IMG/VR virus record: IMGVR_UViG_3300028800_000001
Span: 1-64,000 of that record
DNA length: 64,000 nucleotides
Reading direction: 5' to 3' (one strand)
The position numbers were made by a program, and so were the translations under genes. Positions 1 to 64,000 of this stretch are shown here, one piece after another. Within the stretch, counting starts at the first letter, position 1; every line of letters starts with the position of its first letter. The notes below the pieces were generated by a model, which worked only from the letters and a program-made list of their open reading frames with translations, had not been told where the DNA came from and ran no database searches.

Positions 1-457
1 CGTGCACAAGGCGATGATCTTTTTGCTCCCAACTGTAGTTGCTATGAAACTTTCCATTGGCATGAAAGTACACGTCGTACGTGTAGTTGAGATCATAATT
101 AGGTACAACAAAATCAGGATCAAGCGCACGTAATTGCGTTTCAAAGTAGCCGAGCGCGGCCAGAATAGTGTTGCTGGCACGAGCGTGAGAGTAATTCCAA
201 CGCTCCTTGTCTTTGGGGTGCAGCATTTTGTAGTAGTTCTGCATGAGCTTCCCAAATTGCGTCTCCAGGTAGTTTGAAAACGCATAGGAAAGGTACTCTT
301 CTATGGTTTCTCCGCCAGATTTACCACCTTTGAGCATTAATATTTCTGGATAGTCAGCCATGAATGTTCCCAGGCCGTATTCCTGAATATAGGTCTGTTC
401 TTTTTTGTAGATGATCTTTTGTGAGTCGCGAAAGGTGAGCAGGTATTTGAGCACCAT
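1..457 (-). CDS. hypothetical protein, runs off window (3'-truncated)
   Basis: Manual translation: open frame MVLKYLLTFRDSQK... from ATG 457 to the window edge; start uncertain (see finding). Confidence 0.7.
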   Translation of the reverse strand, partial: MVLKYLLTFRDSQKIIYKKEQTYIQEYGLGTFMADYPEILMLKGGKSGGETIEEYLSYAFSNYLETQFGKLMQNYYKMLHPKDKERWNYSHARASNTILAALGYFETQLRALDPDFVVPNYDLNYTYDVYFHANGKFHSNYSWEQKDHRLVH

Positions 458-485
458 TGGCTCAACTGTGAGTGGTTTCTTCATA

Positions 486-953
486 CTATTCCTCCATCCC
501 CCATTGTGGTCGGTAATCAATGCCAAGCTCGTGCCGTTTGAGCCCAAAGAAAGGGAAATCAAAGAGTGTGAGCTGTAGTTTTGCGATGTCATGATTTTTG
601 CGCATCATGTTTGCGAGCTTCCGTCTGGCCTCGCCATAGCCCAATTGATACTCCTTACTGATATGCCCCTGGCATTTTGTTTCGTTTTCAATGGCGCACG
701 CTGCGCAGTGGGTATAATAGGTTTCGACAAAAAAGTCTCTTTTCCCTGGCATACTTCCACGTTGTATCCAATTGCCAAAAGTCTCGATATAATAGTTGGG
801 AACGGTAATCGTCAGACCGCGCATCCCTGGCGTGTTATCCAGTTCGAACACGCCAAAGCAGGTTTTTTTATCCCACTTGACCAGCCTTGAGGCTCTTGCG
901 TGTTGGAGCGATCCATTCAGCGGAACAACAAGTCCGTCAATACGACTTAACAT
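486..953 (-). CDS. hypothetical protein
   Basis: 155-aa ORF overlapping the upstream stop; CxxC motif. Confidence 0.7.
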   Translation of the reverse strand: MLSRIDGLVVPLNGSLQHARASRLVKWDKKTCFGVFELDNTPGMRGLTITVPNYYIETFGNWIQRGSMPGKRDFFVETYYTHCAACAIENETKCQGHISKEYQLGYGEARRKLANMMRKNHDIAKLQLTLFDFPFFGLKRHELGIDYRPQWGMEE

Positions 954-1135
954 GAAATCTCCTTTTTGGAAAACAGAATGCCGGTCGCTTTACTTATTTC
1001 TATCAGCAGGCCGTTAAGTGACACATTACAAAGCTGGAGTGAAGGAAATGCTCCGACAACGGTAGCAAAATAATAGCCAGAAACGTGCTTGAGGGTGATA
1101 AGACAACGCGAAGTGCGAATTGTATATGGGTGCAT
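947..1135 (-). CDS. hypothetical protein
   Basis: RBS GAGGAG, first gene after promoter 1173-1227. Confidence 0.65.
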   Translation of the reverse strand: MHPYTIRTSRCLITLKHVSGYYFATVVGAFPSLQLCNVSLNGLLIEISKATGILFSKKEISC

Positions 1136-1172
1136 TAGTTTTCTCCTCGAATACTATTTTTCTTCTTTAACA

Positions 1173-1227
1173 AGTATACCTGCTCTCCTCTGTTACGTCA
1201 AGAATTAATTCTCTGTATTTTCAGAAA
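1173..1227 (-). promoter_or_regulatory. sigma70-type promoter with upstream palindromic box (class I)
   Basis: TTGACG-17-TATACT; TTTCTGAAA centre 1223, 22 nt from -35. Confidence 0.85.
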
Positions 1228-1243
1228 GGAGAGCAAGAAAAAA

Positions 1244-1567
1244 CTACCAGGATACCCAAAAGCGAAATTCGCCAATTCCACCATCATTGGGTGGGAACTC
1301 GTTGACGAAGAGGGTGAGAATTTCTTTTACCCAGGCAGGAGTAACTTCTTCACGGCTCCAGGTATCGAAGTCCATCCTAAAGTAGCAGCCGTTGTGGATT
1401 TCGTTTAATCCAAGTATCCAGTGCCAAAAGTTCTGATATGGACGGCTACGGTCTTCCCACGTCTTGCTATAATTGTCTATATCAATGCTATATTTCTCGT
1501 TTATCCAGGCTTCGCACTCATGATAATCATATGCTGGTTCCTGCTGCTTGGGCTTCGGTTTCTCCAC
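1244..1567 (-). CDS. hypothetical phage protein
   Basis: 107-aa ORF in operon-like run. Confidence 0.7.
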   Translation of the reverse strand: MEKPKPKQQEPAYDYHECEAWINEKYSIDIDNYSKTWEDRSRPYQNFWHWILGLNEIHNGCYFRMDFDTWSREEVTPAWVKEILTLFVNEFPPNDGGIGEFRFWVSW

Positions 1568-1835
1568 TCGTTTTCTCCTCTCTGTTGCGTAGTACTACTG
1601 CATGCCGATAATCTCCACGTGTGTGAAAGAAACGCTCATGCTCTATCTCAGAATGACGAAACACCATATCGAGCAGATCCCACCAATCGTTCGGGTCGTT
1701 GCTCTCGTATTCTGGCTCTACCTCAACGTACGCGAGCCAATCCAGGTAGTTTGCAATACCATTTTCTATTTCTGGCAGCGAGAAGACGCGTTGGTAATAC
1801 GTGCTCTCGTAGCCAAGTAAGATGTCTCTACTCAT
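1527..1835 (-). CDS. hypothetical protein, paralog of 1836-2117
   Basis: Shared YxxYY.R.FS.PEI.N.I.NYL.W ... HxEIE. Confidence 0.75.
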   Translation of the reverse strand: MSRDILLGYESTYYQRVFSLPEIENGIANYLDWLAYVEVEPEYESNDPNDWWDLLDMVFRHSEIEHERFFHTRGDYRHAVVLRNREEKTSGETEAQAAGTSI

Positions 1836-2117
1836 CTACAGCTCCTTTGCGCGTGCTTCAATTTGTGTTTCATACTTCTCGGCATTGATCACAACATCGC
1901 GGCTGTAGTTCACTAGCCCCTTGCAGACGATTTGCTGTTCAATTTCAGCGTGGTAGAGGACGGTCTCCAGGTGATATTGCCAGTCTTCTCTGTCGGTTCC
2001 TTCAACTTCAGGCTGCATACCTTCGCGACGATTCCAGGCCAGGTAATTGAGAATAGCGTTATCAATCTCTGGCTCTGAAAATGCTCGTTCGTAGTACTCG
2101 CTATAATAGACGTTCAT
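1836..2117 (-). CDS. hypothetical protein, paralog of 1527-1835
   Basis: As above. Confidence 0.75.
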   Translation of the reverse strand: MNVYYSEYYERAFSEPEIDNAILNYLAWNRREGMQPEVEGTDREDWQYHLETVLYHAEIEQQIVCKGLVNYSRDVVINAEKYETQIEARAKEL

Positions 2118-2129
2118 GCTGTTCCTTTC

Positions 2130-2348
2130 TTATAAGTAATCTTGTTCCCAGGCAGCGGGTACGCCACCAGATTCGTAGTCTTCTAGTTCTTGTGTTGGAT
2201 CATCGTGTTCATCATCTTGCGCTTCAGAAAACGACCAGGAGATACCTTGCGCCATTCCTTCGTAGATGCCGTTTTGGAGGCACTCGCGTATTTCATCAAG
2301 TGCCTCGTCTATCCCTTGCCAACTCCATCCATCAATAACTAGTTTCAT
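2130..2348 (-). CDS. small acidic hypothetical protein
   Basis: RBS, 72-aa ORF. Confidence 0.65.
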   Translation of the reverse strand: MKLVIDGWSWQGIDEALDEIRECLQNGIYEGMAQGISWSFSEAQDDEHDDPTQELEDYESGGVPAAWEQDYL

Positions 2349-2358
2349 TGCTTTCCCC

Positions 2359-2823
2359 TTATTCGTAGAGATAAAAAGTACAGTCCAGCCGCTTCAGGTT
2401 TCCTGGTTCGGTGAGCAGTTCGCGTATCCCTTGAATGCCTTTACGACTACGCCAGGGCAGACCACCAAGACCGCACCCAAGTTTAGGGAGCGCGACGCTA
2501 GTCAACCCCTCTTGCTTCACAAGTTGCTCTAGTTGCAGAATGCCAGCCATCAGGTATTCATAGGTAGAAGGTTCCTGCCACTCCACTTTGGTTGGAAAGT
2601 TGATCAACCAGGGCTCGCTTTCACGAAACAGAGTCATTGGTAAATTTGGATAAATCCGCATACTGCGGCACTGTTGCCGGTACTCTTCGAACCATGCAGG
2701 ATAGCGTTTGCGCGCCTCGTAGGCCAATCCTGCACCAGCAACACCCCGACAGTTCACCGCAACGGCAATGGCCTGTGCTTCGGTCGTGAAGATGTTTTCT
2801 CCTACTACTTCGATAAAAGGCAT
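2359..2823 (-). CDS. macrodomain protein (TARG1/DarG/Poa1p-like ADP-ribose glycohydrolase)
   Basis: Motifs G.NIF, AVNCRGVAGAGLA, INFPTK, ALPKLGCGLGGL; start MPFIEV at 2823. Confidence 0.9.
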   Translation of the reverse strand: MPFIEVVGENIFTTEAQAIAVAVNCRGVAGAGLAYEARKRYPAWFEEYRQQCRSMRIYPNLPMTLFRESEPWLINFPTKVEWQEPSTYEYLMAGILQLEQLVKQEGLTSVALPKLGCGLGGLPWRSRKGIQGIRELLTEPGNLKRLDCTFYLYE

Positions 2824-3557
2824 TAAAAATCCTCTTCCTTCCACGCAGCAACCGGCGCGGTGTCTTGTGTGAGCTCTTGCCCACACAGCAGCGCCCAATA
2901 GAGCGCATCTTGCAACAATTTTTCTCCCAGACTTTGTTGGCTATACGCCTTTTTCCAGGCAAGGCTATATTTACCCCTTATTTTTTGTAGGTAAACGTGA
3001 AGATCACCAGACTGAAAATGGTAATTCTTACCGTTAGCAACGTGCGCTGCAAGTTCACGCACATACTGATCGCTAAAGGGCATGGGATATTTTTCTACAG
3101 GGCTCGTTGCGTTACGTGCAATCATGCGCTCTAGCTCTTTGCGGTGTGCGCTCAAAAATTCGTAAAGGGTTGCAATATCAGCAACAGGGAAGAAATCACC
3201 ATCCAGGTATGCCTGATGCTCTCCTTTTTCAAAGAAGAAAGCGATGGCATCTTCGTCACGGCTAAGCACTTTTCCAGGCGGAACAAAGAGCTTACTATCA
3301 CGGGGAAACGCAACGAGAAGCCCAAGAGTGGTTGCCCAGGTGTCCAGGTAGAGTAAGAGCGTTTGCATTTCCTCCAGGCCGTACCAGCAATCTCTGAGCA
3401 TTATCCCATAGCGCAAATCGTCATTGAGCACGAGCGAAACGAAGCCATGTTCTGTAAGGGTAATATCTCCCTGTTCTCCGGCCTGTTTCTCTGCCTGCTC
3501 TTGTGAGAGGCCGTACCAGCGCAACTCTTCTATTCTGGTGAACTTTTCATCCATCAT
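2823..3557 (-). CDS. hypothetical protein
   Basis: 244-aa ORF, coupled overlaps. Confidence 0.75.
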   Translation of the reverse strand: MMDEKFTRIEELRWYGLSQEQAEKQAGEQGDITLTEHGFVSLVLNDDLRYGIMLRDCWYGLEEMQTLLLYLDTWATTLGLLVAFPRDSKLFVPPGKVLSRDEDAIAFFFEKGEHQAYLDGDFFPVADIATLYEFLSAHRKELERMIARNATSPVEKYPMPFSDQYVRELAAHVANGKNYHFQSGDLHVYLQKIRGKYSLAWKKAYSQQSLGEKLLQDALYWALLCGQELTQDTAPVAAWKEEDF

Positions 3558-3748
3558 TCTTTTCCTCCAATGTGTACTACAAGCGTCTCTTCTTGTAGTG
3601 CTTTGTAATTCCAGCAGCGCTCATCTAAAGTGGCGCGTACATACGCGTTTATCTCTTCTTGCGTCATCGGGTGCGGAAGGCGCACAATACAGCGCTGCTC
3701 TAGCGTTGCCTGTACCGTGACACAAATCTCAATTGGGGTAGTCTTCAT
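3554..3748 (-). CDS. hypothetical protein
   Basis: 64 aa, ATGA overlaps. Confidence 0.65.
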   Translation of the reverse strand: MKTTPIEICVTVQATLEQRCIVRLPHPMTQEEINAYVRATLDERCWNYKALQEETLVVHIGGKE

Positions 3749-3933
3749 ACACTTCCTCGCTTTAAGAGCTCTTGAAAGGTTACGCTTCCATCGCTCAGCG
3801 CTTCGAAACGTTCTTGCAAGACTCCAGCGCGTTCCAAAAACACGATTTGATATTCTGAGTCGCTGCCACAGGCACTTTGTAATCGTTCTAAAGCAGTCAA
3901 CAAGGTATAAATCTCTTCTTGTGTGAACTTCAT
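3745..3933 (-). CDS. hypothetical protein
   Basis: 62 aa, coupled. Confidence 0.65.
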   Translation of the reverse strand: MKFTQEEIYTLLTALERLQSACGSDSEYQIVFLERAGVLQERFEALSDGSVTFQELLKRGSV

Positions 3934-3949
3934 AGTTTTTTCTTTCTTG

Positions 3950-4276
3950 TTATCGATAGCGATAAGTAAATTCTTCAGGATAGTTTTTCATACGGGCCAA
4001 AAATGATTTTGCTTCGCCAAGATCGGTGAAGACCTCTTGCTCACGATGGGCAAATACCAGATAAGCATTCTGCGTATCAAGGTAATCCATGCTGAGATCC
4101 TGTGAGCCAGGAAGCACCTGGGCAAGTTGGAACTCGCTCTGATGAGCGTAAGGATAGGTAACTTCTAAGATGCCGAAGAGACTTTTGCGAATCTTTTTAG
4201 TCAGGCGTACTCTCGCTCGTACAAACTTGAGTCCATAAGCTTCACCGCGTGGATTGTAAAAGGTTTCAAAACGCAT
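3950..4276 (-). CDS. hypothetical protein
   Basis: RBS GGAGGAG, 108 aa. Confidence 0.7.
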   Translation of the reverse strand: MRFETFYNPRGEAYGLKFVRARVRLTKKIRKSLFGILEVTYPYAHQSEFQLAQVLPGSQDLSMDYLDTQNAYLVFAHREQEVFTDLGEAKSFLARMKNYPEEFTYRYR

Positions 4277-4278
4277 GT

Positions 4279-5046
4279 TTACTCCTCCTGGTATTTTTCG
4301 CTAAGACGTTCAAATTCCTCTGCGGTAAAGTCAAAGGTTTCTTGCCAGTTTGTCAGTAATTCACTGGTGATCTTATGGACGGTTTGTAGCGCCTCCACTT
4401 TGTTAACCGATACTTTTCCCGTTTGATAGGCGCTGGCCTGTATCTCTATGTCACCCCAGTATTCACGGAGCGAAGTACTTGCCAGTGCCTTTTCCTGGTA
4501 TAGTTCGTAACAGGCGCGCTGCTCTTCATCTGCGCTGTGTGCCGCTTCCTCTTGCCACTGTGTTGCCAGCGCATCAAGTAAGGTACGCGTATGCGTCTCT
4601 ATACAATTTTTGCAGGCAAATTGTTTGAACTCGTTTTCTGCTTTGAGAGCAAATTCTCCCGTGAGCGCACGTCCACCGCAAATCCCGCAAGTAATGATGT
4701 AGGGCTCGATAAGCTCTGCGCAACAGGCATCGCAATAGGCTCCATCCTCAAAACTGCCATCATCAAGAAAGACCGAAATGGGTCCGTCATGATCGCGTGG
4801 GACAATGCTTTTAAGGATTTTGACGTTTTCGTCAAAGATGATCTCGTCATCATCATCACGATCATAGTCGTCAAAGTAGGCATATTTCTCTCGACGCGGC
4901 CAGCGCTCCATCATTGGTGCGTTGTCTGAGCCATGATAGTCAGGCCCATTGAGAAGATAGCTAATCTCTTCGGATGTGAGTCCTGTACATGCTGTTTGTG
5001 CGCAGTAGGTACCCGCGCACATAATCAGGCCAGCAATGCTATACAA
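4279..5046 (-). CDS. Cys-rich (putative Zn-binding) hypothetical protein
   Basis: Several CxxC pairs, 255 aa. Confidence 0.75.
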   Translation of the reverse strand: MYSIAGLIMCAGTYCAQTACTGLTSEEISYLLNGPDYHGSDNAPMMERWPRREKYAYFDDYDRDDDDEIIFDENVKILKSIVPRDHDGPISVFLDDGSFEDGAYCDACCAELIEPYIITCGICGGRALTGEFALKAENEFKQFACKNCIETHTRTLLDALATQWQEEAAHSADEEQRACYELYQEKALASTSLREYWGDIEIQASAYQTGKVSVNKVEALQTVHKITSELLTNWQETFDFTAEEFERLSEKYQEE

Positions 5047-5449
5047 TGGGTGTCTCCTTCATGGTGCTCAGCACTCGCTGGTCGGCATAAAACTCGAAGG
5101 GAAACCAGATAGCGCTTTTCATGTTGATCTCGAAGAGGTCATAAAGTTTTTGATTGAGGACACTCAGGTAGCTGCTTGCGGCTTTTAACGCGATTGAACC
5201 TGTTTCTCCGGTACGTATAAAGCAGGCATACCTTGAGTACCCCCTCTCTTCCCGATAGATGAAGGCAACGGTATAAGAATCAAGCATGGTGCAAGCAACG
5301 TTTACTGCACTTTTTCCGAGCGCTACACTCATTGGACTCAAGGGAACGCTTTGTCCCAGGTTTCTTTGTAGAATAGGTAACAGCTTTGCAGGGATTTCAA
5401 TCCCTTCTCGGTAGGCTTCGTCCAGAATAGTCTGGTAAAGGTCACGCAC
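5039..5449 (-). CDS. hypothetical protein, paralog of 6048-6515
   Basis: LY...L.EA...GI ... W.P.(E/D)F....R.L shared. Confidence 0.75.
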   Translation of the reverse strand: MRDLYQTILDEAYREGIEIPAKLLPILQRNLGQSVPLSPMSVALGKSAVNVACTMLDSYTVAFIYREERGYSRYACFIRTGETGSIALKAASSYLSVLNQKLYDLFEINMKSAIWFPFEFYADQRVLSTMKETPIV

Positions 5450-5492
5450 GATTTTTCTCCTTTCTAGAGAAATGTAAAAAACTGACGAAATG

Positions 5493-5810
5493 TTACACGG
5501 TTTCCATCAGTTCGTGGATACGCATTGCGATAACATGAATGTGAACAAAAGGAAATTCTTCAACAAAGATTTTGTTGATTTTGGCGTACGCGCCTGCAAC
5601 CGGCCCTTCCGCAGGCATTGGACACGTCATACCAACGATGCCTTGTGCTAAGCGACACTGAATAGAAGTGATTTCGTTCGCATTAGAACTCAGTTGCGCG
5701 ATACGCAACAGAAACCCGACCGCTTCCTCACTCAGGGGATGATAATCTTCATGCCTGGGCAGGTGTTCAGGGGAACCATAGGGGTGTTCACAGGCGATAA
5801 CATAATTCAT
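5493..5810 (-). CDS. hypothetical protein
   Basis: RBS, 105 aa. Confidence 0.7.
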   Translation of the reverse strand: MNYVIACEHPYGSPEHLPRHEDYHPLSEEAVGFLLRIAQLSSNANEITSIQCRLAQGIVGMTCPMPAEGPVAGAYAKINKIFVEEFPFVHIHVIAMRIHELMETV

Positions 5811-5822
5811 AGCTGTACTCCT

Positions 5823-6035
5823 TTATGCAATTGAGATGAGATAAACCTCGCTCCAAAAGATGATTGCGGCAACAATCCAGACGATAAGTAAGAATATCCA
5901 TTGCCCATCAGCAAAATGGAGTTGGCGAACATCTTTTGAAAAAGCAGCTCCAATACTCGTGAATAAGATACCAACAAAGAAGATGCCTGCGAATGGAAAA
6001 GGGATAATTAAGATTATGCGTAAAAAATCTATCAC
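5823..6035 (-). CDS. small two-TM membrane protein
   Basis: Two hydrophobic segments. Confidence 0.7.
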   Translation of the reverse strand: MIDFLRIILIIPFPFAGIFFVGILFTSIGAAFSKDVRQLHFADGQWIFLLIVWIVAAIIFWSEVYLISIA

Positions 6036-6047
6036 AGTGTTGTTCCT

Positions 6048-6515
6048 TTACTCTATCGTGTTGGCACCATAATTGACGGTGTATTTTTGTAAGCGGCGAA
6101 GCAGCCGTTTGTTCTGACAAAAATCGGCTGGATACCAACGCAGAGCATCTTTGCTGGTTTGATAGTATTCTTGCAGTTTTCGCTCGACTACATCTTCGTC
6201 ACGATTGGGAAGTGAAAACTTGAGCGCACCTGCGGCATTGATTCCAAGAACGCTATAGCAGAGCCAGTAGCCTTGATAATCGTCAATGAAGACGAGCGAA
6301 TATTCATTGATTGCGGTATAGGCCATAATAATGTTGCTCTGCGCCAGCGCTTGCGTAAGGGTCAGCGGTGCAAAGTTGGTATGCGTGCTCAGGTATTTTT
6401 GGAGTAATGCATTGAGATCAGGGGTAACCTTTATACCGCGAGCCTCTGCTTCGAGCAAAAAAGCAGTATAAAGCGCGTTATCGCCACCATCCGTTTTGAA
6501 TAGTTTTTCAATCAT
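6048..6515 (-). CDS. hypothetical protein, paralog of 5039-5449
   Basis: As above. Confidence 0.75.
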   Translation of the reverse strand: MIEKLFKTDGGDNALYTAFLLEAEARGIKVTPDLNALLQKYLSTHTNFAPLTLTQALAQSNIIMAYTAINEYSLVFIDDYQGYWLCYSVLGINAAGALKFSLPNRDEDVVERKLQEYYQTSKDALRWYPADFCQNKRLLRRLQKYTVNYGANTIE

Positions 6516-6868
6516 TCGCTTCCTCCTTGCAGAAGCTTCGTCAGTTCCTCAATTTCTGCGATACAGTCTTGGAGTCCAGAAGCAAGGCTTTGAAAGCGCA
6601 GGTTCACCACATTTGGGAAGCGGGTCATACACGGTGTGCATACGAGATTGACGCCATGATAGCCGAGTGAGCCATCTTCCCAGTGATCTACGGACTCCAC
6701 CACAAAAAGATCGTGCTCTTCACCGCAATAGCAGCAGCAATTTGCAGCGTAGGGAGCCCAACCGGCAAGATAGCGCCCATAAATATGATCGTCTAAACAG
6801 ACAATTCCATGTTTCCAGGCGCGGTAAATTGGTGTTTCAGTGCCACCACGTTTTGAGGTTGCGTTCAT
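6512..6868 (-). CDS. hypothetical Zn-ribbon protein
   Basis: CxYC...CxxC. Confidence 0.7.
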   Translation of the reverse strand: MNATSKRGGTETPIYRAWKHGIVCLDDHIYGRYLAGWAPYAANCCCYCGEEHDLFVVESVDHWEDGSLGYHGVNLVCTPCMTRFPNVVNLRFQSLASGLQDCIAEIEELTKLLQGGSE

Positions 6869-6885
6869 GTTTTCCTCTTTCTTTT

Positions 6886-7257
6886 CTAGATTGCAGTATG
6901 GAGGTAAAGACCATACGACCTATGATAGTTGTCCCATCCAAGAAACCAGCCATGATAGTATTCACGAAGATCTCGTAGAATGTGTTCTTTTTGTCGCTGT
7001 GTGTGACAGCGTAGTAAGCGTTTCCCTAAAGGATCAGCGCATGTTTTTTCTGGCAGAAGACCAAAGCATTTAGAATCTTCTTCGCGTTCAATCTTCCATC
7101 CTGGCAAAAAATCGCGCACAATCCTGCGGATATCCTCAAAGTTGGCTTGGAATGCGGGGTCAGTGTAGAGGCGATAATCGGTTTCTAAGGCTCCGATAAA
7201 AGTTGCCGCGCAGGCAAGTTCTCCCTTCATAAAAGTAAAATTCCTTTCTTGTTTCAC
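6886..7257 (-). CDS. hypothetical protein
   Basis: GTG start 3 nt downstream of the -10 box; start uncertain. Confidence 0.65.
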   Translation of the reverse strand: MKQERNFTFMKGELACAATFIGALETDYRLYTDPAFQANFEDIRRIVRDFLPGWKIEREEDSKCFGLLPEKTCADPLGKRLLRCHTQRQKEHILRDLREYYHGWFLGWDNYHRSYGLYLHTAI

Positions 7258-7260
7258 CTA

Positions 7261-7316
7261 AGTATAGAGTGACAAGAAAGGAAAGTCAAGAATTATTTCT
7301 CTGTATTTTCAGAAAT
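7261..7316 (-). promoter_or_regulatory. class I promoter + palindromic box
   Basis: TTGACT-17-TATACT; box centre 7311, 22 nt from -35. Confidence 0.85.
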
Positions 7317-7490
7317 TGCGCGGTAACAGAGCACGACCGCATAGATGAACAGGGAAGCCATACATACGATTTTCGCTGCCATTTCTGGCAGACCAATCAG
7401 GGCAAGGACGATAAAAAGAAGAAAACAAACAACTACACCAATAACAAGCCTTAAAGCAAAAGTAAACTCTTTCTTATATGCCTGGATCAA
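7293..7490 (-). CDS. small two-TM membrane protein ending ...SENTEK inside the promoter box
   Basis: TTG start overlapping upstream TGA; hydrophobic. Confidence 0.65.
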   Translation of the reverse strand: MIQAYKKEFTFALRLVIGVVVCFLLFIVLALIGLPEMAAKIVCMASLFIYAVVLCYRAISENTEK

Positions 7491-7936
7491 AGTTTTGGTT
7501 CCTCCAACTGTATTGTGCGCCGAATGACATCCCAATTGTGCACTTCGCTGTGCTCTAGGAGCCAATCAAGCTGCTTAGAACTCAAAGATGTCCCTTGCAT
7601 GGTTGACTCCACTTTGTTGTCGCCGCTGACACCGGCATAATACTCGTTTTCACGATACGGAAAGCCCTCTTGAAAGAGCTCACCCAACTTGTGTGGGTTT
7701 CCGTTGGCTTCAACGAGCAACAAATAATAGATCTCAAATTCCGCTTTCGGGTTGAAATCTAGGATCACTTCTTTGACCGCATCTTGCAGCTCGTGCATTG
7801 GCTTATTCTTTGCCAGCCGCATACAAGCAAGTAAGATCTTGCCAGGAGAAGTATGGTAGCGTGACGCAAGCGCACGTATTTCGTAAAGTTGTTCCATATC
7901 ACGAAGTGTGAAGCTTATTTCTGGCCGCTGTTCCAC
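7487..7936 (-). CDS. hypothetical protein
   Basis: 149 aa, RBS. Confidence 0.7.
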   Translation of the reverse strand: MEQRPEISFTLRDMEQLYEIRALASRYHTSPGKILLACMRLAKNKPMHELQDAVKEVILDFNPKAEFEIYYLLLVEANGNPHKLGELFQEGFPYRENEYYAGVSGDNKVESTMQGTSLSSKQLDWLLEHSEVHNWDVIRRTIQLEEPKL

Positions 7937-7950
7937 AATGTCACCTCTTC

Positions 7951-8361
7951 TCAGTCATAGAGTCCCATCTCTTGTGAGATGGCAGCGATTTCAGCAAGAC
8001 CTGTTTCACGTTCCTGCGCACGCCGTTGCTGAAACACCAGAACATCTTCTAATAAGACGCGCCTGTGTGTGCCAACACGAATAAAGGGGATAACACCATT
8101 TTCTAACAGTTTCACTAAGTGCGGCCTGGACATACTTAAAAGATCTGCCACTTGTTGTGTGGTCATTTCCTTTTGTCCAGCGATAAGGGCAACGTAATGC
8201 CCACGCGCTAATTGATGTGCGGCTTCCGCAAGTAAAATGCGCAGTGAAATTGGCAGAGAAACGGTTTGTTCTCCTATTTGCATCTGCGCACTTTCTTGTT
8301 GAAGCAATTTGCGTATGCTCTTGAGCACTTCTTGATCTTGTGGGTCGCCTTGAACAATCAT
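7951..8361 (-). CDS. excisionase-like HTH_17 DNA-binding protein
   Basis: MTTQQVADLLSMSRPHLVKLLENGVIPFIRVGTHRRV. Confidence 0.85.
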   Translation of the reverse strand: MIVQGDPQDQEVLKSIRKLLQQESAQMQIGEQTVSLPISLRILLAEAAHQLARGHYVALIAGQKEMTTQQVADLLSMSRPHLVKLLENGVIPFIRVGTHRRVLLEDVLVFQQRRAQERETGLAEIAAISQEMGLYD

Positions 8362-8426
8362 ATAAGTACACCTTTCTTTTTCTACGAGAAGTATACTATA
8401 TAATCGAAACAAAAGCAATAAGCGAA

Positions 8427-9431
8427 CTATTCGCCACGTGCATGCCAGAGCGCCGGAATGGTTTCCTCTTCGCGCTGGTAATAATCATCGCTGTGTGTTG
8501 AAAAGACATTGAAGGTTTTGACAACTGAAAGGGCTCCCAACTCATCTGAAAGCAGGGAAAGCCAGAGGCCAAGATACCAGTCAGCTTCGGGAACCGCCTG
8601 ATTGCGCACAATGCAAAAGTCTTTTGTGTAGTTGCCGTTCTCGAAGACGCGTAAGCGACGCTCTCTGTTTTTACGCGGATAGTCACGACGCAAACGGTAC
8701 ACGCGTCCTTCAAAACTGTAGCTTGGTACATCTAAGAAGTGATTACGTTCTAGTTGGGCGTAGAGCTCTTCTCCCAGGAACATTTGCAGCGTCGCTTCAG
8801 CGCGCTGTTCTGGTCGCAGACCATCGCCAAGATCGGTCTTTTCCGTCATTCTGATAAATGAGGTGAGCCGTTTCTTCGCTTCTTTTGCGCTCTTTGGCAG
8901 CGTAAAGTGTTCTGGCTGTTGACCGGCCATTGGGAAGCCACCATAGCGTGCGATATCGGCTGCATGAGCGTACCCGCACCATCCAGCAATACGGTCGTAG
9001 ACGCGCTCTATATCGGGGCGTCGATTGGCAAAGCCAATAATACAGCGTGAGGTATCGCCAGTGCCAAGCGTGAGGATCGTCTCCACGAAGAGATAGGTAC
9101 TGCTCTTGAGTGACGCATTGCGACTGGTAATAGCCCAGTCTCCAGCGAGACCACCATGCCAGCGCTCATCCATTTTTTCAGTCACGCCGTGAGGGTCAAT
9201 GACTCTATCGGTGCCTAGACGGAGAAAGTCCTGATGTGTATGCGCACTCGCGTAAAATCGGGTATGAGGACAATTTCGCTCTTCATCGCCACGTTTGAAA
9301 ATCCAGGCCGGACAATCACAAGAAAGATCGCCTGTCGTATTTTCCAACAGGCGATACCAGGAGTCAGGTGAACTGGACGATTCAAAGATGGCGACTAAGC
9401 GATATGCCCCTGATTGCAAACTTGCAGGCAT
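8427..9431 (-). CDS. SWIM Zn-finger-containing protein
   Basis: N-terminal SCDCPAW...CPH (CxC..CxH). Confidence 0.75.
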   Translation of the reverse strand: MPASLQSGAYRLVAIFESSSSPDSWYRLLENTTGDLSCDCPAWIFKRGDEERNCPHTRFYASAHTHQDFLRLGTDRVIDPHGVTEKMDERWHGGLAGDWAITSRNASLKSSTYLFVETILTLGTGDTSRCIIGFANRRPDIERVYDRIAGWCGYAHAADIARYGGFPMAGQQPEHFTLPKSAKEAKKRLTSFIRMTEKTDLGDGLRPEQRAEATLQMFLGEELYAQLERNHFLDVPSYSFEGRVYRLRRDYPRKNRERRLRVFENGNYTKDFCIVRNQAVPEADWYLGLWLSLLSDELGALSVVKTFNVFSTHSDDYYQREEETIPALWHARGE

Positions 9432-9443
9432 AACGCGTCTCCT

Positions 9444-9782
9444 TTAGCGACTTCCGCCAACGGTACGTGGAACAATAATTGTATGCGGTGCGGTGGTATC
9501 AAACTCACCTTTGTTGAGACGTTTGAGACCAACGGTCCCACCTTTTTCGGTGATTTCTTTGGCAGTGAAGACGGTGTTGCCGATGCTTTGGGCTTCGCTG
9601 ACCAAGCGCATTGCTTCACGCACCGCAGCCTGTCCTTCATCGTCAAGATAGTGCAGGGATTCGATGTCGTTAATCAGCGGATAGCTCAAACGCGTATCGC
9701 CAGACTTTCCAGTCACACGAAGTTCGGCAGTACCCAGGAGAATTCCCTCTGGAATAACTTTGTTTACTTTCTTACGTGGCAT
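9444..9782 (-). CDS. small protein with ubiquitin/ThiS-like C-terminal IIVPRTVGG(SR)
   Basis: C-terminal di-glycine motif preceded by hydrophobic strand; Ubl fold is inferred. Confidence 0.55.
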   Translation of the reverse strand: MPRKKVNKVIPEGILLGTAELRVTGKSGDTRLSYPLINDIESLHYLDDEGQAAVREAMRLVSEAQSIGNTVFTAKEITEKGGTVGLKRLNKGEFDTTAPHTIIVPRTVGGSR

Positions 9783-9860
9783 TTCTTTGTGTCCTTTCGG
9801 GAAGAATAAGAAGTACTCTTTTCCTTCTTATTCTTTTTGTCTTCTGAAAAAGCAGTAGTT

Positions 9861-10232
9861 TTACTGGGTGTTTCGGAACATCAAGCTAACATTTTGACCA
9901 GGGAAGAGGGTGCAGCTCAGGATGCGTGTCATCCCAAAACTGGTTGTATGAGAAACAAAACCTCCATGCACGCCATGACGCACCTTGATGTCGCGTGCCT
10001 CTTTGGCGATTTGCATCGTACCAGCAAAATCAGCATAACTCTCTTTGCTGCTGTAGGCATCTGCGATGAGCGAGGAGATATTGTAGGGCTCACCATCAAC
10101 CTCAACAAACACCTGATACTCGGTGTCAAAGATGCCAAACTCGACGCGTTTTGCTCCCATCCGGTGATACGTCAAAACGGTCTTGGAAGTGATCATACAT
10201 TGAAGTTGTTCAAAAGCAGTAGTCGTAATCAT
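9861..10232 (-). CDS. hypothetical protein
   Basis: 123 aa, RBS. Confidence 0.7.
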   Translation of the reverse strand: MITTTAFEQLQCMITSKTVLTYHRMGAKRVEFGIFDTEYQVFVEVDGEPYNISSLIADAYSSKESYADFAGTMQIAKEARDIKVRHGVHGGFVSHTTSFGMTRILSCTLFPGQNVSLMFRNTQ

Positions 10233-10242
10233 TCTTTTCCTT

Positions 10243-10494
10243 CTATTTGAGTTTCATAGCAACGGCAACGCCGTCAACAGCCCACTCAGGTAAGTGGGTA
10301 TATAAGTCTTGCAGGGTCACCATATCCGGTGTATTGACGACCTTGAGATGTTCAAAACAATGTGGACAAGGCTCTGCAAGATAATGGTGTACCGCAATAA
10401 TCGTGTCGATAACGCGATACAACTCTTCATTCGGACGTAAAAAGACAACGCCAATTGTACGGCACATTTCACATAACCAGACGTATTCTTGCAT
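10243..10494 (-). CDS. hypothetical Zn-ribbon protein
   Basis: CxxC...CxxC. Confidence 0.7.
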   Translation of the reverse strand: MQEYVWLCEMCRTIGVVFLRPNEELYRVIDTIIAVHHYLAEPCPHCFEHLKVVNTPDMVTLQDLYTHLPEWAVDGVAVAMKLK

Positions 10495-11184
10495 CTACAA
10501 CTCCCGCATCATAGTAAGAAGTGGCGCATATTCCACGTGCATGTATGCTATCTCTTCGCGAATTTGCATAAGCAAACTCTTGCGTGTCAAGCGGCCATGG
10601 AACTCCTTCTCAGGAGCTAATAGCGCCGCTTTCTCAGCGCTTTCTGCGCTATGGTGCATACCGCTGCCAAAGACCGCCTCTCCCGCTTCGTAGTGCGCTT
10701 CCGCGCTGGTATAGACGTAGGAACCATCATTTAAACGCACAATCCAGTGCCAGGAAGGTTCCTTTTCGGTAGCCTCAACTTCTGCCAGGATCGTGTCCAC
10801 GTCTTCCGCACTATACATGCGACCAATAGTATCCAGACAGGAGACCAGTGCATTATCAACAGCAATACGCTTTGCACCGGTTTTGAGCAGGGCAATCTCC
10901 AACTGCAAGGCTTCAACTTCACGCTTATGACGAGAATCATATTCCAAGATTGCGAAGATGTTCTCTGTCATGGCCTTGGAGGCCGCACGTGAGTCTTCGA
11001 TTTGCACGCCCAGATGCTTACTGTTCATGTCGCGCACCACGTGCTCTACTAGGTACCAAAGCGCATTTTCGATATAGCCAGGAAGTTCAAAGTAGGTTGG
11101 CTGATAGGTCTCGATATATTGCATGATTTGCGCCTTCATGCGCAAGACATTGTCTTGATACGGTGAGAGCAAATCGTCTTCCAT
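10495..11184 (-). CDS. hypothetical protein
   Basis: RBS AAGGAG before MEDDLL. Confidence 0.75.
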   Translation of the reverse strand: MEDDLLSPYQDNVLRMKAQIMQYIETYQPTYFELPGYIENALWYLVEHVVRDMNSKHLGVQIEDSRAASKAMTENIFAILEYDSRHKREVEALQLEIALLKTGAKRIAVDNALVSCLDTIGRMYSAEDVDTILAEVEATEKEPSWHWIVRLNDGSYVYTSAEAHYEAGEAVFGSGMHHSAESAEKAALLAPEKEFHGRLTRKSLLMQIREEIAYMHVEYAPLLTMMREL

Positions 11185-11194
11185 CGTGTTCTCC

Positions 11195-11530
11195 TTACAT
11201 AGAAAGTATGCTGTAATCGTGCTGATCAAGCGCACGACCAATCAGCGCAATACGATAATTTGGCTGCTCTTGGAGCGTGAGCGCAATGTGACTTTCTTCC
11301 TGCATGGCGAAGATGCCATCGTAGTAGAGACTTCTTGCGTTTACTATAGCTTCAATCCATTCTAAGAGCTCGCGAGCCAGCGCAATATCTTCTGGTGACC
11401 ATCCAGCCACCGCTTCACTGCCGCTGGGCATTTCTTTGAGCTCTTCGTCAAACTGTGCCAACGTCAGGTGCATCGCCTCATCGAAACTGAGGGTCTGCCC
11501 CTGTTCTAAGAGTTGTGTACTTGGACTCAT
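11195..11530 (-). CDS. hypothetical protein
   Basis: 111 aa, ATGA overlap. Confidence 0.7.
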   Translation of the reverse strand: MSPSTQLLEQGQTLSFDEAMHLTLAQFDEELKEMPSGSEAVAGWSPEDIALARELLEWIEAIVNARSLYYDGIFAMQEESHIALTLQEQPNYRIALIGRALDQHDYSILSM

Positions 11531-11841
11531 TCAGCAAAGCTCCAGTCGTGCGTAAAGACAATATAAGCCACGAGCAGCTCCCAATAGACACTTTCCGTCC
11601 AATAGCGCCGCTCATAACGCATGCCGCCCCTATGGTGTTCTGAGAGCCATGTACGTAGCTCCAATACCTTCTCCCAGGCCACGCTCACGGCGTATTCCAG
11701 GCTGGTCTCTAAACAGGAAGAAATAGTGCAGAGCGCATCTTTATAGGCTTCATCGCGTATACTTCTTACTGGACTATTCATCTTCTCTTCTGCAATGAAG
11801 TGATAATACGCAATCACTTCCTCCAGACTGTCATAGTACAT
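11527..11841 (-). CDS. hypothetical protein
   Basis: 104 aa, coupled to tmk. Confidence 0.7.
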   Translation of the reverse strand: MYYDSLEEVIAYYHFIAEEKMNSPVRSIRDEAYKDALCTISSCLETSLEYAVSVAWEKVLELRTWLSEHHRGGMRYERRYWTESVYWELLVAYIVFTHDWSFAE

Positions 11842-12451
11842 ATCCTTTTTCCTTTAGGTATGAATAAGCAATAACTATGATGATATCGTGCAAGTCTTCT
11901 CTTGAGCGCGTGGCGTCCAGCACAAGTAGTCGTTTTGGGTGCTCTTTGGCGTATTCAAGATAGAGTGCACGTGTTTTCTGGTGCACTTCTAGCTCTCTTG
12001 TTTCGAAGCGGTCACCACTGGTTGTGTAGCGTTTTGCCGGATCTAGATCAAGCAGAAACGTAAGATCGGGTCGGAGACCATCACTTGCGAGCAACGAGAG
12101 CGCTTCAGCAAGACCGGTTCCTATTTTCTGGCCCTGATACACCACACTTGAGTCATAAAAGCGATCTGTAATGACGTGTGTACCGTTTGCAAGCGCAGGT
12201 AAGATCACTTTTTCAACATGCTCTGCACGTGCGGCCTGAAACAAGAAGGACTCAGCCAGTGCCGCAGGCTCATGTGCTTCAAGTAGTACAGTGCGTAGCT
12301 TTTCGCCAAAGGGTGTGCCTCCTGGCTCACGGGTACACAGGCAAGAGAGATGCTGGTGGGTAAACCACGCTTCAAGCAGTGCCACCTGTGTACTCTTGCC
12401 GGTACCATCAATTCCCTCGAAAGAAAAGAATACTCCCCTTTTCACAGTCAT
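11831..12451 (-). CDS. tmk: thymidylate kinase
   Basis: P-loop EGIDGTGKST, TREPGGT, DRF..S...YQG, PDLTFLLD. Confidence 0.95.
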   Translation of the reverse strand: MTVKRGVFFSFEGIDGTGKSTQVALLEAWFTHQHLSCLCTREPGGTPFGEKLRTVLLEAHEPAALAESFLFQAARAEHVEKVILPALANGTHVITDRFYDSSVVYQGQKIGTGLAEALSLLASDGLRPDLTFLLDLDPAKRYTTSGDRFETRELEVHQKTRALYLEYAKEHPKRLLVLDATRSREDLHDIIIVIAYSYLKEKGYVL

Positions 12452-12456
12452 CTCCT

Positions 12457-12912
12457 TTAGCTATCAAACCAGACAACAAGCCGACAATAGCAGGGGCGCA
12501 CGATAGGATCGTAATAGGCGTCACGGCCTTCGTCTTCAAAAACCGAAGTATCAGGCGTAAAGTGCCCGTTGAGATAAAACATCATCAAGATGAGTAACTT
12601 CCAACCCTGCGGATACTCGATATCATTTTGCGTGGCGAGAATCTCTTTGAAACTAATCCAGGTAGGATCATCTCCAATTTCACGTTTGGCGTAGTCTCCA
12701 TGTTCGTAGCGAAAGAGAGAAATGTCTGCGTCATCAGGAATGCCACGGTCTGCCGCAACAGGCACATAGTGCTCATAGTTGCGCACACCAAAGAGCCGCG
12801 CAAACACATCATAGTTACGACCGGCAAGCGGTGAAATGTCCATGATTTTCTGCCAGCGTGTTGACCAGGGGTAGGGCACAATTTCAATGTGCCCATGAAT
12901 ATCAGTACCCAT
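12457..12912 (-). CDS. conserved phage hypothetical protein, paralog of 56721-57224
   Basis: MGTDIH..RNY..F..LFGVR..RG.P..RLVVWFD. Confidence 0.8.
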   Translation of the reverse strand: MGTDIHGHIEIVPYPWSTRWQKIMDISPLAGRNYDVFARLFGVRNYEHYVPVAADRGIPDDADISLFRYEHGDYAKREIGDDPTWISFKEILATQNDIEYPQGWKLLILMMFYLNGHFTPDTSVFEDEGRDAYYDPIVRPCYCRLVVWFDS

Positions 12913-13177
12913 AGGTTGTACCCTCTCTGTTGAGCGGAGACAGCGTTGTTGTCCACTGCGGGTTGGTGAGGAAATTGTAGAGGTCTTGGTACTGTGGCTC
13001 TTCAGGGAAAGTTAGAAAGGGCTCCTTGCCACAACCAACGAACCAGACCGCGATAGCGTCTTTGATCTCGTCGTACTCTTCGTCCTCATCTTTTTGGTAG
13101 TGCACATCAAAGTGTGCGATCTGATGCGGCGCATAGCCTTCGCCGTTAAACAATAGAAAGAAATGCTGCGGGAGCAT
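12902..13177 (-). CDS. hypothetical protein
   Basis: RBS AAGGAG before MLPQHFF. Confidence 0.65.
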   Translation of the reverse strand: MLPQHFFLLFNGEGYAPHQIAHFDVHYQKDEDEEYDEIKDAIAVWFVGCGKEPFLTFPEEPQYQDLYNFLTNPQWTTTLSPLNREGTTYGY

Positions 13178-13376
13178 AGGTTTTTTCTCCTTGCTGTAGC
13201 TGTAGATAGATGGCGTATGCCACCTGATGAAAATCAGAGAGTGTTTTAGTGTACGCTTCCTGGGCAGTGACGCCAAGTGAAGATTTATAAAAGCGGTACA
13301 TACCAAGCACCGCTCGCTGCTGTAAATCGCTCAGGCCACAGGTAAGAATAATCGTATAAATCGTCGCTTCGTCCAT
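13146..13376 (-). CDS. hypothetical protein
   Basis: 76 aa. Confidence 0.6.
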   Translation of the reverse strand: MDEATIYTIILTCGLSDLQQRAVLGMYRFYKSSLGVTAQEAYTKTLSDFHQVAYAIYLQLQQGEKTYAPAAFLSIV

Positions 13377-13378
13377 TA

Positions 13379-13687
13379 CTAGAATTTTTTAACTACCTTT
13401 CCATGCTCGCCCAAACGCTTATAGAGCTCCATGTCGTAATCTTCTTCGCTGTGCTCTCTTTGTTCCACCATCGCAATTATTTTGGCCCATCCAGGTTGCG
13501 TGGGGATAGCGGTAAAAGAGAGCACACGCTTGATATAACAGGTGTGCTTGTTGACCATACCGGAGCCCCAGGCTTGTGTATAGGTGACCGTTGAGGTGTT
13601 CGGCAGGCTTCCCAGCCAGTGTGCTGCGACTTCTGCATTAAAATCACTGGAGACGAGACACACTATTTCGTATTCTTCTTCTGCCAT
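13379..13687 (-). CDS. hypothetical protein
   Basis: 102 aa. Confidence 0.7.
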   Translation of the reverse strand: MAEEEYEIVCLVSSDFNAEVAAHWLGSLPNTSTVTYTQAWGSGMVNKHTCYIKRVLSFTAIPTQPGWAKIIAMVEQREHSEEDYDMELYKRLGEHGKVVKKF

Positions 13688-14172
13688 AGTTTATTCTCTT
13701 TTCTTTGCATGTATAACTTGTATTCTGAAAGCAGCGCAAGCACTTCACGGTAAATGGGACTTATTTCTGCGCAATAGCGTAGCCAAAAGCGCAGCGTTTC
13801 CTCTGTTGTGTATTTCTCAAGCGCCTCCAAAATAGTTCTATAAATGCCCTGTTCAGGCGTACCATAGGTGTTCTTTATTTCCTCATAACCATACCAGACG
13901 ATGAGCCAGTGTTTAAAAACACTCCACTCCGGTAGCATCAAGCGGTACAACCATTGTGGAAGAAAGGGTGCATCACGGCGTACACTAGAAGGAATCTGCT
14001 CATAAAAATCAGCCAGGATTTCGTTTATCTCTTGGCGATTAAGTAGCCGATCATAGGGACGCCAGCCTTGCTGAGCATGATACTTCTGTACGGCGTATTC
14101 ATCCTCGCCTTTGGCTCTGATCAGAATATCTTCTTGGTAGCTATATAGCGCTTTGCGCATGTCTTCAAACAC
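13663..14172 (-). CDS. hypothetical protein
   Basis: 169 aa. Confidence 0.7.
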   Translation of the reverse strand: MFEDMRKALYSYQEDILIRAKGEDEYAVQKYHAQQGWRPYDRLLNRQEINEILADFYEQIPSSVRRDAPFLPQWLYRLMLPEWSVFKHWLIVWYGYEEIKNTYGTPEQGIYRTILEALEKYTTEETLRFWLRYCAEISPIYREVLALLSEYKLYMQRKENKLWQKKNTK

Positions 14173-14563
14173 ACTCGGTTTCCTTTGCTGGCCGCGCTAC
14201 AATATGTGTGAGATGCAGCGTTGGGTGCTGTTTTTGAAATGCTCTTTTTGCAGCTTCTCTATTGGGAGCGCTGATAATTTCTGGCACAACCGCTTTGCCG
14301 CCTCGTTTGGCTTTGGCTTGCGCCAGACTCATACAGGCCCAACGCCGCTGACCATCAACGCCAATGTTGTCGAGCGCGTACAGACGGATTGCTCGGATCT
14401 GGCTGATCGTGAGATATTCGTCGTCGTAATACTTATCGCCAAGCGCCTTAAAACGCATGACGCGCCACTCGTCTTCAAAATCTTCGTAAAATTTGAGCCC
14501 CGCGTCGCTGTATGCGTCGTTGAGCTCTTTTTTAACTTGTTTGAGCAGATCCGCTTTTTTCAT
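14165..14563 (-). CDS. hypothetical protein
   Basis: 132 aa, coupled. Confidence 0.7.
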   Translation of the reverse strand: MKKADLLKQVKKELNDAYSDAGLKFYEDFEDEWRVMRFKALGDKYYDDEYLTISQIRAIRLYALDNIGVDGQRRWACMSLAQAKAKRGGKAVVPEIISAPNREAAKRAFQKQHPTLHLTHIVARPAKETECV

Positions 14564-14862
14564 TATTTTACGCCTGCAATCTTTTTGGCCTGCGCAAGAA
14601 GCAACTGAAGGTCGAGCATTGAAGCGGTCTTGCCTTCGATTTTTTCGCCCACCTTGAAGTCAATCCAGAGATTTGGGGTGGAACGTCCATATGGATCGTA
14701 ATCCATACCGATGTAGGTGATAGGACAGAAAACAACCGCGCCGTCAATCGTGCGTGCCAGCGTTAACTCTTTGCCGTCGCGCAGCATCAACGTAATTCCT
14801 AAATAGAATTTAATCATCGGATGATTTTTGGTAACTCTGCCGTCTCTCGTATAACCCTTCAT
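14563..14862 (-). CDS. hypothetical protein
   Basis: RBS AAGGAG before MKGYTR, first gene after promoter. Confidence 0.7.
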   Translation of the reverse strand: MKGYTRDGRVTKNHPMIKFYLGITLMLRDGKELTLARTIDGAVVFCPITYIGMDYDPYGRSTPNLWIDFKVGEKIEGKTASMLDLQLLLAQAKKIAGVK

Positions 14863-14903
14863 TGCTTTTCTCCTTGAATTATTTTTTCTCTTCAACACTC
14901 CTA

Positions 14904-14959
14904 AGTATACGGCAGCTCTTACCAAAAGACAAGCGTTTCTTCTATGAATATTCAGAAAT
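14904..14959 (-). promoter_or_regulatory. class I promoter + palindromic box
   Basis: TTGTCT-17-TATACT; box centre 14954, 22 nt from -35. Confidence 0.8.
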
Positions 14960-15061
14960 AAAAAAGACAACGCGAAGACGGGAAGGAGGGAATGTGGAAT
15001 TAATTATTTTTTCGTGATGCGGGGGAAATTATTTTTTAAAATTAATTAATTATTTGGAGGC

Positions 15062-15090
15062 AAAAGAAAAACGGGTACATCCCGTTTTCC
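15062..15090 (-). terminator. intrinsic terminator
   Basis: Plus-strand AAAACGGG/CCCGTTTT stem with T-rich tail on the minus strand. Confidence 0.65.
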
Positions 15091-15100
15091 TGTGCTGTGA

Positions 15101-15490
15101 TTAGACAAACACTTGTGTGGTCGCATCCTTTGCGGTGATCGCAAGTGGATGATCCAATTGTGCTGCGGTTTCTTTTGTGGTAAGAGTGACAGGGCGTTTG
15201 AGGCGATCTAGCACGCGCTGTGCGCGACTGGTTCCGTTTACCCGATTGTAGTTGTCAGTCCGTACCCATTCGCCTTCGGAGAAGTCCAGGTACAACTTTC
15301 TGCCACACCATTCTCCAACGTACCCCTTGCCGGTTTGCAGCAAGTCTTTGGCCTGCTCAATCGACATTCGGTCGCACTCTTTGCAAAAGCGCTCATGGGG
15401 CGTCTTGCAATGATGCTCTGCGGCTTCAAACAAAGCGCTGAGAACCACCGCTTGCTTCATGAGGTCTTGTTCCACACGAATACTACTCAT
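15101..15490 (-). CDS. hypothetical phage protein
   Basis: RBS TAAGGAG; G.VGEW.GR.LYLD...D.YNR.NG. Confidence 0.7.
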   Translation of the reverse strand: MSSIRVEQDLMKQAVVLSALFEAAEHHCKTPHERFCKECDRMSIEQAKDLLQTGKGYVGEWCGRKLYLDFSEGEWVRTDNYNRVNGTSRAQRVLDRLKRPVTLTTKETAAQLDHPLAITAKDATTQVFV

Positions 15491-15849
15491 AGAAAAAAGC
15501 TCCTTAGATACCATAGAGGGTGCTCCCAGACTCATTCCAGGCGCACCCTTACAACGTTTGCCAAATTATTTATTACTTCTGCGTTAATCATACCTTGTAT
15601 ATGGAAAAAAATCAACCAACCAACTAGTCAAACGGCATCGTTTCTTCAATTTTCTTCCAAAGCTTGAAGCGCTCTTGTTTTTCTTCCTGGTGTGCGCGGT
15701 CTCGATCTCGTTGTTCATGTACCTCAATCCAGATGGTTCCAAGAAAAAATAGAAAGCAAAGAATAATAAATGCGTACAGGTGGAATTCCCTCCTCTCGTT
15801 TCAAGTTCCCAGTACTTGAAACGAAGAAAGGTGGAAAAAAGTACCGTGC

Positions 15850-16512
15850 TTAGCGTCTTTGGATGTGATCTTCGATATATTGAGCCAGGAAGGCGAAGTT
15901 TTCTTCGACCGATCCATCGCGGTAGAGTTGTTCCATAGGACGATCAAAGAGCGCAGAGGTTGCAATGAAACTATATCCAGCCTTATTGTAATATTCTCCT
16001 TTTCCATGTTCTACAGTAAGGAAAGCGACCAATAGCCCAAAACGTTCTGGCGATTCTGCGCGGGTAATAAAGAGGCCGAATCCAGTTTGATACCCTTCAT
16101 CGTTGGTGTACTCCACTTCTTGCCCACGCAAGATATAGGTTTCATTGTTACTCAGGGTAATGCTTGTCATTTTCTTTTCCTCTTTCACTTCTTTGGTGCC
16201 ATAATATCGCTCTGTTTTTATTGCGACGTTAAAAACTGCATAACTCAAATCCCACAATCCAGTGCCACTGATGTTCTCGTCCATAAGAGAGTGAATGGTG
16301 ACGACCGCATTCTCCCAGGAAGGGCCATAGTCATTTTTGTCTCCATGATAGCAAGTAAACAAGGCGACAACCTCACCTTTTTCTTTTCCTGGCGTGCAGC
16401 GTTCAACTGTGTAGCCAGAGCCAAAGACATCGCCGCATTCATCAATACTGGTCACGGGGGTGCCGACGAGCTGGTAGAAGACGCCATGCGCGAATTCAAT
16501 TTTCGTAATCAT
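15850..16512 (-). CDS. hypothetical protein, apparent in-frame fusion of two genes
   Basis: Internal RBS GAGG plus in-frame ATG at 16170. Confidence 0.65.
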   Translation of the reverse strand: MITKIEFAHGVFYQLVGTPVTSIDECGDVFGSGYTVERCTPGKEKGEVVALFTCYHGDKNDYGPSWENAVVTIHSLMDENISGTGLWDLSYAVFNVAIKTERYYGTKEVKEEKKMTSITLSNNETYILRGQEVEYTNDEGYQTGFGLFITRAESPERFGLLVAFLTVEHGKGEYYNKAGYSFIATSALFDRPMEQLYRDGSVEENFAFLAQYIEDHIQRR

Positions 16513-16526
16513 ATTTTTCTCCTTTC

Positions 16527-16814
16527 TTATTCGCCAAGTGGCAAAACATAGACACATTCAAACGCATGCATAAAGCAGAGACAGACCGTGTCAATGCCAG
16601 GGTAGTCTTCGTCTTCGCTATGAATGAAGTCGTAACGCACGACGCATTCCGCCACGTAGTCTTCAAGTGGCGAATGGGTCTGCCCATCTGGGATAATGCT
16701 CGAAAGCAGGCCATCGCCGTATTTGCTATAACGACGAAGATGTTGAAAGTAAATACGTTTTGCCACCAGGACTGCCTCTGAGGTGGCGTGCATAAGTCCA
16801 TAATCAGTTGCCAT
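16527..16814 (-). CDS. hypothetical protein
   Basis: 95 aa. Confidence 0.7.
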   Translation of the reverse strand: MATDYGLMHATSEAVLVAKRIYFQHLRRYSKYGDGLLSSIIPDGQTHSPLEDYVAECVVRYDFIHSEDEDYPGIDTVCLCFMHAFECVYVLPLGE

Positions 16815-17007
16815 TGCCTACTCCTATTCCGCAAATCGGTTGATACATCAGTTCATTATCAATCTGGTAAATCTCTCGAAACACAATGCTTCCGCTACAT
16901 TTCTCGCTTGCCAGCGTGATCGCCTTCCCTTCATTTTCAGCACAGAACTTATACAAAAGTAGATGTTTCTTTTTTCGATCTTCCAAGATGATCAGGTACG
17001 TATTCAT
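16804..17007 (-). CDS. small beta-rich family protein (AENEG motif)
   Basis: MNTYLIILE...CAENEGKA. Confidence 0.7.
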   Translation of the reverse strand: MNTYLIILEDRKKKHLLLYKFCAENEGKAITLASEKCSGSIVFREIYQIDNELMYQPICGIGVGNGN

Positions 17008-17027
17008 AAAATCTCCCTAAATTTTCT

Positions 17028-17288
17028 TCATGATGCAAGTTTCCTTTTGTTGTGAAAGACGCTCGCACGCAGTTGCGCATCTTTGAGCGAAACACTACAA
17101 ATAGCATCGATAGTCTCGTTTGCGTTGACGCCGTATACCGTGTCTCCAGGCCGCAGCGCAGGGTTACTTGACTCTGCGATAAGTTTCTTGAGTTCCAGGC
17201 GTGCTTCAGTCACATTCCTGGCATTTTTTATGAACACAATCTCCATCGTGCCATTGGCGTCGTCAAATGCGAAAGCAAGATACTTCAT
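17028..17288 (-). CDS. small hypothetical protein
   Basis: RBS GGAG, 86 aa. Confidence 0.7.
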   Translation of the reverse strand: MKYLAFAFDDANGTMEIVFIKNARNVTEARLELKKLIAESSNPALRPGDTVYGVNANETIDAICSVSLKDAQLRASVFHNKRKLAS

Positions 17289-17416
17289 TCGTGTTCTCCT
17301 CTGAGTACTTCAACGACCTTCCCTGTGGTAAGGGTAAAGAGTGCCCGTTGCAGGCGTGCTTTGATGTCTTTTTTCTGCTCGAAAACTGCTGAGCGAAAGG
17401 CGTGGAAGTCCAGCAT
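17285..17416 (-). CDS. small hypothetical protein
   Basis: RBS AGGAG before MLDFHAF, 43 aa. Confidence 0.55.
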   Translation of the reverse strand: MLDFHAFRSAVFEQKKDIKARLQRALFTLTTGKVVEVLRGEHE

Positions 17417-17426
17417 AGTTTTTCTC

Positions 17427-17651
17427 CTATCTGACAGTGACAATTTCTTGCAGAATGTTGTCGTCCTCGACGGCGACAATGTTGCGGATAGCAATCTGTA
17501 CTCGTTTTTCTCGGTAGGTTTTCATGACGAGCCCAAGTGCCGCGCCTTCATTTTCAGCGCGCACATAGATGACCATCATAGGAGTATGCGAGAAGAGGGA
17601 AGTTGTCGTTACGCCTTCCTCTTTATTCACGAGAACGATATAAATGTGCAT
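17427..17651 (-). CDS. small beta-rich family protein (AENEG motif)
   Basis: MHIYIVLV...RAENEGAA. Confidence 0.7.
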   Translation of the reverse strand: MHIYIVLVNKEEGVTTTSLFSHTPMMVIYVRAENEGAALGLVMKTYREKRVQIAIRNIVAVEDDNILQEIVTVR

Positions 17652-17666
17652 TGTTTTTCTTCTTTC

Positions 17667-18272
17667 TTAGTAAAAATTCTTCTTACAAAAGCGACAGGTG
17701 TATGTTCCATCGCTGGTCTGATCCTGAGTGATATACCAACTAAAGCCGTCTTCACCCATATCTAATTGATTGATTTTGCCCATATGTGCTTTGCAGTAGA
17801 TGTAGTCTTGTCCATTAATATGCGCTATGGCTCCGATAATCGCTGCAACCGGCTCGTTTACGTACCCTTCTGCCATCGACTCCTCGACTGGCTCCACGTG
17901 TACTGCGGGTGGATGCGAGGTATCTCTTGGCGCATAGTTCTCATCTGGGCCATCCAGTCGTAACAGGTCGGTCGGCTTCTCCCTGTAACATTCAATATCA
18001 ACAATATCGGGGTCGTTACCAGGAATAAGCTCACCCTCCGGTGTCTCCAGAGAAATGCGCACCGCGTCATTCCAGAAGCGCAGTTCTTCTTTGTTGCGTA
18101 CACGCACGCGCAGCTTGACGGTATGCACCTGTGTAAGTTCATAAATGAACTCTTTCTTCGGGCGTTCTAAGACGCCTGCGTAGGCCGGTGCTTGGATTTG
18201 CCGTTGGTCTTGCCCTTCTAATCTTTCCACCTGCCAGTGTCGAAACTCTTTCCACATTTTAAATGGATTCAT
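17667..18272 (-). CDS. hypothetical protein with C-terminal Zn-finger-like motif
   Basis: CKAH...CRFC. Confidence 0.75.
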   Translation of the reverse strand: MNPFKMWKEFRHWQVERLEGQDQRQIQAPAYAGVLERPKKEFIYELTQVHTVKLRVRVRNKEELRFWNDAVRISLETPEGELIPGNDPDIVDIECYREKPTDLLRLDGPDENYAPRDTSHPPAVHVEPVEESMAEGYVNEPVAAIIGAIAHINGQDYIYCKAHMGKINQLDMGEDGFSWYITQDQTSDGTYTCRFCKKNFY

Positions 18273-18362
18273 AGTAGTCCTTATTTTTTAGCTAAAAAAT
18301 GATTGAGAAAATAAAGGTGAGAAGAAACGCACTGGCGACAACGTTTCTTCTCACGCGTGGAC

Positions 18363-18659
18363 TTAGGCAACCGCAGCCGTTTTATTGGCCGCGTGAATAC
18401 CTTGTACCACGAGATCAACGGCAAAGATGCGCGTGCGAAGCTGTGCGTTTGTCCAGCCCTCTTTGTTCATGTTCTCTAACCAAGCGCGGTGGTGGACAAA
18501 TAAGTAGTCCATGACCAAACCCCAGGCAACGGTTCTGTGCTGGTTGGTGACGCTATGCGTAGAGGCATAGGTTTGTCCGAGTAGAATGAAAGTCTGCGAA
18601 AATCTCTTGATCTGTCCAATAGTGAAAGTGTTGAGCGTCTTTTCTGCTTTGGTTCTCAT
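18363..18659 (-). CDS. hypothetical helical protein adjacent to the array
   Basis: RBS GAGGAG before MRTKAE. Confidence 0.7.
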   Translation of the reverse strand: MRTKAEKTLNTFTIGQIKRFSQTFILLGQTYASTHSVTNQHRTVAWGLVMDYLFVHHRAWLENMNKEGWTNAQLRTRIFAVDLVVQGIHAANKTAAVA

Positions 18660-18701
18660 GTATTTTTCTCCTCTTTCTTTGGTGAAACATCCTATGCAAC
18701 A

Positions 18702-18757
18702 ATCATAGGCCATTTTCTGAAAAACGTCAAGACTTTTTTCTGTGAATATTCAGAAAG
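18702..18757 (-). promoter_or_regulatory. class I promoter with a second box inside the -35/-10 spacer
   Basis: TTGACG-17-TATGAT; box centre 18752 (22 nt); extra TTTTCTGAAAA at 18713-18723. Confidence 0.8.
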
Positions 18758-18766
18758 GAGAAAAAT

Positions 18767-18856
18767 AAAAAAAGAGAAGAGGTGTGATGCCCCTTCTCTC
18801 CTGAAAAGAACCGATGCGCTCCGACTTACAAGAAGTCGAAAGAAACTGCATGAACG
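18767..18856 (-). ncRNA. putative ~90-nt small RNA divergent from the array
   Basis: Extended -10 TGCTATACT (18871-18863), hairpin 18822-18838, U-tailed terminator 18767-18799, no ORF. Confidence 0.5.
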
Positions 18857-18862
18857 AAAGCT

Positions 18863-18918
18863 AGTATAGCAGAAAATTCGGAAGAAGTCTCTCATTTTTC
18901 AGAAAAATATGCTATACT
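18863..18918. promoter_or_regulatory. back-to-back extended -10 promoters with perfect palindrome ATTTTTCAGAAAAAT
   Basis: TGCTATACT on both strands (18863-18871 minus; 18910-18918 plus); palindrome 18894-18908. Confidence 0.7.
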
Positions 18919-18955
18919 GCGTGCAACGAAATATCTGCGTCTTCCCAAGAGAAGC

Positions 18956-19981
18956 GTTTGAATCAGTTTATACGTAAGGCAATACAGCGGTATGAACCAA
19001 TTGTGAGGTTAGTCTAAAGAAATATGGGTGAGTAAATCTATTTGTAAGAGCATAAGATGAGAGCGAGACACCAAATTACTTGTTTCACATGACATGTTCG
19101 AGTCATTAATAGTGTTGCTTCGGTATGAGCGTACGAACCAATAAACTTGTATATCTACATCAGCGTGTGAGTCATGATGTTCGCGTTTCCTACACTCAGT
19201 ACGACTCCAATAATGTGTCCGTTCCTTATCATAGTAGGAATCTCGGTGCGTGTTTGCTCAATAGATTAGTATGAACACTTAGTACATGTTGTTTCAATTG
19301 ACAGGTGCGATCCGGTTCAGCAGCGCATCAATACTTTTGCGAGAGTCATTCTTTCTGTGAAGTGTCTTGAGAAAGGTATGAGCCCAATAGGTAGTCAAGA
19401 GCAATCTAGAAGTACGAATTCTTGAAAACGTGTTTCCATGATATATGTGTGAACCATTGTGTAGGCAATTCATCTGATTTGTCTGAGTCGCTAACAACGT
19501 TTCTCTCATTACATTTGCACGATCCAACAAAGCAGTAAGAATACCATAGAAGTGAGAATCAATATGTAGGTCTTTTCGTTCAATTCGTATGAACCATCAG
19601 GGCAGTAGTTTTTATACAAGGTGTGAGTCGCAATAATAGTTGCTTCAGGTTTGAGGATCGAGTCACCAACGCAGTATTATCAGCAACACTGAACGATTGT
19701 AAAATGATAGTTTTACCATATCGTGAGTAAGAGCCAACCTAGCCGTTGCGTCGCATAAAGGGAGCGAACGAATAGAGCAGTCAATTCGATATTGAAGTTT
19801 GAGTCTACCAGGAGTTTGTATCATGGCTGGGGCGTGAGCGTTTGAATTACTGATACTGTATAATCAAACAACAAGTATGAGGCGTGATTTTATAAAAGAC
19901 GTTCGAGCTGTTCAAAGGAGATCTTTCGAAGCTTGGGAGCGAATCGTTTTAAATGTCATTTCAATAAGCGCGTATGAAATA
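18956..19981 (+). repeat. dual-repeat ~35-nt-period interspaced array (TIGR-like), probably transcribed as ncRNA
   Basis: About 30 units; repeat A GTNYGARYCA every 34-37 nt, repeat B GT-N4/5-YCA at offset ~18; no credible ORF; promoter upstream, terminator downstream. Confidence 0.8.
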
Positions 19982-20011
19982 AGAGAGAAGCAGGGGGTTT
20001 GCTTCTCTCTT
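19981..20011. terminator. bidirectional terminator
   Basis: AAGAGAGAAGC/GCTTCTCTCTT 11-bp stem between array and convergent peptidase gene. Confidence 0.8.
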
Positions 20012-20889
20012 TATGCAGGGGTAACAATATCGCCTTGTCCACCCCAATACTTTTCAAAGGTGGCGTAAGTCATCCACTGCATGTTGAGTCGAGAGCTGTC
20101 GGCCAGATGTACGTACTGGATGCCGCTGATTGTTTTTCCACCGATTACCACTAAGATATGTCCTCCGGTCCACTTGTAGGGCGGAAAACCAATGATGACA
20201 GGTGTCCCATTATTACCAGCGTTGACCACATCGTCAATTGTGGGATTGTTCATTTCCTGTGTCTTAAAACCAAAGTGCGAAGTGGTGTAGTCAATCCCTT
20301 GCCACTCCATGAGTCCCTGGTCGGTCGTGATTTCGTGAATACTACTTTCGTAGTTGATCACATCCGTGAGACTGAGCTTTTTTCCGTAGGCATCCATGAC
20401 CTCTTTCATGGAAGAAGCAGAACAGTCAGACGGCCACCAGTTATTATACTGATCAGTGGAGCTATAGTTGGCTGCGTTCGTCTGATCAATACGTACAAGT
20501 GCCTGGGAAGCATTGGCTGCTTTCGCAGGAGCCGCAACTGGCATCTTGACTTGTTTGGTGGTCACCACTGGCGTTGCTTTGGGCGAATTTTGTGTGACTA
20601 CCACCACGTTTTGCATCACGCCGCCATCCCAGCCAGTGATCACGCCAACCGGCCCAACTGGTCGTTGTGTCCAGGCAATAAATCCAAGAAATGTAATGCC
20701 AAAGACGATGACAAGTGCGCCATTTACCAGAAACTTCTTCAGGCGTGATGGACGGCGCAAGACGGGAAGTGGATCGGTCCTACGAACCGCAGTGCTGCGT
20801 GCAGGAACAACAGAGATAGCGCGAGACGGTGGTTCCTCAAGAATTGATTCGACCACCATCACACGCCGCGAGAGACTCGATTCTCTCAT
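20011..20889 (-). CDS. membrane-anchored C39-like (papain-fold) cysteine peptidase
   Basis: TM helix, low-complexity linker, then DCSASS...GGHILVV...LADSS (C-H-D). Confidence 0.8.
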   Translation of the reverse strand: MRESSLSRRVMVVESILEEPPSRAISVVPARSTAVRRTDPLPVLRRPSRLKKFLVNGALVIVFGITFLGFIAWTQRPVGPVGVITGWDGGVMQNVVVVTQNSPKATPVVTTKQVKMPVAAPAKAANASQALVRIDQTNAANYSSTDQYNNWWPSDCSASSMKEVMDAYGKKLSLTDVINYESSIHEITTDQGLMEWQGIDYTTSHFGFKTQEMNNPTIDDVVNAGNNGTPVIIGFPPYKWTGGHILVVIGGKTISGIQYVHLADSSRLNMQWMTYATFEKYWGGQGDIVTPA

Positions 20890-21128
20890 GAGTACCTTCC
20901 TTTCCTTCTATGCACGCCTCTACGATATGTGCGTGGCACAGGAGAACGTCGCGAGCTTTTATGATAGCTGCGCGAAAGAATAGAAGCCATCATCCCCAAA
21001 AGAAGAACGATGACAATAGGGACGATCAGCCAGAGCGCAGGGATTATTTTCCCTAGAAGCAGCCCGACCAGCAGGCCAAGACAGGCAGTTTCGCTATGCT
21101 TGACGCGGTAGTACAGCGGATTTTTCAT
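20886..21128 (-). CDS. small membrane protein with basic C-terminus
   Basis: Two TM segments; ATGA overlap. Confidence 0.65.
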   Translation of the reverse strand: MKNPLYYRVKHSETACLGLLVGLLLGKIIPALWLIVPIVIVLLLGMMASILSRSYHKSSRRSPVPRTYRRGVHRRKGRYS

Positions 21129-21289
21129 AGGAGCGCTCCAACCAGCAGGATACAAAGAACAAGGAGCACCAATGTGAAAAAAACGATCACCAGATCTGCG
21201 TAGAAGAGGGATCGTTCATTGCGCCAGTATTTGAGAGCCGCACCTTCAGAGGTGCTCAGGCCCGTGTAAATGGTGTGTACTCGTTTCAC
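21125..21289 (-). CDS. 54-aa membrane peptide (not in ORF track)
   Basis: GTG start, C-terminal TM, overlaps both neighbours. Confidence 0.6.
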   Translation of the reverse strand: MKRVHTIYTGLSTSEGAALKYWRNERSLFYADLVIVFFTLVLLVLCILLVGALL

Positions 21290-21597
21290 AATTTTTTCCT
21301 AAAAAGAATGTAGAGCAGCAGGAAAATACTCACTGCTGCCCCAATAATAATGGCACAAAGTGCAAAGAACATGCCAAACACGCCGGTACCAATTGCGCCA
21401 GTACACGCTCCAACCAGGAGCAGGAAAATTGCCGCTCCAAGTCGTCTGGCTAATTGGTGATCCTCTTGCTTTCTTCGCTCTCTTCTCAGTTCTTCACGAA
21501 AAAAGTACTGATCGGTATCAGAGAGTGGGCGATACACGCTGACAGGATGGTCAGTAGTATGCACGTCGGCAATGTGTTGGCGTTGGTAGTGTTTCAT
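21286..21597 (-). CDS. two-TM membrane protein
   Basis: Hydrophobic C-terminal half. Confidence 0.7.
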   Translation of the reverse strand: MKHYQRQHIADVHTTDHPVSVYRPLSDTDQYFFREELRRERRKQEDHQLARRLGAAIFLLLVGACTGAIGTGVFGMFFALCAIIIGAAVSIFLLLYILFRKKL

Positions 21598-21606
21598 AAA
21601 TTTCCT

Positions 21607-21828
21607 TTACGCAGCAGGAGACATTTTTTCTACGACCGCATACAATCCATCATTGCGCGTCTTTGCGTCAATGACGTTCCAACTGAGCAGGCTACTTTCC
21701 GTGAGCTGTTTGCCATCAATGCGTTCTCTCACGAATGCCAGAAGATCAATTGTATCCTCTGGTGTCCAACCCAGGCGCTCCAAATTCTCAAGATGAAGCT
21801 CAAACAAAGAAACATCAAGGGGGTCCAT
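21607..21828 (-). CDS. hypothetical protein
   Basis: MDPLDV..., 73 aa. Confidence 0.65.
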   Translation of the reverse strand: MDPLDVSLFELHLENLERLGWTPEDTIDLLAFVRERIDGKQLTESSLLSWNVIDAKTRNDGLYAVVEKMSPAA

Positions 21829-21844
21829 GCAAAATCCTTTCTCT

Positions 21845-22057
21845 TTAAAACGCCACTCCAACGGCGATGTACGTCCAAACGACTGTGAGTGCTCCTATCA
21901 GGAGCCAGATATACCAGGGCGTGTGTTTAGCAAAAATGAAACCATAGCGCCGTAAACGGCTGTACTTTTTGATACAAAAGAAGCCCACTACAAAGAGCGC
22001 TCCCAGCGAGAGTAGTAAAAGTGCTACTTTGATCAACGCTTTCCTCCTTTTTTCCAA
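21845..22057 (-). CDS. two-TM membrane protein
   Basis: Hydrophobic; first gene after promoter. Confidence 0.65.
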   Translation of the reverse strand: MEKRRKALIKVALLLLSLGALFVVGFFCIKKYSRLRRYGFIFAKHTPWYIWLLIGALTVVWTYIAVGVAF

Positions 22058-22172
22058 AAATAAAATGAGGCAGAAAACTGCCTCGCTCGTGCTTTGTTAC
22101 TACCTGTATGCGGATTACATAGTCTACCCTCCAGCTTTGGGACAATTAGAACATTCGTTTTTCTCTTCCTCA

Positions 22173-22229
22173 AGTATATGCGAAAGAAAAGCTTTTTGTC
22201 AATAGTTTCTTCTATTTATTTTCAGAAAG
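22173..22229 (-). promoter_or_regulatory. class I promoter + box
   Basis: TTGACA-18-TATACT; centre 22224 (22 nt). Confidence 0.85.
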
Positions 22230-22679
22230 CAAAGTGATCGCATGTCGCACAACGGTTTGTCGCGTTGAGTCGAAATTCAACCGATAATGCTCTTTGGCGC
22301 GCTCAAGAATGGGAAGCGGGTCAACACCCCAACGGTCAAGCCGATCAAGCATGAGCGAAAGCGCAAGGTATTCTTCGGCTGCGGCCATGTGAATACCCTC
22401 TTGCTCGTCACCATCATTGCTGCGACGAAGATACGAACGCGAATATTCAAAGAGTTGTTGTGCAACCACACTCTTTTCTTTTTCTTCACGCGCTTCTTCG
22501 TCAGGGATGGAAGAGATTTTTCTTGCCATCAGCTCGTCGGTATATTGCTTCAGGAGTGGTCTTGCACTATCGGTGACTGCGAGGCGGAATTCTTCGCCTT
22601 CGCTGGTTTTGAAGATAGCTTCTTGTTCACCTTCCCGATTCGTTTTTACGGTATATTGGACAAATTGGACTTGTTTCAT
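22212..22679 (-). CDS. hypothetical protein ending ...SENK inside the promoter box
   Basis: RBS AAGGAG, 155 aa. Confidence 0.75.
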   Translation of the reverse strand: MKQVQFVQYTVKTNREGEQEAIFKTSEGEEFRLAVTDSARPLLKQYTDELMARKISSIPDEEAREEKEKSVVAQQLFEYSRSYLRRSNDGDEQEGIHMAAAEEYLALSLMLDRLDRWGVDPLPILERAKEHYRLNFDSTRQTVVRHAITLLSENK

Positions 22680-22702
22680 AATTTCTCCTTGGTGTTTAGA
22701 AT

Positions 22703-22737
22703 AAAAAAAAGCGCCCCCCAGATGTATGAGGAGCGCT
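22703..22737 (-). terminator. intrinsic terminator after tRNA-like RNA
   Basis: AGCGCTCCTC/GGGGGGCGCT + T8. Confidence 0.85.
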
Positions 22738-22740
22738 AAC

Positions 22741-22797
22741 TCGGCTAGCGCGGAATTGAACCGCGCATAAGAAGTCTTACCGTTAGACCATAGCCGA
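22741..22797 (-). ncRNA. tRNA-like RNA lacking the anticodon arm
   Basis: TCGGCTA/TAGCCGA acceptor, D-arm GTCT-AACGGTA-AGAC, 7-nt linker, T-arm GCGCGG-TTCAATT-CCGCGC. Confidence 0.8.
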
Positions 22798-22941
22798 ACC
22801 AGAACAGATGTACATGTACCAGAATACCCGCCAAAGAAGTTCTCAAAGTAGCTTTTTCGAGGAGTCTACTCGTCAACGAATACTTCTTTGTGTGTAAAAC
22901 AATGGTTACAGGAGCCGACTGTGTACGTTCGGCTCATCACT

Positions 22942-22997
22942 ACTATAGCAGAAACCTTCGCTCCCTGTCAAGAGTTTCTTCTATTTATTTTCTGAAC
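22942..22997 (-). promoter_or_regulatory. class I promoter driving the non-coding tRNA-like unit
   Basis: TTGACA-18-TATAGT; centre 22993 (22 nt). Confidence 0.8.
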
Positions 22998-23080
22998 TAG
23001 CGTGAAACTTTCTGGCCGATGTAGATGCCGGATGCGAGTGCATACAAAGTGACCACAGCCACAAGCATTTTCTTGTTCAT
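22997..23080 (-). CDS. 27-aa hydrophobic peptide (not in ORF track)
   Basis: RBS AAGGAG; MNKKMLVAVVTLYALASGIYIGQKVSR; stop abuts the box. Confidence 0.55.
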   Translation of the reverse strand: MNKKMLVAVVTLYALASGIYIGQKVSR

Positions 23081-23382
23081 GTTCCTTCTCCTTTCTTTGC
23101 AAAAACGTAGTCCTCTTCGATTAACCAGATATGCCCATCAATGATCACAGGTACATGCTTTTCGTGTGGATCAGCGCGTTCCTCTTGCTCGATCCAGCGC
23201 TGTATATCAGGAAGATCAGAGCGCAGGTAGGTGCCAACGGTGACCGATACATAGCGCCCGATACCTGGGCACAAGGGATGCAAAAAGATGATGCGTGGAT
23301 CAATCCAGACCATCATCCCTGGCCGAAAGAGCCGGTGCGTGTATGGTATTTTATGGAGAGCGCGTTCGAATGCGTCGCTCAT
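23077..23382 (-). CDS. hypothetical protein
   Basis: ATGA overlaps. Confidence 0.7.
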   Translation of the reverse strand: MSDAFERALHKIPYTHRLFRPGMMVWIDPRIIFLHPLCPGIGRYVSVTVGTYLRSDLPDIQRWIEQEERADPHEKHVPVIIDGHIWLIEEDYVFAKKGEGT

Positions 23383-23906
23383 GCATAAAACAGGTGGACG
23401 AAGAGCGCCCACTTCCCTTTAGAGGTAACTTCGACACTATAATGGTGTTCGGTTAACTCAACATTCTTTACAAATCCTTGATTTGTAAACCAGAGCATCG
23501 TTCCTCTTGTTGGCTCGCCGGTATAAACGCCGGTTGGCTCTTCGAAGAGCATCTTGAGCAGCTTTGCATCAACTCTGTGCAGCAAATTGGCACGCGAGAG
23601 ATTGTGTCTGCGCATCGCATATTCTGTTGCTTTGTAGAGCAGGCCAAAGTCAGGCTCAAGCTCTTTTTCTCCTATCAGGAGCCGATCACGGTAATCCACG
23701 GCCATTTGCGCATAATCAATAAGATCTACACTGCGTAATGCCTCCCAACCGGTGTTCTTCGCATAGAGGAGAAAATCCCGATTGGTGAGTATTTTGTCAG
23801 GGTAGAGCAGGCGCATACCTTCGCACCAGCGATCAATCGTTTCAAAAGCAACGCCGTAGGCATCAACGAGCGCCATTGGGTCAAGCGCACTATCGAGATG
23901 TTCCAT
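23379..23906 (-). CDS. hypothetical protein, possible C-terminal winged helix
   Basis: LWFTNQGFVK...EVTSKG pattern. Confidence 0.7.
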   Translation of the reverse strand: MEHLDSALDPMALVDAYGVAFETIDRWCEGMRLLYPDKILTNRDFLLYAKNTGWEALRSVDLIDYAQMAVDYRDRLLIGEKELEPDFGLLYKATEYAMRRHNLSRANLLHRVDAKLLKMLFEEPTGVYTGEPTRGTMLWFTNQGFVKNVELTEHHYSVEVTSKGKWALFVHLFYA

Positions 23907-23908
23907 AG

Positions 23909-24127
23909 TTACTCCTCTATGAACTGTACCGCGTTGGCGGTCGCAAAGCAATAGTGCATTGTACCAGGAAGAGTGGTAAGTGTTACGTCAATAAGGGCAT
24001 CGGCTCCAAGCGAGCCTGCTTCGTTTTCCAGGGTTTCGATCACGGCATCGCAGCGATACGTTCCGGCAAGCACACGAATAGGCGTAACTGCTTTTCCTGG
24101 GATAAACGAGTGGGAAGTAGAAACCAT
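23909..24127 (-). CDS. YbjQ/UPF0145-like protein
   Basis: PGK...L.NEA.SLGADALIDV...ATANAV. Confidence 0.75.
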   Translation of the reverse strand: MVSTSHSFIPGKAVTPIRVLAGTYRCDAVIETLENEAGSLGADALIDVTLTTLPGTMHYCFATANAVQFIEE

Positions 24128-24141
24128 GAGAATACTCCTTT

Positions 24142-24384
24142 CTAGCAATATTGCTGTTCGTTCGGATCAGAAATCACGACGGCGGTGCCGATGAGGATTG
24201 CTGACCAGATATCTTCTCCGGTCATATGGAGCTTGATATCGATTAGTCCATTGGCTCCCAATTTTTCTGCACTGCGCTGCGCTTTTTCTTTCACTTTGTA
24301 ATACGGCCCTTCTTCAATGATCATTCCAAGGATACGAAACGCCTTCCCAGGAACGTCTGGGAGTGTTGAGGTAAGAAAATTCAT
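24142..24384 (-). CDS. YbjQ/UPF0145-like protein (tandem paralog)
   Basis: VPGK..RILG...AEKLGANGLIDI...GTAVV. Confidence 0.8.
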   Translation of the reverse strand: MNFLTSTLPDVPGKAFRILGMIIEEGPYYKVKEKAQRSAEKLGANGLIDIKLHMTGEDIWSAILIGTAVVISDPNEQQYC

Positions 24385-24548
24385 GCGAACCTCCAGGCCA
24401 TGCCAAGACAACCAATCGTGATAAGCGCAAGCGCACACGCGGTTTCTCGTAGCAGGCGATGTTCAGGACGCGCATAATCTTGTCGATAGATACGAATACT
24501 CCAGGCGCATCCAATAGTCCAGAGTACCACGAAAACGGCAATAAACAT
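24381..24548 (-). CDS. small membrane protein
   Basis: RBS GAGG, two TM segments. Confidence 0.6.
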   Translation of the reverse strand: MFIAVFVVLWTIGCAWSIRIYRQDYARPEHRLLRETACALALITIGCLGMAWRFA

Positions 24549-24606
24549 AAAACTTCCTCTACTTCTGTTCATTCTTAGAAAAAATATGGATGGGGCATGA
24601 AGCCCC

Positions 24607-24813
24607 TTAGTGTGCAGCCACCGCAAGGATAATAGCCGCGAACACGAGAATAACAAACGAATAGGTTGAGCCTTTTGCGGCCCTTTTTGTGCCTCCACTG
24701 TCATCGTGTAAGTTATTTCCAAGCAGACTTACGGAAAGCTTTGAGAGGCCAATAATAACAGCGAGAATTCCCAAAAAAATGAGCATAAGAATCCTTTCAT
24801 TTTTTGTTTTCAT
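24607..24813 (-). CDS. small membrane protein
   Basis: Two TM segments. Confidence 0.6.
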   Translation of the reverse strand: MKTKNERILMLIFLGILAVIIGLSKLSVSLLGNNLHDDSGGTKRAAKGSTYSFVILVFAAIILAVAAH

Positions 24814-24879
24814 GAATATTTTGCGAAGTGTCACAAAAATATGAGGAGGGGCTGAAGCAAAGGACTCCAACCCCCACGA

Positions 24880-25143
24880 TTACGGTTCTGAGATGTGTAT
24901 TGGCGGCTCTTCTGGCATTGTATGCGGTGGCTCTTCAGGAGGAGAAACATGCTCTTGCGGAGCAGTACTCGGCTCTTCTGGTGCAGCAGGGTGCTGTTGA
25001 AACAATACATGCCAGAGCGTAGGTTGCGGTTGTGTTACCGTTCCGCCACCACTGGCAGGAACATTGAGCAGCAGCACAAGAAGTAACGCGCAAACAACCA
25101 AAGCGCTTAGAATAATAACTAACGGCGTCCAATCTCTTTTCAA
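24880..25143 (-). CDS. membrane-anchored Pro/Glu-rich protein
   Basis: N-terminal TM, PEEP repeats. Confidence 0.65.
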   Translation of the reverse strand: MKRDWTPLVIILSALVVCALLLVLLLNVPASGGGTVTQPQPTLWHVLFQQHPAAPEEPSTAPQEHVSPPEEPPHTMPEEPPIHISEP

Positions 25144-25180
25144 TAGGTTTTTGCCTACCTTTCTTTGTCTTTCTCTAGGA

Positions 25181-25236
25181 AGTATAGGCTTTTTTCACAA
25201 GCGCGTCAAGACTTTTTTCTAGTTATTTTCAGAAAG
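25181..25236 (-). promoter_or_regulatory. class I promoter + box
   Basis: TTGACG-17-TATACT; centre 25231 (22 nt). Confidence 0.85.
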
Positions 25237-26061
25237 GAAACGTTTGAGGCGATGAAATACGCCAGGGGAAACAGTCATGTTGTAGTCGGCAGGAAGGTCG
25301 TGCTGGTAGGCACGTTCCTGATATAGCAGGCGCGCAAGAGCATTGTAAACGAAAGCCGCTTCCTCGAAGGTCTCGTAGCTTCCACCGCTAAAAGTGCCAC
25401 CATCAATATGCAGTGCGACGCCGTATTTGGCACCCAGGCGACGAATGCCAGGAGGGAGAATGCGCAGATTGGCGCGGTGGTTATTGAGCTTGTTGCCATC
25501 AATATGACGCACACGCTGATTAAGCCAGAGTGCTTTGCCGCTCATGTGTTCTGCCACTTCGTGATGTAAATAGACATTCCCGTTATCGTTGCCAAGAGCA
25601 CGTGCACCACCATGACGTACACCGCTATACTCTTCGCTGCGAAAAACGAAGCCACGCTTATCCAGATTCCAGTGGTGCAGCGCAAAGATATCGAAGTCTT
25701 GTGCGTCAAGAAGCACTTTCTTGCCGTTATCTAAATAAATACCACTACGATCTGTTTGAAATTCAATCGCGTTTAGTTTAATGACGCCTTTGCGTTTGAG
25801 CGTATGTTGTGGTTTTGAGAGGAGCAAGTTGTCGCGTTCGCAGTTAAGCTGATCGTCATCCAGGTGCAGCACATGATAGTGCTTTCTGCGCAGCAGGCCG
25901 CTACGTTTGGCAATCTCTCTACGCAGCAAGACGTTACGACCTTGAATAGAGGCGACCACATCACCCCTGGTATTTCTCCGCCAGGGGTATGTTTCTATCA
26001 ACGCTGCGTCTTCTTCGCTCACACGCAGCACGCTTTCGTCAGGCAGCAAGAACTCGACCAT
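25219..26061 (-). CDS. HNH homing endonuclease (two HNH repeats, AP2-like C-terminus)
   Basis: HLDDDQLNCERDNL; HIDGNKLNNHRANL; G.YETFEEAAFVYN..A; ends SENN in the box. Confidence 0.85.
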   Translation of the reverse strand: MVEFLLPDESVLRVSEEDAALIETYPWRRNTRGDVVASIQGRNVLLRREIAKRSGLLRRKHYHVLHLDDDQLNCERDNLLLSKPQHTLKRKGVIKLNAIEFQTDRSGIYLDNGKKVLLDAQDFDIFALHHWNLDKRGFVFRSEEYSGVRHGGARALGNDNGNVYLHHEVAEHMSGKALWLNQRVRHIDGNKLNNHRANLRILPPGIRRLGAKYGVALHIDGGTFSGGSYETFEEAAFVYNALARLLYQERAYQHDLPADYNMTVSPGVFHRLKRFLSENN

Positions 26062-26332
26062 CAGTATCCTTTTCCTGCATCTGGTAATAGAGTAATTGTT
26101 TCTCTATCTGGCTATAAAAATCGTGAAAGCGTGTAAAGGTCAAAACGCTATATCCTGCGTTATGGGTGCTGCCCACAATGACATGATACACGCCATCACG
26201 ATAAAGAATACGTTGTAAGTGACCGGTGGCATAGCTATACTCCGTAAGTAGGACAAAAATGTAGTAGGTCTGAAAACGCCGGTTCGTGCGCAGCGTCGTA
26301 TTGATTTGTGCAAGCACCGTATCCCTACTCAA
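26039..26332 (-). CDS. hypothetical protein
   Basis: 97 aa. Confidence 0.65.
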   Translation of the reverse strand: MSRDTVLAQINTTLRTNRRFQTYYIFVLLTEYSYATGHLQRILYRDGVYHVIVGSTHNAGYSVLTFTRFHDFYSQIEKQLLYYQMQEKDTDGRVLAA

Positions 26333-26592
26333 AAGTCTGCTCCTGTGAATGCTTCACAGAGAACATGAAGCCATCCAGTTGAGAAGTTTCCAAGAGGCAA
26401 GAGCGTGCTTGTCGCAGGAGCCTCTGCGACGACGATACTCCAAGCTTCCGGCTCTTCTGCGTACACTTGCGCGTCAAATGCTTTCCAGGCGACCTTTGCG
26501 GCCTCCTTTGGGCTTTCGTCACTATAGGTATACCACATATTGTATTTTTCACTGGCCTGGGAATTATGAATGTAGATAATATAGGGTGTCAT
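26329..26592 (-). CDS. small beta-rich family protein
   Basis: MTPYIIYIH...SDESPKEAAKVA. Confidence 0.7.
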   Translation of the reverse strand: MTPYIIYIHNSQASEKYNMWYTYSDESPKEAAKVAWKAFDAQVYAEEPEAWSIVVAEAPATSTLLPLGNFSTGWLHVLCEAFTGADF

Positions 26593-26882
26593 TATTCTTT
26601 TCCTTGTTCTATTAAGCGGATGACCATGTAGGGCATCCAGAGGTGTTCAAAGCGCGCAAGGGTGCGCACCGCGTCATAAAATCGATACCAATAATCAGAG
26701 AGTTTTCGTTGTACAGGGAGCATAATCAGTATTCCATCGATGCTGCTATAGAGCTCAAAACGGTTATCGTTTTGCTTTCGCAATTCCCACTGGTGCGTGA
26801 GAAGATAGGTGCGCATTGTCTCCAGTGGAATTTTCCGTAGCTCACACTCAAGAAGTTCCCATTCCTCAGTATCAATGCGCAT
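26592..26882 (-). CDS. hypothetical protein, possible HicA-like fold
   Basis: YL..HQW...L.LP.....DY...F.DAV..LA pattern. Confidence 0.55.
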   Translation of the reverse strand: MRIDTEEWELLECELRKIPLETMRTYLLTHQWELRKQNDNRFELYSSIDGILIMLPVQRKLSDYWYRFYDAVRTLARFEHLWMPYMVIRLIEQGKE

Positions 26883-26896
26883 GTTCTTCCTCTTTT

Positions 26897-27424
26897 CTAA
26901 AATTCAGTAAACCAATCGACACTTCTCCAGCTTGGCAACTTCCAAAGATTTGTGTCCTCGTCCCAATAGGCATTCGTTTTGATAATGCGTGGCATGCGTC
27001 CAGTAAGTCGTACGTAGGGCGCAATAGCGTTACGCAGTGCTTGCGGCTCAGTTCCGTCGCATACAAAAACCACATAAGTATACAGTTCGTTCTGCGTTTT
27101 GTATAGGGCTGATTCTGGAATAAGAGTCTTTGTTTCATATGGCCCAAACGCCGTATACGGCTTGCCAAGAAGTGTTTTGAGCCCCACCCGAAGATTAACC
27201 AAATCCCACGTTTGCAGGACGAGAATCTCTTCTCCTGTGTCCTCCGGTGCCTGGAGTGCTTTAATGAAGCCATCAGAAAACGTCAGAATGTCATCGACCG
27301 GTTGACTCCCTTTAGAAGTGAAGGCCATAATCATATCAGTCATCGCCTTCGTGTTTTCAGGCCCGACCAAGCGTAATCTACGAATGCGTTCACCGTAAAC
27401 CTCGCCCATTTTATACCAATCCAT
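26897..27424 (-). CDS. hypothetical protein
   Basis: 175 aa. Confidence 0.7.
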   Translation of the reverse strand: MDWYKMGEVYGERIRRLRLVGPENTKAMTDMIMAFTSKGSQPVDDILTFSDGFIKALQAPEDTGEEILVLQTWDLVNLRVGLKTLLGKPYTAFGPYETKTLIPESALYKTQNELYTYVVFVCDGTEPQALRNAIAPYVRLTGRMPRIIKTNAYWDEDTNLWKLPSWRSVDWFTEF

Positions 27425-27427
27425 TGT

Positions 27428-27964
27428 TTAAAAATCCTTTGCAAAATGTTGCCCATTTGTGAGCAATCCTGGGATAAAAAGAAAGACGGTTGCGGGACCG
27501 TCACTATATTTGCGCGCTGCCTCAAGTGGCGAACTGGCACGCACTGCGTACCGCTTCTCTCCAACTTCTACCAGATAATTATATTGGCGTTTTCTTCCGC
27601 GCTTGCGGTGCAGAGTCAACTCCTCAGAAAGCTGTTGAAAGTCAACATACCATCCTTTACCAATACGGTAGGCACTGATGTTGCCGCGTCTACGATGATC
27701 ATGAAGTGCCTGTGGCGAAAGAGAAAGGGCTCTTGCCGCGTCCGTCAGGCGAATTTTATCGCCAATAGAGCGCACTCTCTTCTGCCCCTTCTCTTGTTGA
27801 TAGGTCTCAACCCACTGTGGGAGGACATACTTTTTGCGCAACCAGCGATACGGGGTAATCTCTTTTCTCCGCAGCCAGCGCGCAAAGGTGCTTGGTGCAA
27901 TGGCGTACTGCTCTTTTAATGCCGAAAAGGCGATTGCCTCTTTTGGCGGGTACCGTTGTTCCAT
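27428..27964 (-). CDS. multi-HTH (MerR/HTH_17-like) DNA-binding protein
   Basis: Two HTH-like repeats (STFARWLRRKEI; LTDAARALSLSPQAL..G.ISAYRIGKGWYV). Confidence 0.75.
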   Translation of the reverse strand: MEQRYPPKEAIAFSALKEQYAIAPSTFARWLRRKEITPYRWLRKKYVLPQWVETYQQEKGQKRVRSIGDKIRLTDAARALSLSPQALHDHRRRGNISAYRIGKGWYVDFQQLSEELTLHRKRGRKRQYNYLVEVGEKRYAVRASSPLEAARKYSDGPATVFLFIPGLLTNGQHFAKDF

Positions 27965-27975
27965 TTTTCTTTTTC

Positions 27976-28290
27976 CTACCAACCAATAGTAATCAGATAA
28001 TTTCCTTCAGGTACTTCGCCACGTCTGGCAAGTTCAGCCAGTAACGTACTCCAATGCGGCGAAGACTTCCATTTCTTGCCTTCAGCAAGAAAATCTTGTA
28101 TTTCCTGGTGCCCATAGGAGCCCTGCACAGCAACTTCTGACGCATGCACTGTATTGCTATGCTCGGTATCGTTACTCCATTCGTAGGCTGCAATTGAACA
28201 ATAATCAGGTTTGCCAAAGTGCGTTTGAATAAGGGTATCCAGTTCATCAGACGTGAGAAGATAGTAGCATTTCTGTTCTAGTTGTAGCAT
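27976..28290 (-). CDS. hypothetical phage protein
   Basis: 104 aa. Confidence 0.7.
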   Translation of the reverse strand: MLQLEQKCYYLLTSDELDTLIQTHFGKPDYCSIAAYEWSNDTEHSNTVHASEVAVQGSYGHQEIQDFLAEGKKWKSSPHWSTLLAELARRGEVPEGNYLITIGW

Positions 28291-28299
28291 GACAGACTC

Positions 28300-28512
28300 C
28301 TAGCGATAGACATAAAATCCAAGGACAATAATCGCAATACCGAGACTGGTGGCGATAGTCGGTTTTCGATAGACACGGTCAAACAACTCTTTATTCGAAG
28401 AACAATATTTTACGATGACCGGAACCATATACACGGTTGCATAGACGCACCAGAGTGCGCCAATAGCCAAAAGAAAGCTGCCAACGGTAAAACAAATTGC
28501 GCCAAAGACCAT
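28300..28512 (-). CDS. two-TM membrane protein
   Basis: Hydrophobic. Confidence 0.65.
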   Translation of the reverse strand: MVFGAICFTVGSFLLAIGALWCVYATVYMVPVIVKYCSSNKELFDRVYRKPTIATSLGIAIIVLGFYVYR

Positions 28513-28706
28513 TATTTTTTCTCCTCTCCTAGTTTTTTCAGTGCGGCCTCAGTGAAAAGCGCCGCAAAAGTATCCATCGCTTCTTCTAAGCGCTCACGAT
28601 TGTGATCATGAAACTGGACGACAATGGAAGGTGGGGAATCTTCGCGCAGAATAAATTTCCCCCACCACCAGCCGTTGCTTGACTGATGAATACGCTTTTC
28701 CACCAT
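28512..28706 (-). CDS. hypothetical protein
   Basis: RBS AAGGAG. Confidence 0.65.
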   Translation of the reverse strand: MVEKRIHQSSNGWWWGKFILREDSPPSIVVQFHDHNRERLEEAMDTFAALFTEAALKKLGEEKK

Positions 28707-28715
28707 CAGACTCCT

Positions 28716-29156
28716 TTACTTTTTCACCGAAAAGGTAATTAGTTTTTGTGAGGGAAGTAGCTTGCAATGATAAAGCATTGCTGCTTCCACCTCTTCGGTA
28801 TTCAAGAGAGTAATCGTCTCGCCATCAAGGTAGAGCGTGATGTTGTTTTCGAGCACGCGCAACAGTTCTGCGTTCATACGTGCGTAGCGCTCGTCATCAA
28901 ACATAATCTTGCAATGATACGCGTCAACATCTGAGAGCAGCCCTGGTATAATGCTGTGCTCTTCTTCAAAGATGCGTACCCGTTCGTAGCCATGATCGCT
29001 GAGCACGTATGGCTTTGCTTCAAGCGCCGCCAATTGCTCACCAATATCAAGCAAGTTTTCACGCACCAGCAGGGCTTCAACAAACCAGCGTGCCTGCGCG
29101 TAGAGATGATCGCCACGATCACGCACACCTGCAAAGCGGAAAAAGACTTTCTTCAT
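28716..29156 (-). CDS. hypothetical protein
   Basis: 146 aa. Confidence 0.7.
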   Translation of the reverse strand: MKKVFFRFAGVRDRGDHLYAQARWFVEALLVRENLLDIGEQLAALEAKPYVLSDHGYERVRIFEEEHSIIPGLLSDVDAYHCKIMFDDERYARMNAELLRVLENNITLYLDGETITLLNTEEVEAAMLYHCKLLPSQKLITFSVKK

Positions 29157-29165
29157 GTTTTCTCC

Positions 29166-29534
29166 TTAGTATTCGTAGAGTAAATTTGGGGCACCATGAT
29201 AATAAAGTGCCTCGTGGACGGCCTCAAGCGTTTCATAGTCGCAGCTTGTCCAATCCACCAGCGCGAGTGTCTCTGCGTAGCCGCGTTTAGAAAGAATCTC
29301 CAAAACGGCCTCTTCCGCATCTGCGTCTTCCCGAATTGGAAACTTTTTCAGTGCACGCGCCAAAATGCGCGTGAGTGCTGCTTTCGTTTCTTCGGGGGAA
29401 ACAGGAAAGTCCAACTTGTTTTTTGCGAAGGCAAAGATAGCATCAGGACTCTTGTCTGCGCCATCGTACTCCAGCATTTCGCTCAGTGTTTTACGAATCA
29501 TCGAATCGATATAGGTATCAAGTTTTTTGGTCAT
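29166..29534 (-). CDS. hypothetical protein
   Basis: 122 aa. Confidence 0.7.
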   Translation of the reverse strand: MTKKLDTYIDSMIRKTLSEMLEYDGADKSPDAIFAFAKNKLDFPVSPEETKAALTRILARALKKFPIREDADAEEAVLEILSKRGYAETLALVDWTSCDYETLEAVHEALYYHGAPNLLYEY

Positions 29535-29946
29535 CTAACCTCCCAATTATGTTATCGAGGTACTGCCGTTGATGGGCAAGGAACACTTCAGTTGAACGGA
29601 TCATTTCAAGCGTATCTTTATAGCGATCACGGTCATCTGGTGTAAGCTTGCGCAGATTTTCAAAAGCGTTAACATTGCTGATCATCTCAGTCAATGTGTT
29701 CACCCAACGATTGATGATCTGCCCAATGAGATCCAAATTGCGTTTCTCCAGGTGTTCAGCAACCGTTCGGTAGCTCTCAATTAAGTGCCAGTTTTCAATT
29801 TGTTCTGCCCAGATCACGTCAAGAGATTGCCATCCTTTTTTGGTAATAGGGACTTCTTGTTTGCAGAGCTCTTCAGCCGCGCCAAGGATCAGAAGCCGAT
29901 TTTCCAGGCGTTCTATCTCCTCATGCAAAAGCATTTGTAGGTACAT
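29518..29946 (-). CDS. helical hypothetical protein
   Basis: 142 aa, after promoter. Confidence 0.7.
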   Translation of the reverse strand: MYLQMLLHEEIERLENRLLILGAAEELCKQEVPITKKGWQSLDVIWAEQIENWHLIESYRTVAEHLEKRNLDLIGQIINRWVNTLTEMISNVNAFENLRKLTPDDRDRYKDTLEMIRSTEVFLAHQRQYLDNIIGRLDDQKT

Positions 29947-29957
29947 ACCTCTCTCCT

Positions 29958-30012
29958 AGTATAGCGTTTTTCTTCTCAAGAGTCAAAAATCTTCATGGTA
30001 TTTTCTGAAAAA
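29958..30012 (-). promoter_or_regulatory. promoter + box (20-nt spacing variant)
   Basis: TTGACT-17-TATACT; TATTTTCTGAAAA centre 30006. Confidence 0.75.
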
Positions 30013-30102
30013 TAAAGTGTGACCTGATCGTGACACAAGCAGCACAAAATGTGAGTTGCGCACCATATATCTCAGGTATACTTTGGTCAGAGGTAAGAGA
30101 AG

Positions 30103-30390
30103 ATGAAAAAAGAACCGTCCAAAACTGCGCGTATGCGCCTCTTCTCTTTGTTCCTTCTTGGCGTTGTTTTCTTCCTATGCACAGGACTGCCGAGCGTCTT
30201 CTACGCTAAGACGCATAGTGAAACGCTCTTGCAGTTTCTTGCAGAAGGAAATAACGCCACACAACTCCTGGCGTATCTGCTCAGCGTTGGTGTGACCATT
30301 GTCTTTTTCCTTCTTGCCGCATTTCTTACCTCATTCTTACGTGTTGAACAGCCTCACAATCTGGATGATGATATCTTCGAGCCATCATGA
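30103..30390 (+). CDS. two-TM membrane protein (divergent)
   Basis: RBS GAGG, hydrophobic. Confidence 0.7.
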   Translation: MKKEPSKTARMRLFSLFLLGVVFFLCTGLPSVFYAKTHSETLLQFLAEGNNATQLLAYLLSVGVTIVFFLLAAFLTSFLRVEQPHNLDDDIFEPS

Positions 30391-30855
30391 GCGGGTATAG
30401 GTGCTCTCAAAGATGTCGTACTCAATGACGCGCATATCCAGCTCTTTGCCTTGTTTGCCATTCCAGGTGATAAAACCTCTCTCCTTACAAAGCCAGATCC
30501 CTTTTTCTCCGATAAGTCCAAACCGATGAGGAATGGCGAAACAGAGGACAGGATTGGGGCGCACCATATAATGCAGTTGATACCCCTGCGCATCTGGCTC
30601 TCCGACTGCGTAGCGATCACGTTCTACTGAGGCAAGCGAAGATGACCAGCGCTCTCCGTTTACACCCCTACAGATACAGCGGCCAATGACAACCTGATGT
30701 TCTCTGCCCTCCAAATCAAAGAATGAGGTCTCATCAACGCTGTCCACATCTTCTTGTGTAAGTAACTTCTTAATCCAGGTGCCACTTGTCTTAGTAGCAT
30801 AGAAGCGTTCATAGCTGCCCTCTAGTACGTCTTTTGGTTGAAGCATGTGGATCAT
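30385..30855 (-). CDS. hypothetical protein
   Basis: 156 aa. Confidence 0.7.
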   Translation of the reverse strand: MIHMLQPKDVLEGSYERFYATKTSGTWIKKLLTQEDVDSVDETSFFDLEGREHQVVIGRCICRGVNGERWSSSLASVERDRYAVGEPDAQGYQLHYMVRPNPVLCFAIPHRFGLIGEKGIWLCKERGFITWNGKQGKELDMRVIEYDIFESTYTRS

Positions 30856-30927
30856 CGTTGTACCAGCGCTTTCAGGCGTTGTCGAAATGCTGGATGATAC
30901 TGTTGTGTTGGAAGTTTTGCCATTGTA

Positions 30928-31323
30928 TTATCTCCAGTCTTGTTTTGCTTGAACAGTAAAATTGAATTCCTCGCCACAATCTGCGCATTCAAAGAAGTAT
31001 TCTTCGGCCTCACTTTTTATAAAGTGCAAAGAGTGCTCTCCAAAGGTGATTTCGCTTGCTGACACCAAGAAGTGCATCACTGAAGAGATTCTCCCCTCAG
31101 ATTCGCGGTCAAACATGATCTGGCAAACGCCTGGATCGCTGTGATATTTTCCCGCCTCTTGTTCGTAGGCGCGAATGACTTCGTACTCTTCTGCGTTGAG
31201 ACGATAGATATGATATGTATCCACCTGATCCAGATGTAAGCGGTTGCGTAAAAAATCTTCTGCTTTTTCACGATAGGTGCTATTTTGTACGCGGTCAAAA
31301 TGAAAAATGATATGATGTTCCAT
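30928..31323 (-). CDS. hypothetical protein with C-terminal Zn ribbon
   Basis: FECADCGEEF. Confidence 0.7.
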   Translation of the reverse strand: MEHHIIFHFDRVQNSTYREKAEDFLRNRLHLDQVDTYHIYRLNAEEYEVIRAYEQEAGKYHSDPGVCQIMFDRESEGRISSVMHFLVSASEITFGEHSLHFIKSEAEEYFFECADCGEEFNFTVQAKQDWR

Positions 31324-31334
31324 AAAAATCCTTA

Positions 31335-31544
31335 TTAAAGAGGTTCTTCAGCAGCAGTGGTTTCGCCTTCCGGTTTGCGCCAATGATGCTTTACCCAATG
31401 ACCATTATACTTGAGCATACTGATATTAAACTCCAATTTTGCAGCAACATGCTTTTTGCTATACGGCCCCTCTGGCGGAAAAAGTGTGCCATCACGATGT
31501 CGTTGGTAGAGATACCAACCTTTTCAGGGGAAGATTCTCTTCAC
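31335..31544 (-). pseudogene. 69-codon gene interrupted by in-frame TGA at codon 7
   Basis: RBS GGAG, GTG-KRIFP*KGWYLYQRHRDG...EEPL-TAA; fills the inter-gene gap exactly. Confidence 0.55.
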
Positions 31545-31545
31545 T

Positions 31546-31842
31546 TTAATCTCCAATATCGCGAAGGAGGCGTTTGAACCGATCACCAAGTGTGAGATTG
31601 GCCTCGATCTTTGCGAGAATTACCTGATCAAACTCTTCGGTATCAATACCATCCAAAACACAACTTCCACCGTCTGCTTGCTGAAAAGCGATACTGTACG
31701 TTGCGTTGGATTCGAAGAGTATATGCTCCAGATAGCCACAGTAAAGCGCGCCTTTGCATTGAAAGGTGAAGAGTTGAGCACGTAGATGTGGCGTTGTGCT
31801 CAGCATGTAATTGATTTTTTGAGCGTGTAAATCGCGTCGCAT
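31546..31842 (-). CDS. hypothetical protein
   Basis: 98 aa. Confidence 0.65.
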   Translation of the reverse strand: MRRDLHAQKINYMLSTTPHLRAQLFTFQCKGALYCGYLEHILFESNATYSIAFQQADGGSCVLDGIDTEEFDQVILAKIEANLTLGDRFKRLLRDIGD

Positions 31843-31843
31843 A

Positions 31844-32179
31844 CTACAATCCCTGCCTTTTGCGCTCGACATTTTCGCATTTTTCATAAAAATCTTCAGC
31901 AAAAACGCGAAGATAGGTTGTTTTAGAAACAATCCTGGTCACGGGTGTTTTGCTTTTAACATCGAAGAGCGACAGCTCCACTTGCTCATTTTCAAGTGGA
32001 GTTACGACGCAAAGTTGATAATAGCGCTCTTTGTAACACACTTCTTCGGTAAAATCGAGTGGGTTTTCCTTTGGCTCAGGTTCCTGGTCGCGAAGCCAAA
32101 ACGTAAAACTTTGACATCCATACTCATTTGCTTTGAGCATACGATTTGTTTCTGACATATTGAATGTTGATCGATACAT
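31844..32179 (-). CDS. hypothetical protein, paralog of 32510-32764
   Basis: N..GCQ.F, YQL, QV(E/D)L.L. Confidence 0.7.
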   Translation of the reverse strand: MYRSTFNMSETNRMLKANEYGCQSFTFWLRDQEPEPKENPLDFTEEVCYKERYYQLCVVTPLENEQVELSLFDVKSKTPVTRIVSKTTYLRVFAEDFYEKCENVERKRQGL

Positions 32180-32193
32180 AGCAATTTCCTTTC

Positions 32194-32412
32194 TTATCGT
32201 TCAAAATGCGCTAGCAGCGCATAGCCATAACTACCTTCGTTTGCCACAGGAAGCTCTCGTGAGAAGATGATCCTCGAAGCCTCGCCTGCGTGTAGCAGCG
32301 TGTGCATCAAGTATCTCTCTGCAAGTTCCTTACTTTCGTGATGTGCATGGTAGATATTAATTTCTTTTGTGCCGGAGAGCTCTCGCTCCACCAGAATGAG
32401 AAAATATTTCAT
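32194..32412 (-). CDS. small beta-rich family protein
   Basis: MKYFLILVE...HESKELA. Confidence 0.7.
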   Translation of the reverse strand: MKYFLILVERELSGTKEINIYHAHHESKELAERYLMHTLLHAGEASRIIFSRELPVANEGSYGYALLAHFER

Positions 32413-32451
32413 TGTTTTTCTCGCTTTCGCATAAAAAATGGGATATACCGA

Positions 32452-32506
32452 AGTATACCCCGCATCTTGTCTTTTATCAATACTTTCTTCTTTGTATTTT
32501 CAGAAG
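32452..32506 (-). promoter_or_regulatory. class I promoter + box
   Basis: TTGATA-17-TATACT; centre 32502 (22 nt). Confidence 0.8.
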
Positions 32507-32509
32507 AGA

Positions 32510-32764
32510 TTAACGTGCTCGGCTGTACTGTGCTTGAAACTCTTGTTCGAACACGGCACTGTAGACTTCCTGTGGAACGGTTACAACTGCGACGCGCATC
32601 GAAAGTTCTGTTAAGACAAGGTCAACCTGTCCATCGGCACCCGTGGTTGCGGAACGCAGTTGATAGAGAGAATTTCCAAGGCGATACGCAAATTTTTGAC
32701 ATCCACGGTCATTGTTTTCTATCAATACAGTGATCTCTTCTGGCGTTCGAATAACTCTGGTCAT
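32510..32764 (-). CDS. hypothetical protein, single-gene unit between two class I promoters
   Basis: RBS AAGGAG before MTRVIR. Confidence 0.7.
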   Translation of the reverse strand: MTRVIRTPEEITVLIENNDRGCQKFAYRLGNSLYQLRSATTGADGQVDLVLTELSMRVAVVTVPQEVYSAVFEQEFQAQYSRAR

Positions 32765-32809
32765 CTTTTTTCTCCTTGAATTTTGTTTTCGTTTATTTCT
32801 TATACAGGA

Positions 32810-32864
32810 ATGATACCTCATTTGGAAGAAAGCGTCAAGCGTTTTCGCTGTGTATTTTCAGAAA
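32810..32864 (-). promoter_or_regulatory. class I promoter + box
   Basis: TTGACG-17-TATCAT; centre 32860 (22 nt). Confidence 0.8.
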
Positions 32865-33274
32865 TCAAGTGTACTTTCAATACTGGTTAAATCAATAATG
32901 CGTTGTGTCAAATGGTCTTGCGTTTGTTCAAGAGTGCGCAGTAAGATAGTGCGATGCGGCTGCTCAGGAAGATCACGCATGGTTTCCATCACTTCGCGCA
33001 GTTCTTTTTCCAGAGCTTCTCGTTGCAATTGTACGCCACACAGGATATCGCCTTTGGCGCGCCCATAATAGAGTACACTCTTTGGCTCTCTTGAGGTGGT
33101 AAACGACTCCAGTTCAACGCCTAGCACCTGCTCGTAGCCCCTGAGCACTTTCTCCGAAGGCGTTTCTTTGCCGTTCTCGATACCAGAAAGATAGCCTTTG
33201 GTAAATCCTATGCGCCGCGCCATCTCGGTGAGGGAAATCTTTGCGGCTAGCCGCGCTGCACGTAAGTCAATCAT
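32858..33274 (-). CDS. XRE-family HTH regulator
   Basis: LRAARLAAKISLTEMARRIGFTKGYLSGIENGK; TGA stop inside the box. Confidence 0.9.
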   Translation of the reverse strand: MIDLRAARLAAKISLTEMARRIGFTKGYLSGIENGKETPSEKVLRGYEQVLGVELESFTTSREPKSVLYYGRAKGDILCGVQLQREALEKELREVMETMRDLPEQPHRTILLRTLEQTQDHLTQRIIDLTSIESTLDF

Positions 33275-33645
33275 AGCAAACTGTCCTCTACAATGAGCAG
33301 GTTACTAATACGTAGCTCCAGCGCTCTGCGCTCGGCAGCAACCGCTTCTTCTGCTGTCAGCACACCATCAAGCTTTACCTCTAGCCGCTCACGGTAAACC
33401 GTAATAGCTGCAAGCATATCTTTGCGTGTTTGCAGATCATAGAAAGGAACGGTTTCTTTGGGAGCCGGAAGCGTTGCTTCGAGAATGATCTCGTACTGCC
33501 GGACAACTTTCTCCGTTACCGGTTTGTGCCCGTTCTCAATACCAGAAAGATGTCCTTTGGAGACACCCATACGTTTTGCCATCTCGCTCAGAGAAACATT
33601 CTTTGCCAAGCGCGCCTCACGTAGACTGCTCTTTGTTTCTTTCAT
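33271..33645 (-). CDS. XRE-family HTH regulator (tandem paralog)
   Basis: LREARLAKNVSLSEMAKRMGVSKGHLSGIENGH. Confidence 0.9.
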   Translation of the reverse strand: MKETKSSLREARLAKNVSLSEMAKRMGVSKGHLSGIENGHKPVTEKVVRQYEIILEATLPAPKETVPFYDLQTRKDMLAAITVYRERLEVKLDGVLTAEEAVAAERRALELRISNLLIVEDSLL

Positions 33646-33658
33646 CTTTTTCTCAATG

Positions 33659-33714
33659 GAATTAATTATTTTTTATTTGTCTCTCAGAAAAAGAAAATAA
33701 AAAATAATTAATTC
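33659..33714. repeat. perfect 20-bp AT-rich inverted repeat upstream of the XRE pair
   Basis: GAATTAATTATTTTTTATTT / AAATAAAAAATAATTAATTC, 16-nt loop. Confidence 0.85.
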
Positions 33715-33722
33715 TCCTCTCG

Positions 33723-34010
33723 TTACCTCTTGTAGTGCCGCTCATATGCGGCCTCGATTGTTTCAAGTGTCTCGATATCTTCGAGCCCCATGAGAAGTGC
33801 TGCTTCATCCTTTGGAAAGATGGCAACTTCCCAGTCGTAACTCCAGTCTGAGTTGTCGCGAAGCGTTTCGAAAAGACTTTCCCAGACATCTTCCGATGCA
33901 CTCAAAAAGCGCAGCTTTGCATGTTCGTAGATGAGACACATACCTGCACTGATGTTCTTGCGATCAATGAGATCGTTTTCGAAAAAATCGCGCACCGTAA
34001 AGAGCCGCAT
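33723..34010 (-). CDS. hypothetical protein
   Basis: 95 aa. Confidence 0.7.
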   Translation of the reverse strand: MRLFTVRDFFENDLIDRKNISAGMCLIYEHAKLRFLSASEDVWESLFETLRDNSDWSYDWEVAIFPKDEAALLMGLEDIETLETIEAAYERHYKR

Positions 34011-34267
34011 TACGCTTTTTCTCCCTTGAGATGAGCAAGTGTTGCCTTGAGATGAACAAGGGCACTGGCAAGGACATTACGCTCTGCATAGAGGGGAGCC
34101 AACTGCGCATCGACTCCTTTTGCCCAGGCTTCCGCTGTCCAGGCGCTCTGATTAAAGCGTGAACGTTCCGCACTCGCCAAGAGAAGCATCGTGCCATCCA
34201 GATCTGCCTGTACTTGTGCGCTCTCGCGTTCTAAAAATGCGATACAAATTTCTTTTTCTTCCATCAT
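34010..34267 (-). CDS. coiled-coil hypothetical protein
   Basis: 85 aa. Confidence 0.65.
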   Translation of the reverse strand: MMEEKEICIAFLERESAQVQADLDGTMLLLASAERSRFNQSAWTAEAWAKGVDAQLAPLYAERNVLASALVHLKATLAHLKGEKA

Positions 34268-34277
34268 TTTTCTCCTT

Positions 34278-34766
34278 TTATTCTAACTCTACAAGAATCG
34301 TATGTTGATGTTTTTCTTCAAACGCTTCAGCTCGCGATTCAGTTGTTGGTATACCTTGCACGTGATCTAGGTAGTGACGTAGTTCATGCAGAAGCACTCG
34401 ATTAAGATACCTGCTCACGCGTTTACGTTCTTTTGTCTGAACAAGTGGCATCGGCTGGCGATAAAAACCACCCATGCGCAGCAGCGAAAACAGGAAGAGT
34501 AGCAACCAATGTGGCATGGTATGCGCTGCCTGAAATCGCTTCCAATAATAGTCTTCTATAATCCAGTTGGTATAGAGAGAAATGTGTTTCTTATAGTGTT
34601 CGCCATCAGGAAGCCGTAAGACGTTCCAGAAATGTTCATTATGGTGTGTGACCGTGATTGAGAGAGCAATTTCCGTATCTTTCTCGCTATGCGCTCGTAA
34701 AAACGTTTCTATGCGGTTCTGATGAAACAGTATAGGATAACTCTGATCCTCTACATGGATGTTCAT
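34278..34766 (-). CDS. putative zincin metallopeptidase
   Basis: VLLHELRHYLDH...E (HExxH). Confidence 0.65.
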   Translation of the reverse strand: MNIHVEDQSYPILFHQNRIETFLRAHSEKDTEIALSITVTHHNEHFWNVLRLPDGEHYKKHISLYTNWIIEDYYWKRFQAAHTMPHWLLLFLFSLLRMGGFYRQPMPLVQTKERKRVSRYLNRVLLHELRHYLDHVQGIPTTESRAEAFEEKHQHTILVELE

Positions 34767-35620
34767 GCGTCAGTCATTGTGAGCACAAGATGCTCTTGCG
34801 AGAGGTCGCCAACAAATTTACTGGTGACGCCTTCAACGATATAATCATGTGCGGGTGTCGGATAGTGCCAATCCCAATGATCCTGGCAAAGCGCAAACGG
34901 GACAAAGAGGTCGTTTTCATCGCGTATCCAGATCACGGCCTCATTTTGACAGCGCCCCTCTTCGTCGGCAGGAGCGTGTCCACCATCATGTTCTGAAATG
35001 TGCAGCATACAGCGCTCATCAAACACCTCTAGTTCCGAAGGTTCTATTTCCACGTTTGGAAGCATGTAGCTGTACCAAAAGCCATCAATAGTATTATCGG
35101 AAAACCAATAGTAAGAGGTGAACACCCCTTGTGTATTGATGCCGTAGCATTGGCTTACTTCATAGCGGTCACTGATCTTGCCAAGAGTACGCTTCGCGAA
35201 ATCTCGCACAATGCCGAGCGTCTCAGGTGAGCGTGCCATAGTTTCGCGCCAACGATTTTCAACAAGAGGTCTCAAACCCTCTTGCGGCCAAACGGAACGC
35301 CGTGGAATAACAACCTCTTCGGCAACATCATCAAGCGTAGAGTCAGGGTGCAAGAGCATTTGCTCAATGCAGTCTTCCAGACCGTAACCAACAATCTTCC
35401 ATTTCGTAGACTGTGGGTAGTACTTGACAAAGAGTTCAGAAAGCTCGCTATCCGTTGCCGTGAGTTCTCGCTCAAGATATTCAACAAAGAAGTTGTCTAC
35501 ACTCTCCACATGAATAATGCGCGAGTCCTCGTCGTAGATCACGATCAGTGCGCCTTCCTCGTGATCATCAGGAACGATTTTGTGTGAAAGCAGTTCGTCT
35601 GCGGTAAAGCTAAGTATCAT
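34763..35620 (-). CDS. acidic hypothetical protein
   Basis: 285 aa. Confidence 0.75.
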   Translation of the reverse strand: MILSFTADELLSHKIVPDDHEEGALIVIYDEDSRIIHVESVDNFFVEYLERELTATDSELSELFVKYYPQSTKWKIVGYGLEDCIEQMLLHPDSTLDDVAEEVVIPRRSVWPQEGLRPLVENRWRETMARSPETLGIVRDFAKRTLGKISDRYEVSQCYGINTQGVFTSYYWFSDNTIDGFWYSYMLPNVEIEPSELEVFDERCMLHISEHDGGHAPADEEGRCQNEAVIWIRDENDLFVPFALCQDHWDWHYPTPAHDYIVEGVTSKFVGDLSQEHLVLTMTDA

Positions 35621-35903
35621 GTTCTTTCTCCTCAAGTAGATCGTTCACGTACATTGCACGAAAGTCTTTGCCAATCAAAGCTTCAAACCGTTCTGGCTCA
35701 AACTCTTTGATGTAGATATTATGTGTGCCGCAGTCCTCGACGGCTACACAAACGGTACCATTATGAAGGCTTGTCACATGTCGCAAAAAGAATGCGCTCT
35801 GTGTTTTCTCGCCATCTTTCCCGCGCACTGGCAGGAGGAATTTATGCGATTGTTTGAATCGCTCGCTGGTTTTCAGTATTTCGCTCATTTCCTCAGTGTC
35901 CAC
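35610..35903 (-). CDS. hypothetical protein
   Basis: RBS GAAAGG, GTG start. Confidence 0.65.
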   Translation of the reverse strand: MDTEEMSEILKTSERFKQSHKFLLPVRGKDGEKTQSAFFLRHVTSLHNGTVCVAVEDCGTHNIYIKEFEPERFEALIGKDFRAMYVNDLLEEKEHDT

Positions 35904-35983
35904 GGTTTTCCTTTCTTTCTTGTAGCATACCTGGATGTGCGAGCGCTGAAAAGTCAAAACTCGCACAAATTACCCAGTGTTGT

Positions 35984-36046
35984 AAAAAATGGAGCTATAC
36001 TTAGAAATAGCTCCATCAAACGCTTTCTTCAATGTATTTTCAGAAG
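35984..36046 (-). terminator. terminator hairpin occupying a degenerate class I promoter (box retained)
   Basis: ATGGAGCTAT/ATAGCTCCAT + T6; TATTTTCAGAA centre 36042. Confidence 0.65.
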
Positions 36047-36048
36047 AG

Positions 36049-36300
36049 CTAGAGAGGTTTTCCCGTTTGAAAGTCGTAGACGGTTTCGTGGTCTTGCTCT
36101 TCAAAACATCTTTGGCAGAGGTGGCAAAAATCAAAGATGACGGCATATGCGGTAAGCATGCCAGTTCCGTTCTCAGTCTCATCATAGATGGTAAACGGAT
36201 CACCATCACGAATGCCGCAGTGCTGGCAATAATAACGCAAGCGAAACACTCTGCTCTTTGCTAGCTGATCTCTTTTTGTTTGTGGCGAAAAGTCCATCAT
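36049..36300 (-). CDS. Zn-finger protein, paralog of 37009-37266
   Basis: CxxCG.R...HLCxxC...TG.P. Confidence 0.75.
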   Translation of the reverse strand: MMDFSPQTKRDQLAKSRVFRLRYYCQHCGIRDGDPFTIYDETENGTGMLTAYAVIFDFCHLCQRCFEEQDHETVYDFQTGKPL

Positions 36301-36533
36301 TTCTTCTCCTTGATGCGTAGTGTGTAAAGCTTCCCATCAGGGGCTTCTAGTGTCAGGCCATCTTCGAGCGAATAGCTAGAGGTAGCGATATTGCGGCTCC
36401 CAGGATGTTGTCGTAGGAATGCAGCCGTTGCCAAGTCTACCGCATCCTGCGTTTCCTCTGCCATATAGAAGTCAGCATGAAATTCAAAGTGGTTATCAAG
36501 ATAGCCCTGTATAGCTAACACATGGAGTTTCAT
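36297..36533 (-). CDS. small beta-rich family protein
   Basis: MKLHVLAIQ...AEETQDAVDLA. Confidence 0.7.
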   Translation of the reverse strand: MKLHVLAIQGYLDNHFEFHADFYMAEETQDAVDLATAAFLRQHPGSRNIATSSYSLEDGLTLEAPDGKLYTLRIKEKK

Positions 36534-37006
36534 TTCAAGATCGCTTTCTTCATTCTCGCAAAGATCCCTTGTTTTGGTTCCCTTTTCATAGGCGTCTCTT
36601 CAGGGAGTGCTGAAAGCCATAGATCTTTCGGAAGCAGCCAGACGCTTGAGCCATCGCTGGTCTTGCCATCTGGAATTGTTTCTAGTAGCGTGTGGGTAAG
36701 TGGCTTCCAATTGGATTCGATTTGCTTACCGACTTGCTGATAGTTTTCATCGACGCGAATTAAGAGCGCGCCGCTAAAGGTCAACTTCACTGCAAGTCGT
36801 GAGGTGACAGGTGTTGCTGAAAACACGTCGTCTTTGTACTCATCGTTGATGTAGGGGTCTTTCTCCATCAGGCCGTGAGCTAAGCCACGCATGCCAATCA
36901 CATGCTTGTATTCGCTCTCGCTCATAGTATCCAGCTCTTCTAAACCAATGCCAGCGGAGCCTTCGTAATACGCCATAATTTGATTTATCTCTTCTTGCGT
37001 GTACAT
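36530..37006 (-). CDS. hypothetical protein
   Basis: 158 aa. Confidence 0.7.
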   Translation of the reverse strand: MYTQEEINQIMAYYEGSAGIGLEELDTMSESEYKHVIGMRGLAHGLMEKDPYINDEYKDDVFSATPVTSRLAVKLTFSGALLIRVDENYQQVGKQIESNWKPLTHTLLETIPDGKTSDGSSVWLLPKDLWLSALPEETPMKREPKQGIFARMKKAILK

Positions 37007-37008
37007 CT

Positions 37009-37266
37009 TTACTCAGCTTTCTGTGGCATTCCCGTACTAGAGGAGAAGAATACCGGATGTCTTTCTTTTACACTACAACCTTCGCATAAATGTGTCTCTG
37101 CATCAACGTGATAGCGTCTCATCGTTGGTTTCCTTCGAAGAAAGCCATCATAATAAGAGCAACGCATGCTATACTCAATCTCGCTTTCGTTGTTGCGTAC
37201 GCCACACTGTGTGCAAAAGTGCCCACGAGGCACTCCAGAAAGATGACCATGAATGTTATAAGACAC
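37009..37266 (-). CDS. Zn-finger protein, paralog of 36049-36300
   Basis: As above. Confidence 0.75.
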   Translation of the reverse strand: MSYNIHGHLSGVPRGHFCTQCGVRNNESEIEYSMRCSYYDGFLRRKPTMRRYHVDAETHLCEGCSVKERHPVFFSSSTGMPQKAE

Positions 37267-37281
37267 GCTTTTCTTCCTTTC

Positions 37282-37584
37282 TTAGAGTAAGCCGTAGCTA
37301 AATGCGACGCGGTTGTTATACAAGAATGTGCCCAGGCGTTCCGCAACTTCTTGCGCTGCGTTATAGCCGGTGCCACCAAGCTCAATGCGCTCATCATTGC
37401 TCAGAGTTGCTAAGCCTAGTTGGCGCATCTGTTTGTTGAGCCAGTGCGAAGTGACCGCGCCATCTTTGCAGGTAAAGGTGTAGGCATCTACGAGCCGATC
37501 ACCGGACACGTCCTTTTGTTTAATCACGGTAAAAATGGTGCTACCCTCTGGCAGCAAGGCTTGTAATCGTTCTTTTGTGGTCAT
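37282..37584 (-). CDS. conserved phage hypothetical protein
   Basis: LLPEGSTIFTV...SG...G.GYN. Confidence 0.75.
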   Translation of the reverse strand: MTTKERLQALLPEGSTIFTVIKQKDVSGDRLVDAYTFTCKDGAVTSHWLNKQMRQLGLATLSNDERIELGGTGYNAAQEVAERLGTFLYNNRVAFSYGLL

Positions 37585-37613
37585 GCGTTTCTTTCCTTCT
37601 TGTAGCCATTTGC

Positions 37614-38060
37614 CTATACGTTTTTTACGATCCAGACATTGACGAATATCCTCTCGGTTGCCACTGCCCAGGCTTCTGCCTCTTTTTCTGATCTATGCGC
37701 ACCCTCAAGGGTTTGAATAAGGTAGTTGCTGGCGTCAAAGAGCGCAACACGCGCCCACCACGTCTGTTCATCAAGCCAGCAAACGTGGCTACTTTGATGC
37801 ACCTGCTTTGCTACTTCCTGTTTGACCTCTTGTTTGAGCTTCATTTTCTCAACTTCTGCTTTCATAGCGTGAAGTCGTTCCATCGCTGCGATATCTTTCA
37901 TTATTTTATTTTGGCGGTCGATCTCAGCTTGCGGTGGGAAGGTATAGTCAGGAATATGGTTGATTTCGACTCTACGATTTCGAGCTTCGTCTTCACGCCG
38001 CTTCTGAGTAGCTGCTCTGCGTCGCTCGTTGACCGCGTCTTTATTTTTTCCGTTATACAT
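37614..38060 (-). CDS. coiled-coil plus domain shared with 55528-55755
   Basis: QSSHVCW...WWARV..FD...LIQ..EGAH...AWA.ATERI.VNVWIV. Confidence 0.75.
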   Translation of the reverse strand: MYNGKNKDAVNERRRAATQKRREDEARNRRVEINHIPDYTFPPQAEIDRQNKIMKDIAAMERLHAMKAEVEKMKLKQEVKQEVAKQVHQSSHVCWLDEQTWWARVALFDASNYLIQTLEGAHRSEKEAEAWAVATERIFVNVWIVKNV

Positions 38061-38268
38061 CGCGCTGTTCTCTCGCCCAGGTGCCAGAAGGATAAATGGC
38101 TCTATCCATATAAGAGGTGACGCGCTCGTAACCTTTAGTTTTCAGCTCACGAATGGCAGCGTTGAAGAGGAATTTACTTTCTCCTCTGTATTTGCAATAC
38201 CATGCACGAAGCGTGTAAAACTTGACGTAATATTTGTAGTGATACTGTTCGTTGTCTGGTGCTGCCAT
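38053..38268 (-). CDS. hypothetical protein
   Basis: RBS GGAGG. Confidence 0.65.
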   Translation of the reverse strand: MAAPDNEQYHYKYYVKFYTLRAWYCKYRGESKFLFNAAIRELKTKGYERVTSYMDRAIYPSGTWAREQRDV

Positions 38269-38270
38269 GT

Positions 38271-38564
38271 TTACCTCCACTGATCGGGCCATCGATCAAG
38301 ATCCTCATGTCGTTGCTGCTCTGGACAATAACCATCAGGCATTGCTTGCCCACAATAGTCGCAGGCTTCGTCGCCGCCCAGGCGATAGGCTGTAAAGAGG
38401 TTGCGCACGTCTTCAAACCCACTGTCCTCACCATCCAGCGTAAGCGTAATGCTCTCAGGAGTATTATGAAGATGCTCCACTTCTGTTGAGCAGGTTGCCA
38501 AGAGTTGTAGAAACTCTGTGTAAGTCGGGTGACCGTCTTCTTTGTAGATGATAATACTTGCCAT
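38271..38564 (-). CDS. hypothetical protein
   Basis: C-terminal CxxC..C. Confidence 0.7.
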   Translation of the reverse strand: MASIIIYKEDGHPTYTEFLQLLATCSTEVEHLHNTPESITLTLDGEDSGFEDVRNLFTAYRLGGDEACDYCGQAMPDGYCPEQQRHEDLDRWPDQWR

Positions 38565-38565
38565 G

Positions 38566-38784
38566 TTATGCTTCTCCTTTTTCGTTAGCGGCTTCCGCGT
38601 CTAAGCAATCCTGGCACCATGACGATGTTGGATGTTTTGCAACGATAGGTTCGCGCAGCACATCTTTGCGATATTCAAGGTGACGTGGACAGAGCGTGAT
38701 CGACGTAAAACGATGAATATCTTGCTCATCGATGCCGCGATCAATAGACGCTTCAACATTTTTGTCTTGCTGATAATTAACCAT
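38566..38784 (-). CDS. hypothetical protein
   Basis: CxxH...CxxC. Confidence 0.7.
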   Translation of the reverse strand: MVNYQQDKNVEASIDRGIDEQDIHRFTSITLCPRHLEYRKDVLREPIVAKHPTSSWCQDCLDAEAANEKGEA

Positions 38785-38813
38785 GCTTTGTGTTCTTTCT
38801 TGTAGCTATTGAA

Positions 38814-39068
38814 CTACTTACTTTTGATGTTCGTAATATAGGTTCCTAGCTGCGCGAGTGCTTCATCGTTTAAAACGATATGTTGACTCACAAAAACCAG
38901 GATATAATAGCTTTGTTCAGGTTTACCAATTTCTTGAAAATGTGTTGTCGTCACATGAGCAATCCAGGCGATCTGCTCTTCATCAAGTACCTGAAAGGTA
39001 TCTTCATCGATGATATATTTGGTGTTGCTTAGAATATAGTTGCGCGACCGCTCAATTTTCGGGTTCAT
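38814..39068 (-). CDS. hypothetical protein
   Basis: 84 aa. Confidence 0.7.
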   Translation of the reverse strand: MNPKIERSRNYILSNTKYIIDEDTFQVLDEEQIAWIAHVTTTHFQEIGKPEQSYYILVFVSQHIVLNDEALAQLGTYITNIKSK

Positions 39069-39094
39069 TGTTTTTCCTTCCTGTAGCCATTGGA

Positions 39095-39532
39095 CTACAA
39101 AGTTTTCTTTCGATTAAGTTTGACACCTTCGTTTGCAATGGGTCTTTTATTGTATCTTTCTGGCAAGTGTGACCCATTTTTATTCACTATCGCGTTTAAG
39201 CAAGGCCCAAGACGATAGATAAGCTCTTCCTCGCATGTTTGGATAAAAACATCGTGCATTGCTATTTGCTCATACTCTTTTGCCGTAATTAATTCTTTAA
39301 GTTCCCATATCTCCATCGTCCAATTAAGAGATTCTGGCATATTGTCAAGAATAATTTGACCAACCCTGTCGGGCCAGGGAAGGCGAGCGCCTTTTCCCAG
39401 GTGTTCAAGTAGTCTGGTATAAGGATGAATAGAGCGCCCAACATAGAAGATAGTATCTTCATCTCTGTAGACATAGAGGCATTGCTCCTCCTCGAATGTT
39501 TCCATTGCTTTGCCAATAGTAGTTTGTATCAT
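39095..39532 (-). CDS. GIY-YIG nuclease family protein
   Basis: CLYVY...FYVGRS...RLLEH...E...P.LN. Confidence 0.8.
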   Translation of the reverse strand: MIQTTIGKAMETFEEEQCLYVYRDEDTIFYVGRSIHPYTRLLEHLGKGARLPWPDRVGQIILDNMPESLNWTMEIWELKELITAKEYEQIAMHDVFIQTCEEELIYRLGPCLNAIVNKNGSHLPERYNKRPIANEGVKLNRKKTL

Positions 39533-40638
39533 TCGTCATCTTCCTCGCTAATAATAACCCCATCGTTTGCGATAGAGCCGCGCTTTGCATAGTAAAGGGG
39601 CATGTGCGGAGTTTTCCAGCCTCCACCACTTTGCACTTTATCAAGCGGCGTGCCATTTTTGAGTGCGTCATAGACCCAAAAGTGTCTGGCATCGTGAGGT
39701 GAGAGATTTTTTACCCCAATTGTTTCTCCAAGAGTACGAACACGGGCATTGATAGCGCGTCTCGTAATGCGTTTGTTTTCGTAGCCCAGGAAAAGTGGCC
39801 CTGCCGTTCTTGGTATTCCAGCGACGCCTTCCTTGAGCATTCCTATATAATTCTCAGCCGCAATACGCGTATGCTTTTTAAGTTTTTGTTTATCGTGAAG
39901 ATTTGTCTTTTCATGATAGATATGCACATTGCCGGTCTGAAGGGAAAAATCTTCAATATTAAGATTGGCAACTTCGCCACAGCGTAATGCATGCTCAAAA
40001 AGCAATCCCGTAAGTAAGGCATCTCTCGCGGCCATTAATTCCTGCTGTTCCTTACTTTGTTTCTTCGGCTGCGTCGTCGCTCTCTTGATTTTAAAAACTT
40101 TTGACGTTTCTATTTCGACCGCATTTTCTTTTTTATTTCCAATGCGTGTTGGCACACCATCAGCGATTCGCTCATGATCACGATTTACTGCGAGCTTTCC
40201 ACTTTTGCCTCGCACCAATTGAATGAGATGTAATTCTTCGAGAGAAAGGAGTCCGGCCTGTTCAACAAGGTTACAATACTTCTTGATCGTGGTGAGGTAG
40301 ACGCAGATCGATCCCATTGCATACCCTTTGTTTTCCAACCAGACCTGAAAGCCAGAAACCAGGGCATCATTTATACCTTCCCAACTTTCAGGAATTTCGT
40401 AGAGTTCTTCTGATGCTCTGCCAACGCCAACAGCATAGAGGTAATTGCTGAAATGAGTCAGATCATTTTTCTGCCGCCTGCGGGTGTTTTCGGTGAGTCC
40501 TTTATGGTATTCGAGAAAGATATTGCTTGCCCTTGCTTTTCTGGCAGCGTTTCCAGCGCGATACAAATCGTCAGGATACAGTTGATCTGAAACACTGGTA
40601 TCCGTGACAAAGATAGTGATCGCCTTTTCTTCTTCCAT
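39529..40638 (-). CDS. tyrosine recombinase/integrase
   Basis: ALRCGEVA.L, K, SPHDARH, GGW, LYY (R-K-H-R-W-Y catalytic set). Confidence 0.92.
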   Translation of the reverse strand: MEEEKAITIFVTDTSVSDQLYPDDLYRAGNAARKARASNIFLEYHKGLTENTRRRQKNDLTHFSNYLYAVGVGRASEELYEIPESWEGINDALVSGFQVWLENKGYAMGSICVYLTTIKKYCNLVEQAGLLSLEELHLIQLVRGKSGKLAVNRDHERIADGVPTRIGNKKENAVEIETSKVFKIKRATTQPKKQSKEQQELMAARDALLTGLLFEHALRCGEVANLNIEDFSLQTGNVHIYHEKTNLHDKQKLKKHTRIAAENYIGMLKEGVAGIPRTAGPLFLGYENKRITRRAINARVRTLGETIGVKNLSPHDARHFWVYDALKNGTPLDKVQSGGGWKTPHMPLYYAKRGSIANDGVIISEEDDE

Positions 40639-40706
40639 TAAGTTTGTTTCCTTTGAAATTTTCTATTTCCGATTTGTATCCATAATCGGCACTGGTTTAT
40701 ACGACC

Positions 40707-40761
40707 ATTATAGAACATTCTTTCTTTGCCGTCAAGGGTTATTTCTTGGTATATTCAGAAG
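40707..40761 (-). promoter_or_regulatory. class I promoter driving integrase
   Basis: TTGACG-17-TATAAT; centre 40757 (22 nt). Confidence 0.85.
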
Positions 40762-40824
40762 ATGGCTGCGCAGGCCGATGTATGATATACTGGTCGCTAC
40801 TTTATTGAATTGAAAGGGAAAATT

Positions 40825-41187
40825 ATGAACACGCCTGATATCATTGCCCTTTGCCAACTCATATTATCTGCTCTTGTTGCTCTTATTGGTGGAACTCTAG
40901 CAATAGCTGCTTATCTCAGAGTTCTCAAAACCACAGACGAAAATACCAGGGCTAGAAAAGAAGAGATAGGAAAAGACATTGAAATAAGAAAGAACGAATT
41001 AAAACAGGCCGGTGATCAACTACAACAATTAATGACTTCCAGTGGACAGCAATGGGAAGCTAGTATTAAAAGAGATAAATACGCTGTCGCCGGACTTATG
41101 ATTTTAGCGATCTGCTTTTTACTAATATCAGAAAACAAAATATCCAAAATATCAAACGAAATTCGAGGTCAAAAACGTGGAGAATGA
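40825..41187 (+). CDS. membrane protein with coiled coil
   Basis: Two TM segments, AT-rich. Confidence 0.7.
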   Translation: MNTPDIIALCQLILSALVALIGGTLAIAAYLRVLKTTDENTRARKEEIGKDIEIRKNELKQAGDQLQQLMTSSGQQWEASIKRDKYAVAGLMILAICFLLISENKISKISNEIRGQKRGE

Positions 41188-41217
41188 TTTTTCATTCTTT
41201 TGACGATGGACTTGGCA

Positions 41218-41248
41218 CCGCAAGTGTTTTTCTATGCATATTCAGAAG
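41218..41248 (-). promoter_or_regulatory. decayed class I promoter copy
   Basis: caagtgtttttctatgcatattcagaa resembles 14930-14957; -35/-10 degenerate. Confidence 0.5.
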
Positions 41249-41379
41249 GCAAGGTCAAAGGCCAGCCGGAACATATGTTCGATAGCCAAAAATATTTTGG
41301 GGCTTCTGCATCTGCCGTCAACGAGTTAGAATGCAGGAGCATCATTGTAGAACCTAGTCTGTTTTAGAAGGAGTCGCTC

Positions 41380-41685
41380 ATGATAAATGAGTACGCCCTG
41401 TTTTTTCGCGATAAAAATGGTAACATCTGTGGTGGTCAAAGCCACGACAAAGCGAATTTTTTAACCTCTGGAATAGTTGATGACAAGGCAGTCTTAGCCA
41501 TAGAACTATCCGTTCTAAAAAGATATCTTGAAGGAAATATCCCAAATGGCGCTCATAGCGTAGAGATACATAAGATGCTTCCTGAAGAAACGCTCTCTCA
41601 ACTAATTGAGAGAATTAATGTTGACCATTTAAAACCAATCACTTCGATCAATAAAAGCGATCTAAATTTGGAGGAAGCAAAATGA
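41380..41685 (+). CDS. hypothetical protein
   Basis: RBS AAGGAG. Confidence 0.7.
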   Translation: MINEYALFFRDKNGNICGGQSHDKANFLTSGIVDDKAVLAIELSVLKRYLEGNIPNGAHSVEIHKMLPEETLSQLIERINVDHLKPITSINKSDLNLEEAK

Positions 41686-42146
41686 AGAGACTTTGCTATA
41701 TAAAGCACGAAGGCATAATTCATATAGGTGTAGATACAAAACATCCCAACCCATTTTGGTCTTACGGAGATGGGACAAAAAAATGTTGCGATACCAAGAT
41801 TATCGGCGCTTACGAGCATGGACTACTATCTCTTGATAGGATTTTCTCTTCGAGAGAACTTTGCCAAGATTGCAACAAAAGTTGGAACGATGTGGATTTC
41901 TTAATAGAGTGCGAGCCCACGCCTGTTTTTGAACTATGGCGCGGCGACAAGCACCTAGTTGATTTCTCTACTGAAGAATTAAAAGAGATGATCAATAAAG
42001 ATACTGATTTACCAATGGAGCTGGTAACGCATGGATATCATCAACAAGTTCCCTTCATTGGCAGGCATATTGTTTTTGAAACTCTTGCAGAAACAATAGA
42101 AGGAATTAAAACAGAGATTGCCAATAGAGAGCAAGCGAAAAGTTAA
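41682..42146 (+). CDS. hypothetical protein
   Basis: RBS GGAGG, ATGA overlap. Confidence 0.7.
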   Translation: MKRLCYIKHEGIIHIGVDTKHPNPFWSYGDGTKKCCDTKIIGAYEHGLLSLDRIFSSRELCQDCNKSWNDVDFLIECEPTPVFELWRGDKHLVDFSTEELKEMINKDTDLPMELVTHGYHQQVPFIGRHIVFETLAETIEGIKTEIANREQAKS

Positions 42147-42212
42147 GCTTGACAGACGTGATATGCTCCAGATTATCACAAGGTCGAAAATTTTCAGAAA
42201 GGATAAAAGCCA

Positions 42213-42311
42213 ATGGAACTTTTCGCCCGAATAATCGGCACCACAATTGGTGGCATTGTTGGTACTTGGATTACCAACGAGATCATTAAAAATTGGAGAA
42301 AGAATAAATAA
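42213..42311 (+). CDS. 32-aa hydrophobic peptide, type I toxin-like (not in ORF track)
   Basis: RBS AAAGGA; MELFARIIGTTIGGIVGTWITNEIIKNWRKNK; terminator follows. Confidence 0.6.
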   Translation: MELFARIIGTTIGGIVGTWITNEIIKNWRKNK

Positions 42312-42330
42312 CGCTCCAATTCTAAAGGCA

Positions 42331-42371
42331 ATAAAAGCACCTTGAATTTTGATCAAGGTGCTTTTATTTTT
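42331..42371 (+). terminator. intrinsic terminator
   Basis: AAAAGCACCTTGA/TCAAGGTGCTTTT. Confidence 0.8.
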
Positions 42372-42382
42372 GGAGGAATTTT

Positions 42383-42904
42383 ATGAAAAAATCTTTCTTT
42401 TTGTTTATGCTGTTATTTTTGTCAGCTTGCGGTTCAGCCGCTCCTTCTAATAGCGCCGCTACCAAAATAGCGCCCACTGCAACGCCGCAAGTTGTCTTTT
42501 ATGGCACTGTCGGAAAGCCAATTATTATGATCCCTTGGAAGATATCGCTCGAATCAGTAAAAATAATTGATCCGGCAACCATTCCGCAACACGATCAAAT
42601 ATTTCCATCCGTTACTGCCAATCAGCATTTTCTTCTTCTGAATGAGCATATAGAAAATATCTCAAATTCTTCTGCAAATGTTGGAGGGATGCAGTTTGCG
42701 TTGCAAAATACGAATGGAGATAGTTTTTCTGAGCAATTGGGGCTTCCTGGCATTGACTCGTCAGGTCTTGGAGGAACAATGGCACCTTCGATACAGCAGG
42801 CCGGACAGCAAGTTTACATTGTGCCAACCAGCGAGCATTCTTTTCTCTGGATCTATACCGCAGACGATAACTTGCATCAAATCATTTGGAAGTTTAGTGC
42901 GTAG
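42383..42904 (+). CDS. lipoprotein, DUF4352-like Ig fold
   Basis: Lipobox LSAC; ENIS...F.LQN.NG..F. Confidence 0.75.
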   Translation: MKKSFFLFMLLFLSACGSAAPSNSAATKIAPTATPQVVFYGTVGKPIIMIPWKISLESVKIIDPATIPQHDQIFPSVTANQHFLLLNEHIENISNSSANVGGMQFALQNTNGDSFSEQLGLPGIDSSGLGGTMAPSIQQAGQQVYIVPTSEHSFLWIYTADDNLHQIIWKFSA

Positions 42905-42910
42905 TGCAAC

Positions 42911-42946
42911 AAAAAAGAGAGACGCTATGCTGTGGCGTCTCTCTTT
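42911..42946. terminator. bidirectional terminator
   Basis: AAAGAGAGACGC/GCGTCTCTCTTT. Confidence 0.8.
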
Positions 42947-42969
42947 AGGCAATGCGGTATGACTCGCTT

Positions 42970-43012
42970 ATTCTAGCACGCCCCTGCCGTAGCAGTCAAG
43001 CATTTTCAGAAG
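42970..43012 (-). promoter_or_regulatory. class II promoter (box 9 nt from -35)
   Basis: TTGACT-18-TAGAAT; centre 43008. Confidence 0.7.
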
Positions 43013-43346
43013 AAACTTGGTATCCCAGCGTAAAGGGAAAAACTGCTTCTTGAATATCAACCTGAGCATCATCCGTCTTAGACTCAACGACAGGAGTAAG
43101 GCCATCTAACCGAAGGGTACACGTGAAATCTCTTGCCTCGTAGAGCACATGAACTCTTTCGTAACGGCCAAACACGAATACTGAGATATACGTTCCGTCT
43201 TCCTGGCTCGTAACTGCTGGCGTTGCCATGACGCCAGTTGTCGAAAGACACATGACTTTAAAGTAGTCATCCGACTCAACTAGACAAATGCAATATGATG
43301 TTAACTTCCCCTGAGTGTTATTGGTATATTTTATGCTGTATCGCAT
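42996..43346 (-). CDS. hypothetical protein flanked by direct promoter repeats, ends SSENA
   Basis: RBS AAAGGG; TGA stop is within the TTGACT -35. Confidence 0.7.
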   Translation of the reverse strand: MRYSIKYTNNTQGKLTSYCICLVESDDYFKVMCLSTTGVMATPAVTSQEDGTYISVFVFGRYERVHVLYEARDFTCTLRLDGLTPVVESKTDDAQVDIQEAVFPFTLGYQVSSENA

Positions 43347-43390
43347 AGCTATTCCCTTTCTTTTGTTTACTATTAAATTTTAAGATAACA

Positions 43391-43428
43391 GAAAAGCGAG
43401 ATACCGTACCCCGAATATCTCGCTTTTC
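43391..43428. terminator. terminator-like hairpin
   Basis: GAAAAGCGAGATA/TATCTCGCTTTTC. Confidence 0.65.
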
Positions 43429-43459
43429 CTTGTGTTCACCGAAACACTACAACGTTATT

Positions 43460-43501
43460 ATTCTAGCACGTGCTCTCAAAACAGTCAAGTATTTTCAGAA
43501 G
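43460..43501 (-). promoter_or_regulatory. class II promoter (box 9 nt from -35)
   Basis: TTGACT-17-TAGAAT; centre 43497. Confidence 0.7.
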
Positions 43502-43898
43502 ACGGCCAAACGTAGGGAAGATTTGGGTCAACCCCCCAGCCATATTGCCCGTACCACTCTGGATTTTTACGCAATAAGTTGGACTGATGTGAAGCGTGAA
43601 AATAGTAATTTCCCAACCAGGGCGGGAGTGTATACTTAGTAATTTCTGGATAGAGCACCATCGTATTCTTATACCGCTCTTTGCTTATCCACTCTTTTAT
43701 CATCGCATTGACATACTGGCTGAGCGCTTCCTCGTACCCTTTCCACATCTTGACCGCAGGATGATGTTGCCACCCTGTACTCTTGCCTGTAAGCGTGTTT
43801 AAAATTTGCATTCCCTCAACACGTTGCTTCCCAAGTCGTTTCGAGTCCAGGCAATGAGCAGACTCCGTAAAGCTTGCATAGGGCAAAAATGTTTGCAT
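43485..43898 (-). CDS. pyrimidine-dimer DNA glycosylase-like (MSMEG_6728/Pyr_excise family)
   Basis: MQTFLP...LDSKRLGKQRVE..QIL...GWQHHPAVKMW.GY; ends SSENT. Confidence 0.85.
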   Translation of the reverse strand: MQTFLPYASFTESAHCLDSKRLGKQRVEGMQILNTLTGKSTGWQHHPAVKMWKGYEEALSQYVNAMIKEWISKERYKNTMVLYPEITKYTLPPWLGNYYFHASHQSNLLRKNPEWYGQYGWGVDPNLPYVWPSSENT

Positions 43899-44128
43899 TA
43901 CACATTCCGCCAGAGAATAGGCAGCGCTGCAATAAATTCTTCGCTGTACTCAGGGGCAAACTCGGCTCGCAGGTGAACTGGAAGCTCGTTGGCACAGATC
44001 AGGCCATCAAACCAGAGCCCAACAATGATGATATCTGCGTCTTCCTGGTTCATCGGGGTACCGTCTGAATTCAGAATATAGGTAATTCCCTGTGCGTCGT
44101 TATGAATGGTGTATTTTTCGTCTATCAT
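43898..44128 (-). CDS. hypothetical protein
   Basis: RBS AAGGAG. Confidence 0.7.
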   Translation of the reverse strand: MIDEKYTIHNDAQGITYILNSDGTPMNQEDADIIIVGLWFDGLICANELPVHLRAEFAPEYSEEFIAALPILWRNV

Positions 44129-44160
44129 TTTCTTTTCTCCTTGAAATATTTTCTACCCTA

Positions 44161-44216
44161 ATTGTGCCTCAATCGCACCGTTCCGTCAAGCCTTTTTTCA
44201 CTGTATATTCAGAAAG
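44161..44216 (-). promoter_or_regulatory. class I promoter + box
   Basis: TTGACG-17-CACAAT; centre 44211 (22 nt). Confidence 0.75.
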
Positions 44217-44248
44217 ATTGTCGCCATCCCCTGCTTTATACTATCCTC

Positions 44249-44629
44249 ATGAATACACACGAAGCAATTGTAGTCAGTGGCTACACGAAATCTCATCTCT
44301 GCCGTCTCTGCGAAACTGGCCGCATTCAAGCCACCAAGAGAAAGGGTGAATGGGAGATTGATCCTGTCTCCCTGGCTTCCTACAAGCCGTCACCTCCTGC
44401 TGGTAATCTTCCACGTCCCAACGGTCGGCTCACTCCAATCGACACCATCATCGTCTGTGAAAGCGAAGCGCACGCCTGGGCACTAGAAGGAAATATTGCG
44501 CGCTTCATTCTTATTCTCAAGTTACACAAGGAGATCACCATCAGGCGTTCAGGGCTGGAGGTCTCTGTACAGGGAAAGGCGACTGAGGAATTTGTGGCGC
44601 GTTTGGAGAAGAGTTCTTGGAAAACGTAA
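44249..44629 (+). CDS. HTH_17/excisionase-like DNA-binding protein, probably leaderless
   Basis: THEA..VSGYTKSHLCRLCETGRIQATKRKGEWEI; TATACT 6 nt before ATG. Confidence 0.75.
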   Translation: MNTHEAIVVSGYTKSHLCRLCETGRIQATKRKGEWEIDPVSLASYKPSPPAGNLPRPNGRLTPIDTIIVCESEAHAWALEGNIARFILILKLHKEITIRRSGLEVSVQGKATEEFVARLEKSSWKT

Positions 44630-44911
44630 GAGAGAACGCTCTCCTTTATGTTAAAATAAAGAGACGAAGTTCGTCAAGAAGTCTTCTTACAAGGAGTACC
44701 CACAATGGCAATCTTTGCCAACAAGTTTTTCACTGCGTCAAGTAGTAAAAAACACCCTCTCAAAATCTCGTTGAAATCGTCAAAAAAGCAGAAGAGAAAG
44801 AAGTAGTTTTCTTTCAAAAGTGAGGGGCAGGAACAATGGCGTTCCTGCTTTTTTATATGCTCGTTACAAAAAAGCAGAGCAATTCGTCATGGTAGATAAA
44901 GGAGCTTTTGT

Positions 44912-45511
44912 ATGCAAAATTATCCGCCACCACCGCCCTATGGCGGTCAACCGTTTCAACCCGCGCCACAACCAAAGCAAAACTTCTGGAAACGCCAGAG
45001 TAGAGCTGGAAAAATTGGCATTATCGCGGCGTGTATCATCCTTCCATTGTCGCTGTGCATTTGTGTAAACGTAGTCAACAGCTCAGGTGGTAAGTCTCCT
45101 GCTGCGGTTATTACCGATACCCCTGCTGCAACTTCTCAGCAGCAAACAACGCCAGCGCCAACGGAAAAGCCCACTGCTATCCCTCCAACGGCTACGCCAA
45201 CACCTGTGCCAACCTGGAAAACAATACAGTCATTTAGTGGGGATGGCAATCAAAATACAGCTATCTTTTCTGCTCCCGATGATTGGAAGATTAGTTATAC
45301 CTGTACCGCTAGTGATGGAATGGGTATTGGAGGTCTTTTTTATGTGACTGTTTACGGTTCCGATAATTCTTTGATCGATGATCCTGTAAGTGCAGATTGT
45401 AAAGACGGTCAAACAACCAATGGAGTTTCTGAAGAGCATCAGTCAGGCCAAGTATATCTCAAAATAATCTCCGGTATTCCTTGGACTGTTCAAATTCAAG
45501 CCTTGCAATAG
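44912..45511 (+). CDS. membrane-anchored Pro/Thr-rich protein with C-terminal beta domain
   Basis: Pro-rich N-terminus, TM, PT linker. Confidence 0.8.
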   Translation: MQNYPPPPPYGGQPFQPAPQPKQNFWKRQSRAGKIGIIAACIILPLSLCICVNVVNSSGGKSPAAVITDTPAATSQQQTTPAPTEKPTAIPPTATPTPVPTWKTIQSFSGDGNQNTAIFSAPDDWKISYTCTASDGMGIGGLFYVTVYGSDNSLIDDPVSADCKDGQTTNGVSEEHQSGQVYLKIISGIPWTVQIQALQ

Positions 45512-45514
45512 CGC

Positions 45515-45554
45515 AAAAAAGAGAGGATACTTTTGAGTGAGTATCCTCTCTTTT
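45515..45554 (+). terminator. terminator
   Basis: AAGAGAGGATAC/GTATCCTCTCTT. Confidence 0.8.
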
Positions 45555-45787
45555 CCTGTCCTTCGTTTGCACCGGTAGACAGTACCAGTATACCCTCCTC
45601 ATTGTGCCGAAACAACAGAGAGATCGCTTAGCTTCTTTATAGTACATCCATCAGCCGCTCACTACAATAGCGTTTCCTATCGCTTTAAAAGAAGAGAGAA
45701 AAGATAGGAGTCGTGCTACCTTTTCCCCCATCTATCTAACGCACAAAACGTGTTGAATATTACAGAAAAGAAGTGTACTATACTGAC

Positions 45788-46105
45788 ATGACACCAAAAG
45801 AAATTGCACAACACCCGATCTTACGCGAGCTTGTTCAGCGAAAAGACGCCTGGACGTTCCTACGCGCCTGCACCCTCTACAACAATACATTCTCCTGTAG
45901 AGAGTGCCACAAGGACTCCTGTCCTGTGGTCGCAACGCCCTACCGTGTAGATTTGTGTTTACTCTGTCTCGTAAAAGAAATCAGAGAAGGAAGCCCGTAT
46001 CCTGGCGGAAGGTTGCGTGATCCACGCTCTGCCGACTACGACGAAGAGTATGCTATCGTGTGTCAAGCCTGGGAACACCAAAGCGAAGGCATAGAATGGG
46101 CATAA
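45788..46105 (+). CDS. Cys-rich hypothetical protein, probably leaderless
   Basis: CxxC..CxxC; TACTAT 6 nt before ATG. Confidence 0.65.
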   Translation: MTPKEIAQHPILRELVQRKDAWTFLRACTLYNNTFSCRECHKDSCPVVATPYRVDLCLLCLVKEIREGSPYPGGRLRDPRSADYDEEYAIVCQAWEHQSEGIEWA

Positions 46106-46130
46106 AAAGAGACGCCCGTAAGCGTCTCTC
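46104..46130. terminator. bidirectional terminator
   Basis: GAGACGC/GCGTCTC. Confidence 0.7.
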
Positions 46131-46150
46131 ATTTCTATGCTGTTACCGTA

Positions 46151-46558
46151 TTATTCCGATCCAGAGAGAAAATGCTCCGCTTTATTTTGATCATAATAGA
46201 CGCGGATATCGCGCTGTTTGAACCAACGATCCACCGCATCCAGGCGTTTCATGCACAGGCGAAACTGCTCTGAAGAATGACTATACGCGGCTGCTTCGCA
46301 AGCTCTCCATGCTTCGTTGAATTCTGCCAATGCATTGCTTACTACTTTTTCATTTTCTTCTTGTATCTTAGTTAACTCCACTTCTTCCACCAGCGTCTTA
46401 TTGCCAGCAGGGAAATGGGCGTATTCTCCGCTTTCCAGTAGTATGCATTGGAATTGTGGGTTGGTGTTGTTATAACGATATTCTGATTTGACTGCGTAGA
46501 CGCCATCCTCTGTCACAAAGATGGCCCCAGGTCGTAGTTCATAGAGCATTACTTTCAT
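46151..46558 (-). CDS. hypothetical protein
   Basis: 135 aa. Confidence 0.7.
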   Translation of the reverse strand: MKVMLYELRPGAIFVTEDGVYAVKSEYRYNNTNPQFQCILLESGEYAHFPAGNKTLVEEVELTKIQEENEKVVSNALAEFNEAWRACEAAAYSHSSEQFRLCMKRLDAVDRWFKQRDIRVYYDQNKAEHFLSGSE

Positions 46559-46914
46559 ACTAGATACTCCTGTCCAAGATACAGGATGCGATCCTGATCC
46601 TCTTCAGTACGAAACTGAAGATAGTTGGTAATTCCGATAGCCGCGTTTTCAAAGCATTGACTTGCCGTGTATAAACGGGTACGCTTATACAATTGTATAA
46701 GCGTCCAGAGTGCCAAATCAGTATCGAGAAGCTCTTGCAGGTACTCTGCGTGTTTCTCCAACTGAATTCTACCACCGCCGTAGAGAGTCAACCTTGCTCG
46801 CATTGCGCGCTCACCAAGTTCCTGCTCTCGCGGATAGATGATGCTATCGAGCGCTTCAATCTCTTTTGCGACGCGTGTGCGTTCTTTTGAGAGCCTTGCT
46901 AGTATTTCTTCCAT
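46555..46914 (-). CDS. helical hypothetical protein
   Basis: RBS AAGGG before MEEILA. Confidence 0.7.
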   Translation of the reverse strand: MEEILARLSKERTRVAKEIEALDSIIYPREQELGERAMRARLTLYGGGRIQLEKHAEYLQELLDTDLALWTLIQLYKRTRLYTASQCFENAAIGITNYLQFRTEEDQDRILYLGQEYLV

Positions 46915-46925
46915 AATTTTTTCCC

Positions 46926-47183
46926 TTATTTCCAGAATAGCTTTCCGCATCCATTAAAGCGGCGATGCTCAGGAAGCGTAATGCGTTGTACAATCATGCC
47001 CCAGGCCCGACCATCAATTTCTCCCTGGCATACCAGTTTGTGCCGAGAGTAAAAGATATCACGGACTCGTTGCCCATGCTCTTTACAGTATGCCTCGTAC
47101 AGCCAGAAGGTTTGCCGGATTGTCAGGCCACCGCCATTGGGTTTCTTCTTGAAGAAGAGCGTAGCTATTTGATTCGTGGTCAT
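46926..47183 (-). CDS. hypothetical protein
   Basis: 85 aa. Confidence 0.65.
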   Translation of the reverse strand: MTTNQIATLFFKKKPNGGGLTIRQTFWLYEAYCKEHGQRVRDIFYSRHKLVCQGEIDGRAWGMIVQRITLPEHRRFNGCGKLFWK

Positions 47184-47186
47184 CGC

Positions 47187-47489
47187 TTAATCCGTATCTA
47201 AATTTGCAATGAGCACAACGTCATTATTCTCAGTGAAAGTTGGCATCTCAAAGAGTTGCGCCGCCCACACGTTGCCGTTGTGACGATCATCCTGTTCTAA
47301 TTCGTAAAGAGAAAGAGCACGCAGCCGTATCAACTCTGCTTCGTACTTTTCCTCTTCGTCAATACCCAGGTCTTCGTACTGCATACAATTAATAATTGCG
47401 CCCTGTCGGTCTTCGGCTTCCGTCAGGTATGCGGTCGCTGAGATGTAGTCCTGATTGTGAGCACGCGTCACAATATAAAGTTGTTTCAT
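47187..47489 (-). CDS. small beta-rich family protein with acidic tail
   Basis: MKQLYIVTR...EAEDRQGA. Confidence 0.7.
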   Translation of the reverse strand: MKQLYIVTRAHNQDYISATAYLTEAEDRQGAIINCMQYEDLGIDEEEKYEAELIRLRALSLYELEQDDRHNGNVWAAQLFEMPTFTENNDVVLIANLDTD

Positions 47490-47809
47490 TCTTTTTTCCT
47501 CTTTATTTTTTCTAGCGATTGCGTATGCTTGCAAATGGTACTGACTATGAGCTCTTCAAGTGTGATCCCTGACTCTATTGCGAGAGCCGTGAGATGATAT
47601 AATACGTCGCAGAGCTCATCTTGAAGATGTTGAAACTTTTCTGCTTTTTCACACTCTGGCAACGGATAATAGACAAGTTTTTTCACAACATTACCAGCCT
47701 CACCTGCTTCGGAGCAAAGAGCTAGCGCCTGAAATTGAAGACGATCAAGCTCATTCGTTGCTCCCTGAATAGCCAGGATGAGCGCGTGTAAATCTCTTAT
47801 TTCTTGCAT
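47486..47809 (-). CDS. mazG: MazG-like nucleotide pyrophosphohydrolase
   Basis: LCSEAGEAGNVVKK...LQDELCDVLYHL..LA...GITLEE. Confidence 0.88.
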   Translation of the reverse strand: MQEIRDLHALILAIQGATNELDRLQFQALALCSEAGEAGNVVKKLVYYPLPECEKAEKFQHLQDELCDVLYHLTALAIESGITLEELIVSTICKHTQSLEKIKRKKE

Positions 47810-48096
47810 GGGTTTTCCTTCAACAGTTTCTCTAGGTGCGCTTTGAACTCTGTTCCGGTCATGCTTGGTATGTTCACAGGTCTTGACCATGCATACTCCA
47901 CGATATGTTTCTCTTCAAGCAAACGCTGCATAAGATCGACACCGCTATCTTCATCGTTTGTCTCGTGCGTCTCCAGCGCAAAGATGCTAAAGAACGCACT
48001 CTGCGCAATCAGCTTTGCAGGAACACCATAGTGCTTCAAGATTTCCTCTGGCAACCGGTGCTCATAGGTAATTATTTCAAGGCGACTTGTTTCCAA
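47797..48096 (-). CDS. hypothetical protein
   Basis: Probable TTG start. Confidence 0.65.
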   Translation of the reverse strand: METSRLEIITYEHRLPEEILKHYGVPAKLIAQSAFFSIFALETHETNDEDSGVDLMQRLLEEKHIVEYAWSRPVNIPSMTGTEFKAHLEKLLKENPCKK

Positions 48097-48388
48097 TTGT
48101 TTTTTCCTCTCTGCGTTGTATCTCAAGCGAGATGGCGCTGTCTCTTTTTGCCATCTCTTTATCGCGCCGCCACTGTTCTACATAGCCAAGCATCTTTACA
48201 AATGGGTCACTATTCTCAGGCTCACTTCCTATCTTTGTGACCTCTTTCCTGGTATGCAGGTACCAACCATCATTGGTGTTATAGTAGTAAACGCTGCTCT
48301 GATACAGCATCCAGGTACTCACCCCCTGAAGCCGCTCAGGCCGGTTGGCATAGAGAAATGACTCCATCGCAATGACGTAGTACAGCAT
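48077..48388 (-). CDS. hypothetical protein
   Basis: 103 aa. Confidence 0.65.
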   Translation of the reverse strand: MLYYVIAMESFLYANRPERLQGVSTWMLYQSSVYYYNTNDGWYLHTRKEVTKIGSEPENSDPFVKMLGYVEQWRRDKEMAKRDSAISLEIQRREEKTIGNKSP

Positions 48389-48891
48389 TATTCTTCGTCC
48401 TCATCGTCGTCTTCTCTGCTGATGCGTTCTTTGGCCTGCCTCTGGTATTTCTCATAGTTGGCGTGAGAGACTTTCCAACCAGCAAGAAATCCATCGCACC
48501 ATTCACAGGCAATGACCACTTCTTTTTGCTCTGCCAGCTTTCTACGGATGCATTGAAGCAGTTCTTCATAGTTGTCTGCCTCTAGCCTCGTTCTATAGGA
48601 CGCGTTTGATTCTCCGAAGAAATGATAGCCTGCCTGCACACCACGCACAAAGCTTTTTGTTTCAATGGTGCTGCGCTCCCGTGGCGCTGGTATCTGGTCA
48701 GCCTCTTTCCAGCCACGTACAAAGCCATCACACCAATCAACAGGGCTGTAGGGGGTGTCTGTTTTCTCAAAGAGAAACTGTGCGTAGCCTTTGGTACGCG
48801 CATAATCATATTCTCGAAACCACGAACGAAAGGCAACGCTGTGCCGATAACACGTGCGTCCCTCACTATACCCATCTTCATAACTGCTCAT
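48388..48891 (-). CDS. hypothetical protein with internal (G/D)GF..GW repeats
   Basis: WCDGFVRGW / SFVRGVQAG / WCDGFLAGW. Confidence 0.7.
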   Translation of the reverse strand: MSSYEDGYSEGRTCYRHSVAFRSWFREYDYARTKGYAQFLFEKTDTPYSPVDWCDGFVRGWKEADQIPAPRERSTIETKSFVRGVQAGYHFFGESNASYRTRLEADNYEELLQCIRRKLAEQKEVVIACEWCDGFLAGWKVSHANYEKYQRQAKERISREDDDEDEE

Positions 48892-49229
48892 TACGGCCTC
48901 TCAATCATAAAGAACGCCTCAAGCGTTTGCCAGAACGTCTTTGACAAATTAGCTTGAATGCCATCAACACGCGATAGGTTTTCCTCGCACACTTCGAAGG
49001 TCGTAGCATCCTTCTTGAGGAGTAAGACGCTGCCAATAATCTCTTCGTCAATCCAGTCCTGTAGCAGAAGAACGCATTGCTGCTGAGCAACGACCTCATC
49101 GCGTAGCAGACGTATGACTTCATCGATATCAAGCAGGGTGCGTGTGACCGATGGACTCTCCAGCCCAAACATCAGTGCGCCCATGAAGGTTACATTGGCA
49201 TTCACTACGATGATTTCTTCTCTGTTCAT
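48891..49229 (-). CDS. hypothetical protein
   Basis: RBS AAGGAGAG. Confidence 0.7.
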   Translation of the reverse strand: MNREEIIVVNANVTFMGALMFGLESPSVTRTLLDIDEVIRLLRDEVVAQQQCVLLLQDWIDEEIIGSVLLLKKDATTFEVCEENLSRVDGIQANLSKTFWQTLEAFFMIERP

Positions 49230-49240
49230 CTCTTCTCTCC

Positions 49241-49624
49241 TTAATAGAGCATATCGGTTTGGCGCTGAACACCGCTATAAGAATAGCGACCAAGTTCTAA
49301 CACATCAAGCCCACAGGCGGTGAGGAGCGTCTCAATCTCTGCCTTTGGATACTCTCTATCCAAGATATGATAAATGAGATCAGACTTGGTTCTGCTGCCC
49401 TCCACGCGCCAATATTTTGAGGTTGGCAGGCCATACTTCTCATCCAACTTTAATACACAGTAGATTTCCAATACGTCTTCCCAATAGTCGCGCTGAAGCT
49501 CTTCGTAGCGTTCGCTGCGCTGCTGCATGACACGAACATAGTAACAGGCAAGCTCAGTTACCGCTTGCAAACCGTGGTCGCCATCAGCAACACGCAGGAC
49601 TGCTTTGTGTTGCATGCTAATCAC
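49241..49624 (-). CDS. hypothetical protein
   Basis: 127 aa. Confidence 0.7.
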   Translation of the reverse strand: MISMQHKAVLRVADGDHGLQAVTELACYYVRVMQQRSERYEELQRDYWEDVLEIYCVLKLDEKYGLPTSKYWRVEGSRTKSDLIYHILDREYPKAEIETLLTACGLDVLELGRYSYSGVQRQTDMLY

Positions 49625-49868
49625 CCCATCCTCTCGCGGCCTCTGAGACCGTTGTTATTCTATAGGGGATCGTCTCCAAGAGTACCAGGGCTGACTCTAA
49701 GACGACCTCCCACTTTTGATACTGCACTGAGAGCGAAAGCTCCATGCCATTCCTGGTACTCTTTCCGCAGACAGGAACCTCTGGGCACTCAAAATGCCAG
49801 AGCAAAAACCAGAATGATTTGGTGACCATGTCATAGTCGCCTGTTGCAATTTGAAAGTACTTCGTCAT
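49617..49868 (-). CDS. hypothetical protein
   Basis: 83 aa. Confidence 0.65.
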   Translation of the reverse strand: MTKYFQIATGDYDMVTKSFWFLLWHFECPEVPVCGKSTRNGMELSLSVQYQKWEVVLESALVLLETIPYRITTVSEAARGWGD

Positions 49869-50068
49869 TATTCTTGTTCTCTCTTTATACCAAAGAATTC
49901 GCGCACCGCATCCGCATTCTCATAGGCGTAGTAGTATTTCCTTTCCGTTGTACGAATGCGCACACTATTGTCGCAGCCACCATTGGGGGCTTCCCAATCA
50001 ATATCGAGAATCAGATCAACGGGGATGCTTTCATCCAGAATGCGGAGAAACTGGCGATTACCGATCAT
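49868..50068 (-). CDS. hypothetical protein
   Basis: Probable start MIGNRQF. Confidence 0.55.
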   Translation of the reverse strand: MIGNRQFLRILDESIPVDLILDIDWEAPNGGCDNSVRIRTTERKYYYAYENADAVREFFGIKREQE

Positions 50069-50414
50069 GTGGTAGTGCATAGATACCATCATCCTTTCTG
50101 GTTGCAGCCATAATAATTTCTTTCTTGAATTGAAAGAGAGTACGCAGAGGAACACAAATCGTGTGCCCACGAGTCGCATTCAGACGATACGAAACGATGG
50201 CCCGTGTCTCAGGTGTGAAGGTTGCCTTTTGCTTATCGTTACTCAGCATAATTACCCCGCCTTCAAGCTCATCGACCTTTGTCATCGTCCAGACGTAGAC
50301 AGGGGCATACTTTTCCAATTCTTTGTTGCGTTCACCAGGATAGCCATTGTTGTCGCGAATAATCTCCATGATCGGACGCGGAAGCCATTCTGGATCGCCC
50401 AGGAGCTTACGCAT
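50058..50414 (-). CDS. hypothetical protein
   Basis: Start uncertain. Confidence 0.6.
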   Translation of the reverse strand: MRKLLGDPEWLPRPIMEIIRDNNGYPGERNKELEKYAPVYVWTMTKVDELEGGVIMLSNDKQKATFTPETRAIVSYRLNATRGHTICVPLRTLFQFKKEIIMAATRKDDGIYALPHDR

Positions 50415-50500
50415 AGATATAATTACACACGCATTATGAAGTACTTCTGCCATCTTTGTCTCCTTGTGATAGAATAAAGGAAACCCGTAAAGGAGTCCCT

Positions 50501-50719
50501 ATGATCGAATATCTTGTTGCGCAATACACGAGAAAAACCAAACATATCGTTGCTGAAAGCGGCAATGCTGAAAAAGAACTCCAAGAAACTCTTTCCCTGC
50601 ACGACTTTTTAGAGCAGGCCGGAAAACTTGGTTGGGGTCTCGCCTCCACCACTGAATGCGTGGAAAGTGGTTACATCGACCCGATGCTGGAAACCTGGAT
50701 TTTTCAGCGTATAAAATAA
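50501..50719 (+). CDS. DUF4177-like small protein
   Basis: RBS AAGGAG; EY...L.QAGKLGW.L...IFQR. Confidence 0.7.
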   Translation: MIEYLVAQYTRKTKHIVAESGNAEKELQETLSLHDFLEQAGKLGWGLASTTECVESGYIDPMLETWIFQRIK

Positions 50720-50723
50720 AGGT

Positions 50724-50745
50724 GGAGCCCCGTAAAAAGGGCTCC
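50724..50745. terminator. bidirectional terminator
   Basis: GGAGCCC/GGGCTCC. Confidence 0.7.
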
Positions 50746-50751
50746 TAAAAA

Positions 50752-51708
50752 CTACTCCCCGTAAGGCAACCCGTTGGTAATCACCCAGTGATGATCAATA
50801 CCACTCGCCTGAAAATCAACGAGCAGTGTGTCACCAGAAAAGTGCAGCGCCGTCTTGCCATCAGCTTTGATGTTCCAAGAACCATACGTATCATTGATCG
50901 TGATGTAATCATCGCTGGTTTCCACAGAGCGCAGCGTCTCAGCACTGCGCGACGTTCTTCCGTCATAGAGCGTACACGCTCCAATCGAGAGGAACACTTG
51001 AAGCTTCATTGCGAGCGCCTGCTGGTTACGCTTATTGGCGTAGCCAATCCAGTAATCTTCAATGAGCTCCATCGTCTCTTCTTCGCTGTGCGTGGCCCCT
51101 GCAATCTTGATGTAGGGCATAACACGCCTCTCAATGTAACTTGCGTAGTCCTGACACACTTCTTCAACAACGTAGTGCTCTTTGTCTCCAGGCAAAAGAT
51201 CATACTGGCGACCAAGATCGCTGTCATGCAGCAAGTAGGTACGTACAGTATGCTCGTACGTGTAACGCTCTGTCTTTGAAGCACTGCCACTATAGCGTAG
51301 GTAGGTGCGTGGCTCTTTGTTCATCTTGGGATGCACATGCCACCCATCAAAGAACTCCTGCTTTTCACGTTCCCAGTTGTGCCCAACGTAGACGTAAAAA
51401 CTTGGCCCACTGTGATCACTGTAAAGCGTTAGGATTTGCTGAGGCATTTTGAGCTCGGAGATAGCCGCACAGTTGTAGCGATTCGTATCAATGAAGCCCT
51501 GGCTCCGACCAAACTTTGCGGTAAAGTCCAGCGCCGGAACAATGATCTTGTCCACATTTCTGTAGCTGCCTTTATGGTTGCTGTAGGTGTCAAACGTGAT
51601 CTCCACACCTTCAACAGCAAAATGGCGGTCCTCTAGAAGCTTCACAAGATCAGCGCAAGGACCATCCACAGGATACTCACGAACGGTCGGATGTAGGAAT
51701 ATTGTCAT
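50752..51708 (-). CDS. hypothetical protein, probably two domains
   Basis: 318 aa. Confidence 0.75.
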   Translation of the reverse strand: MTIFLHPTVREYPVDGPCADLVKLLEDRHFAVEGVEITFDTYSNHKGSYRNVDKIIVPALDFTAKFGRSQGFIDTNRYNCAAISELKMPQQILTLYSDHSGPSFYVYVGHNWEREKQEFFDGWHVHPKMNKEPRTYLRYSGSASKTERYTYEHTVRTYLLHDSDLGRQYDLLPGDKEHYVVEEVCQDYASYIERRVMPYIKIAGATHSEEETMELIEDYWIGYANKRNQQALAMKLQVFLSIGACTLYDGRTSRSAETLRSVETSDDYITINDTYGSWNIKADGKTALHFSGDTLLVDFQASGIDHHWVITNGLPYGE

Positions 51709-52322
51709 AAATTTGTCCCTTCTGCGTATGCCTGGAGTCCTGCGAGATAGGCATTATGTTCTCTCAGATACTCTTCAATCCAGGCAATCGTTTGTCTATT
51801 TGCCTCTTCTGTTTCTTCGTTGTCCAGACCGAAAAGCCAACACACGCCGTACTTCATGGCCTCTTCATCATCGTCAGAGAGATTGTCGGTGAAGCGGTTG
51901 CCGCAACTAAAAAAGTGGTAACCGCCCTTTCCGTCAGGTTCTCCATCGAGATAGCAGAAGAGAATACTTGGCCCAACGACCAGACCGGTCACCGTGTGCA
52001 GTGCGTCGTAGCCCATATGATTGTTTTTAATTGTGCGCACCAGTGCGTTCGCAACCTCTGTGCCAACTTTGTCCAGAGTGACGAACAAAGAGGCGCGTAT
52101 CTCTTCTAGTGCCCCATCATCCATATCGGTACCGCCTGTGCCATACCACTCACCGTGTTCAGAAAAGAAGAGGTGGCGATGATTATAGGCAGATTCGATG
52201 TACAACTGTTCCTGGCAGATCGCACAATATACGTAGTTTTCTGCCTCACAGGTGGCACACAGGCCACCTTGTACATCATCGTCACCGCCGCAATCGCGAC
52301 AGAGTTCTTCCGTCATACTCAC
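51705..52322 (-). CDS. Zn-finger hypothetical protein
   Basis: Three CxxC motifs at the N-terminus. Confidence 0.75.
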   Translation of the reverse strand: MSMTEELCRDCGGDDDVQGGLCATCEAENYVYCAICQEQLYIESAYNHRHLFFSEHGEWYGTGGTDMDDGALEEIRASLFVTLDKVGTEVANALVRTIKNNHMGYDALHTVTGLVVGPSILFCYLDGEPDGKGGYHFFSCGNRFTDNLSDDDEEAMKYGVCWLFGLDNEETEEANRQTIAWIEEYLREHNAYLAGLQAYAEGTNL

Positions 52323-52669
52323 CTCTTTTTGTAGACAACGTGACTTGGCGTCTCGCAGTCTTCTAACTCGACAAGCGCTTCGTAACTGCTCGCTGCCTCA
52401 ACTGCACTTTGCGTGGTCAGCATCTTCTCCACCTCTGAGAGATGAAAAGAAATGAGATAGTACGCGTCACACGTATGACACTGCACTGGCATTACGGCCT
52501 CCTTGAAAGCGGTCAACATCATCGGATAGTAGTAGGTATGACCGCAGGAAAGCGTGCCTACGCCACACAGGCGAATAATGAGGCGCGCAATCGTCGCTCG
52601 AAATCCTGTTTTATGAGCGCGCTCGTCTGCCAACGCAAGCTTTCGTTGATAGTCTTGATTAAAATTCAT
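52319..52669 (-). CDS. hypothetical Zn-ribbon protein
   Basis: SCGH...CHTC. Confidence 0.7.
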   Translation of the reverse strand: MNFNQDYQRKLALADERAHKTGFRATIARLIIRLCGVGTLSCGHTYYYPMMLTAFKEAVMPVQCHTCDAYYLISFHLSEVEKMLTTQSAVEAASSYEALVELEDCETPSHVVYKKR

Positions 52670-52696
52670 GTCATTTCTTTCTTCTGTAGTTGGTGT

Positions 52697-53041
52697 TTAA
52701 AAGTAAAGACAGACGAGATGCCATCCAGGCACCTGATCGGTTACATCCAGACCAAATTGTTTGGAGGCTTCACGGAGCGTGATATCCCAGGAAGGACGAA
52801 TTGCCAGTTGTACCGGCTCAAGAGTGGTTACTTCGTCCCACTCTGACTCATGTAGCGACTCTTTGACAGCCAGGAAGAAGCAAAGATTTTCATCATAGCC
52901 GTAAATCTCACCAGTGCAGCCATAGGCTTCTTTACAATGCGTTGCTTCCCACGGTGACTCATCTTCCTTGTAGTCTTTTTCTCTGTCGGACTCTGGCTGA
53001 AGATAGCCGTAAAACAATTTTGCGGTTGGTCGATCACTCAT
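52697..53041 (-). CDS. hypothetical protein
   Basis: 114 aa. Confidence 0.7.
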   Translation of the reverse strand: MSDRPTAKLFYGYLQPESDREKDYKEDESPWEATHCKEAYGCTGEIYGYDENLCFFLAVKESLHESEWDEVTTLEPVQLAIRPSWDITLREASKQFGLDVTDQVPGWHLVCLYF

Positions 53042-53043
53042 GT

Positions 53044-53454
53044 TTACCCCCAGGTGGCTTTGTCATATTCAGGCGAACTGGTCACAATAGTATCGGCCAG
53101 AATGCGCCCAACTTCTTCAATAAATTTATAGAGGGGTGTTTCAGGATACTTTCCCTCGCAGCACTGATACAGGTAACAGTGGATATATTTAACGAGCTGG
53201 ACTTTATCCACCTCTTTAGGATGATAGGTCAGTTTCACGTCCTCGTGCTCTCCATCGTAGCGGAAAGCCACAGAGTCATGATTCATCTGAAGCAGCGCCG
53301 TTGCCAGCTTGTTTTCCCAAAGCTCGCTGGTAAGATCAATCTCGTAGCGCTTCACGGGATCTTTGATTGGGGTATAGGGATTGCCCAGATGCTCTTGCGC
53401 AATCCAGGTAACGATAGCCTGAATAACGCGGTCTTTGACCACCCATGCACTCAT
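53044..53454 (-). CDS. conserved phage/plasmid hypothetical protein
   Basis: MSAWVV..N..SV.FRY...K.I.CY.YQ.CE. Confidence 0.75.
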   Translation of the reverse strand: MSAWVVKDRVIQAIVTWIAQEHLGNPYTPIKDPVKRYEIDLTSELWENKLATALLQMNHDSVAFRYDGEHEDVKLTYHPKEVDKVQLVKYIHCYLYQCCEGKYPETPLYKFIEEVGRILADTIVTSSPEYDKATWG

Positions 53455-53456
53455 TC

Positions 53457-54041
53457 TTATTGCTCCTTATACACAGTGACGTATTCGCGGTCACCATACA
53501 TTCTTGAGGAGATGCCGTTTTGCAGCGTAAACATGATCACGCGTGAAGAGATATTCACGACCATGCCCTTTGCGCGCTTTGTGCGAAACTCTCCTTGTTT
53601 TTGTTCGTGGTATTGAATGGCAACGTGGTTGCCAGTGCGTACCTCTCTTGCAAGCACACGGAACTGATTTGGCTGCATACCAGGATCAAGATACTCTTCC
53701 CATTGTTGGTATCCAAAATTACGGCTCATCTCATCGGAAAACTGCCCAAAGAATAAACCGGTGATGCGCTCCATAGAACCATAATTGAGCGCGCTATCTA
53801 TCGCTCTGGCCTGCTTCTCAGTGATGCGTATCCAACCAGGAGAGACCTTCTCGTAGATTTGTAGCTCTGCAACCAGACTCCCAGCCATATGCCTGCGCAT
53901 CGTTAATGCCTCAAAGTACAAGGTCTCTTGCGAGAAATTGGCGTATACCCTCTTTATCGGCTTCCCTTGTTCGTCCACTTCGAGCGCTATGGGTTGCATA
54001 CCACGCGGCCCGTGTTCCATATAAAATTTAATCTTTTTCAA
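53457..54041 (-). CDS. hypothetical protein
   Basis: RBS AAGGAG; first gene after promoter. Confidence 0.7.
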   Translation of the reverse strand: MKKIKFYMEHGPRGMQPIALEVDEQGKPIKRVYANFSQETLYFEALTMRRHMAGSLVAELQIYEKVSPGWIRITEKQARAIDSALNYGSMERITGLFFGQFSDEMSRNFGYQQWEEYLDPGMQPNQFRVLAREVRTGNHVAIQYHEQKQGEFRTKRAKGMVVNISSRVIMFTLQNGISSRMYGDREYVTVYKEQ

Positions 54042-54074
54042 TACATTTCTCCTTAAATTATTTATTTCTTCCCA

Positions 54075-54132
54075 AGTATAGCCGAGAATGAGGAAGAAGA
54101 CAAGTATTTCTTCTCTGTATTTTCAGAAAATA
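54075..54132 (-). promoter_or_regulatory. class I promoter with perfect 15-bp palindrome TATTTTCAGAAAATA
   Basis: TTGTCT-17-TATACT; centre 54125 (22 nt). Confidence 0.85.
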
Positions 54133-54224
54133 AAGCCATTTGGGCCAGAAGTTGCAAGAATAAGCGCAACCGCGTTATACTAAGACACACAAATTTTCAT
54201 GTTAATTTAAGAAAGGATGCCCAC

Positions 54225-55163
54225 ATGATTTCACTGCCTCTTGAGCGACAAAAAATCTTTCTTCGCGACATCCGTTTTTACCTGTACGTAGCCCTTGGAC
54301 TGATCACCTTGCTTACTTTTGCCTCTCTTGGCCTGACGTGGTTTGGTACCAACGCACAAATCAACATTTCGACTACCCTCACCTATGCTGGTCGTGAACG
54401 CAGTCTCACACAGAAACTTCTCGCTGAAACACTCCAGGTTGTCTATGTGAAAGATCCGAAGGCGCTGCACAACTTGAAGGTTGATGAAGCTGACTGGACA
54501 GCGCGCCATGACGCGATCTGGCGTGGTGATAACGGGCTTCATGTCCTCTCTATTTCCAGCTTTCCTGACATCCAGCCAGCTATCAATAAATCAGAAGCGT
54601 TCTACCTCAACCTGCATATTGCTGTTGATGACGTTTTGGCAAAGAAAAATGATGGCATTGCAGACGCGGCAATCGTGAGTGCTGATGCTCCGCCGTTCTA
54701 TAACACAATGGAGGAGTACAACACCTATCTGCGTAACCTCACGACGCGCTATCAAAATAGCATTCTGCTTTATGCTATCTGTTCCACCATCGCAATACTT
54801 CTGGTGTTGGGCTTTGGCAGCGTTGTCATCTTTCGTCCTATGTTTAGAAAGCTCAACGGCAATATCACTGCGATTGCGCAGGCCAACGAGCAGCTCCAAA
54901 CACAAAAGAAAGAGACAGAAGCTTTGCTCGAAGAAGTGCGCCGTAATGACCATGAGACGCGTGTGCCGGTGATAAAAATAGCAGATGGGAAATATGCGGT
55001 GCAAAATGGCACCAATGGCTATTACAGCGTCAATAAAGTGAATGGCCTCTATCAGTGCCCCTGTCCTATCTATGCCCATAATCGCTTCTGCAACCACATT
55101 AAATATGTGCAGTACGCAGAGCGTTCGCAACCCTATTCAGTATCGCAAAATTTACTCCATTGA
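54225..55163 (+). CDS. membrane sensor-like protein: PilJ/NarX-type extracytoplasmic domain, coiled coil, SWIM finger
   Basis: TM1, YAGRERSLTQKL, TM2, then YQCPCP...FCNH. Confidence 0.75.
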   Translation: MISLPLERQKIFLRDIRFYLYVALGLITLLTFASLGLTWFGTNAQINISTTLTYAGRERSLTQKLLAETLQVVYVKDPKALHNLKVDEADWTARHDAIWRGDNGLHVLSISSFPDIQPAINKSEAFYLNLHIAVDDVLAKKNDGIADAAIVSADAPPFYNTMEEYNTYLRNLTTRYQNSILLYAICSTIAILLVLGFGSVVIFRPMFRKLNGNITAIAQANEQLQTQKKETEALLEEVRRNDHETRVPVIKIADGKYAVQNGTNGYYSVNKVNGLYQCPCPIYAHNRFCNHIKYVQYAERSQPYSVSQNLLH

Positions 55164-55180
55164 TAGGCCAGGGAACCTTC

Positions 55181-55528
55181 TTAATCTTGTCCGAGCAGGA
55201 GGTCTTCTTCCTGCTCAGTACGGAACTTTTGATACGCAAGAGTTGCTTCGATTGCTCGCGAAAGATTGTAGCGAGCAGCAATCAGCCCCTCGTATTGCTT
55301 CCAAAGTAGGATAATTTGCCACAGAAACGGATCACGATCCTGAACTTCTGCAAGATACTCAGGATCGATCTCTAAGCCGCCCTGGTTGTTATAGAGCAAG
55401 CGTCTGGCAGCAACAACTGCCTCTCTTCCGCGCTCTTCTTCTTTCTGCCGCCTTGTTTCCCATATTGTATCGACTTCTTGGTCAGTACGTTTGTGCTCAG
55501 CACGTAAACGTTCAATAATTTCTTCCAT
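55181..55528 (-). CDS. helical hypothetical protein
   Basis: 115 aa. Confidence 0.7.
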   Translation of the reverse strand: MEEIIERLRAEHKRTDQEVDTIWETRRQKEEERGREAVVAARRLLYNNQGGLEIDPEYLAEVQDRDPFLWQIILLWKQYEGLIAARYNLSRAIEATLAYQKFRTEQEEDLLLGQD

Positions 55529-55755
55529 TATTTTTCCTCAACAATCCAGACATTGACTAATATTCTTTCCGTTGCTTCTGCCCAGGCATTCGCATTTGGC
55601 TCTGTATCGTGCGCCCCTTCAAACACCTGAATGAGACGATGGTTGCTATCGAAAACTTGGACTCGTGCCCACCATGATCCTTGCGCATACCAACAGGTAT
55701 GCGAGGACTCTTGCACTTGCATTGCTTCTTCTTCTCTCGTTATCTTTTTAGGCAT
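55528..55755 (-). CDS. hypothetical protein, paralog of the C-terminus of 37614-38060
   Basis: RBS GAGGAG; shared ~60-aa domain. Confidence 0.75.
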   Translation of the reverse strand: MPKKITREEEAMQVQESSHTCWYAQGSWWARVQVFDSNHRLIQVFEGAHDTEPNANAWAEATERILVNVWIVEEK

Positions 55756-55756
55756 C

Positions 55757-56200
55757 TCACTCCTCGCGTAAAATGGTCGCTTGGAGTGCCTGCGCGATGG
55801 CAATTGCATTCACCTGCGCTTGTTCATAGGTCTGGTGCCAGGGCGAAAGAATGGTCACAATTGGACGCAAATCTTGATCTTTCATCGTGACTTCCGCCGC
55901 AAAAATTTCGTGACGTTCAATAATGTTCGTGGTCGTGACTGCCAGGAAGTGTTCCTTCTCGTTGGTATTGTCTGGTATGACCAACGCTTCAAGGGCAAGC
56001 ATGGCCTGCCGTGTGGCGCTTACTGCAAGCTGACAGCGTGCTTGCGCCGCAAGCGCTTCGGTATAGAGTCGCTTATCCGTCAGAGGCGCGGCAAAGGCCA
56101 CACGCTCTGCTTCGGTATGCGCCAGGATAGCGCGGTCATACGCCCGTTTGGCATCCAGGTGCGCTTGAAGCGCAAGGGATTGAAAGCTCTCGTTGCTCAT
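55757..56200 (-). CDS. hypothetical protein
   Basis: 147 aa. Confidence 0.7.
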   Translation of the reverse strand: MSNESFQSLALQAHLDAKRAYDRAILAHTEAERVAFAAPLTDKRLYTEALAAQARCQLAVSATRQAMLALEALVIPDNTNEKEHFLAVTTTNIIERHEIFAAEVTMKDQDLRPIVTILSPWHQTYEQAQVNAIAIAQALQATILREE

Positions 56201-56712
56201 GCCATATCCCCCATACTTTCAACCTTCGGATCATCATAGCAGTGCTGCTCTCGTAACGCTAAGCGCTCTTGTTCAGCCATCTCATAGGCATGCGTCAGTA
56301 CTCGATAAATGGCCTGATCAAGCGCATCCTCGCTGATACGTGCTGCGCTCAAAAGAATAGTGCGCACACCAGGAAACGCCTTAACTGTTGGCGCGCCCTC
56401 TTCCATAAACTGTCCAAGTGGCATTTCTAAATGCTCATCAAACCACTGCCACACCTCCGTACGCTCTGTGCCACGCGGCCAGATGAGAAAATCTTCATCC
56501 AGACTGTCATCCTCCATACCTTCGGTTGAAAGATCATAGTCGCCATTTTCGATCATCTCTTTCACTGCATCGCTGTCGTACACAGGGGTATCACCGAAGT
56601 ACTCCCAGAGCTCTTGAATTTGTTCTTGTGTGAGATTTTCCAGCCACGCACGCGCTTGCTGTGTATTGCCCTCTTTGTCCCATTGGCGATACTCTTCATA
56701 AAACGTCTTCAT
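56197..56712 (-). CDS. acidic hypothetical phage protein
   Basis: LW..FGD.P...F..WP.GT.R.EVWQWFDE. Confidence 0.75.
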   Translation of the reverse strand: MKTFYEEYRQWDKEGNTQQARAWLENLTQEQIQELWEYFGDTPVYDSDAVKEMIENGDYDLSTEGMEDDSLDEDFLIWPRGTERTEVWQWFDEHLEMPLGQFMEEGAPTVKAFPGVRTILLSAARISEDALDQAIYRVLTHAYEMAEQERLALREQHCYDDPKVESMGDMA

Positions 56713-56720
56713 AATACTCC

Positions 56721-57224
56721 TTAATTATCAAACCAGACGATGAGCCGAACAGTGCTGCCGTCATCCTCTGGCGCTGTTTTTTCTTGCCCATTTTGTTGAA
56801 TATACAGGTTGTAGCATTCCATCATGTCAAAGACAAAGAGCCAGCGCGCACTGTCACCAATGCATTTCTCTAAGGGCTCCTGGTGTTTGTTGACCTCTCT
56901 AATCGTCAGATAGCTGACACTGTGATAGTCCTGGCACTTCTGACAGTATCCAGTATCCTTGCGGTAACTCAACCACTTTTTGCGGAGCGCTTCAGCGGCT
57001 TGAGGATGCCCCGCACCATCACAGTCTTCGCAAAATGTACCCTTCGTTCCCCAACTGATGCCGTCAGGAAAGCCGCGATCTTTATAAGGCAACAAGTTAG
57101 GCCCACGCACTCCAAAGAAGTTGGAAAAGAGGGTATAATTGCGTGGACTAAAATCGGTGATATTCAGCGCGCAAAGCCACCTTCCCATATACACCTCTAT
57201 CGTGCCATGAATGTCACAGCCCAT
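56721..57224 (-). CDS. conserved phage hypothetical protein, paralog of 12457-12912
   Basis: MGCDIH..RNY..F..FFGVR..RGFP..RLIVWFDN. Confidence 0.8.
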   Translation of the reverse strand: MGCDIHGTIEVYMGRWLCALNITDFSPRNYTLFSNFFGVRGPNLLPYKDRGFPDGISWGTKGTFCEDCDGAGHPQAAEALRKKWLSYRKDTGYCQKCQDYHSVSYLTIREVNKHQEPLEKCIGDSARWLFVFDMMECYNLYIQQNGQEKTAPEDDGSTVRLIVWFDN

Positions 57225-57396
57225 TCGATTTCTCCTGTAGAAGCGCTTCATGTTTTTTGAGAAGTGCGAGCAGTTTCAATGCTTCGTCAGGCTCCAGCCA
57301 AAGGCGATCCGTATGCCCCTCACGTAGGAAAAGACATCCATCATCCTTGATTTCAGCATTCAGCCAATACTTTTTATCCAAGAACTCAAAGTTCAT
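57214..57396 (-). CDS. small hypothetical protein
   Basis: 60 aa; resembles neighbour 57386-57592. Confidence 0.6.
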   Translation of the reverse strand: MNFEFLDKKYWLNAEIKDDGCLFLREGHTDRLWLEPDEALKLLALLKKHEALLQEKSNGL

Positions 57397-57592
57397 CTTC
57401 TTTGCTCCCCTTTTGCGCGGCCTCTTGCAAGAACCTCATATGCGCTTGAAGGAAATCAAGAATGGTTTGTGCTTCTTCCACGCTGTAGCTGGTGTAGTTT
57501 TGGGCTCCATCATAGATGATAAACACACCGTTATTCCAATCGTTGACTTCTAGCTGAAAGCGACCATTGCTCATCTCTCGTGTAAATTCCAT
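57386..57592 (-). CDS. small hypothetical protein
   Basis: 68 aa. Confidence 0.65.
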   Translation of the reverse strand: MEFTREMSNGRFQLEVNDWNNGVFIIYDGAQNYTSYSVEEAQTILDFLQAHMRFLQEAAQKGSKEDEL

Positions 57593-57954
57593 TACCAAAT
57601 CCTTTCCCAGTTTTCATTTTTTACCCAATCCTCATCGAAACAGGTGGCGAATGCGTGATAATAAGACGCAAGACAGCGTGCCACCTGTATTGCCTTCGTC
57701 TGGTTCGCAATGTTCAAGTGAACCACTTGCCTTGCGTTCCATAAGTTCACCGGAAGATACGGCCCCCAATAGCTTTCTGCAAGCTCAATATCAAAATGAA
57801 CGTCAGCACACCAACGCGTGAGCGCCGTTTCGTTATCTATCTCAATGCGTTCTGCACCTTTTCGGTGCGTCCATATCCAGGGTGTCTCAAATAATGGCGA
57901 AAGAGTGGCTCGTGGCAGCGCACCCTTTCGCATACAAAACAGTTGAATATCCAC
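57592..57954 (-). CDS. hypothetical protein
   Basis: 120 aa. Confidence 0.7.
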   Translation of the reverse strand: MDIQLFCMRKGALPRATLSPLFETPWIWTHRKGAERIEIDNETALTRWCADVHFDIELAESYWGPYLPVNLWNARQVVHLNIANQTKAIQVARCLASYYHAFATCFDEDWVKNENWERIW

Positions 57955-58319
57955 TAGTCTGCCTCTTCGTCCTCATCATCCCAACGGTCATCATCTTCTT
58001 CCTCTTCTTCATCCGCGCCCATCAGAAAGTCAATTTTGATCGAGGTGATTGTGCCGCCTTCAATTGTGGCGTACACTGGATACGTCCCATCACCACAGCC
58101 GGTCTGTGCAACCACGCCGTACTGGTTGTAGTCTTTATACTGTGGATATGGGACACCGTCTAGACTATTACAGAAATCCACCCACTCTGGCCCAATCTCT
58201 TTTTCTACAGGGGTTAACTTCTCATCGCGCCGCTTGTCGCGATAAAAGTAACAGGGATCACCGATGTATACCATGCCGCTATCGACACAAAAGTCTCCAA
58301 TTTTTACTATTTTCTCCAT
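57954..58319 (-). CDS. DUF4241-like hypothetical protein
   Basis: IG.FCVDSG..YIGDPCY...TG.GDGTYPVY. Confidence 0.7.
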   Translation of the reverse strand: MEKIVKIGDFCVDSGMVYIGDPCYFYRDKRRDEKLTPVEKEIGPEWVDFCNSLDGVPYPQYKDYNQYGVVAQTGCGDGTYPVYATIEGGTITSIKIDFLMGADEEEEEDDDRWDDEDEEAD

Positions 58320-58930
58320 TGATAATCTTCCTCTTTCCATATTTTGTGATTAACTATTTCGCTGACGATGTCGCCTCCGACACCGTATTTCTCGCCAATT
58401 TGCTTTTGGGTAACTCCTCCACCAGCGTAAATCTTTCTGATCTCTTGAGCCATTTCAAAATTCAACTTTGCTGTCCTATGTGTTCCCGAAACTACTGAAT
58501 CTAGCGTATTTTGACTATTCGTTCCTGCATAGAGATGGTCAGGATTGACACATGAAGGATTGTTACATTTGTGACATACATATAATCCATCTGGCACAGC
58601 TCCTTTCACAAGTTCATACGAATATTTATGGGCAGCTATGGTTTTATTTTTCAAACTGAATTTTCCGTATCCACGGCGGTTTTTCTGCTTAATCCAAATC
58701 CAGCAATAATTTGTTTTTTCTACGCTCTTCCAAAAACGTGCTTCAGAAGATACTCCAAATCTTGTAGCTTTTGATCTTCCTAATTCTCTTCGGCGTAAGA
58801 GATAGTAAACAACACCCTGAGTTACACCATACTCTTCTCCAAGTTTTCTCTGGCTTATGCCGCCTTCCGCATATCTTTTTCTAATGGCTATTATTTGTTC
58901 ATCAGATAACGGATATTCTTTACCTTGCAT
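58307..58930 (-). CDS. HNH homing endonuclease flanked by two HTH motifs
   Basis: CWIW...GYG...AHKYSY...CHKCNNPSCVNPDHL..GT..QN; AT-rich. Confidence 0.9.
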   Translation of the reverse strand: MQGKEYPLSDEQIIAIRKRYAEGGISQRKLGEEYGVTQGVVYYLLRRRELGRSKATRFGVSSEARFWKSVEKTNYCWIWIKQKNRRGYGKFSLKNKTIAAHKYSYELVKGAVPDGLYVCHKCNNPSCVNPDHLYAGTNSQNTLDSVVSGTHRTAKLNFEMAQEIRKIYAGGGVTQKQIGEKYGVGGDIVSEIVNHKIWKEEDYQWRK

Positions 58931-58965
58931 ATGCAGTCCACACTAATCCCGCGTCCACACAAAAC

Positions 58966-59382
58966 TCACCTATTTTTACTATTTTTTCCATTGCTCTGTA
59001 CTCCTTTTTGTTTTATCTGATAATAGACTGATAACTCTCGTAATTGTTCTTCAGCTTTTTGCATCGTTTCGCGCTTGGTGGTATAGGGCATTTCTCCGCC
59101 CCGTATCTTCTGCTCCATCTTGCCATCGCTTGCCCATACATCGTAGTACCAAACGCCGCCTTTGCTCCATGACGGCCTGTACACGGTTGCGTAGAGGAAC
59201 AGGCGTAAGTTCATGCCAAGAATGCGCCGTACTTCTCGAATGCGTTCTAAGAGCACATCTTTGGCGTCCTCTGAATACTCCAGACTCGCAAGATCTTCCC
59301 TACTAAGATAATCGGCTGGCTCCTCAACGCTCGCCAGATCAAGATCAACATACTCAATATAGCGATGAAGATTGCTGTTCAT
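58966..59382 (-). CDS. hypothetical protein
   Basis: 138 aa. Confidence 0.7.
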   Translation of the reverse strand: MNSNLHRYIEYVDLDLASVEEPADYLSREDLASLEYSEDAKDVLLERIREVRRILGMNLRLFLYATVYRPSWSKGGVWYYDVWASDGKMEQKIRGGEMPYTTKRETMQKAEEQLRELSVYYQIKQKGVQSNGKNSKNR

Positions 59383-59699
59383 AGTCGCACCCGCGTTTTG
59401 AGGTCTTCGAACTCCTCTTGTGTGAGCTTCCAGAATTCTTTTACTGAAATTTCTCCAGTGAGCGCATATTGCGCTTCTAACCGCTCAACGAGCGTCCCTT
59501 GTGGCGCATCATCCATAAGCAGAATTGCAACAAAGTTCTTCGCCTCTTCAAGAAGACCATTGCGCAGCGCATCATCTTCTTGTGAATTTATGTATTTTTC
59601 ACGATAGGCTGTTGCCATGCGAAAGAACTGCATCGCTCGAAACTGGCTTTTCTCTGGTAGCGATTTTATCGTTCTGTAGACGCTCAGGTAATTATCCAT
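59379..59699 (-). CDS. hypothetical protein
   Basis: RBS GGGAG before MDNYLS. Confidence 0.7.
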   Translation of the reverse strand: MDNYLSVYRTIKSLPEKSQFRAMQFFRMATAYREKYINSQEDDALRNGLLEEAKNFVAILLMDDAPQGTLVERLEAQYALTGEISVKEFWKLTQEEFEDLKTRVRL

Positions 59700-59997
59700 T
59701 GTGATGCTCCCAGGTTGGTTCATCGGTACTGCCGATTTGTGCTTCGGCATGATTGTATACGTCACGTGCAAAGTGGAGGCAGCCAAGTTGTGCAAGCGTT
59801 GCTTCCAAGACAGAAGCGCTTTGCGCAAAGTACCCACTCGTGAAGCGGCTCGTTTTACTGGCCTCTTCGCCTGTTGGGTCTTGTTTTAGTGACTCTCTCA
59901 GTGACTTGAGGCGCTCTTCTAATGCGTTAATACTGCCGAGCAGCGTATGATTGGCTTGATCGAGATTGCGATCAAGATCGTTATTGGGATCAAACAT
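59692..59997 (-). CDS. coiled-coil hypothetical protein
   Basis: 101 aa. Confidence 0.7.
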   Translation of the reverse strand: MFDPNNDLDRNLDQANHTLLGSINALEERLKSLRESLKQDPTGEEASKTSRFTSGYFAQSASVLEATLAQLGCLHFARDVYNHAEAQIGSTDEPTWEHHNG

Positions 59998-60286
59998 GTT
60001 CTTTGTCTCTTTCTATAACTGACTGCATATTGGAGAGATAGCCGCCACAAAAACCAAGCAGGGCGACCTCAGAGGCGTCTGGCTGGCTTTCTGCTCTGGC
60101 GCACGCCATCAAGGCTTCCTGATCGAAAATCCAGGCGTGATCTTTGGCGTATTCATTGGCGAAGAAGTGATAGCCGTTAATAACGCCCCATATAAACTCC
60201 TCGTTTTCCTCTTCGCTGCGAGCGCACGCGGCCTCTGTGAGTCCAATCCTTGCCAGAAACGCTGGCACCCATTTTGGAGTGTTCAT
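59990..60286 (-). CDS. hypothetical protein
   Basis: ATGA overlap. Confidence 0.65.
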   Translation of the reverse strand: MNTPKWVPAFLARIGLTEAACARSEEENEEFIWGVINGYHFFANEYAKDHAWIFDQEALMACARAESQPDASEVALLGFCGGYLSNMQSVIERDKEHV

Positions 60287-60591
60287 GCGCGCACCCACAT
60301 TCCCTGCTCGTCGGTACTCCAACCAGCAGTCTGTACTACTTCGCAGGCTTCTTGTAGAAAGCGTTGCTGCTCCTGGCGTACGACGCTGTCGTACTGCGCA
60401 GGCGTAATCTTTTTGATGTATTGTTTCCCACCGTTATAGCCGTAGGTTACTGTATGCTCTTCGCTGCGCATGGTCGTTAAAACCGCACGAAAACGGTTGT
60501 CACCGATGCTCTCCAGGGAAAACTGAAATAGAGCGTGGCGTGTCTCTTCGGAAAGACGAGGCTTTTGCGGGGTAAAATTAGCATAATCCAT
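60283..60591 (-). CDS. hypothetical protein
   Basis: First gene after promoter. Confidence 0.7.
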   Translation of the reverse strand: MDYANFTPQKPRLSEETRHALFQFSLESIGDNRFRAVLTTMRSEEHTVTYGYNGGKQYIKKITPAQYDSVVRQEQQRFLQEACEVVQTAGWSTDEQGMWVRA

Positions 60592-60627
60592 TGACGTTCT
60601 CACTTTCACTTTTTTGTCTACAAACGA

Positions 60628-60682
60628 AGTATAGCGCAGGAACGTGAGAACGTCAACGATTTTTTCACTGTATTTTCAGAAC
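60628..60682 (-). promoter_or_regulatory. class I promoter + box
   Basis: TTGACG-17-TATACT; centre 60678 (22 nt). Confidence 0.85.
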
Positions 60683-61020
60683 TCAGTAGGAAGCTTCTGA
60701 CTATATTTTTCTAACCAGAGGATAATGGAGGCCAGAGTACGTTGTTTCTCAGAGATGGCATCCGCGCCTTTTGTATGGAACTTATAGAGCATCAAGGTGC
60801 GCTTGCCGCGCTGTACTACTGGTGGCTCTTGCGCGGTTTCTGCTAAGGTTTCGGCTGAAAAAATTTCACTGCACTCTTTAACAAATGCTTTGTCATCCAT
60901 GCCGTAGATTTCTTCCATGAGCGTTTCGATTTCACGCATTCTCCCACGTTGATAGCGTTCTAACCACGCAAGTTCTTCGTGCAGGGCTTCAACGGCCTGA
61001 TGTAACGCTCTCATCTCCAT
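60676..61020 (-). CDS. helical hypothetical protein; TGA stop inside the box
   Basis: 114 aa. Confidence 0.7.
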   Translation of the reverse strand: MEMRALHQAVEALHEELAWLERYQRGRMREIETLMEEIYGMDDKAFVKECSEIFSAETLAETAQEPPVVQRGKRTLMLYKFHTKGADAISEKQRTLASIILWLEKYSQKLPTEF

Positions 61021-61357
61021 AGTATTCTTTCCCGTATCGCTCTGCACGCTCTCGTATAGCGCAGAGCGTTTCTAGTTGTTTCTCTAACGTCTCAATGCAC
61101 TCCTGTGTGCGGATTGTTTCAAAAGCGAGAATAAACGCACGCGTTTCACGGCTGCTCTTGTTTTCGGTATTAAGAAGCATATCGATGCGCGAATCACCCT
61201 TTTTGAGCAATTCGTTGGTAACGTAGCCGACCTTATTCTCGATCTGTTCAAATGCTTCCAAACGTGCGTTGAAACGACTATACGCTTGCTCGTATGCTAC
61301 TACTAACGAAATTTCTTCCATACGTAACAGATTGAGAATACCTTCCCATTTGTTCAT
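60989..61357 (-). CDS. coiled-coil hypothetical protein
   Basis: 122 aa. Confidence 0.7.
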   Translation of the reverse strand: MNKWEGILNLLRMEEISLVVAYEQAYSRFNARLEAFEQIENKVGYVTNELLKKGDSRIDMLLNTENKSSRETRAFILAFETIRTQECIETLEKQLETLCAIRERAERYGKEYYGDESVTSGR

Positions 61358-61632
61358 AGCACTACTCCTACTAGGTAGACTAAAAGCCAGCCAAGAATTC
61401 CGCAGGCGGTAAGAAGCACGATCACGATAAACATGCCCAAAAACTTTCTCATTTTGATATACGTAATCGCAATACTACTGGTGCTTCCGCCAAAGCCAGC
61501 TATTACTGGCAAGGCAAGGACACTATGCGCTCTGCCAAGAAGGACGATACCGAGAATGGAGAGCAACGCACCACCAAGAATATAGATACCCATGCAGAGA
61601 AGAATGCGCCGCTGTGTGCTGTCCAGGCTCAT
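61354..61632 (-). CDS. three-TM membrane protein
   Basis: Hydrophobic. Confidence 0.7.
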   Translation of the reverse strand: MSLDSTQRRILLCMGIYILGGALLSILGIVLLGRAHSVLALPVIAGFGGSTSSIAITYIKMRKFLGMFIVIVLLTACGILGWLLVYLVGVVL

Positions 61633-62099
61633 TTGTCGTCTCCAAGGTCTTCGCCAAGATAGCGCACTTCGTCAATTTTAAACACCAGATGCGCAGGCGT
61701 GGTTCCCTCTTCGTCCAGCTCTATGCCACATTGTTTACAGTTGCCAATTTCTTGCAGTTTCGTCACCCCCTGCTCATAGGGTAAATCAAAGTAGAGAGTT
61801 TCATCTGAGATGAGCAGTTTTCCACAGTTCATGCACACAAACAAAAGATAGGGATTCATTGGAATTTCTTCTTTCTGAATACAGTGTGCCGTCCAGTAAA
61901 GCAGGGCATCGCACCATGCGCGCTTCCCCTGGCGTACTTGCGCGGCTGCAAAGTTTCGATTAAAACGTAATATACACAAAAAATCTTCGTCAAAGAGATG
62001 ACGAAGGATCGCACGCATTTGTAAAAGATAGGGCGGTATAACGCGGCATGCAGTGATAGTTACCTCAAGGTCTGTGACCTGTTCTGCGCGACTCTTCAT
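61629..62099 (-). CDS. hypothetical Zn-ribbon protein
   Basis: CMNCG...CKQCG. Confidence 0.7.
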   Translation of the reverse strand: MKSRAEQVTDLEVTITACRVIPPYLLQMRAILRHLFDEDFLCILRFNRNFAAAQVRQGKRAWCDALLYWTAHCIQKEEIPMNPYLLFVCMNCGKLLISDETLYFDLPYEQGVTKLQEIGNCKQCGIELDEEGTTPAHLVFKIDEVRYLGEDLGDDK

Positions 62100-62566
62100 C
62101 TGTTACTCAGCGTGTAAAGTTTGTGAAAAAGCGCACCCTGTGCAAAGCCCATGAGATACTGCAACTCTTTGCGTGTGAGCCGCGCCGTTGGCTGATAAGG
62201 AATATCCCATGCACCAAAAAGTTTCATTGCGGCTGCGAAAAAACACTCTGCCTGTTCTTGTTTACAATGAAACGCCAGCATATCGTAAGGAGCCAGATCG
62301 CGCATTACTGTTGCTTTGCGCCGCTCTTCTGCCCCTGTTGTAATGGCGCACTCAATAAGTTCTTCTGCTTGCAACAAGGTTAGCTTGTTGTACTCAGGAA
62401 AACTAAGATGCGCGTGTCCCTTGACGCTTGCGCGTGGCAAGAAGAAACTGAGCGCTGCATGTCCCTCGTTTAAACAATACTCTTGCCAACGCCAGTGAAG
62501 TTGTCTATCTCCAGTGCCACGAAAGATGGCGTAGCCTCGCTGTATTGATGCCTCAAGCGGTTCCAT
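62096..62566 (-). CDS. hypothetical protein
   Basis: 156 aa. Confidence 0.7.
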   Translation of the reverse strand: MEPLEASIQRGYAIFRGTGDRQLHWRWQEYCLNEGHAALSFFLPRASVKGHAHLSFPEYNKLTLLQAEELIECAITTGAEERRKATVMRDLAPYDMLAFHCKQEQAECFFAAAMKLFGAWDIPYQPTARLTRKELQYLMGFAQGALFHKLYTLSNR

Positions 62567-62595
62567 TTTTCTACTTTCTATGCTATACTTTAAAT

Positions 62596-62793
62596 ATGAA
62601 AAGAAAAGATGCCCTGGTAAGTCGCCTGGAGGCCAACCCTAAAATGGATTGGGCACTCCGAGCATATATATTACACAATCAAGGATATACCAACAGGGGA
62701 GGCAATTGGCATCCAGGCCCAGGCGCTCCCAGTTGGACGCCAAAGCCAACTAAGCCTCATCATAAGCAGAATACATCGCACGCAGACGCGTAA
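62596..62793 (+). CDS. possible leaderless small protein
   Basis: TGCTATACT 6 nt before ATG; overlaps a convergent gene. Confidence 0.45.
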   Translation: MKRKDALVSRLEANPKMDWALRAYILHNQGYTNRGGNWHPGPGAPSWTPKPTKPHHKQNTSHADA

Positions 62794-63484
62794 ACTGCTC
62801 TGCCTTTTTCTCTTCTTGCGCTTTGGTCACGGCCTCTAACATATATTCAGCATAATACGGATGCTCCCGATCAAGGTGTCGTACATAGTATCCATAGCCA
62901 CCTCTCTCCTCACATATAGCCGTCACGACACCGTAGGTGCCTTCATCATCCACATAGACAATTTGCCCCTCTTGAAACTTCGCAACAGGCTTGAGTATTT
63001 CTTTGGTACGCAGCCTTTTGATGCATTCTTTCCACTCATCGGTCAGCGCCTCCCACAAGATGTCCTCATCAAAGAGTGCCTCCGGCAGGTACAACCCTTT
63101 CTTTGTCTTGCTCTCGTTGGATTGCAGCGAAAACTCTGCATTGCCTTCATAGACGTAGGCCAGTGGATTTGTCCAGACGCCACGTACATTCAAATGCTCT
63201 AAATCCATTTGTGCTAGCCACCATACATGTTGAAATTTCTCATCAAGATAGCGAATACCTTCGGACACCCGCGCTGGAATACTCTCCAGAAATTCCATCT
63301 TGGCATACGCATACTCTAACTCTTTCATCAGCCCTACTGCCTCACCAAGCGCAGGCGACACTTTTCCAAAGGCAAAACAGGCAAGTAATACCTCACCCTT
63401 TGACGCATCATACTTTTCTGCTAGCTGCGTTATCTCGTCAAACGTCTTTTCGTCAGGGACATCAATTTCAATTCTTTTCATCAT
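62750..63484 (-). CDS. hypothetical protein with C-terminal SH3/KOW-like segment
   Basis: KFQEGQIVYV...GVV...GYYVR. Confidence 0.75.
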   Translation of the reverse strand: MMKRIEIDVPDEKTFDEITQLAEKYDASKGEVLLACFAFGKVSPALGEAVGLMKELEYAYAKMEFLESIPARVSEGIRYLDEKFQHVWWLAQMDLEHLNVRGVWTNPLAYVYEGNAEFSLQSNESKTKKGLYLPEALFDEDILWEALTDEWKECIKRLRTKEILKPVAKFQEGQIVYVDDEGTYGVVTAICEERGGYGYYVRHLDREHPYYAEYMLEAVTKAQEEKKAEQFTRLRAMYSAYDEA

Positions 63485-64000
63485 TTTCCTTCAAAAAATT
63501 ATTCCAATGCCAGTAATCAGTAAATTGACCAATGGCTACGGGAAACGGTACGACAAGGTTGAGGGTATAACGATCATGCAGTGGTGAACTATATTCCGGT
63601 AGCGCATACCCATCAAGCGGAGTGAGTATCTTCTGCCAACGCGCCTGCTCTTCGCTGAAGTGCTCGTATTCGGTCACATCGTTGCAGTCTTCAAACTCGT
63701 ATTCAATGGTGGCGCACAGCCATTTCTTGTCCTGCCAGAGCACGCTATAACCCAGGCGAAGAATGCCGTTCTTTATTGTTCTAAAGCCGTTGGCCGCAAT
63801 GAGGCGTTCCTCTTGCTGTGTGAGTGGATACGGTCCGTACGGACCATCTTTTTGATACGAGAGTCCCAGGCGTTCAAACTGAAGCGGTGTCCAGTGTTCA
63901 GTACTCTCACACAGCCCATTGGTGAGGAACCAGAGCGGCCCCTGTTCGGTCACAACAAAGGGATCATGATCCACAAGCAGATAGCCCTGATTTTTTGCTG
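63468..64000 (-). CDS. hypothetical protein, 5'-truncated by the window
   Basis: Frame stays open to position 64000 (AKNQGYLLVDHDPF...). Confidence 0.7.
   Translation of the reverse strand, partial: AKNQGYLLVDHDPFVVTEQGPLWFLTNGLCESTEHWTPLQFERLGLSYQKDGPYGPYPLTQQEERLIAANGFRTIKNGILRLGYSVLWQDKKWLCATIEYEFEDCNDVTEYEHFSEEQARWQKILTPLDGYALPEYSSPLHDRYTLNLVVPFPVAIGQFTDYWHWNNFLKENDEKN

What the first reader, a model, noticed from the sequence alone, without database searches (positions are those of the whole stretch)
1173..60682. Element-wide regulon: palindrome TTTC(A/T)GAAA fixed 22 nt upstream of the -35 box in 13 promoters
Seen: box centres at 1223, 7311, 14954, 18752, 22224, 22993, 25231, 32502, 32860, 40757, 44211, 54125 and 60678 each lie exactly 22 nt from the first T of a TTGACN/TTGTCT/TTGATA -35 box, with a 17-18-nt spacer and a TATACT-like -10. 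Variants: 20 nt (30006), 9 nt (43008, 43497), decayed (36042, 41244), and boxes overlapping promoters (18718, 18901, 42196). The fullest form is TATTTTCAGAAAATA (54118-54132). Inference: the site of a dimeric factor at about -57 that activates early promoters (class-I-activator-like position) and represses promoters it overlaps, including the array promoter. Candidate factors: the XRE pair, or HTH_17 proteins at 7951, 27428 and 44249.
Basis: partly seen in the sequence, partly recalled or inferred. Interest (0 to 1): 0.75.

Follow-up and report, generated by a model that had tools for sequence, protein, structure and literature searches.

The report
Phage early promoters with UP-like block
A 327-kb uncultivated soil phage drives about fifty gene clusters from near-identical host-type promoters with a rigidly placed 26-base upstream block; that block looks more like an RNA-polymerase "UP" docking element than a palindromic regulator site, so this is a clean but fairly ordinary phage promoter family.

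Summary
All 13 listed promoters exist at the stated coordinates. The whole 327,295-bp phage genome, of which the window is the first 64 kb, carries 49 of them with the box centre exactly 22 nt before the TTG of the -35.

The "palindrome" reading is weak:
- Only TTC/GAA is symmetric.
- The outer left arm is unconserved, while the mirrored right-arm positions are nearly invariant.
- The centre is T in 47 of 49 sites.
- Conservation runs unbroken from the box into the -35.

The block holds two direct (T/A)GAAAA(T/A)A units 11 bp apart. They are centred near -53 and -42, where the RNA polymerase alpha-CTD UP subsites lie. Its 5' end matches the start of the E. coli rrnB P1 UP element. The core promoters are near consensus, and boxes outside promoters are not enriched.

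A diverged relative phage keeps the block while spacers and flanks are randomised, so the block is under selection.

Best reading: strong host sigma-A "early" promoters of UP/-35/-16/-10 type. Still possible: a sequence-specific factor competing with alpha-CTD. The box lies 2-6 mismatches from the CodY consensus. No transcript data were available.

The parts
1173..1227 (-). Promoter: box centre 1223, -35 TTGACG, 17-nt spacer, -10 TATACT
7261..7315 (-). Promoter: box centre 7311, TTGACT, 17 nt, TATACT
14904..14958 (-). Promoter: box centre 14954 (GAATATTC subtype), TTGTCT, 17 nt, TATACT
18702..18756 (-). Promoter: box centre 18752, TTGACG, 17 nt, TATGAT. A second box (18714-18722) lies inside its spacer, and a terminator hairpin with T-run abuts its upstream edge.
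22173..22228 (-). Promoter: box centre 22224, TTGACA, 18 nt, TATACT
22942..22997 (-). Promoter: box centre 22993 (centre A), TTGACA, 18 nt, TATAGT; long leader
25181..25235 (-). Promoter: box centre 25231, TTGACG, 17 nt, TATACT
32452..32506 (-). Promoter: box centre 32502, TTGATA, 17 nt, TATACT
32810..32864 (-). Promoter: box centre 32860, TTGACG, 17 nt, TATCAT, followed by the conserved leader; sits at the 3' end of the XRE pair
40707..40761 (-). Promoter: box centre 40757, TTGACG, 17 nt, TATAAT; drives the tyrosine integrase gene (39529-40638)
44161..44215 (-). Promoter: box centre 44211, TTGACG, 17 nt, weak -10 CACAAT
54075..54129 (-). Promoter: box centre 54125 (fullest palindrome, 54118-54132), TTGTCT, 17 nt, TATACT
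60628..60682 (-). Promoter: box centre 60678, TTGACG, 17 nt, TATACT. The copy in a contig 86% identical to this region differs by one base, in the spacer.
29958..30010 (-). Variant promoter: box 30006 lies 20 nt before TTGACT; -10 TATACT
42970..43012 (-). Variant promoter: the box unit abuts the -35 (9 nt), TTGACT, 18 nt, TGC-TAGAAT
43460..43501 (-). Variant promoter: the box unit abuts the -35 (9 nt), TTGACT, 17 nt, TGC-TAGAAT
36016..36046 (-). Decayed copy: upstream block intact, -35 and -10 degraded
41218..41248 (-). Decayed copy: block present, no clear -10
18894..18918 (+). Perfect 15-nt palindrome ATTTTTCAGAAAAAT followed by TGC-TATACT (extended -10, no -35). Candidate promoter of the 1.1-kb non-coding stretch 18920-20010.
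40783..40791 (+). TGA-TATACT extended -10 diverging from the 40757 promoter; the box centre would lie near -41 of this start
42192..42200 (.). Isolated TTTCAGAAA overlapping a ribosome-binding site; probably a chance occurrence
32858..33645 (-).
7951..8418 (-). HTH_17 protein, one of nine HTH_17 matches in the genome
27428..27982 (-). HTH_17 protein

Best explanation
**What it is.** These are the host-RNA-polymerase (sigma-A / sigma-70 type) promoters of a 327-kb phage, presumably its early class. Each is one unit of about 55 bp. Numbering assumes +1 lies 7 nt after the -10.
- An upstream block, tTCTGAAAATAC-A.A-GAAAAAA-..C, at about -61 to -36.
- A -35, TTGAC(g).
- A 17-nt spacer with TG at -17/-16.
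- A -10, TATACT.

**How it most likely works.** The upstream block works as a two-part UP element. Its two direct (T/A)GAAAA(T/A)A units lie 11 bp apart, centred near -53 and -42. They would dock the two alpha-subunit C-terminal domains of the host polymerase. That would make already near-consensus promoters maximally competitive right after infection. A phage-encoded sigma factor, itself transcribed from such a promoter, would later redirect the polymerase.

**The palindrome.** TTTC(A/T)GAAA is largely a by-product of the 5' edge (TTC) meeting the first GAAAA unit. Its apparent outer left arm is often the T-run of an upstream terminator.

**Shown versus inferred.** Shown: the family, its rigid spacing, its asymmetry, and selection on the block. 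Inferred: alpha-CTD binding, start sites, early timing, and a Bacillota host.
For: **Rigid coupling to the -35.**
- 49 promoters have the box centre exactly 22 nt before TTG.

**One continuous, asymmetric block.**
- Information content is high from -4 through +26 relative to the box centre. The left arm is unconserved, and the centre is T in 47 of 49 sites.

**Selection rather than recent copying.**
- The mid-spacer holds 0.02-0.15 bits per position, against a small-sample bias of 0.04, while the block holds 1-2 bits.
- A relative phage shares 50-80% protein identity with this one. In three positional orthologues, identity is 0.83 in the box and 0.83 in the -35. It is 0.40 in the flank, 0.43 in the spacer and 0.36 downstream.

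**UP-element anatomy.**
- The A-tracts fall at about -56 to -51 and -45 to -39.
- B. subtilis alpha-CTD-dependent promoters have AT-rich subsites centred at -43 and -53 (PMC4495994).
- The rrnB P1 UP element begins CAGAAAAT 23 nt before its TTG (PMC7822876).
- In the 9-nt variants, the box unit sits where the proximal A-tract normally sits.

**Strong core promoters.**
- TTGACG in 25 of 49, a 17-nt spacer in 45 of 49, TATACT in 32 of 49, and T/G at -17/-16.
- This matches the "uber UP/-35/TGn/-10" design of T4 early promoters (PMC2988021).

**No operator-like excess.**
- TTTCWGAAA outside these promoters occurs 9 times against about 12 expected.

**They look like working promoters.**
- 37 of 49 are followed, within 10-61 nt of the predicted +1, by a strong RBS and an ORF on the same strand.

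**Context for a temporal switch.**
- The phage encodes one sigma-70-family protein, at about 119.2-119.8 kb, downstream of a box promoter.
Against: - **Too sequence-specific for a typical UP element.** Natural UP elements are degenerate AT-rich tracts. This block has invariant G and C positions: C-1, G+1 and G+12 in 49 of 49, and C+8 in 43 of 49. It carries roughly 35 bits in total. The E. coli UP consensus leaves the TTCTG edge unexplained.
- **Match to the UP consensus is uneven.** The proximal half matches well. The distal half matches only in part.
- **The box resembles a CodY site.** It is 2-6 mismatches from the CodY consensus, median 4.
- **Some boxes sit where alpha-CTD cannot act.** These are in spacers or in front of extended -10 elements: 18718, 18901 and 250841.
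- **A lineage-wide switch at -36** (C here, G in 7 of 7 promoters of the relative) points to co-evolution with some reader protein of unknown identity.
- **No transcript data.** No start-site, timing or binding data exist; no RNA run was listed.
- **The host is unknown.**
Confidence: 0.55

Rival explanations
1. The block is the site of a phage-encoded sequence-specific protein that switches all ~50 promoters together. Candidates are an HTH protein, an immunity repressor of a temperate or plasmid-prophage lifestyle, or an early shut-off factor. It would act either as an activator touching alpha-CTD/sigma-4, or more plausibly by displacing alpha-CTD from the UP region. This is compatible with the block also being an UP element.
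For: - Information content is very high, with invariant G/C positions.
- The motif occurs only in this phage and one relative among IMG/VR, GTDB genomes, annotated phages and JGI metagenomes.
- Position -36 switches lineage-wide, C to G, in the relative.
- More symmetric boxes lie in repressor-like positions: 18718 in a spacer, and 18901 and 250841 directly before extended -10 elements.
- The phage has an integrase under one of these promoters, an XRE pair, and nine HTH_17 matches.
Against: - The exact 22-nt spacing is not needed for an occluding repressor.
- The asymmetry argues against a symmetric dimer.
- There is no excess of free-standing sites.
- The near-consensus cores need no activator.
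- An activator of early promoters would have to be injected with the DNA.
- No candidate protein is tied to the site. The gene behind the doubly boxed 18752 promoter has no recognisable DNA-binding fold.
Confidence: 0.2
2. The box is a binding site for the host global regulator CodY, which senses GTP and branched-chain amino acids. This would tie phage early transcription to host nutrition. The mechanism would resemble host Spo0A at phi29 A2b, where the regulator blocks alpha-CTD from the UP element.
For: - The CodY consensus is AATTTTCWGAAAATT.
- The 49 boxes differ from it at 2-6 positions, median 4, while random 15-mers have a median of 11. The right half has a single mismatch in 43 of 49.
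- CodY reads mainly DNA shape and tolerates four or more mismatches (PMC10415144).
- Bacillota-like signals are present: AAGGAG ribosome sites, a -16 region, and look-alikes of the phage sigma factor that are mostly Bacillota.
- There is precedent for a host regulator acting over a phage UP element (PMC2731898).
Against: - The left half-site is not conserved in either phage lineage.
- The T that the structural paper reports as nearly invariant and needed for binding (its T15, here +7) is A in 36 of 49 boxes.
- The usual overlapping second motif at a 9-nt offset has 5-8 mismatches in 40 of 49 sites, range 4-11.
- Conservation extends well beyond a CodY site.
- Free-standing boxes are not enriched.
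- The host is unidentified, so the presence of CodY is unknown. The phage encodes no CodY HTH.
Confidence: 0.1
3. The upstream block has no function of its own. The similarity reflects spread of a promoter(-leader) cassette by duplication, recombination or gene conversion, as with the mobile promoter-stem-loop cassettes of T4-type phages.
For: - BLAST finds about 100-nt promoter-plus-leader copies at 75-86% identity.
- At least 11 promoters share a conserved leader.
- About 10-12 promoters directly abut a terminator hairpin.
- Two block subtypes (GAAAATAC and GAATATTC) look like lineages.
- The lineage-wide switch at -36 could be concerted evolution.
Against: - Spacers between -35 and -10 are randomised while the block keeps 1-2 bits per position.
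- Positional orthologues in a phage with only 50-80% protein identity keep the block, but not the flanks, spacers or leaders.
- That pattern indicates purifying selection on the block itself.
Confidence: 0.07

Closest known systems
T4 early promoters ("uber" UP/-35/TGn/-10 promoters; PMC2988021)
   Same: Dozens of dispersed host-polymerase promoters in a large lytic-type genome. They have near-consensus -35 and -10 elements, an extended -10 region, UP-like A-tracts, and extra consensus positions beyond the host rules.
   Different: The host type is different, probably Gram-positive. The upstream block here is sharper, with invariant G/C positions and exact 22-nt spacing. No Alt-like modifier was looked for.
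UP elements read by RNA polymerase alpha-CTD (E. coli rrnB P1; B. subtilis subsites at -43/-53; phi29 A2b, A2c, C2)
   Same: The position is -60 to -38, with two A-rich subsites one helical turn apart. The proximal subsite matches the A-run consensus. The 5' end, C(A/T)GAAAAT, equals the start of the rrnB P1 UP element at nearly the same distance from the -35.
   Different: It is much less degenerate than natural UP elements. The distal half, and the TTCTG, C+8 and G+12 invariants, are not part of the UP consensus. Alpha-CTD dependence is untested.
Sigma-A-type early promoters of large Bacillota phages (Kayvirus: 58 early promoters, TRTGN extension, 17-bp spacer; SPO1-like sigma cascades; PMC7698491)
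   Same: There are many strong host-type early promoters with a -16 region, plus a phage sigma factor for later classes.
   Different: In Kayvirus the upstream region was reported as too ambiguous to define. Here it is the best-conserved part of the promoter.
CodY box AATTTTCWGAAAATT of Bacillota (PMC10415144)
   Same: The core TTTC(A/T)GAAAAT is identical. 40 of 49 sites have 4 or fewer mismatches.
   Different: The left arm is not conserved. The key T at the 3' end is usually A. There is no good overlapping partner site. The position is fixed next to the -35 rather than variable.
Host Spo0A sites over the phi29 A2b UP element (PMC2731898)
   Same: A regulator site about 26 bp upstream of a phage early -35 acts by keeping alpha-CTD off the UP element. 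This is a template for how a factor could use the block.
   Different: There are a few sites in phi29 against about 50 here. The motif is different, and no binding is shown here.
Dispersed asymmetric operators of large temperate phages (P1 C1 operators, mycobacteriophage L5 stoperators; recalled from memory, not checked here)
   Same: There are many oriented, asymmetric copies of one site spread over a phage genome, and an integrase and XRE-type regulators are present here.
   Different: Those sites overlap core promoters or lie within transcription units at variable positions. Here the position upstream of the -35 is fixed to the base.

Membership tests
Sigma-70/sigma-A -35/-10 promoter | TTGACA-like -35, 17 +/- 1 nt spacer, TATAAT-like -10 | tested here: met
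   TTGAC(G/T/A) in 37 of 49 and TTGTCT in 10. Spacer 17 nt in 45 and 18 nt in 4. TATACT in 32 of 49, the rest one step away.
Sigma-70/sigma-A -35/-10 promoter | Correct placement and orientation in front of genes | tested here: met
   37 of 49 are followed within 10-61 nt of the predicted +1 by an RBS and an ORF on the same strand. 44 of 49 lie on the strand that carries most genes.
Sigma-70/sigma-A -35/-10 promoter | Transcription start 6-8 nt after the -10 | not testable with these tools
   No RNA run was listed for this phage. Only DNA metagenomes hold it.
UP element (alpha-CTD site) | A/T-rich element between about -60 and -38, with subsites near -42/-43 and -52/-53 | tested here: met
   GAAAAT lies at about -56 to -51 and GAAAAAA at about -45 to -39, 11 bp apart. 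Reference positions come from PMC4495994.
UP element (alpha-CTD site) | Match to the UP consensus sequence | tested here: inconclusive
   The proximal A-run matches. The distal half matches only in part, though it equals the first 8 nt of the rrnB P1 UP element. The invariant G/C positions are not in the consensus.
UP element (alpha-CTD site) | Stimulation depends on alpha-CTD and needs no other protein | not testable with these tools
   Needs in vitro transcription or footprinting.
CodY box | 15-nt motif within about 4-5 mismatches of AATTTTCWGAAAATT | tested here: met
   2-6 mismatches, median 4; random 15-mers have a median of 11.
CodY box | Both half-sites conserved (pseudo-palindrome) | tested here: not met
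   The left half has 2-3 mismatches and 0.04-0.29 bits at -5 to -7. The right half has 1 mismatch. The same holds in the relative phage.
CodY box | Overlapping second motif at a 9-nt offset, with the shared T conserved | tested here: not met
   The motif at +9 has 5-8 mismatches in 40 of 49 sites (range 4-11). Position +7 is A in 36 of 49 and T in 9 of 49.
CodY box | The host encodes CodY | not testable with these tools
   The host is unidentified. The phage has no CodY HTH. A Paenibacillus genome used as a control does.
Class-I activator site (dimer upstream of -35) | Two-fold symmetric site | tested here: not met
   Only TTC/GAA is symmetric. The centre is T in 47 of 49.
Class-I activator site (dimer upstream of -35) | Variant spacings keep helical phase; the core promoter is suboptimal | tested here: not met
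   Variant spacings are 20, 21, 12 and 9 nt. The cores are near consensus.
Dispersed phage repressor operators | Many oriented copies across the genome | tested here: met
   49 oriented copies across 327 kb.
Dispersed phage repressor operators | Sites overlap core promoter elements or occur independently of promoters | tested here: not met
   Nearly all copies lie at a fixed place upstream of a -35. Free-standing boxes are not enriched.
Mobile promoter-stem-loop cassettes (T4-type PeSL) | Early promoter joined to a stem-loop/terminator and spread as a unit | tested here: inconclusive
   About 10-12 of 49 abut a terminator hairpin. A subfamily shares a roughly 100-nt promoter-leader. Gene shuffling at the cassettes was not examined.

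The most novel reading that the evidence does not exclude
The upstream block is not just an UP element. It is the common operator of one sequence-specific protein that competes with alpha-CTD, so that all ~50 host-polymerase promoters of a 327-kb phage hang on a single switch. That protein would be either the host nutrient sensor CodY or a phage immunity/shut-off factor. The lineage-wide C-to-G change at -36 in the relative phage would then mark co-evolution of site and reader.
Probability: 0.25. Interest if true: 0.65.

Novelty: new member of a known kind. Interest (0 to 1): 0.35.

Why it matters
- **A transcription map for an uncultivated phage.** The work places 49 host-type promoters, many paired with terminators, and identifies a phage sigma factor for later genes.
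- **An unusually sharp upstream promoter module.** If it is an alpha-CTD site, it is a well-defined natural UP element from a probable Gram-positive system, where UP rules are poorly known. It would also be a compact, strong promoter part.
- **A possible single switch.** If a factor reads the block instead, one protein would gate the whole early programme.
- **Overall.** The general design, strong extended early promoters, is well known from T4, SPO1-like phages and Kayvirus.

Tried and rejected
- **Transcript evidence.** No RNA run was listed, so start sites and timing could not be checked.
- **Relatives by motif.** IMG/VR gave only near-identical fragments (99.2-99.96% identity). A looser pattern gave only single chance hits.
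- **Bacterial genomes.** There were 15 hits. Eight were in Poribacteria and are one orthologous coding sequence, not promoters. One Paenibacillus promoter-like hit was isolated.
- **Annotated phages.** BLAST of the promoter found nothing below E = 0.5, and megablast of 8 kb found nothing.
- **Relatives by protein.** DNA polymerase III alpha gave no close phage. The portal protein searched against 401 Bacillota genomes gave only matches at 33% identity or less, so no host was found.
- **Structured RNAs and repeats.** Rfam, tRNA and tandem-repeat scans of the window were empty.
- **A second promoter class.** GTATACTG did not define a clear class. K-mer searches for a late-promoter motif gave nothing convincing.
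- **Candidate box-binder.** The gene behind the doubly boxed 18752 promoter has no Pfam match and only generic helical look-alikes.
- **Nucleoid-type binder.** The genome has no HU/IHF-family protein.
- **Complex prediction.** A protein-DNA prediction was not run, because the tool gives no verdict for DNA partners.

Full report
**Setting**

The window is the first 64 kb of a 327,295-bp virus record with a 127-bp end overlap. GC content is about 46%.

Gene content:
- a tape-measure protein;
- an HK97-type portal carrying an intein;
- DNA polymerase III alpha and a Ro60/TROVE protein;
- 11 tRNA genes at 206-215 kb;
- one sigma-70-family protein at about 119.2-119.8 kb;
- a tyrosine integrase at 39529-40638;
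- two adjacent XRE genes at 32858-33645;
- nine HTH_17 matches across the genome.

Only rhizosphere DNA metagenomes hold the phage, and no RNA run was listed. No annotated phage is close.

The host is unknown. Several features point to Bacillota, by inference only:
- strong AAGGAG ribosome sites;
- sigma-A-like promoters with a -16 region;
- look-alikes of the phage sigma factor that are mostly Bacillota.

TTTCWGAAA occurs 10 times in the window against 1.4 expected.

Most genes lie on the minus strand, so the sites must be read there. Read that way, each of the 13 listed centres shows TTC(T/A)GAA. The TTG of the -35 starts exactly 22 nt after the centre. A 17- or 18-nt spacer and a TATACT-like -10 follow.

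Across the genome:
- The simple pattern gives 41 minus-strand hits at this spacing and 0-4 at every other spacing.
- A consensus scan gives 49 promoters, 44 on the minus and 5 on the plus strand.
- A weight matrix built only from positions +4 to +21 excludes both the palindrome core and the -35. Almost every strong hit it finds still carries both, so the parts travel together.
- 37 of 49 are followed within 10-61 nt of the predicted start by a strong ribosome site and an ORF on the same strand.

**The site is not a palindrome in any functional sense**

- The conserved block runs without a break from -4 to +26 relative to the box centre.
- Mirror positions differ sharply: 0.05, 0.04 and 0.29 bits at -5, -6 and -7, against 1.9, 1.47 and 0.94 bits at +5, +6 and +7.
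- The centre is T in 47 of 49 sites when read in the direction of transcription.
- Only TTC and GAA are symmetric.
- The weak T-richness further left partly reflects terminators. About 10-12 promoters directly abut a hairpin followed by a T-run.

**The block is under selection**

Between the -35 and the -10 the sequences are randomised, at 0.02-0.15 bits against a small-sample bias of 0.04. The block holds 1-2 bits per position.

The metagenome scan also found short contigs of a diverged relative phage. These contigs share 50-80% protein identity with this genome and are syntenic with it. The relative's seven promoters read TTCTGAAAATAC...GAA..AA..G-TTGAC, and again nothing is conserved left of TTC.

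In three positional orthologues, identity by region is as follows:

| Region | Identity |
|---|---|
| Box | 0.83 |
| -35 | 0.83 |
| Upstream flank | 0.40 |
| Spacer | 0.43 |
| Downstream | 0.36 |

One position differs lineage-wide. The base before the -35 is C in 36 of 41 promoters here and G in 7 of 7 in the relative.

**What the block looks like**

It contains two direct units, (T/A)GAAAA(T/A)A, 11 bp apart.

If transcription starts 7 nt after the -10, the A-runs lie at about -56 to -51 and -45 to -39. These are the positions of the distal and proximal alpha-CTD subsites:
- B. subtilis promoters that depend on alpha-CTD have AT-rich patches centred at -53 and -43 (PMC4495994).
- The E. coli rrnB P1 UP element begins CAGAAAAT 23 nt before its TTG (PMC7822876). 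The phage has C(T/A)GAAAAT 22 nt before its own.

The two 9-nt variants (43008, 43497) put the box unit exactly where the proximal A-run normally sits. The three 20-nt variants move both units together. So the unit is interchangeable between the two subsites. That fits two alpha-CTD docking sites and does not fit one dimer site.

**The cores need no help**

- TTGACG or a close variant, a 17-nt spacer in 45 of 49, TG at -17/-16, and TATACT in 32 of 49.
- This is the "uber" UP/-35/TGn/-10 design described for T4 early promoters (PMC2988021).
- It also resembles the 58 early promoters of a staphylococcal Kayvirus. There, however, the upstream part was too vague to define (PMC7698491).

**Arguments for a factor**

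- The block is far more sequence-specific than natural UP elements. C-1, G+1 and G+12 are invariant, and the UP consensus does not explain TTCTG.
- The core equals that of the CodY box AATTTTCWGAAAATT. The 49 sites differ from that consensus at 2-6 positions, median 4, against a median of 11 for random 15-mers.

Against CodY specifically:
- The left half is not conserved.
- The T reported as nearly invariant and needed for binding is A in 36 of 49 boxes.
- The usual partner motif at a 9-nt offset is poor.

- 18718, inside a promoter spacer;
- 18901, a perfect 15-nt palindrome in front of TGC-TATACT;
- a similar arrangement at 250841.

Free-standing boxes as a class are not enriched, at 9 against about 12 expected. 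The 11-nt form occurs 4 times against 1.4 expected.

phi29 offers a mixed model. Host Spo0A binds about 26 bp upstream of the A2b -35 and represses by keeping alpha-CTD off the UP element (PMC2731898). A regulator using this block in the same way cannot be excluded.

**Verdict**

The promoter-regulon idea stands. The dimeric-palindrome and class-I-activator reading does not.

| Reading of the block | Estimate |
|---|---|
| UP-like module in strong host-type, presumably early, promoters | about 0.55 |
| Phage factor | about 0.2 |
| Host CodY | about 0.1 |
| Functionless relic | under 0.1 |

The kind of system is known. This member is unusually sharp, and the phage is uncultivated.

Noticed in passing
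window 18920-20010 (+): A stretch of about 1.1 kb without a convincing ORF, downstream of the palindrome plus TGC-TATACT promoter. It holds loosely repeated units: GTATGA recurs 7 times, GTGAGT 4 times and GAGTCA 4 times, at spacings of roughly 110-290 nt. It has no Rfam match and no TRF array.
   Followed up: partly
window 18775-18868 (-): A minus-strand TGC-TATACT extended -10 sits back to back with the plus-strand one as a 24-nt inverted repeat (18863-18886 / 18895-18918). About 60 nt further on lies a strong terminator hairpin. This is a candidate small RNA.
   Followed up: no
window 32766-32810 and genome 86.8, 89.8, 117.0, 153.3, 154.1, 216.7, 217.3, 257.5, 303.7, 309.9 kb: At least 11 promoters share a conserved transcribed leader, T(C/T)CTGTATAAGAAATAAACGAAAAC, before the ribosome site. 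It forms repeats of about 100 nt together with the promoter, at 75-86% identity. Its function is unknown; a translational or stability signal is possible.
   Followed up: partly
window 18913, 62584 (+); genome 73348, 172119, 174423, 180324, 216074, 250852, 283385: A possible second promoter type: TGC-TATACT (extended -10) with neither a -35 nor an upstream block.
   Followed up: partly
window 39529-40638 (-): A tyrosine integrase gene sits directly behind box promoter 40757 in a 327-kb phage. Two XRE genes lie 6 kb downstream on the same strand. This hints at a temperate or plasmid-prophage lifestyle.
   Followed up: no
genome 119.2-119.8 kb (L148:1132-1755, -): The only sigma-70-family gene of the phage (region 2 match). 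It lies in an operon served by a box promoter and next to a dCMP deaminase gene. It is the likely driver of later transcription.
   Followed up: partly
genome 199.5-204.6 kb and 289.3-291.9 kb: The portal protein and a helicase both carry intein domains. A Ro60/TROVE plus vWA protein lies next to the portal gene and near the tRNA cluster (206-215 kb).
   Followed up: no
L161-L167, L176, L188 (sample Ga0265324): A diverged relative phage (50-80% protein identity) has the same promoter design, but with G instead of C directly before the -35 in all 7 promoters seen. Several of its promoters sit at places where this genome has none, which indicates promoter turnover.
   Followed up: partly
L020:3808-5357 vs genome 255.3-256.3 kb: A contig otherwise 99.2-99.8% identical to this genome carries a replaced segment of about 1.5 kb. 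The segment resembles the gene at 111.4-112.6 kb at 69% identity.
   Followed up: no
L024, L026, L028, L031-L034, L036 (Poribacteria genomes): The 30-nt search pattern hits one orthologous coding sequence in eight Poribacteria genomes. The match is a coincidence and not a promoter.
   Followed up: yes

What the first reader, a model, noticed from the sequence alone, without database searches (positions are those of the whole stretch)
7293..61020. Upstream genes end inside the promoter box: evidence for promoter-mediated cassette shuffling
Seen: unrelated proteins end with residues encoded by the box itself: SENTEK (7293), SENK (22212), SENN (25219), SSENA (42996), SSENT (43485), DF* (32858) and EF* (60676), the last two with TGA in the palindrome. 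Others stop within a few nt of it (22997, 32510, 36049). Inference: gene modules were joined by recombination at the box, so the promoter sequence supplies their C-termini. This resembles promoter-repeat-mediated shuffling described for T4-like early regions. The tyrosine recombinase at 39529, itself under a box promoter, could act on this palindrome.
Basis: partly seen in the sequence, partly recalled or inferred. Interest (0 to 1): 0.65.

Follow-up and report, generated by a model that had tools for sequence, protein, structure and literature searches.

The report
Repeated phage promoter overlapping gene ends
A 327-kb soil jumbo phage reuses one about 60-bp strong promoter some 54 times, packed so tightly that it overlaps and terminates the preceding genes, and in natural variants these promoter copies sit at the borders of swapped gene blocks, much like the promoter cassettes already described in T4-like phages.

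Summary
On the minus strand the box reads TTCTGAAAATAcAgaGAAaaAa..CTTGAC, then 17 nt, then TATACT. It is a sigma-70-type promoter with a two-A-tract, UP-like element at -60 to -38. The 327,295-bp phage genome carries about 54 copies, 17 of them in the window.

All seven cited C-termini are box-coded. Genome-wide, 22 of 54 boxes hold the stop of an upstream ORF of at least 60 aa. The box closes frame 1 at TTC TGA, frame 3 at the TGA of TTGAC, and frame 2 at variable TAG/TAA positions.

The box-coded tails are dispensable. The DenV-like family ends at ...VWP, just before the box, and an HNH domain ends one residue before it.

The recombination idea is partly supported. Independent assemblies from other rhizosphere samples lack DenV, and there the upstream gene ends in the same box in another frame. 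Other variants are 96-98% identical up to box 44214 and unrelated beyond it. An 85-nt box block is the only homology between three unrelated integrase modules.

Several breakpoints are not at boxes, and strain contigs over 15-38 kb are fully collinear. The integrase is swapped cargo, and the "palindrome" is only TTC-N-GAA. The closest known system is the PeSL cassettes of T4-type phages.

The parts
1173..1226 (-). Box promoter (UP-like element, -35 TTGACG, 17 nt, -10 TATACT).
7261..7314 (-). Box promoter. Its GAAATAA variant supplies the TAA stop of the gene ending at 7293.
7293..7565 (-). ORF of up to 90 aa ending ...ISENTEK*, with 6 residues and the stop coded by the box.
14904..14957 (-). 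Box promoter of the TTCTGAATATTCATAG / TTGTCT sub-type.
18702..18755 (-). Box promoter, with a terminator hairpin and T-run just upstream.
22173..22227 (-). Box promoter. The TAG at box position 14-16 stops the gene ending at 22212.
22212..22679 (-). 155-aa ORFan ending ...LLSENK*. No homologs were found beyond identical copies in other samples.
22942..22996 (-). Box promoter (TTCAGAAAAT variant). A TAG of an about 27-aa hydrophobic ORF (22997-23080) abuts it.
25181..25234 (-). Box promoter. Its TAG stops the HNH gene.
25219..26061 (-). 280-aa HNH_3 endonuclease gene ending ...FLSENN*.
29958..30009 (-). Box variant with the upstream element 23 nt before -35.
32452..32505 (-). Box promoter whose -10 lies in a hairpin followed by a T-run. 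The upstream gene 32510-32821 stops 7 nt before it.
32810..32863 (-). Box promoter followed by the conserved leader family. TTC TGA ends the HTH gene.
32858..33274 (-). 138-aa HTH_3 regulator ending ...TLDF*. Its 45%-identical ortholog in relative L073 aligns to the second-to-last residues and has its own TGA 3 nt before that phage's box.
35984..36045 (-). Box upstream element with a degenerate -35 (TTTGAT) and a hairpin plus T-run. The gene 36049-36300 stops 4 nt before it. In relative L073 a different gene (homolog of 30385-30855) sits in that slot.
38829..44214 (.). Hypervariable island bounded on the right by box 44214. Other samples carry alternative contents here: unrelated integrases, a GmrSD-like gene, and DenV present or absent.
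39529..40638 (-). Tyrosine recombinase, 369 aa (motifs ALRCGE, HDARH, LYY). It is driven by box 40760 and lies inside the swapped module.
40707..40760 (-). Box promoter of the integrase. Together with about 25 nt upstream it forms an 85-nt block that is the only homology between three unrelated integrase modules.
42970..43011 (-). Short box (element 12 nt before -35, TGn-extended -10 TAGAAT) followed by a terminator hairpin (42910-42945). The TGA of TTGACT stops the 116-aa gene.
42996..43346 (-). 116-aa ORFan ending ...VSSENA*. It is absent from variant L056.
43460..43500 (-). Short box followed by a leader hairpin (43390-43429). The TGA of TTGACT stops DenV. The block 43389-43499 is 89% conserved in L056 while both flanks differ.
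43485..43898 (-). DenV-like pyrimidine-dimer glycosylase (Pyr_excise), 137 aa. The family's conserved part ends at W131-P132, and the tail SSENT* is box-coded. The gene is a presence/absence indel (43500-43909).
43898..44128 (-). 76-aa gene. It ends ...ILWRNV* here (TAATG overlap with DenV) and ...ILWYSI* on the box TGA in the DenV-less variant.
44161..44214 (-). Box promoter at a strain-level mosaic boundary. Sequence is 96-98% identical upstream in four variant contigs and unrelated downstream in three of them.
54075..54128 (-). Box promoter of the TTGTCT sub-type.
60628..60681 (-). Box promoter. TTC TGA ends the gene ending at 60676. The arrangement is conserved in an 86%-identical relative (L041).
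60676..61047 (-). ORF of about 115-123 aa ending ...LPTEF*.

Best explanation
The box is the standard strong early promoter of an uncultivated 327-kb rhizosphere jumbo phage. It has a host sigma-70/sigma-A type core (-35 TTGAC, 17 nt, -10 TATACT). Upstream lies a conserved element with two A-tracts 11 bp apart (cTGAAAATa at about -58 to -50 and GAGAAAAAA at about -47 to -39). This is the position and phasing of an UP element contacted by the two RNA polymerase alpha C-terminal domains. A short form keeps only one tract, moved to the proximal position.

Because genes are packed almost without spacers, the upstream element is laid over the last codons of the preceding gene. The box carries a stop in frame 1 (TTC TGA) and frame 3 (TGA of TTGAC). 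Its less constrained positions carry TAG or TAA in frame 2 where an ORF enters in that frame. Any ORF running in is therefore closed after 1-9 codons. The box-coded residues are dispensable tails, not functional C-termini.

A second inference is less certain. The 60-120-nt box regions (promoter, sometimes with leader or hairpin) are the only patches of homology between otherwise unrelated gene blocks. They may therefore serve as crossover points for homologous recombination, possibly by the phage's own RecA-family protein, as PeSL cassettes are proposed to do in T4-type phages.

Shown here: the motif, its copy number and fixed geometry, the overlaps, the non-conservation of the tails, and the natural variants with breakpoints in or at boxes. 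Inferred: promoter activity, alpha-CTD contact, early timing, and that the box causes rather than merely marks the exchanges.
For: Motif and geometry:
- Counts far exceed chance, with fixed 25-nt spacing to -35 and 17-nt spacers.
- The box promoters are the top hits of an independent promoter scan.
- The same box occurs in relatives whose proteins are only 35-73% identical (L026; L029, L030 and L043; L073). This argues for functional constraint.
- UP elements have two subsites, with critical adenines at -41 to -43 (PMC4390567).

Overlap:
- In 22 of 54 boxes an ORF of at least 60 aa stops inside the box.
- Box variants carrying a frame-2 stop go with ORFs entering in frame 2 (12/26 against 2/26, Fisher p = 0.004).

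Dispensable tails:
- The DenV family alignment ends at VWP.
- The HNH domain of 187605-188438 ends at residue 276 of 277.
- The HTH ortholog in L073 aligns to the second-to-last residues and uses its own stop.

Exchange at boxes:
- The DenV indel ends exactly at the 5' edge of box 43500, and the upstream gene then stops in that box.
- In L057, L058 and L059, three assemblies from three samples, homology breaks inside box 44214.
- An 85-nt box block is shared by three unrelated integrase modules.
- The block of box 43500 plus its leader is conserved while both flanks differ.
- In L073 a different gene occupies the slot just upstream of the box equivalent to 36045.
- 37 of 54 boxes share an exact match of at least 20 nt with another box, up to 42 nt.
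- The phage has a RecA-family gene at 134961-135731.
Against: - There is no transcript or binding data. The conserved G/C positions (TTCTG, CAG) are not part of the UP consensus, so a specific factor could bind there instead.
- The partner breakpoints of the indels are at gene starts or leaders rather than boxes (43910, 39118, 38829, 36300/30855). Simple box-to-box exchange therefore does not explain them.
- Breakpoints at gene borders are expected anyway, because selection removes recombinants that break genes.
- Strain contigs over 15.2-38.5 kb show no rearrangement at nine boxes, though at 99.5-100% identity they have little power.
- All structural variation seen at strain level is in one island that also carries integrases.
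- The frame bias of ORFs ending in the box (16:4:2, p = 4e-4) is not explained. It is not due to avoidance of TGA.
- Two of the four joints rest on short contigs.
Confidence: 0.65

Rival explanations
1. Pure compaction. The box is only a promoter, and gene blocks are exchanged by illegitimate or micro-homology recombination anywhere. Only recombinants with intact genes and promoters survive, so breakpoints pile up at gene borders, where the boxes happen to sit. The box has no role in recombination.
For: The other ends of the same indels lie at gene starts or leaders (43910, 39118, 38829, 36300/30855). Contigs through nine boxes are collinear. Stop-bearing box variants track the frame of the upstream ORF, which suggests long local co-adaptation.
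Against: The break in variants L057-L059 lies inside the box, between the shared upstream element or -35 and the spacer, not beside it. Box-only homology islands of 85-110 nt lie between unrelated flanks. Exact matches of 20-42 nt are shared between boxes, and the phage has a RecA-family gene.
Confidence: 0.28
2. The upstream element TTCTGAAAAT is a site for a sequence-specific phage or host regulator rather than a generic UP element. Candidates are an activator at class I or class II positions, or a repressor that silences about 54 promoters in a lysogen, as with the oriented operator/stoperator sites of cluster A mycobacteriophages. This does not exclude either recombination view.
For: Non-A/T positions are conserved across relatives with 35-70% protein identity. 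The element occurs at two discrete distances from -35 (25 and 12 nt). The phage encodes HTH regulators and an integrase, which hints at a temperate lifestyle. Oriented repeated sites in short intergenic spaces are known (PMC9283540).
Against: The element is never found apart from a -35/-10 except in a few degenerate copies. Its two A-tracts fit the UP subsite positions. No candidate binding protein was identified.
Confidence: 0.25
3. One reading: the tyrosine recombinase at 39529-40638 performs site-specific recombination at the box palindrome and so shuffles cassettes, in the manner of an integron.
For: The gene is a tyrosine recombinase with the catalytic motifs present. It is driven by a box and lies in the most variable part of the window.
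Against: The inverted repeat is TTC-N-GAA, 3+3 nt with a 1-nt centre. Known core sites have longer arms around a 6-8-bp overlap region (my knowledge of the family). The integrase is itself replaced by two unrelated integrases behind the same box block, and one weaker short-contig joint may lack it altogether. It is the only integrase in the genome, against 54 boxes. Breakpoints are not at a fixed position in the box.
Confidence: 0.03

Closest known systems
PeSL (promoter-early stem-loop) cassettes of T4-type phages (Arbiol et al. 2010, PMC2839356; Comeau et al. 2014, PMC4122927)
   Same: [quoted passage not shown] Most sit in front of small ORFan genes. Indels and replacements between related phages border on them. 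Conservation extends over about 100 bp, and they are proposed as homologous-recombination sites.
   Different: The phage is not T4-type: it has a DnaE-type polymerase at most 31% identical to any GenBank phage. A stem-loop is not a general part of the box; only the two short boxes, a few others and about 10 upstream terminators have one. The conserved part is a specific 22-nt upstream element. Mini-circles were not testable.
UP-element promoters (rrnB P1 type, with proximal and distal alpha-CTD subsites)
   Same: The position is -60 to -38. There are two A-tracts one helical turn apart, with adenines around -41 to -43. The single-tract short form matches a promoter that has only the proximal subsite (PMC4390567).
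   Different: Strongly conserved G and C positions lie outside the A/T consensus. No binding or activity data exist, and the host is unknown.
Operator/stoperator sites of cluster A mycobacteriophages (PMC9283540)
   Same: A short asymmetric motif occurs more than 20 times, lies in short intergenic spaces and is oriented with transcription.
   Different: Those are repressor sites that block initiation or elongation. Here the motif is locked at a fixed distance to a -35/-10 and looks like part of the promoter.
Integron cassettes (IntI tyrosine recombinase with attC sites)
   Different: There are no attC-like imperfect palindromes. The integrase is variable cargo and is not conserved. The cassettes have their own promoters rather than sharing one Pc. 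The comparison rests on my knowledge of integrons.
Mosaic module boundaries at gene borders in tailed phages (Hendrix-type mosaicism; short conserved linker sequences)
   Same: Sharp transitions occur from near-identity to no similarity at gene borders.
   Different: Here a defined repeated regulatory sequence sits at many of the transitions. The comparison is from my own knowledge and was not checked in a paper.

Membership tests
PeSL cassettes (T4-type phages) | A repeated sigma-70-like -35/-10 promoter, tens of copies per genome. | tested here: met
   54 copies with TTGAC, 17 nt and TATACT, and they are the top hits of the consensus scan.
PeSL cassettes (T4-type phages) | An AT-rich region upstream of -35 that contains the stop codon of the upstream gene. 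| tested here: met
   22 of 54 boxes have the stop inside the upstream element and 5 more have it 4-7 nt before. Compare the figure 2 legend of PMC2839356.
PeSL cassettes (T4-type phages) | A stem-loop (terminator or attenuator) as a constituent of the cassette. | tested here: not met
   The best hairpin near boxes is no stronger than at random genome positions (median -10.8 against -12.1 kcal/mol). Only a subset has one: short boxes 43500 and 43011, boxes 32505 and 36045, and about 10 with an upstream terminator.
PeSL cassettes (T4-type phages) | Indels and replacements between related phages are bordered by the cassette. | tested here: inconclusive
   True for DenV, box 44214, the 85-nt box 40760 block and the slot before box 36045. 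The partner breakpoints are not at boxes, and there are too few relatives for a statistical test.
PeSL cassettes (T4-type phages) | Box-to-box recombination products (mini-circles) can be detected. | not testable with these tools
   Only assembled contigs of the runs were available, not raw reads.
PeSL cassettes (T4-type phages) | The phage belongs to the T4 superfamily. | tested here: not met
   The polymerase is DnaE-like and at most 31% identical to any GenBank phage. There was no Gp23 match, but that control was uninformative.
UP element (alpha-CTD site) | A/T-rich tracts at -59 to -38, with proximal adenines near -41 to -43. | tested here: inconclusive
   Two A-tracts lie at the right positions, but there are extra conserved G/C positions. 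Concept from PMC4390567.
UP element (alpha-CTD site) | Stimulation of transcription through the alpha C-terminal domain. | not testable with these tools
   This needs in vitro transcription or reporter assays, and the host is unknown.
Tyrosine-recombinase site-specific system acting on the box | A recombinase of the family with catalytic residues. | tested here: met
   Pfam Phage_integrase 1.6e-19. It aligns with XerC/XerA structures, and the motifs ALRCGE, HDARH and LYY are present.
Tyrosine-recombinase site-specific system acting on the box | A core site with inverted arms around a 6-8-bp overlap region, and a fixed crossover position. | tested here: not met
   Only TTC-N-GAA is present. Breakpoints fall at different positions: the 5' edge, after -35, and after -10.
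Tyrosine-recombinase site-specific system acting on the box | The recombinase is conserved together with its sites. | tested here: not met
   Relatives carry unrelated integrases of 342 and 304 aa behind the same box block, and one weaker short-contig joint may have none. There is a single integrase for 54 boxes.
Pyr_excise / DenV-like glycosylase (gene 43485-43898) | Match to the family model and to full-length homologs. | tested here: met
   Pfam 4.3e-23. There are thousands of homologs at 55-73% identity, and conservation ends at W131-P132.

The most novel reading that the evidence does not exclude
The box is more than a promoter. It would be a plug-in socket whose upstream half holds stop codons for every reading frame and doubles as a homology patch. 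Any incoming ORF can then be captured directly in front of it by the phage's RecA-type recombinase without needing its own stop or terminator. On this reading, cassette exchange at these sockets, including whole integrase and defence (GmrSD-like) modules, is going on now in rhizosphere populations of a non-T4 jumbo phage. The strong bias for the SEN reading frame would then reflect selection on how genes are docked.
Probability: 0.2. Interest if true: 0.65.

Novelty: new variant of a known kind. Interest (0 to 1): 0.45.

Why it matters
This would extend promoter-cassette-linked modular shuffling, so far described for T4-type phages, to an unrelated, uncultivated soil jumbo phage. Support comes from natural variants in independent metagenome assemblies. 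It also gives a ready promoter model for annotating this phage group: about 54 early transcription units, plus a candidate second promoter class. It explains odd shared C-terminal peptides (SEN...) as harmless overlap products rather than a motif. Finally, it points to a 5-kb hot spot where integrases, a DNA-repair gene and a GmrSD-like restriction gene are swapped, which bears on how large phages acquire defence and lysogeny functions.

Tried and rejected
Searches that found no useful relatives:
- Megablast of 14 kb against GenBank phages found no match.
- The exact 19-mer box in IMG/VR hit only fragments of the same phage plus a chance hit, L010. The looser box pattern in IMG/VR gave the same two fragments.
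- The box pattern in 185,579 prokaryote genomes gave one chance hit with no -10 and no shared genes, L060. The metagenome hit L040 also shares nothing else.
- A DNA-polymerase-based search for relatives in IMG/VR found none.
- The word search for the 155-aa (SENK) and 280-aa HNH (SENN) proteins found no informative homologs, so their C-termini could not be compared.
- DenV against PDB sequences gave no hit at 1e-3.
- Rfam over the window found nothing.
- The big representative-protein search was not run, because no claim here rests on absence of relatives.

Ideas tested and dropped:
- Strain contigs L049-L055 and L063-L070 were checked for rearrangements at boxes. All are collinear at 99.5-100% identity.
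- The idea that hairpins are a general part of the box was rejected.
- The idea that the frame bias comes from avoidance of TGA stops was rejected: stop usage is TAA 169, TGA 120, TAG 86.
- The record's 'direct terminal repeats' are only a 127-bp assembly overlap, and contig L033 runs across the junction. The window start is therefore not a physical end.

Other:
- One mistaken family-scan call failed on a too-short input.
- Joints (a) 39118/40707 and (b) 43011/44271 rest on short contigs and are treated as weaker evidence.

Full report
**What the window is.** It is the first 64 kb of a 327,295-bp IMG/VR virus record. The record's 'terminal repeat' is only a 127-bp assembly overlap. A contig from another sample runs across the junction (L033), so the genome is circular or circularly permuted. 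Runs that hold it are rhizosphere metagenomes. Nearly all genes in the window are small and lie on the minus strand. The DNA polymerase is DnaE-like and at most 31% identical to any GenBank phage. The phage is therefore an orphan jumbo phage and not a T4 relative. It has a tape-measure protein, a helicase, a RecA-family gene, one integrase and a cluster of 11 tRNA genes.

**The box.** On the minus strand the repeat reads TTCTGAAAATAcAgaGAAaaAa..CTTGAC, then 17 nt, then TATACT.
- The 10-mer occurs 31 times in the window with at most one mismatch, against 8.9 expected.
- The exact 11-mer occurs 35 times in the genome, 31 on the minus strand, against 0 for the reversed control.
- A weight matrix finds 49 sites and none in shuffled sequence.
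- With a looser definition there are 54 boxes with a -35 and -10 at fixed geometry, 16 of them in the window. A 17th window copy, at 36045, has a degenerate -35.
- A generic promoter scan puts the box promoters at the top of its list for 30-46 kb.

The upstream element spans about -60 to -38. It contains two A-tracts 11 bp apart, which matches the layout of the distal and proximal UP-element subsites (PMC4390567). Two copies, 43500 and 43011, are a short form. They keep one tract directly before -35, have a TGn-extended -10, and carry a strong hairpin downstream. The same box is present in related phage contigs whose proteins are only 35-73% identical to ours. The element is therefore under functional constraint and is not merely a recent repeat.

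**The observation.** All cited C-termini are as described, with three corrections given in the observation check.
- Frame 1 of the box closes at TTC TGA.
- Frame 3 closes at the TGA of TTGAC.
- Frame 2 (TCT GAA AAT = S-E-N) closes at TAG or TAA at less constrained positions.

Genome-wide, 22 of 54 boxes contain the stop of an ORF of at least 60 aa. Five more have it 4-7 nt before the box. The rest have it 20-90 nt before, often with a terminator hairpin and T-run in between. Box variants that carry a frame-2 stop are the ones entered by frame-2 ORFs (Fisher p = 0.004). Frame 2 is over-represented among ORFs ending in the box (16:4:2, p = 4e-4). I cannot explain that bias. It is not avoidance of TGA stops.

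**Are the box-coded residues real C-termini?** They are not.
- The DenV-like protein has thousands of homologs. The alignment is conserved to ...LPYVWP (residue 132), after which tails of 0-25 residues vary freely. In our gene the box starts one codon later.
- An HNH domain outside the window ends at residue 276 of 277, and the final F and the stop come from the box.
- The HTH protein's ortholog in relative L073 aligns to the second-to-last residues and uses its own TGA 3 nt before that phage's box.

The tails are by-products of overlap. Plain compaction predicts the same pattern.

**Evidence on recombination.** Contigs of four rhizosphere runs were laid on 39-45 kb and showed four joints. Two of them were recovered as full contigs from independent assemblies.
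- In L056 (ENA), DenV is missing exactly from 43909 to 43500. The 76-aa upstream gene, 95% identical to ours, then ends ...YSI* on the TGA of the same box instead of ...RNV*.
- In L057 (Logan), L058 (JGI) and L059 (ENA), sequence is 96-98% identical from 45064 down to box 44214. Downstream, similarity ends inside the box. These variants have the short form there, followed by a convergent operon with a GmrSD-like gene.
- An 85-nt block, box 40760 plus 25 nt, is the only similarity between three modules that carry unrelated integrases of 369, 342 and 304 aa.
- The block of box 43500 plus its leader hairpin is 89% conserved in L056, while both flanks differ.
- In the more distant relative L073, gene order is broadly the same. 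However, the slot just upstream of the box equivalent to 36045 holds a different gene, whose homolog in our phage lies 5.5 kb away. The genes just downstream of both L073 boxes also differ.
- Boxes share exact matches of 20-42 nt with other boxes in 37 of 54 cases.

**Evidence against a simple box-to-box mechanism.**
- The other end of each indel is at a gene start, leader or gene end, not at a box (43910, 39118, 38829, and the 36300/30855 junction).
- Contigs from several samples covering 15.2-38.5 kb are 99.5-100% identical and collinear through nine boxes.
- All strain-level structural variation found lies in one 5-kb island that also holds integrases, HTH genes and defence-type cargo. This may be a lysogeny or moron region with its own dynamics.
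- With so few relatives I could not test whether breakpoints prefer boxes over other intergenic DNA.

**The integrase.** It is a tyrosine recombinase with the expected motifs, and it is driven by a box. The box's inverted repeat is only TTC-N-GAA, and breakpoints fall at different positions in the box. The integrase is itself part of the exchanged material: two unrelated integrases replace it in other variants, and one weaker short-contig joint may lack it altogether. It is the only integrase for 54 boxes. I rate this part of the interpretation as very unlikely.

**Comparison with known systems.** The closest is the PeSL cassette of T4-type phages. That system has about 50 strong sigma-70-like early promoters per genome, with an AT-rich upstream region holding the stop codons of upstream genes. 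It is concentrated before ORFans and borders the indels between close relatives. It is proposed, with mini-circle evidence, to mediate shuffling by homologous recombination over about 100 bp (PMC2839356; PMC4122927). Our box shares the promoter, the stop-codon overlap, the setting and the indel association. It lacks the stem-loop as a general component, and the phage is unrelated. I therefore file it as a new variant of a known kind, not as a member. The oriented stoperator sites of cluster A mycobacteriophages (PMC9283540) are a looser parallel and motivate the rival in which a regulator binds the element.

**Verdict.**
- The promoter-overlap explanation is well supported.
- Promoter-linked modular exchange is plausible and has real but limited support.
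- The integrase mechanism is not supported.

Noticed in passing
window 15000-15054 (-); genome 76347, 90693, 104734, 140534, 190921, 220989, 250582, 264388, 275189, 289189, 302951: A second repeated motif, TAATTAATTTTAAAAAA, about 20 nt, then AAAAATAATTAATT, has at least 12 copies just upstream of ribosome-binding sites. In four places it is fused to the -10 of a box. It is a candidate second (middle or late) promoter class.
   Followed up: partly
window 32766-32810 (-) and 10 other genome sites: Eleven boxes share a conserved 5' leader (GTATAAGAAATAAACGAAAAC..TTCAAGGAGAA) running to the start codon. This makes repeats of about 110-120 nt that share up to 42 nt of exact identity.
   Followed up: partly
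window 43375-43500 (-) and 42900-43011 (-): The two short-box promoters are followed by strong hairpins (-27.3 and -21.5 kcal/mol, z about -4.5), one with a U-run. These promoter-plus-terminator units could make RNAs of about 55-70 nt or act as attenuators. There was no Rfam match.
   Followed up: partly
window 38829-44214; loci L056, L058, L059: This is a hypervariable island. Three unrelated integrases occur at the same place, and the cargo differs between samples. Cargo includes a 440-aa GmrSD_N (type IV restriction-like) gene with a small HTH gene in L058/L059. Together with the integrase, this hints at a temperate or moron-type region in a jumbo phage.
   Followed up: partly
window 44249-44629 (+): A 126-aa gene diverges from box 44214. 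TATACT lies 7 nt before its ATG and there is no ribosome-binding site, so the mRNA may be leaderless as for some repressor genes. Some variants are 134 aa.
   Followed up: no
genome 198773-199489 (-) (L018:18773-19489): A 238-aa ADP-ribosyltransferase (ADPrib_exo_Tox/ART families) whose ORF also ends inside a box. T4 Alt/Mod enzymes of this type modify the RNA polymerase alpha C-terminal domain (my knowledge), which would tie in with an UP-type promoter.
   Followed up: no
genome-wide; window boxes 7314, 22227, 25234, 43011, 43500: ORFs that end inside the box strongly prefer the frame reading S-E-N (16 against 4 and 2, p = 4e-4). Stop-codon usage does not explain this, and it remains unexplained.
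   Followed up: partly
window 22680-23080 (-): A 27-aa hydrophobic ORF (22997-23080) overlaps the stop of the preceding gene. After box 22996 comes an unusually long leader of about 250 nt with a hairpin, before the 155-aa gene.
   Followed up: no
L059:4334-4933; genome 44912-45511 and 181411-181635: A 199-aa gene in a variant is chimeric. Its N-terminal part resembles the window gene 44912-45511, and its C-terminal part resembles a gene at 181 kb. This shows recombination inside genes as well.
   Followed up: no
window 41188-41379, copy at 41247 (-); also 42199 (-): Degenerate box copies without a usable -35/-10 lie antisense between plus-strand genes. They may be relics of earlier arrangements.
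   Followed up: no
genome 206435-215344 (L019): A cluster of 11 tRNA genes on the minus strand is interspersed with boxes at 205299, 209892 and 216170.
   Followed up: no
L026 (JGI contig, 15.7 kb): A distant relative carries the same box twice. Upstream it has a block of ParB-methyltransferase, PAPS-reductase/DUF3440 and TAGT (DpdA-like) genes, which suggests a DNA-modification system.
   Followed up: no

Follow-up and report, generated by a model that had tools for sequence, protein, structure and literature searches.

The window, that is, the whole 64-kb stretch of DNA analysed here, is the beginning of a complete 327,295-bp virus record with direct terminal repeats from a jumbo soil phage. 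On its minus strand lie two adjacent genes, the first encoding a small protein that ends in Gly-Gly followed by Ser-Arg (PRTVGG-SR), and the second encoding a larger partner with a CxC...CxH motif and a downstream cysteine in the motif DFCIV (Table 1). The stop codon of the first gene (TAA) is followed directly by AGGAGA, six bases and the ATG of the second, and the two genes form one operon. The surrounding genes are small and unannotated, apart from an HTH_17 protein just downstream and a thymidylate kinase about 2 kb upstream. Contig pieces from four further rhizosphere metagenome runs cover the stretch, each run in part and X3, one of these runs, in all 30 bins, without differing letters or gaps. 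Three of these runs cover the GG-SR-stop, and therefore the sequence is not an assembly slip. No RNA run contains the stretch.

Table 1. Coordinates of the features of the two-gene module within the window.
Position	Strand	Feature	Remarks
9792..9795	-	AGGA ribosome-binding motif	9 nt before the ATG of the Ubl gene; read directly from the sequence
9444..9782	-	Gene for the predicted ubiquitin-like (beta-grasp) protein (Ubl)	112 aa; stop codon included
9453..9458	-	Codons of Gly109-Gly110, the conserved C-terminal di-glycine	Ser-Arg (9447..9452) and the stop follow
9432..9443	-	Intergenic 12 nt	AGGAGA, then a 6-nt spacer before the ATG of the partner gene; suggests translational coupling
8427..9431	-	Gene for the partner protein	334 aa; SWIM finger, middle domain, linker and C-terminal Cys domain
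9264..9320	-	SWIM-type zinc-finger motif	C38-x-C40...C54-x-H56
8937..9236	-	Middle domain	Residues about 66-165; predicted order a-b-b-b-a; no assigned family
8472..8831	-	C-terminal domain (CTD)	Residues about 201-320; conserved with the stand-alone membrane-anchored partners
8613..8615	-	Codon of Cys273	The only Cys invariant across both forms of the partner
8421..8435	-	Terminator-like hairpin over the stop codon of the partner gene	Followed by a T-rich run; consensus scan, pattern match only

Neither protein is known to the curated libraries. Searches of Pfam, PHROGs, PADLOC and NCBIfam gave no usable match for either protein or for their aligned homologs, and profile searches of PDB sequences were also empty. 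A megablast search against deposited phages gave no match.

To examine whether the pairing is conserved, we collected homologs of both proteins. The partner has more than 240 homologs at 45-63% identity, most of which are on chromosome-sized contigs of Ktedonobacteraceae and other Chloroflexota. We inspected 21 loci, consisting of 18 bacterial loci, one 79.7-kb viral genome, one phage-like contig and the window. In all 21, the gene directly upstream on the same strand is a homolog of the small protein, and in 19 of them it ends exactly in GG. Since a word search with the small protein had found only the query itself, we performed a profile search of 1.84 billion representative proteins, which returned 92 relatives. 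Of the 90 that we read, 65 end exactly in GG and five more end in GG plus 1 or 2 residues, while most of the rest look like truncated fragments. Against an assumed background of 0.6%, the binomial tail is about 4e-123. The aligned invariants are a Gly in the first hairpin loop (G-D/H), a near-invariant Phe (usually F-D-P) before the last strand, and the two terminal glycines.

The AlphaFold2 model of the small protein, obtained with a 20-sequence alignment, has a pLDDT of 84.5 and the element order b-b-a-a-b-b-b, followed by a low-confidence and presumably flexible tail (pLDDT 50 in the last block). The fold-search lists are almost entirely beta-grasp proteins, although at weak scores, and include MoaD, TtuB, SAMP1 and Mth1743. 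The nearest named Atlas cluster is a ThiS family (score 0.77). The initial annotation had proposed a ubiquitin-like GG-tailed protein, to be refuted if the fold is not beta-grasp and the GG is not conserved among homologs. The predicted topology and the conservation of the GG both agree with this proposal, and the reading as a ubiquitin-like protein stands. Nevertheless, this is a divergent member and not a close relative of any solved one.

The partner also models well (pLDDT 83.6, pTM 0.85). It is predicted to consist of a SWIM-like b-b-b-a head (strands 11-17, 25-30 and 36-38 and helix 55-62), the middle domain, a disordered linker (residues 174-189), and the CTD, composed of a long helix, four strands and further helices, with Cys273 in the fourth strand. 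The four residues of the SWIM motif are invariant in 29 sequences, although one homolog has lost the first Cys. A viral SWIM-type model matches the head at a Foldseek probability of 0.96, and a viral SWIM-type protein also appears for this part in the Atlas search. However, the threshold of Pfam PF04434 is not reached: there is no hit for the window protein, and one of the 29 homologs reaches E 0.45. No solved, viral or Atlas structure resembles the whole protein, and the middle domain draws only weak dsRBD-containing rows.

Notably, the SWIM finger, after which the initial annotation named the partner, is not the conserved core. Among 301 sampled Chloroflexota genomes, the full-length form occurs in 4, whereas the CTD alone occurs in 12 others, as ORFs of 133-158 aa. 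Eleven of these 12 begin with a hydrophobic helix, as judged from hydropathy only, suggesting a membrane anchor. In 9 of the 12, the gene immediately upstream is a Ubl of approximately 80 aa, with a gap of -4 to +12 nt; eight of these end in GG and one in GG plus Ala. The same arrangement appears on metagenome contigs. The stand-alone family counts at least 1,980 protein clusters, all unnamed, and its pattern found no viral relative. The relationship between the two forms is supported by an hhalign probability of 94% between the CTD and a stand-alone homolog, and by a profile of the mixed alignment of both forms, which hits 8508..8825 in the phage itself at E 2.7e-40. Thus, the SWIM finger is a lineage-specific addition, and the part that is conserved with the Ubl is the CTD.

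Across both architectures, the invariant residues of the CTD are Ala, Leu, Leu, Ser, Tyr, Arg, Val, Cys, Pro, Leu and Glu, with Tyr and Arg adjacent. Cys273 is invariant in the alignment of the full-length partners, in the mixed alignment and in the alignment of the stand-alone form. No His is invariant, and the window protein has Trp where many homologs have His, which argues against a classical Cys-His peptidase. The CTD has no Pfam or NCBIfam match, no PDB sequence match and, within the fold search of the whole protein, no PDB counterpart.

No third gene was found to be conserved in the 21 SWIM-type and 12 stand-alone loci, with the exception of a WGR-beta-propeller gene that follows the pair in 10 Ktedonobacteria loci. 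This gene is absent from the phage, and the CTD is not related to WGR (hhalign probability 0.2%). The initial annotation had noted that no E1 or JAB gene is visible in the window. This now extends to the complete phage genome, in which neither a ThiF-family E1 nor a Prok-JAB was found, and no E1 was found in the 79.7-kb viral genome. In contrast, the bacteria that carry the module have 3-7 ThiF-family genes, but none next to it. A weak Peptidase_C39-like protein at 20011..20889 was set aside as a GG-processing enzyme, because its N-terminal basic segment and hydrophobic helix, read by eye, should place the catalytic domain outside the cell; it also has a weak endolysin PHROG hit.

A maximum-likelihood tree separates the window's phage and three phage-like contigs from all of the bacterial sequences with 100/100 support, with about 50% identity within this group, while the 79.7-kb viral genome nests among the bacterial sequences. 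Large phages have therefore kept the module for a long time. The module is not a phage invention, however, but mainly a Chloroflexota bacterial family with one dedicated phage lineage. Intriguingly, one relative within the phage group has a Ubl ending in GG, then a separate 120-aa gene, X, and then the partner, while in another the Ubl is fused at its GG to an X homolog (BLASTP E 1e-12). The fusion is seen in two independent contigs. No homolog of X was found in the window's phage. Short extensions after the GG also occur elsewhere, namely AL, TR, TI, C and A. This layout mirrors that of ubiquitin precursors and hints at cleavage after the GG, although no cleavage is shown.

Given these observations, we favor, tentatively (probability about 0.4), a self-contained module in which the CTD binds the Ubl tail and its invariant Cys acts on the terminal glycine, either by carrying the activated Ubl as a thioester, as an E2 does, or by acting at the GG junction where a tail or fused protein follows. 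The ATP-dependent activation would be supplied in trans by a ThiF/MoeB-type enzyme of the host, and the SWIM head, found in Ktedonobacteria and their phages, or the membrane helix that replaces it in other Chloroflexota, would set the place of action. The phage lineage has kept its own diverged copy, presumably to modify, hijack or jam the homologous host pathway during infection. The conserved GG, the strict gene order and tight coupling, the sharing of only the CTD between two very different partner architectures, the variants extended or fused at the GG, and the ThiF-family genes of the bacteria are in line with this model. On the other hand, most members end in a free GG, so that a Cys could not capture the glycine without prior activation, and no activating enzyme accompanies the pair. 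A complex prediction of the Ubl with its partner gave no verdict (score 0.00), and there is no RNA or protein evidence. The initial annotation, which inferred a minimal phage modifier/conjugation or decoy module, is therefore only partly supported: the predicted topology, the conserved GG, the strict pairing and the lack of an E1 or JAB agree with it, but conjugation, processing, sulfur transfer and a decoy role all remain unproven.

The best surviving alternative, although we consider it unlikely, is a purely non-covalent pair, in which the Ubl would be a regulatory subunit, chaperone or inhibitor that docks on the CTD with its GG carboxylate as the plug, as with YukD, Hub1 or UBX-type beta-grasp proteins. 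The absence of an activating enzyme from any locus fits this view, as do the gene stoichiometry and coupling, which suit an obligate heterodimer, and other prokaryotic Ub-like proteins such as YukD are not conjugated (PMC1779556). However, non-conjugated Ub-like proteins generally lack a conserved terminal GG, as Hub1 does (PMC8431670), whereas here termination exactly after the GG is kept in most of the diverged representatives. Moreover, docking alone does not explain an invariant Cys in the partner, and fusion at the GG would bury the supposed plug.

A further doubtful possibility concerns the role rather than the chemistry, and can coexist with any of the chemistries considered here: the bacterial pair would be a defence or conflict system, and the phage copy a decoy or dominant-negative that titrates or mis-aims it. 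The likely hosts (Ktedonobacteria) carry homologs at 45-50% identity, the WGR-propeller gene follows in 10 of 18 bacterial loci but not in the phage, and one locus lies beside a type I restriction subunit and a CHAT protein. In addition, the phage forms lack the N-terminal helix of the bacterial Ubl, and the phage group is separate and long-lived. However, there is no PADLOC match to known anti-phage defence models, the bacterial neighbourhoods are otherwise unconserved and not clearly defence islands, and the phage proteins keep every invariant residue, including Cys273 and the GG, as expected of a working copy rather than a dead mimic.

Less likely still is a sulfur-carrier pair of the ThiS/MoaD/TtuB kind, in which a host E1-like enzyme would thiocarboxylate the GG end and the CTD would use or relay the sulfur through its Cys, as MoaD does with MoaE or TtuB with TtuA. 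All known bacterial GG-ended beta-grasp proteins that lack an E2 are sulfur carriers, often encoded next to their acceptor enzyme with the E1 elsewhere (PMC1779556, PMC10557695), and the weak structural matches, the nearest named Atlas cluster and the ThiF genes in the hosts are compatible with this reading. On the other hand, there is no Pfam ThiS/MoaD match, no rhodanese, cysteine desulfurase or biosynthetic gene is conserved nearby, and a 120-aa membrane-anchored domain, or a SWIM-headed protein, is unlike any known sulfur-insertion enzyme. Extensions and fusions at the GG also seem more typical of modifier precursors, although carriers of the QbsE type are probably trimmed as well. Finally, the absence of database families is all that speaks for chance ORFs or an accidental GG, which are excluded by the hundreds of homologs with conserved synteny, the confident structure models and the conservation of the GG.

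A more far-reaching reading, which is also unlikely on present evidence, is that the CTD is a new class of enzyme for ubiquitin-like proteins, a minimal conjugating, transferring or GG-processing enzyme unrelated in sequence to E1, E2, JAB or papain-type DUBs. The pair would then be a widespread, minimal protein-tagging system of Chloroflexota that works with a borrowed host activator or none at all, and that a lineage of large phages captured to tag or disarm host proteins. If the pair carries out covalent chemistry, it would be either the smallest such system known or one that depends on a housekeeping E1, which bears directly on how modifier systems grew out of sulfur carriers. If it does not, it is a clear case of a conserved terminal GG with another use.

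Bacterial ubiquitin-like conjugation has only recently been shown, and every known case comes with its own E1 and E2. The operons of BilABCD, Bub and type II CBASS Cap2/Cap3 (PMC10557695, PMC11601596, PMC10097602) encode an E1, an E2 (or an E1-E2 fusion) and a JAB or serine peptidase, whereas the only partner here is an orphan Cys domain, without a Pfam E2 or peptidase match. As compared to E2/UBC-fold enzymes, the CTD, whose likeness to them remains open since it was modelled only as part of the whole protein, is predicted to have one helix, a four-stranded meander with the Cys at its end and then helices, and it is the single Cys-bearing partner of a GG-ended Ubl; however, no E2 chain is among the listed structural matches of the whole-protein model, and there is no HPN-like motif. 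The rest of the partner has no counterpart in described SWIM proteins. With eukaryotic ubiquitin precursors, the module shares a GG followed by one or two residues, or by a whole unrelated protein fused at the GG in a relative, but no recognisable deubiquitinase was found and the processing is hypothetical. In a limited literature search, including two survey papers, we found no description of a Ubl paired with SWIM or with this domain. The module works most like the Ubl arm of the Bil, Bub or CBASS operons, or like the carriers ThiS, MoaD-MoaE, CysO and TtuB-TtuA, in which a GG-ended beta-grasp protein is encoded next to the protein that receives its tail and the E1-like activator is often encoded elsewhere (PMC1779556). 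It differs from the former in lacking an E1, E2 or peptidase in the locus, and from the latter in its lack of a family match, of nearby sulfur-mobilising genes and of a partner resembling a sulfur-insertion enzyme, and what appears to be new is the combination of a GG-ended, predicted beta-grasp protein with an unprecedented, minimal partner set.

Gene X, which encodes about 120 aa and matches no family, lies as a separate gene between the Ubl and the partner in the relative contig L046. In the contigs L004 (the closest relative contig) and L005, gene X is fused in frame to the Ubl exactly at the GG, whereas no homolog of it exists in the window's phage. An HTH_17 (excisionase-like) DNA-binding protein is encoded directly downstream of the pair in the window, and one is also encoded a few genes downstream in L004.

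Positions of the features
Sequence	Position	Strand	Feature
Window	7951..8418	-	HTH_17 (excisionase-like) DNA-binding protein
L004	2994..3407		HTH_17 (excisionase-like) DNA-binding protein
Window	11831..12451	-	Thymidylate kinase
Window	20011..20889	-	Protein weakly matching Peptidase_C39_2
Window	25219..26061	-	HNH_3 endonuclease protein
Window	39529..40638	-	Tyrosine recombinase
L004 and L046	219..905 (L004) and 3067..3788 (L046)		Gene X
L002/L003/L007-L020	about 1.1 kb downstream of the partner gene		WGR domain fused to a beta-propeller
L023; L031; P0183; P0168	G003:C5:803925-804943 (L023); 1070..2083 (L031)		Decayed or rearranged copies
L040, L041, L043			Gene of 360-400 aa preceding the stand-alone CTD

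In the Ktedonobacteria, a WGR domain fused to a beta-propeller, and in one case also to Jacalin, follows the pair in 10 of 18 loci. One of the loci is flanked by a type I restriction R subunit and a CHAT protein, and two are flanked by DDE transposases. Three of the stand-alone CTD genes have no Ubl upstream, and a conserved gene precedes them instead. Judging from its sequence alone, this gene looks like a glycosyltransferase, and an HTH-like gene lies on the opposite strand.

Decayed or rearranged copies were also observed. One bacterial partner gene is split by stop codons, while one homolog has Tyr in place of the first SWIM Cys, together with a divergent middle part. One 207-aa protein joins the N-terminus of the Ubl directly to the CTD, and one Ubl carries a Cys-rich tail after GGGG.

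Within the window, the thymidylate kinase (E 2e-47) is encoded about 2 kb upstream of the pair, and the HNH_3 match has an E-value of 4e-7. The window also encodes a 369-aa tyrosine recombinase (Phage_integrase, E 1.6e-19), although the phage is 327 kb in size and has direct terminal repeats. This is unusual for a jumbo phage, and hints at a temperate or plasmid-like lifestyle, or at a mobile insert. A further protein of 292 aa has a basic N-terminus, one hydrophobic helix and a C-terminal domain, and weakly matches Peptidase_C39_2 (E 2.3e-4, below the cut-off) and an endolysin PHROG (E 0.002). C39 peptidases cut after Gly-Gly. However, the predicted outside-facing topology of this protein, as read by eye, points to a wall-acting enzyme rather than a Ubl maturase.
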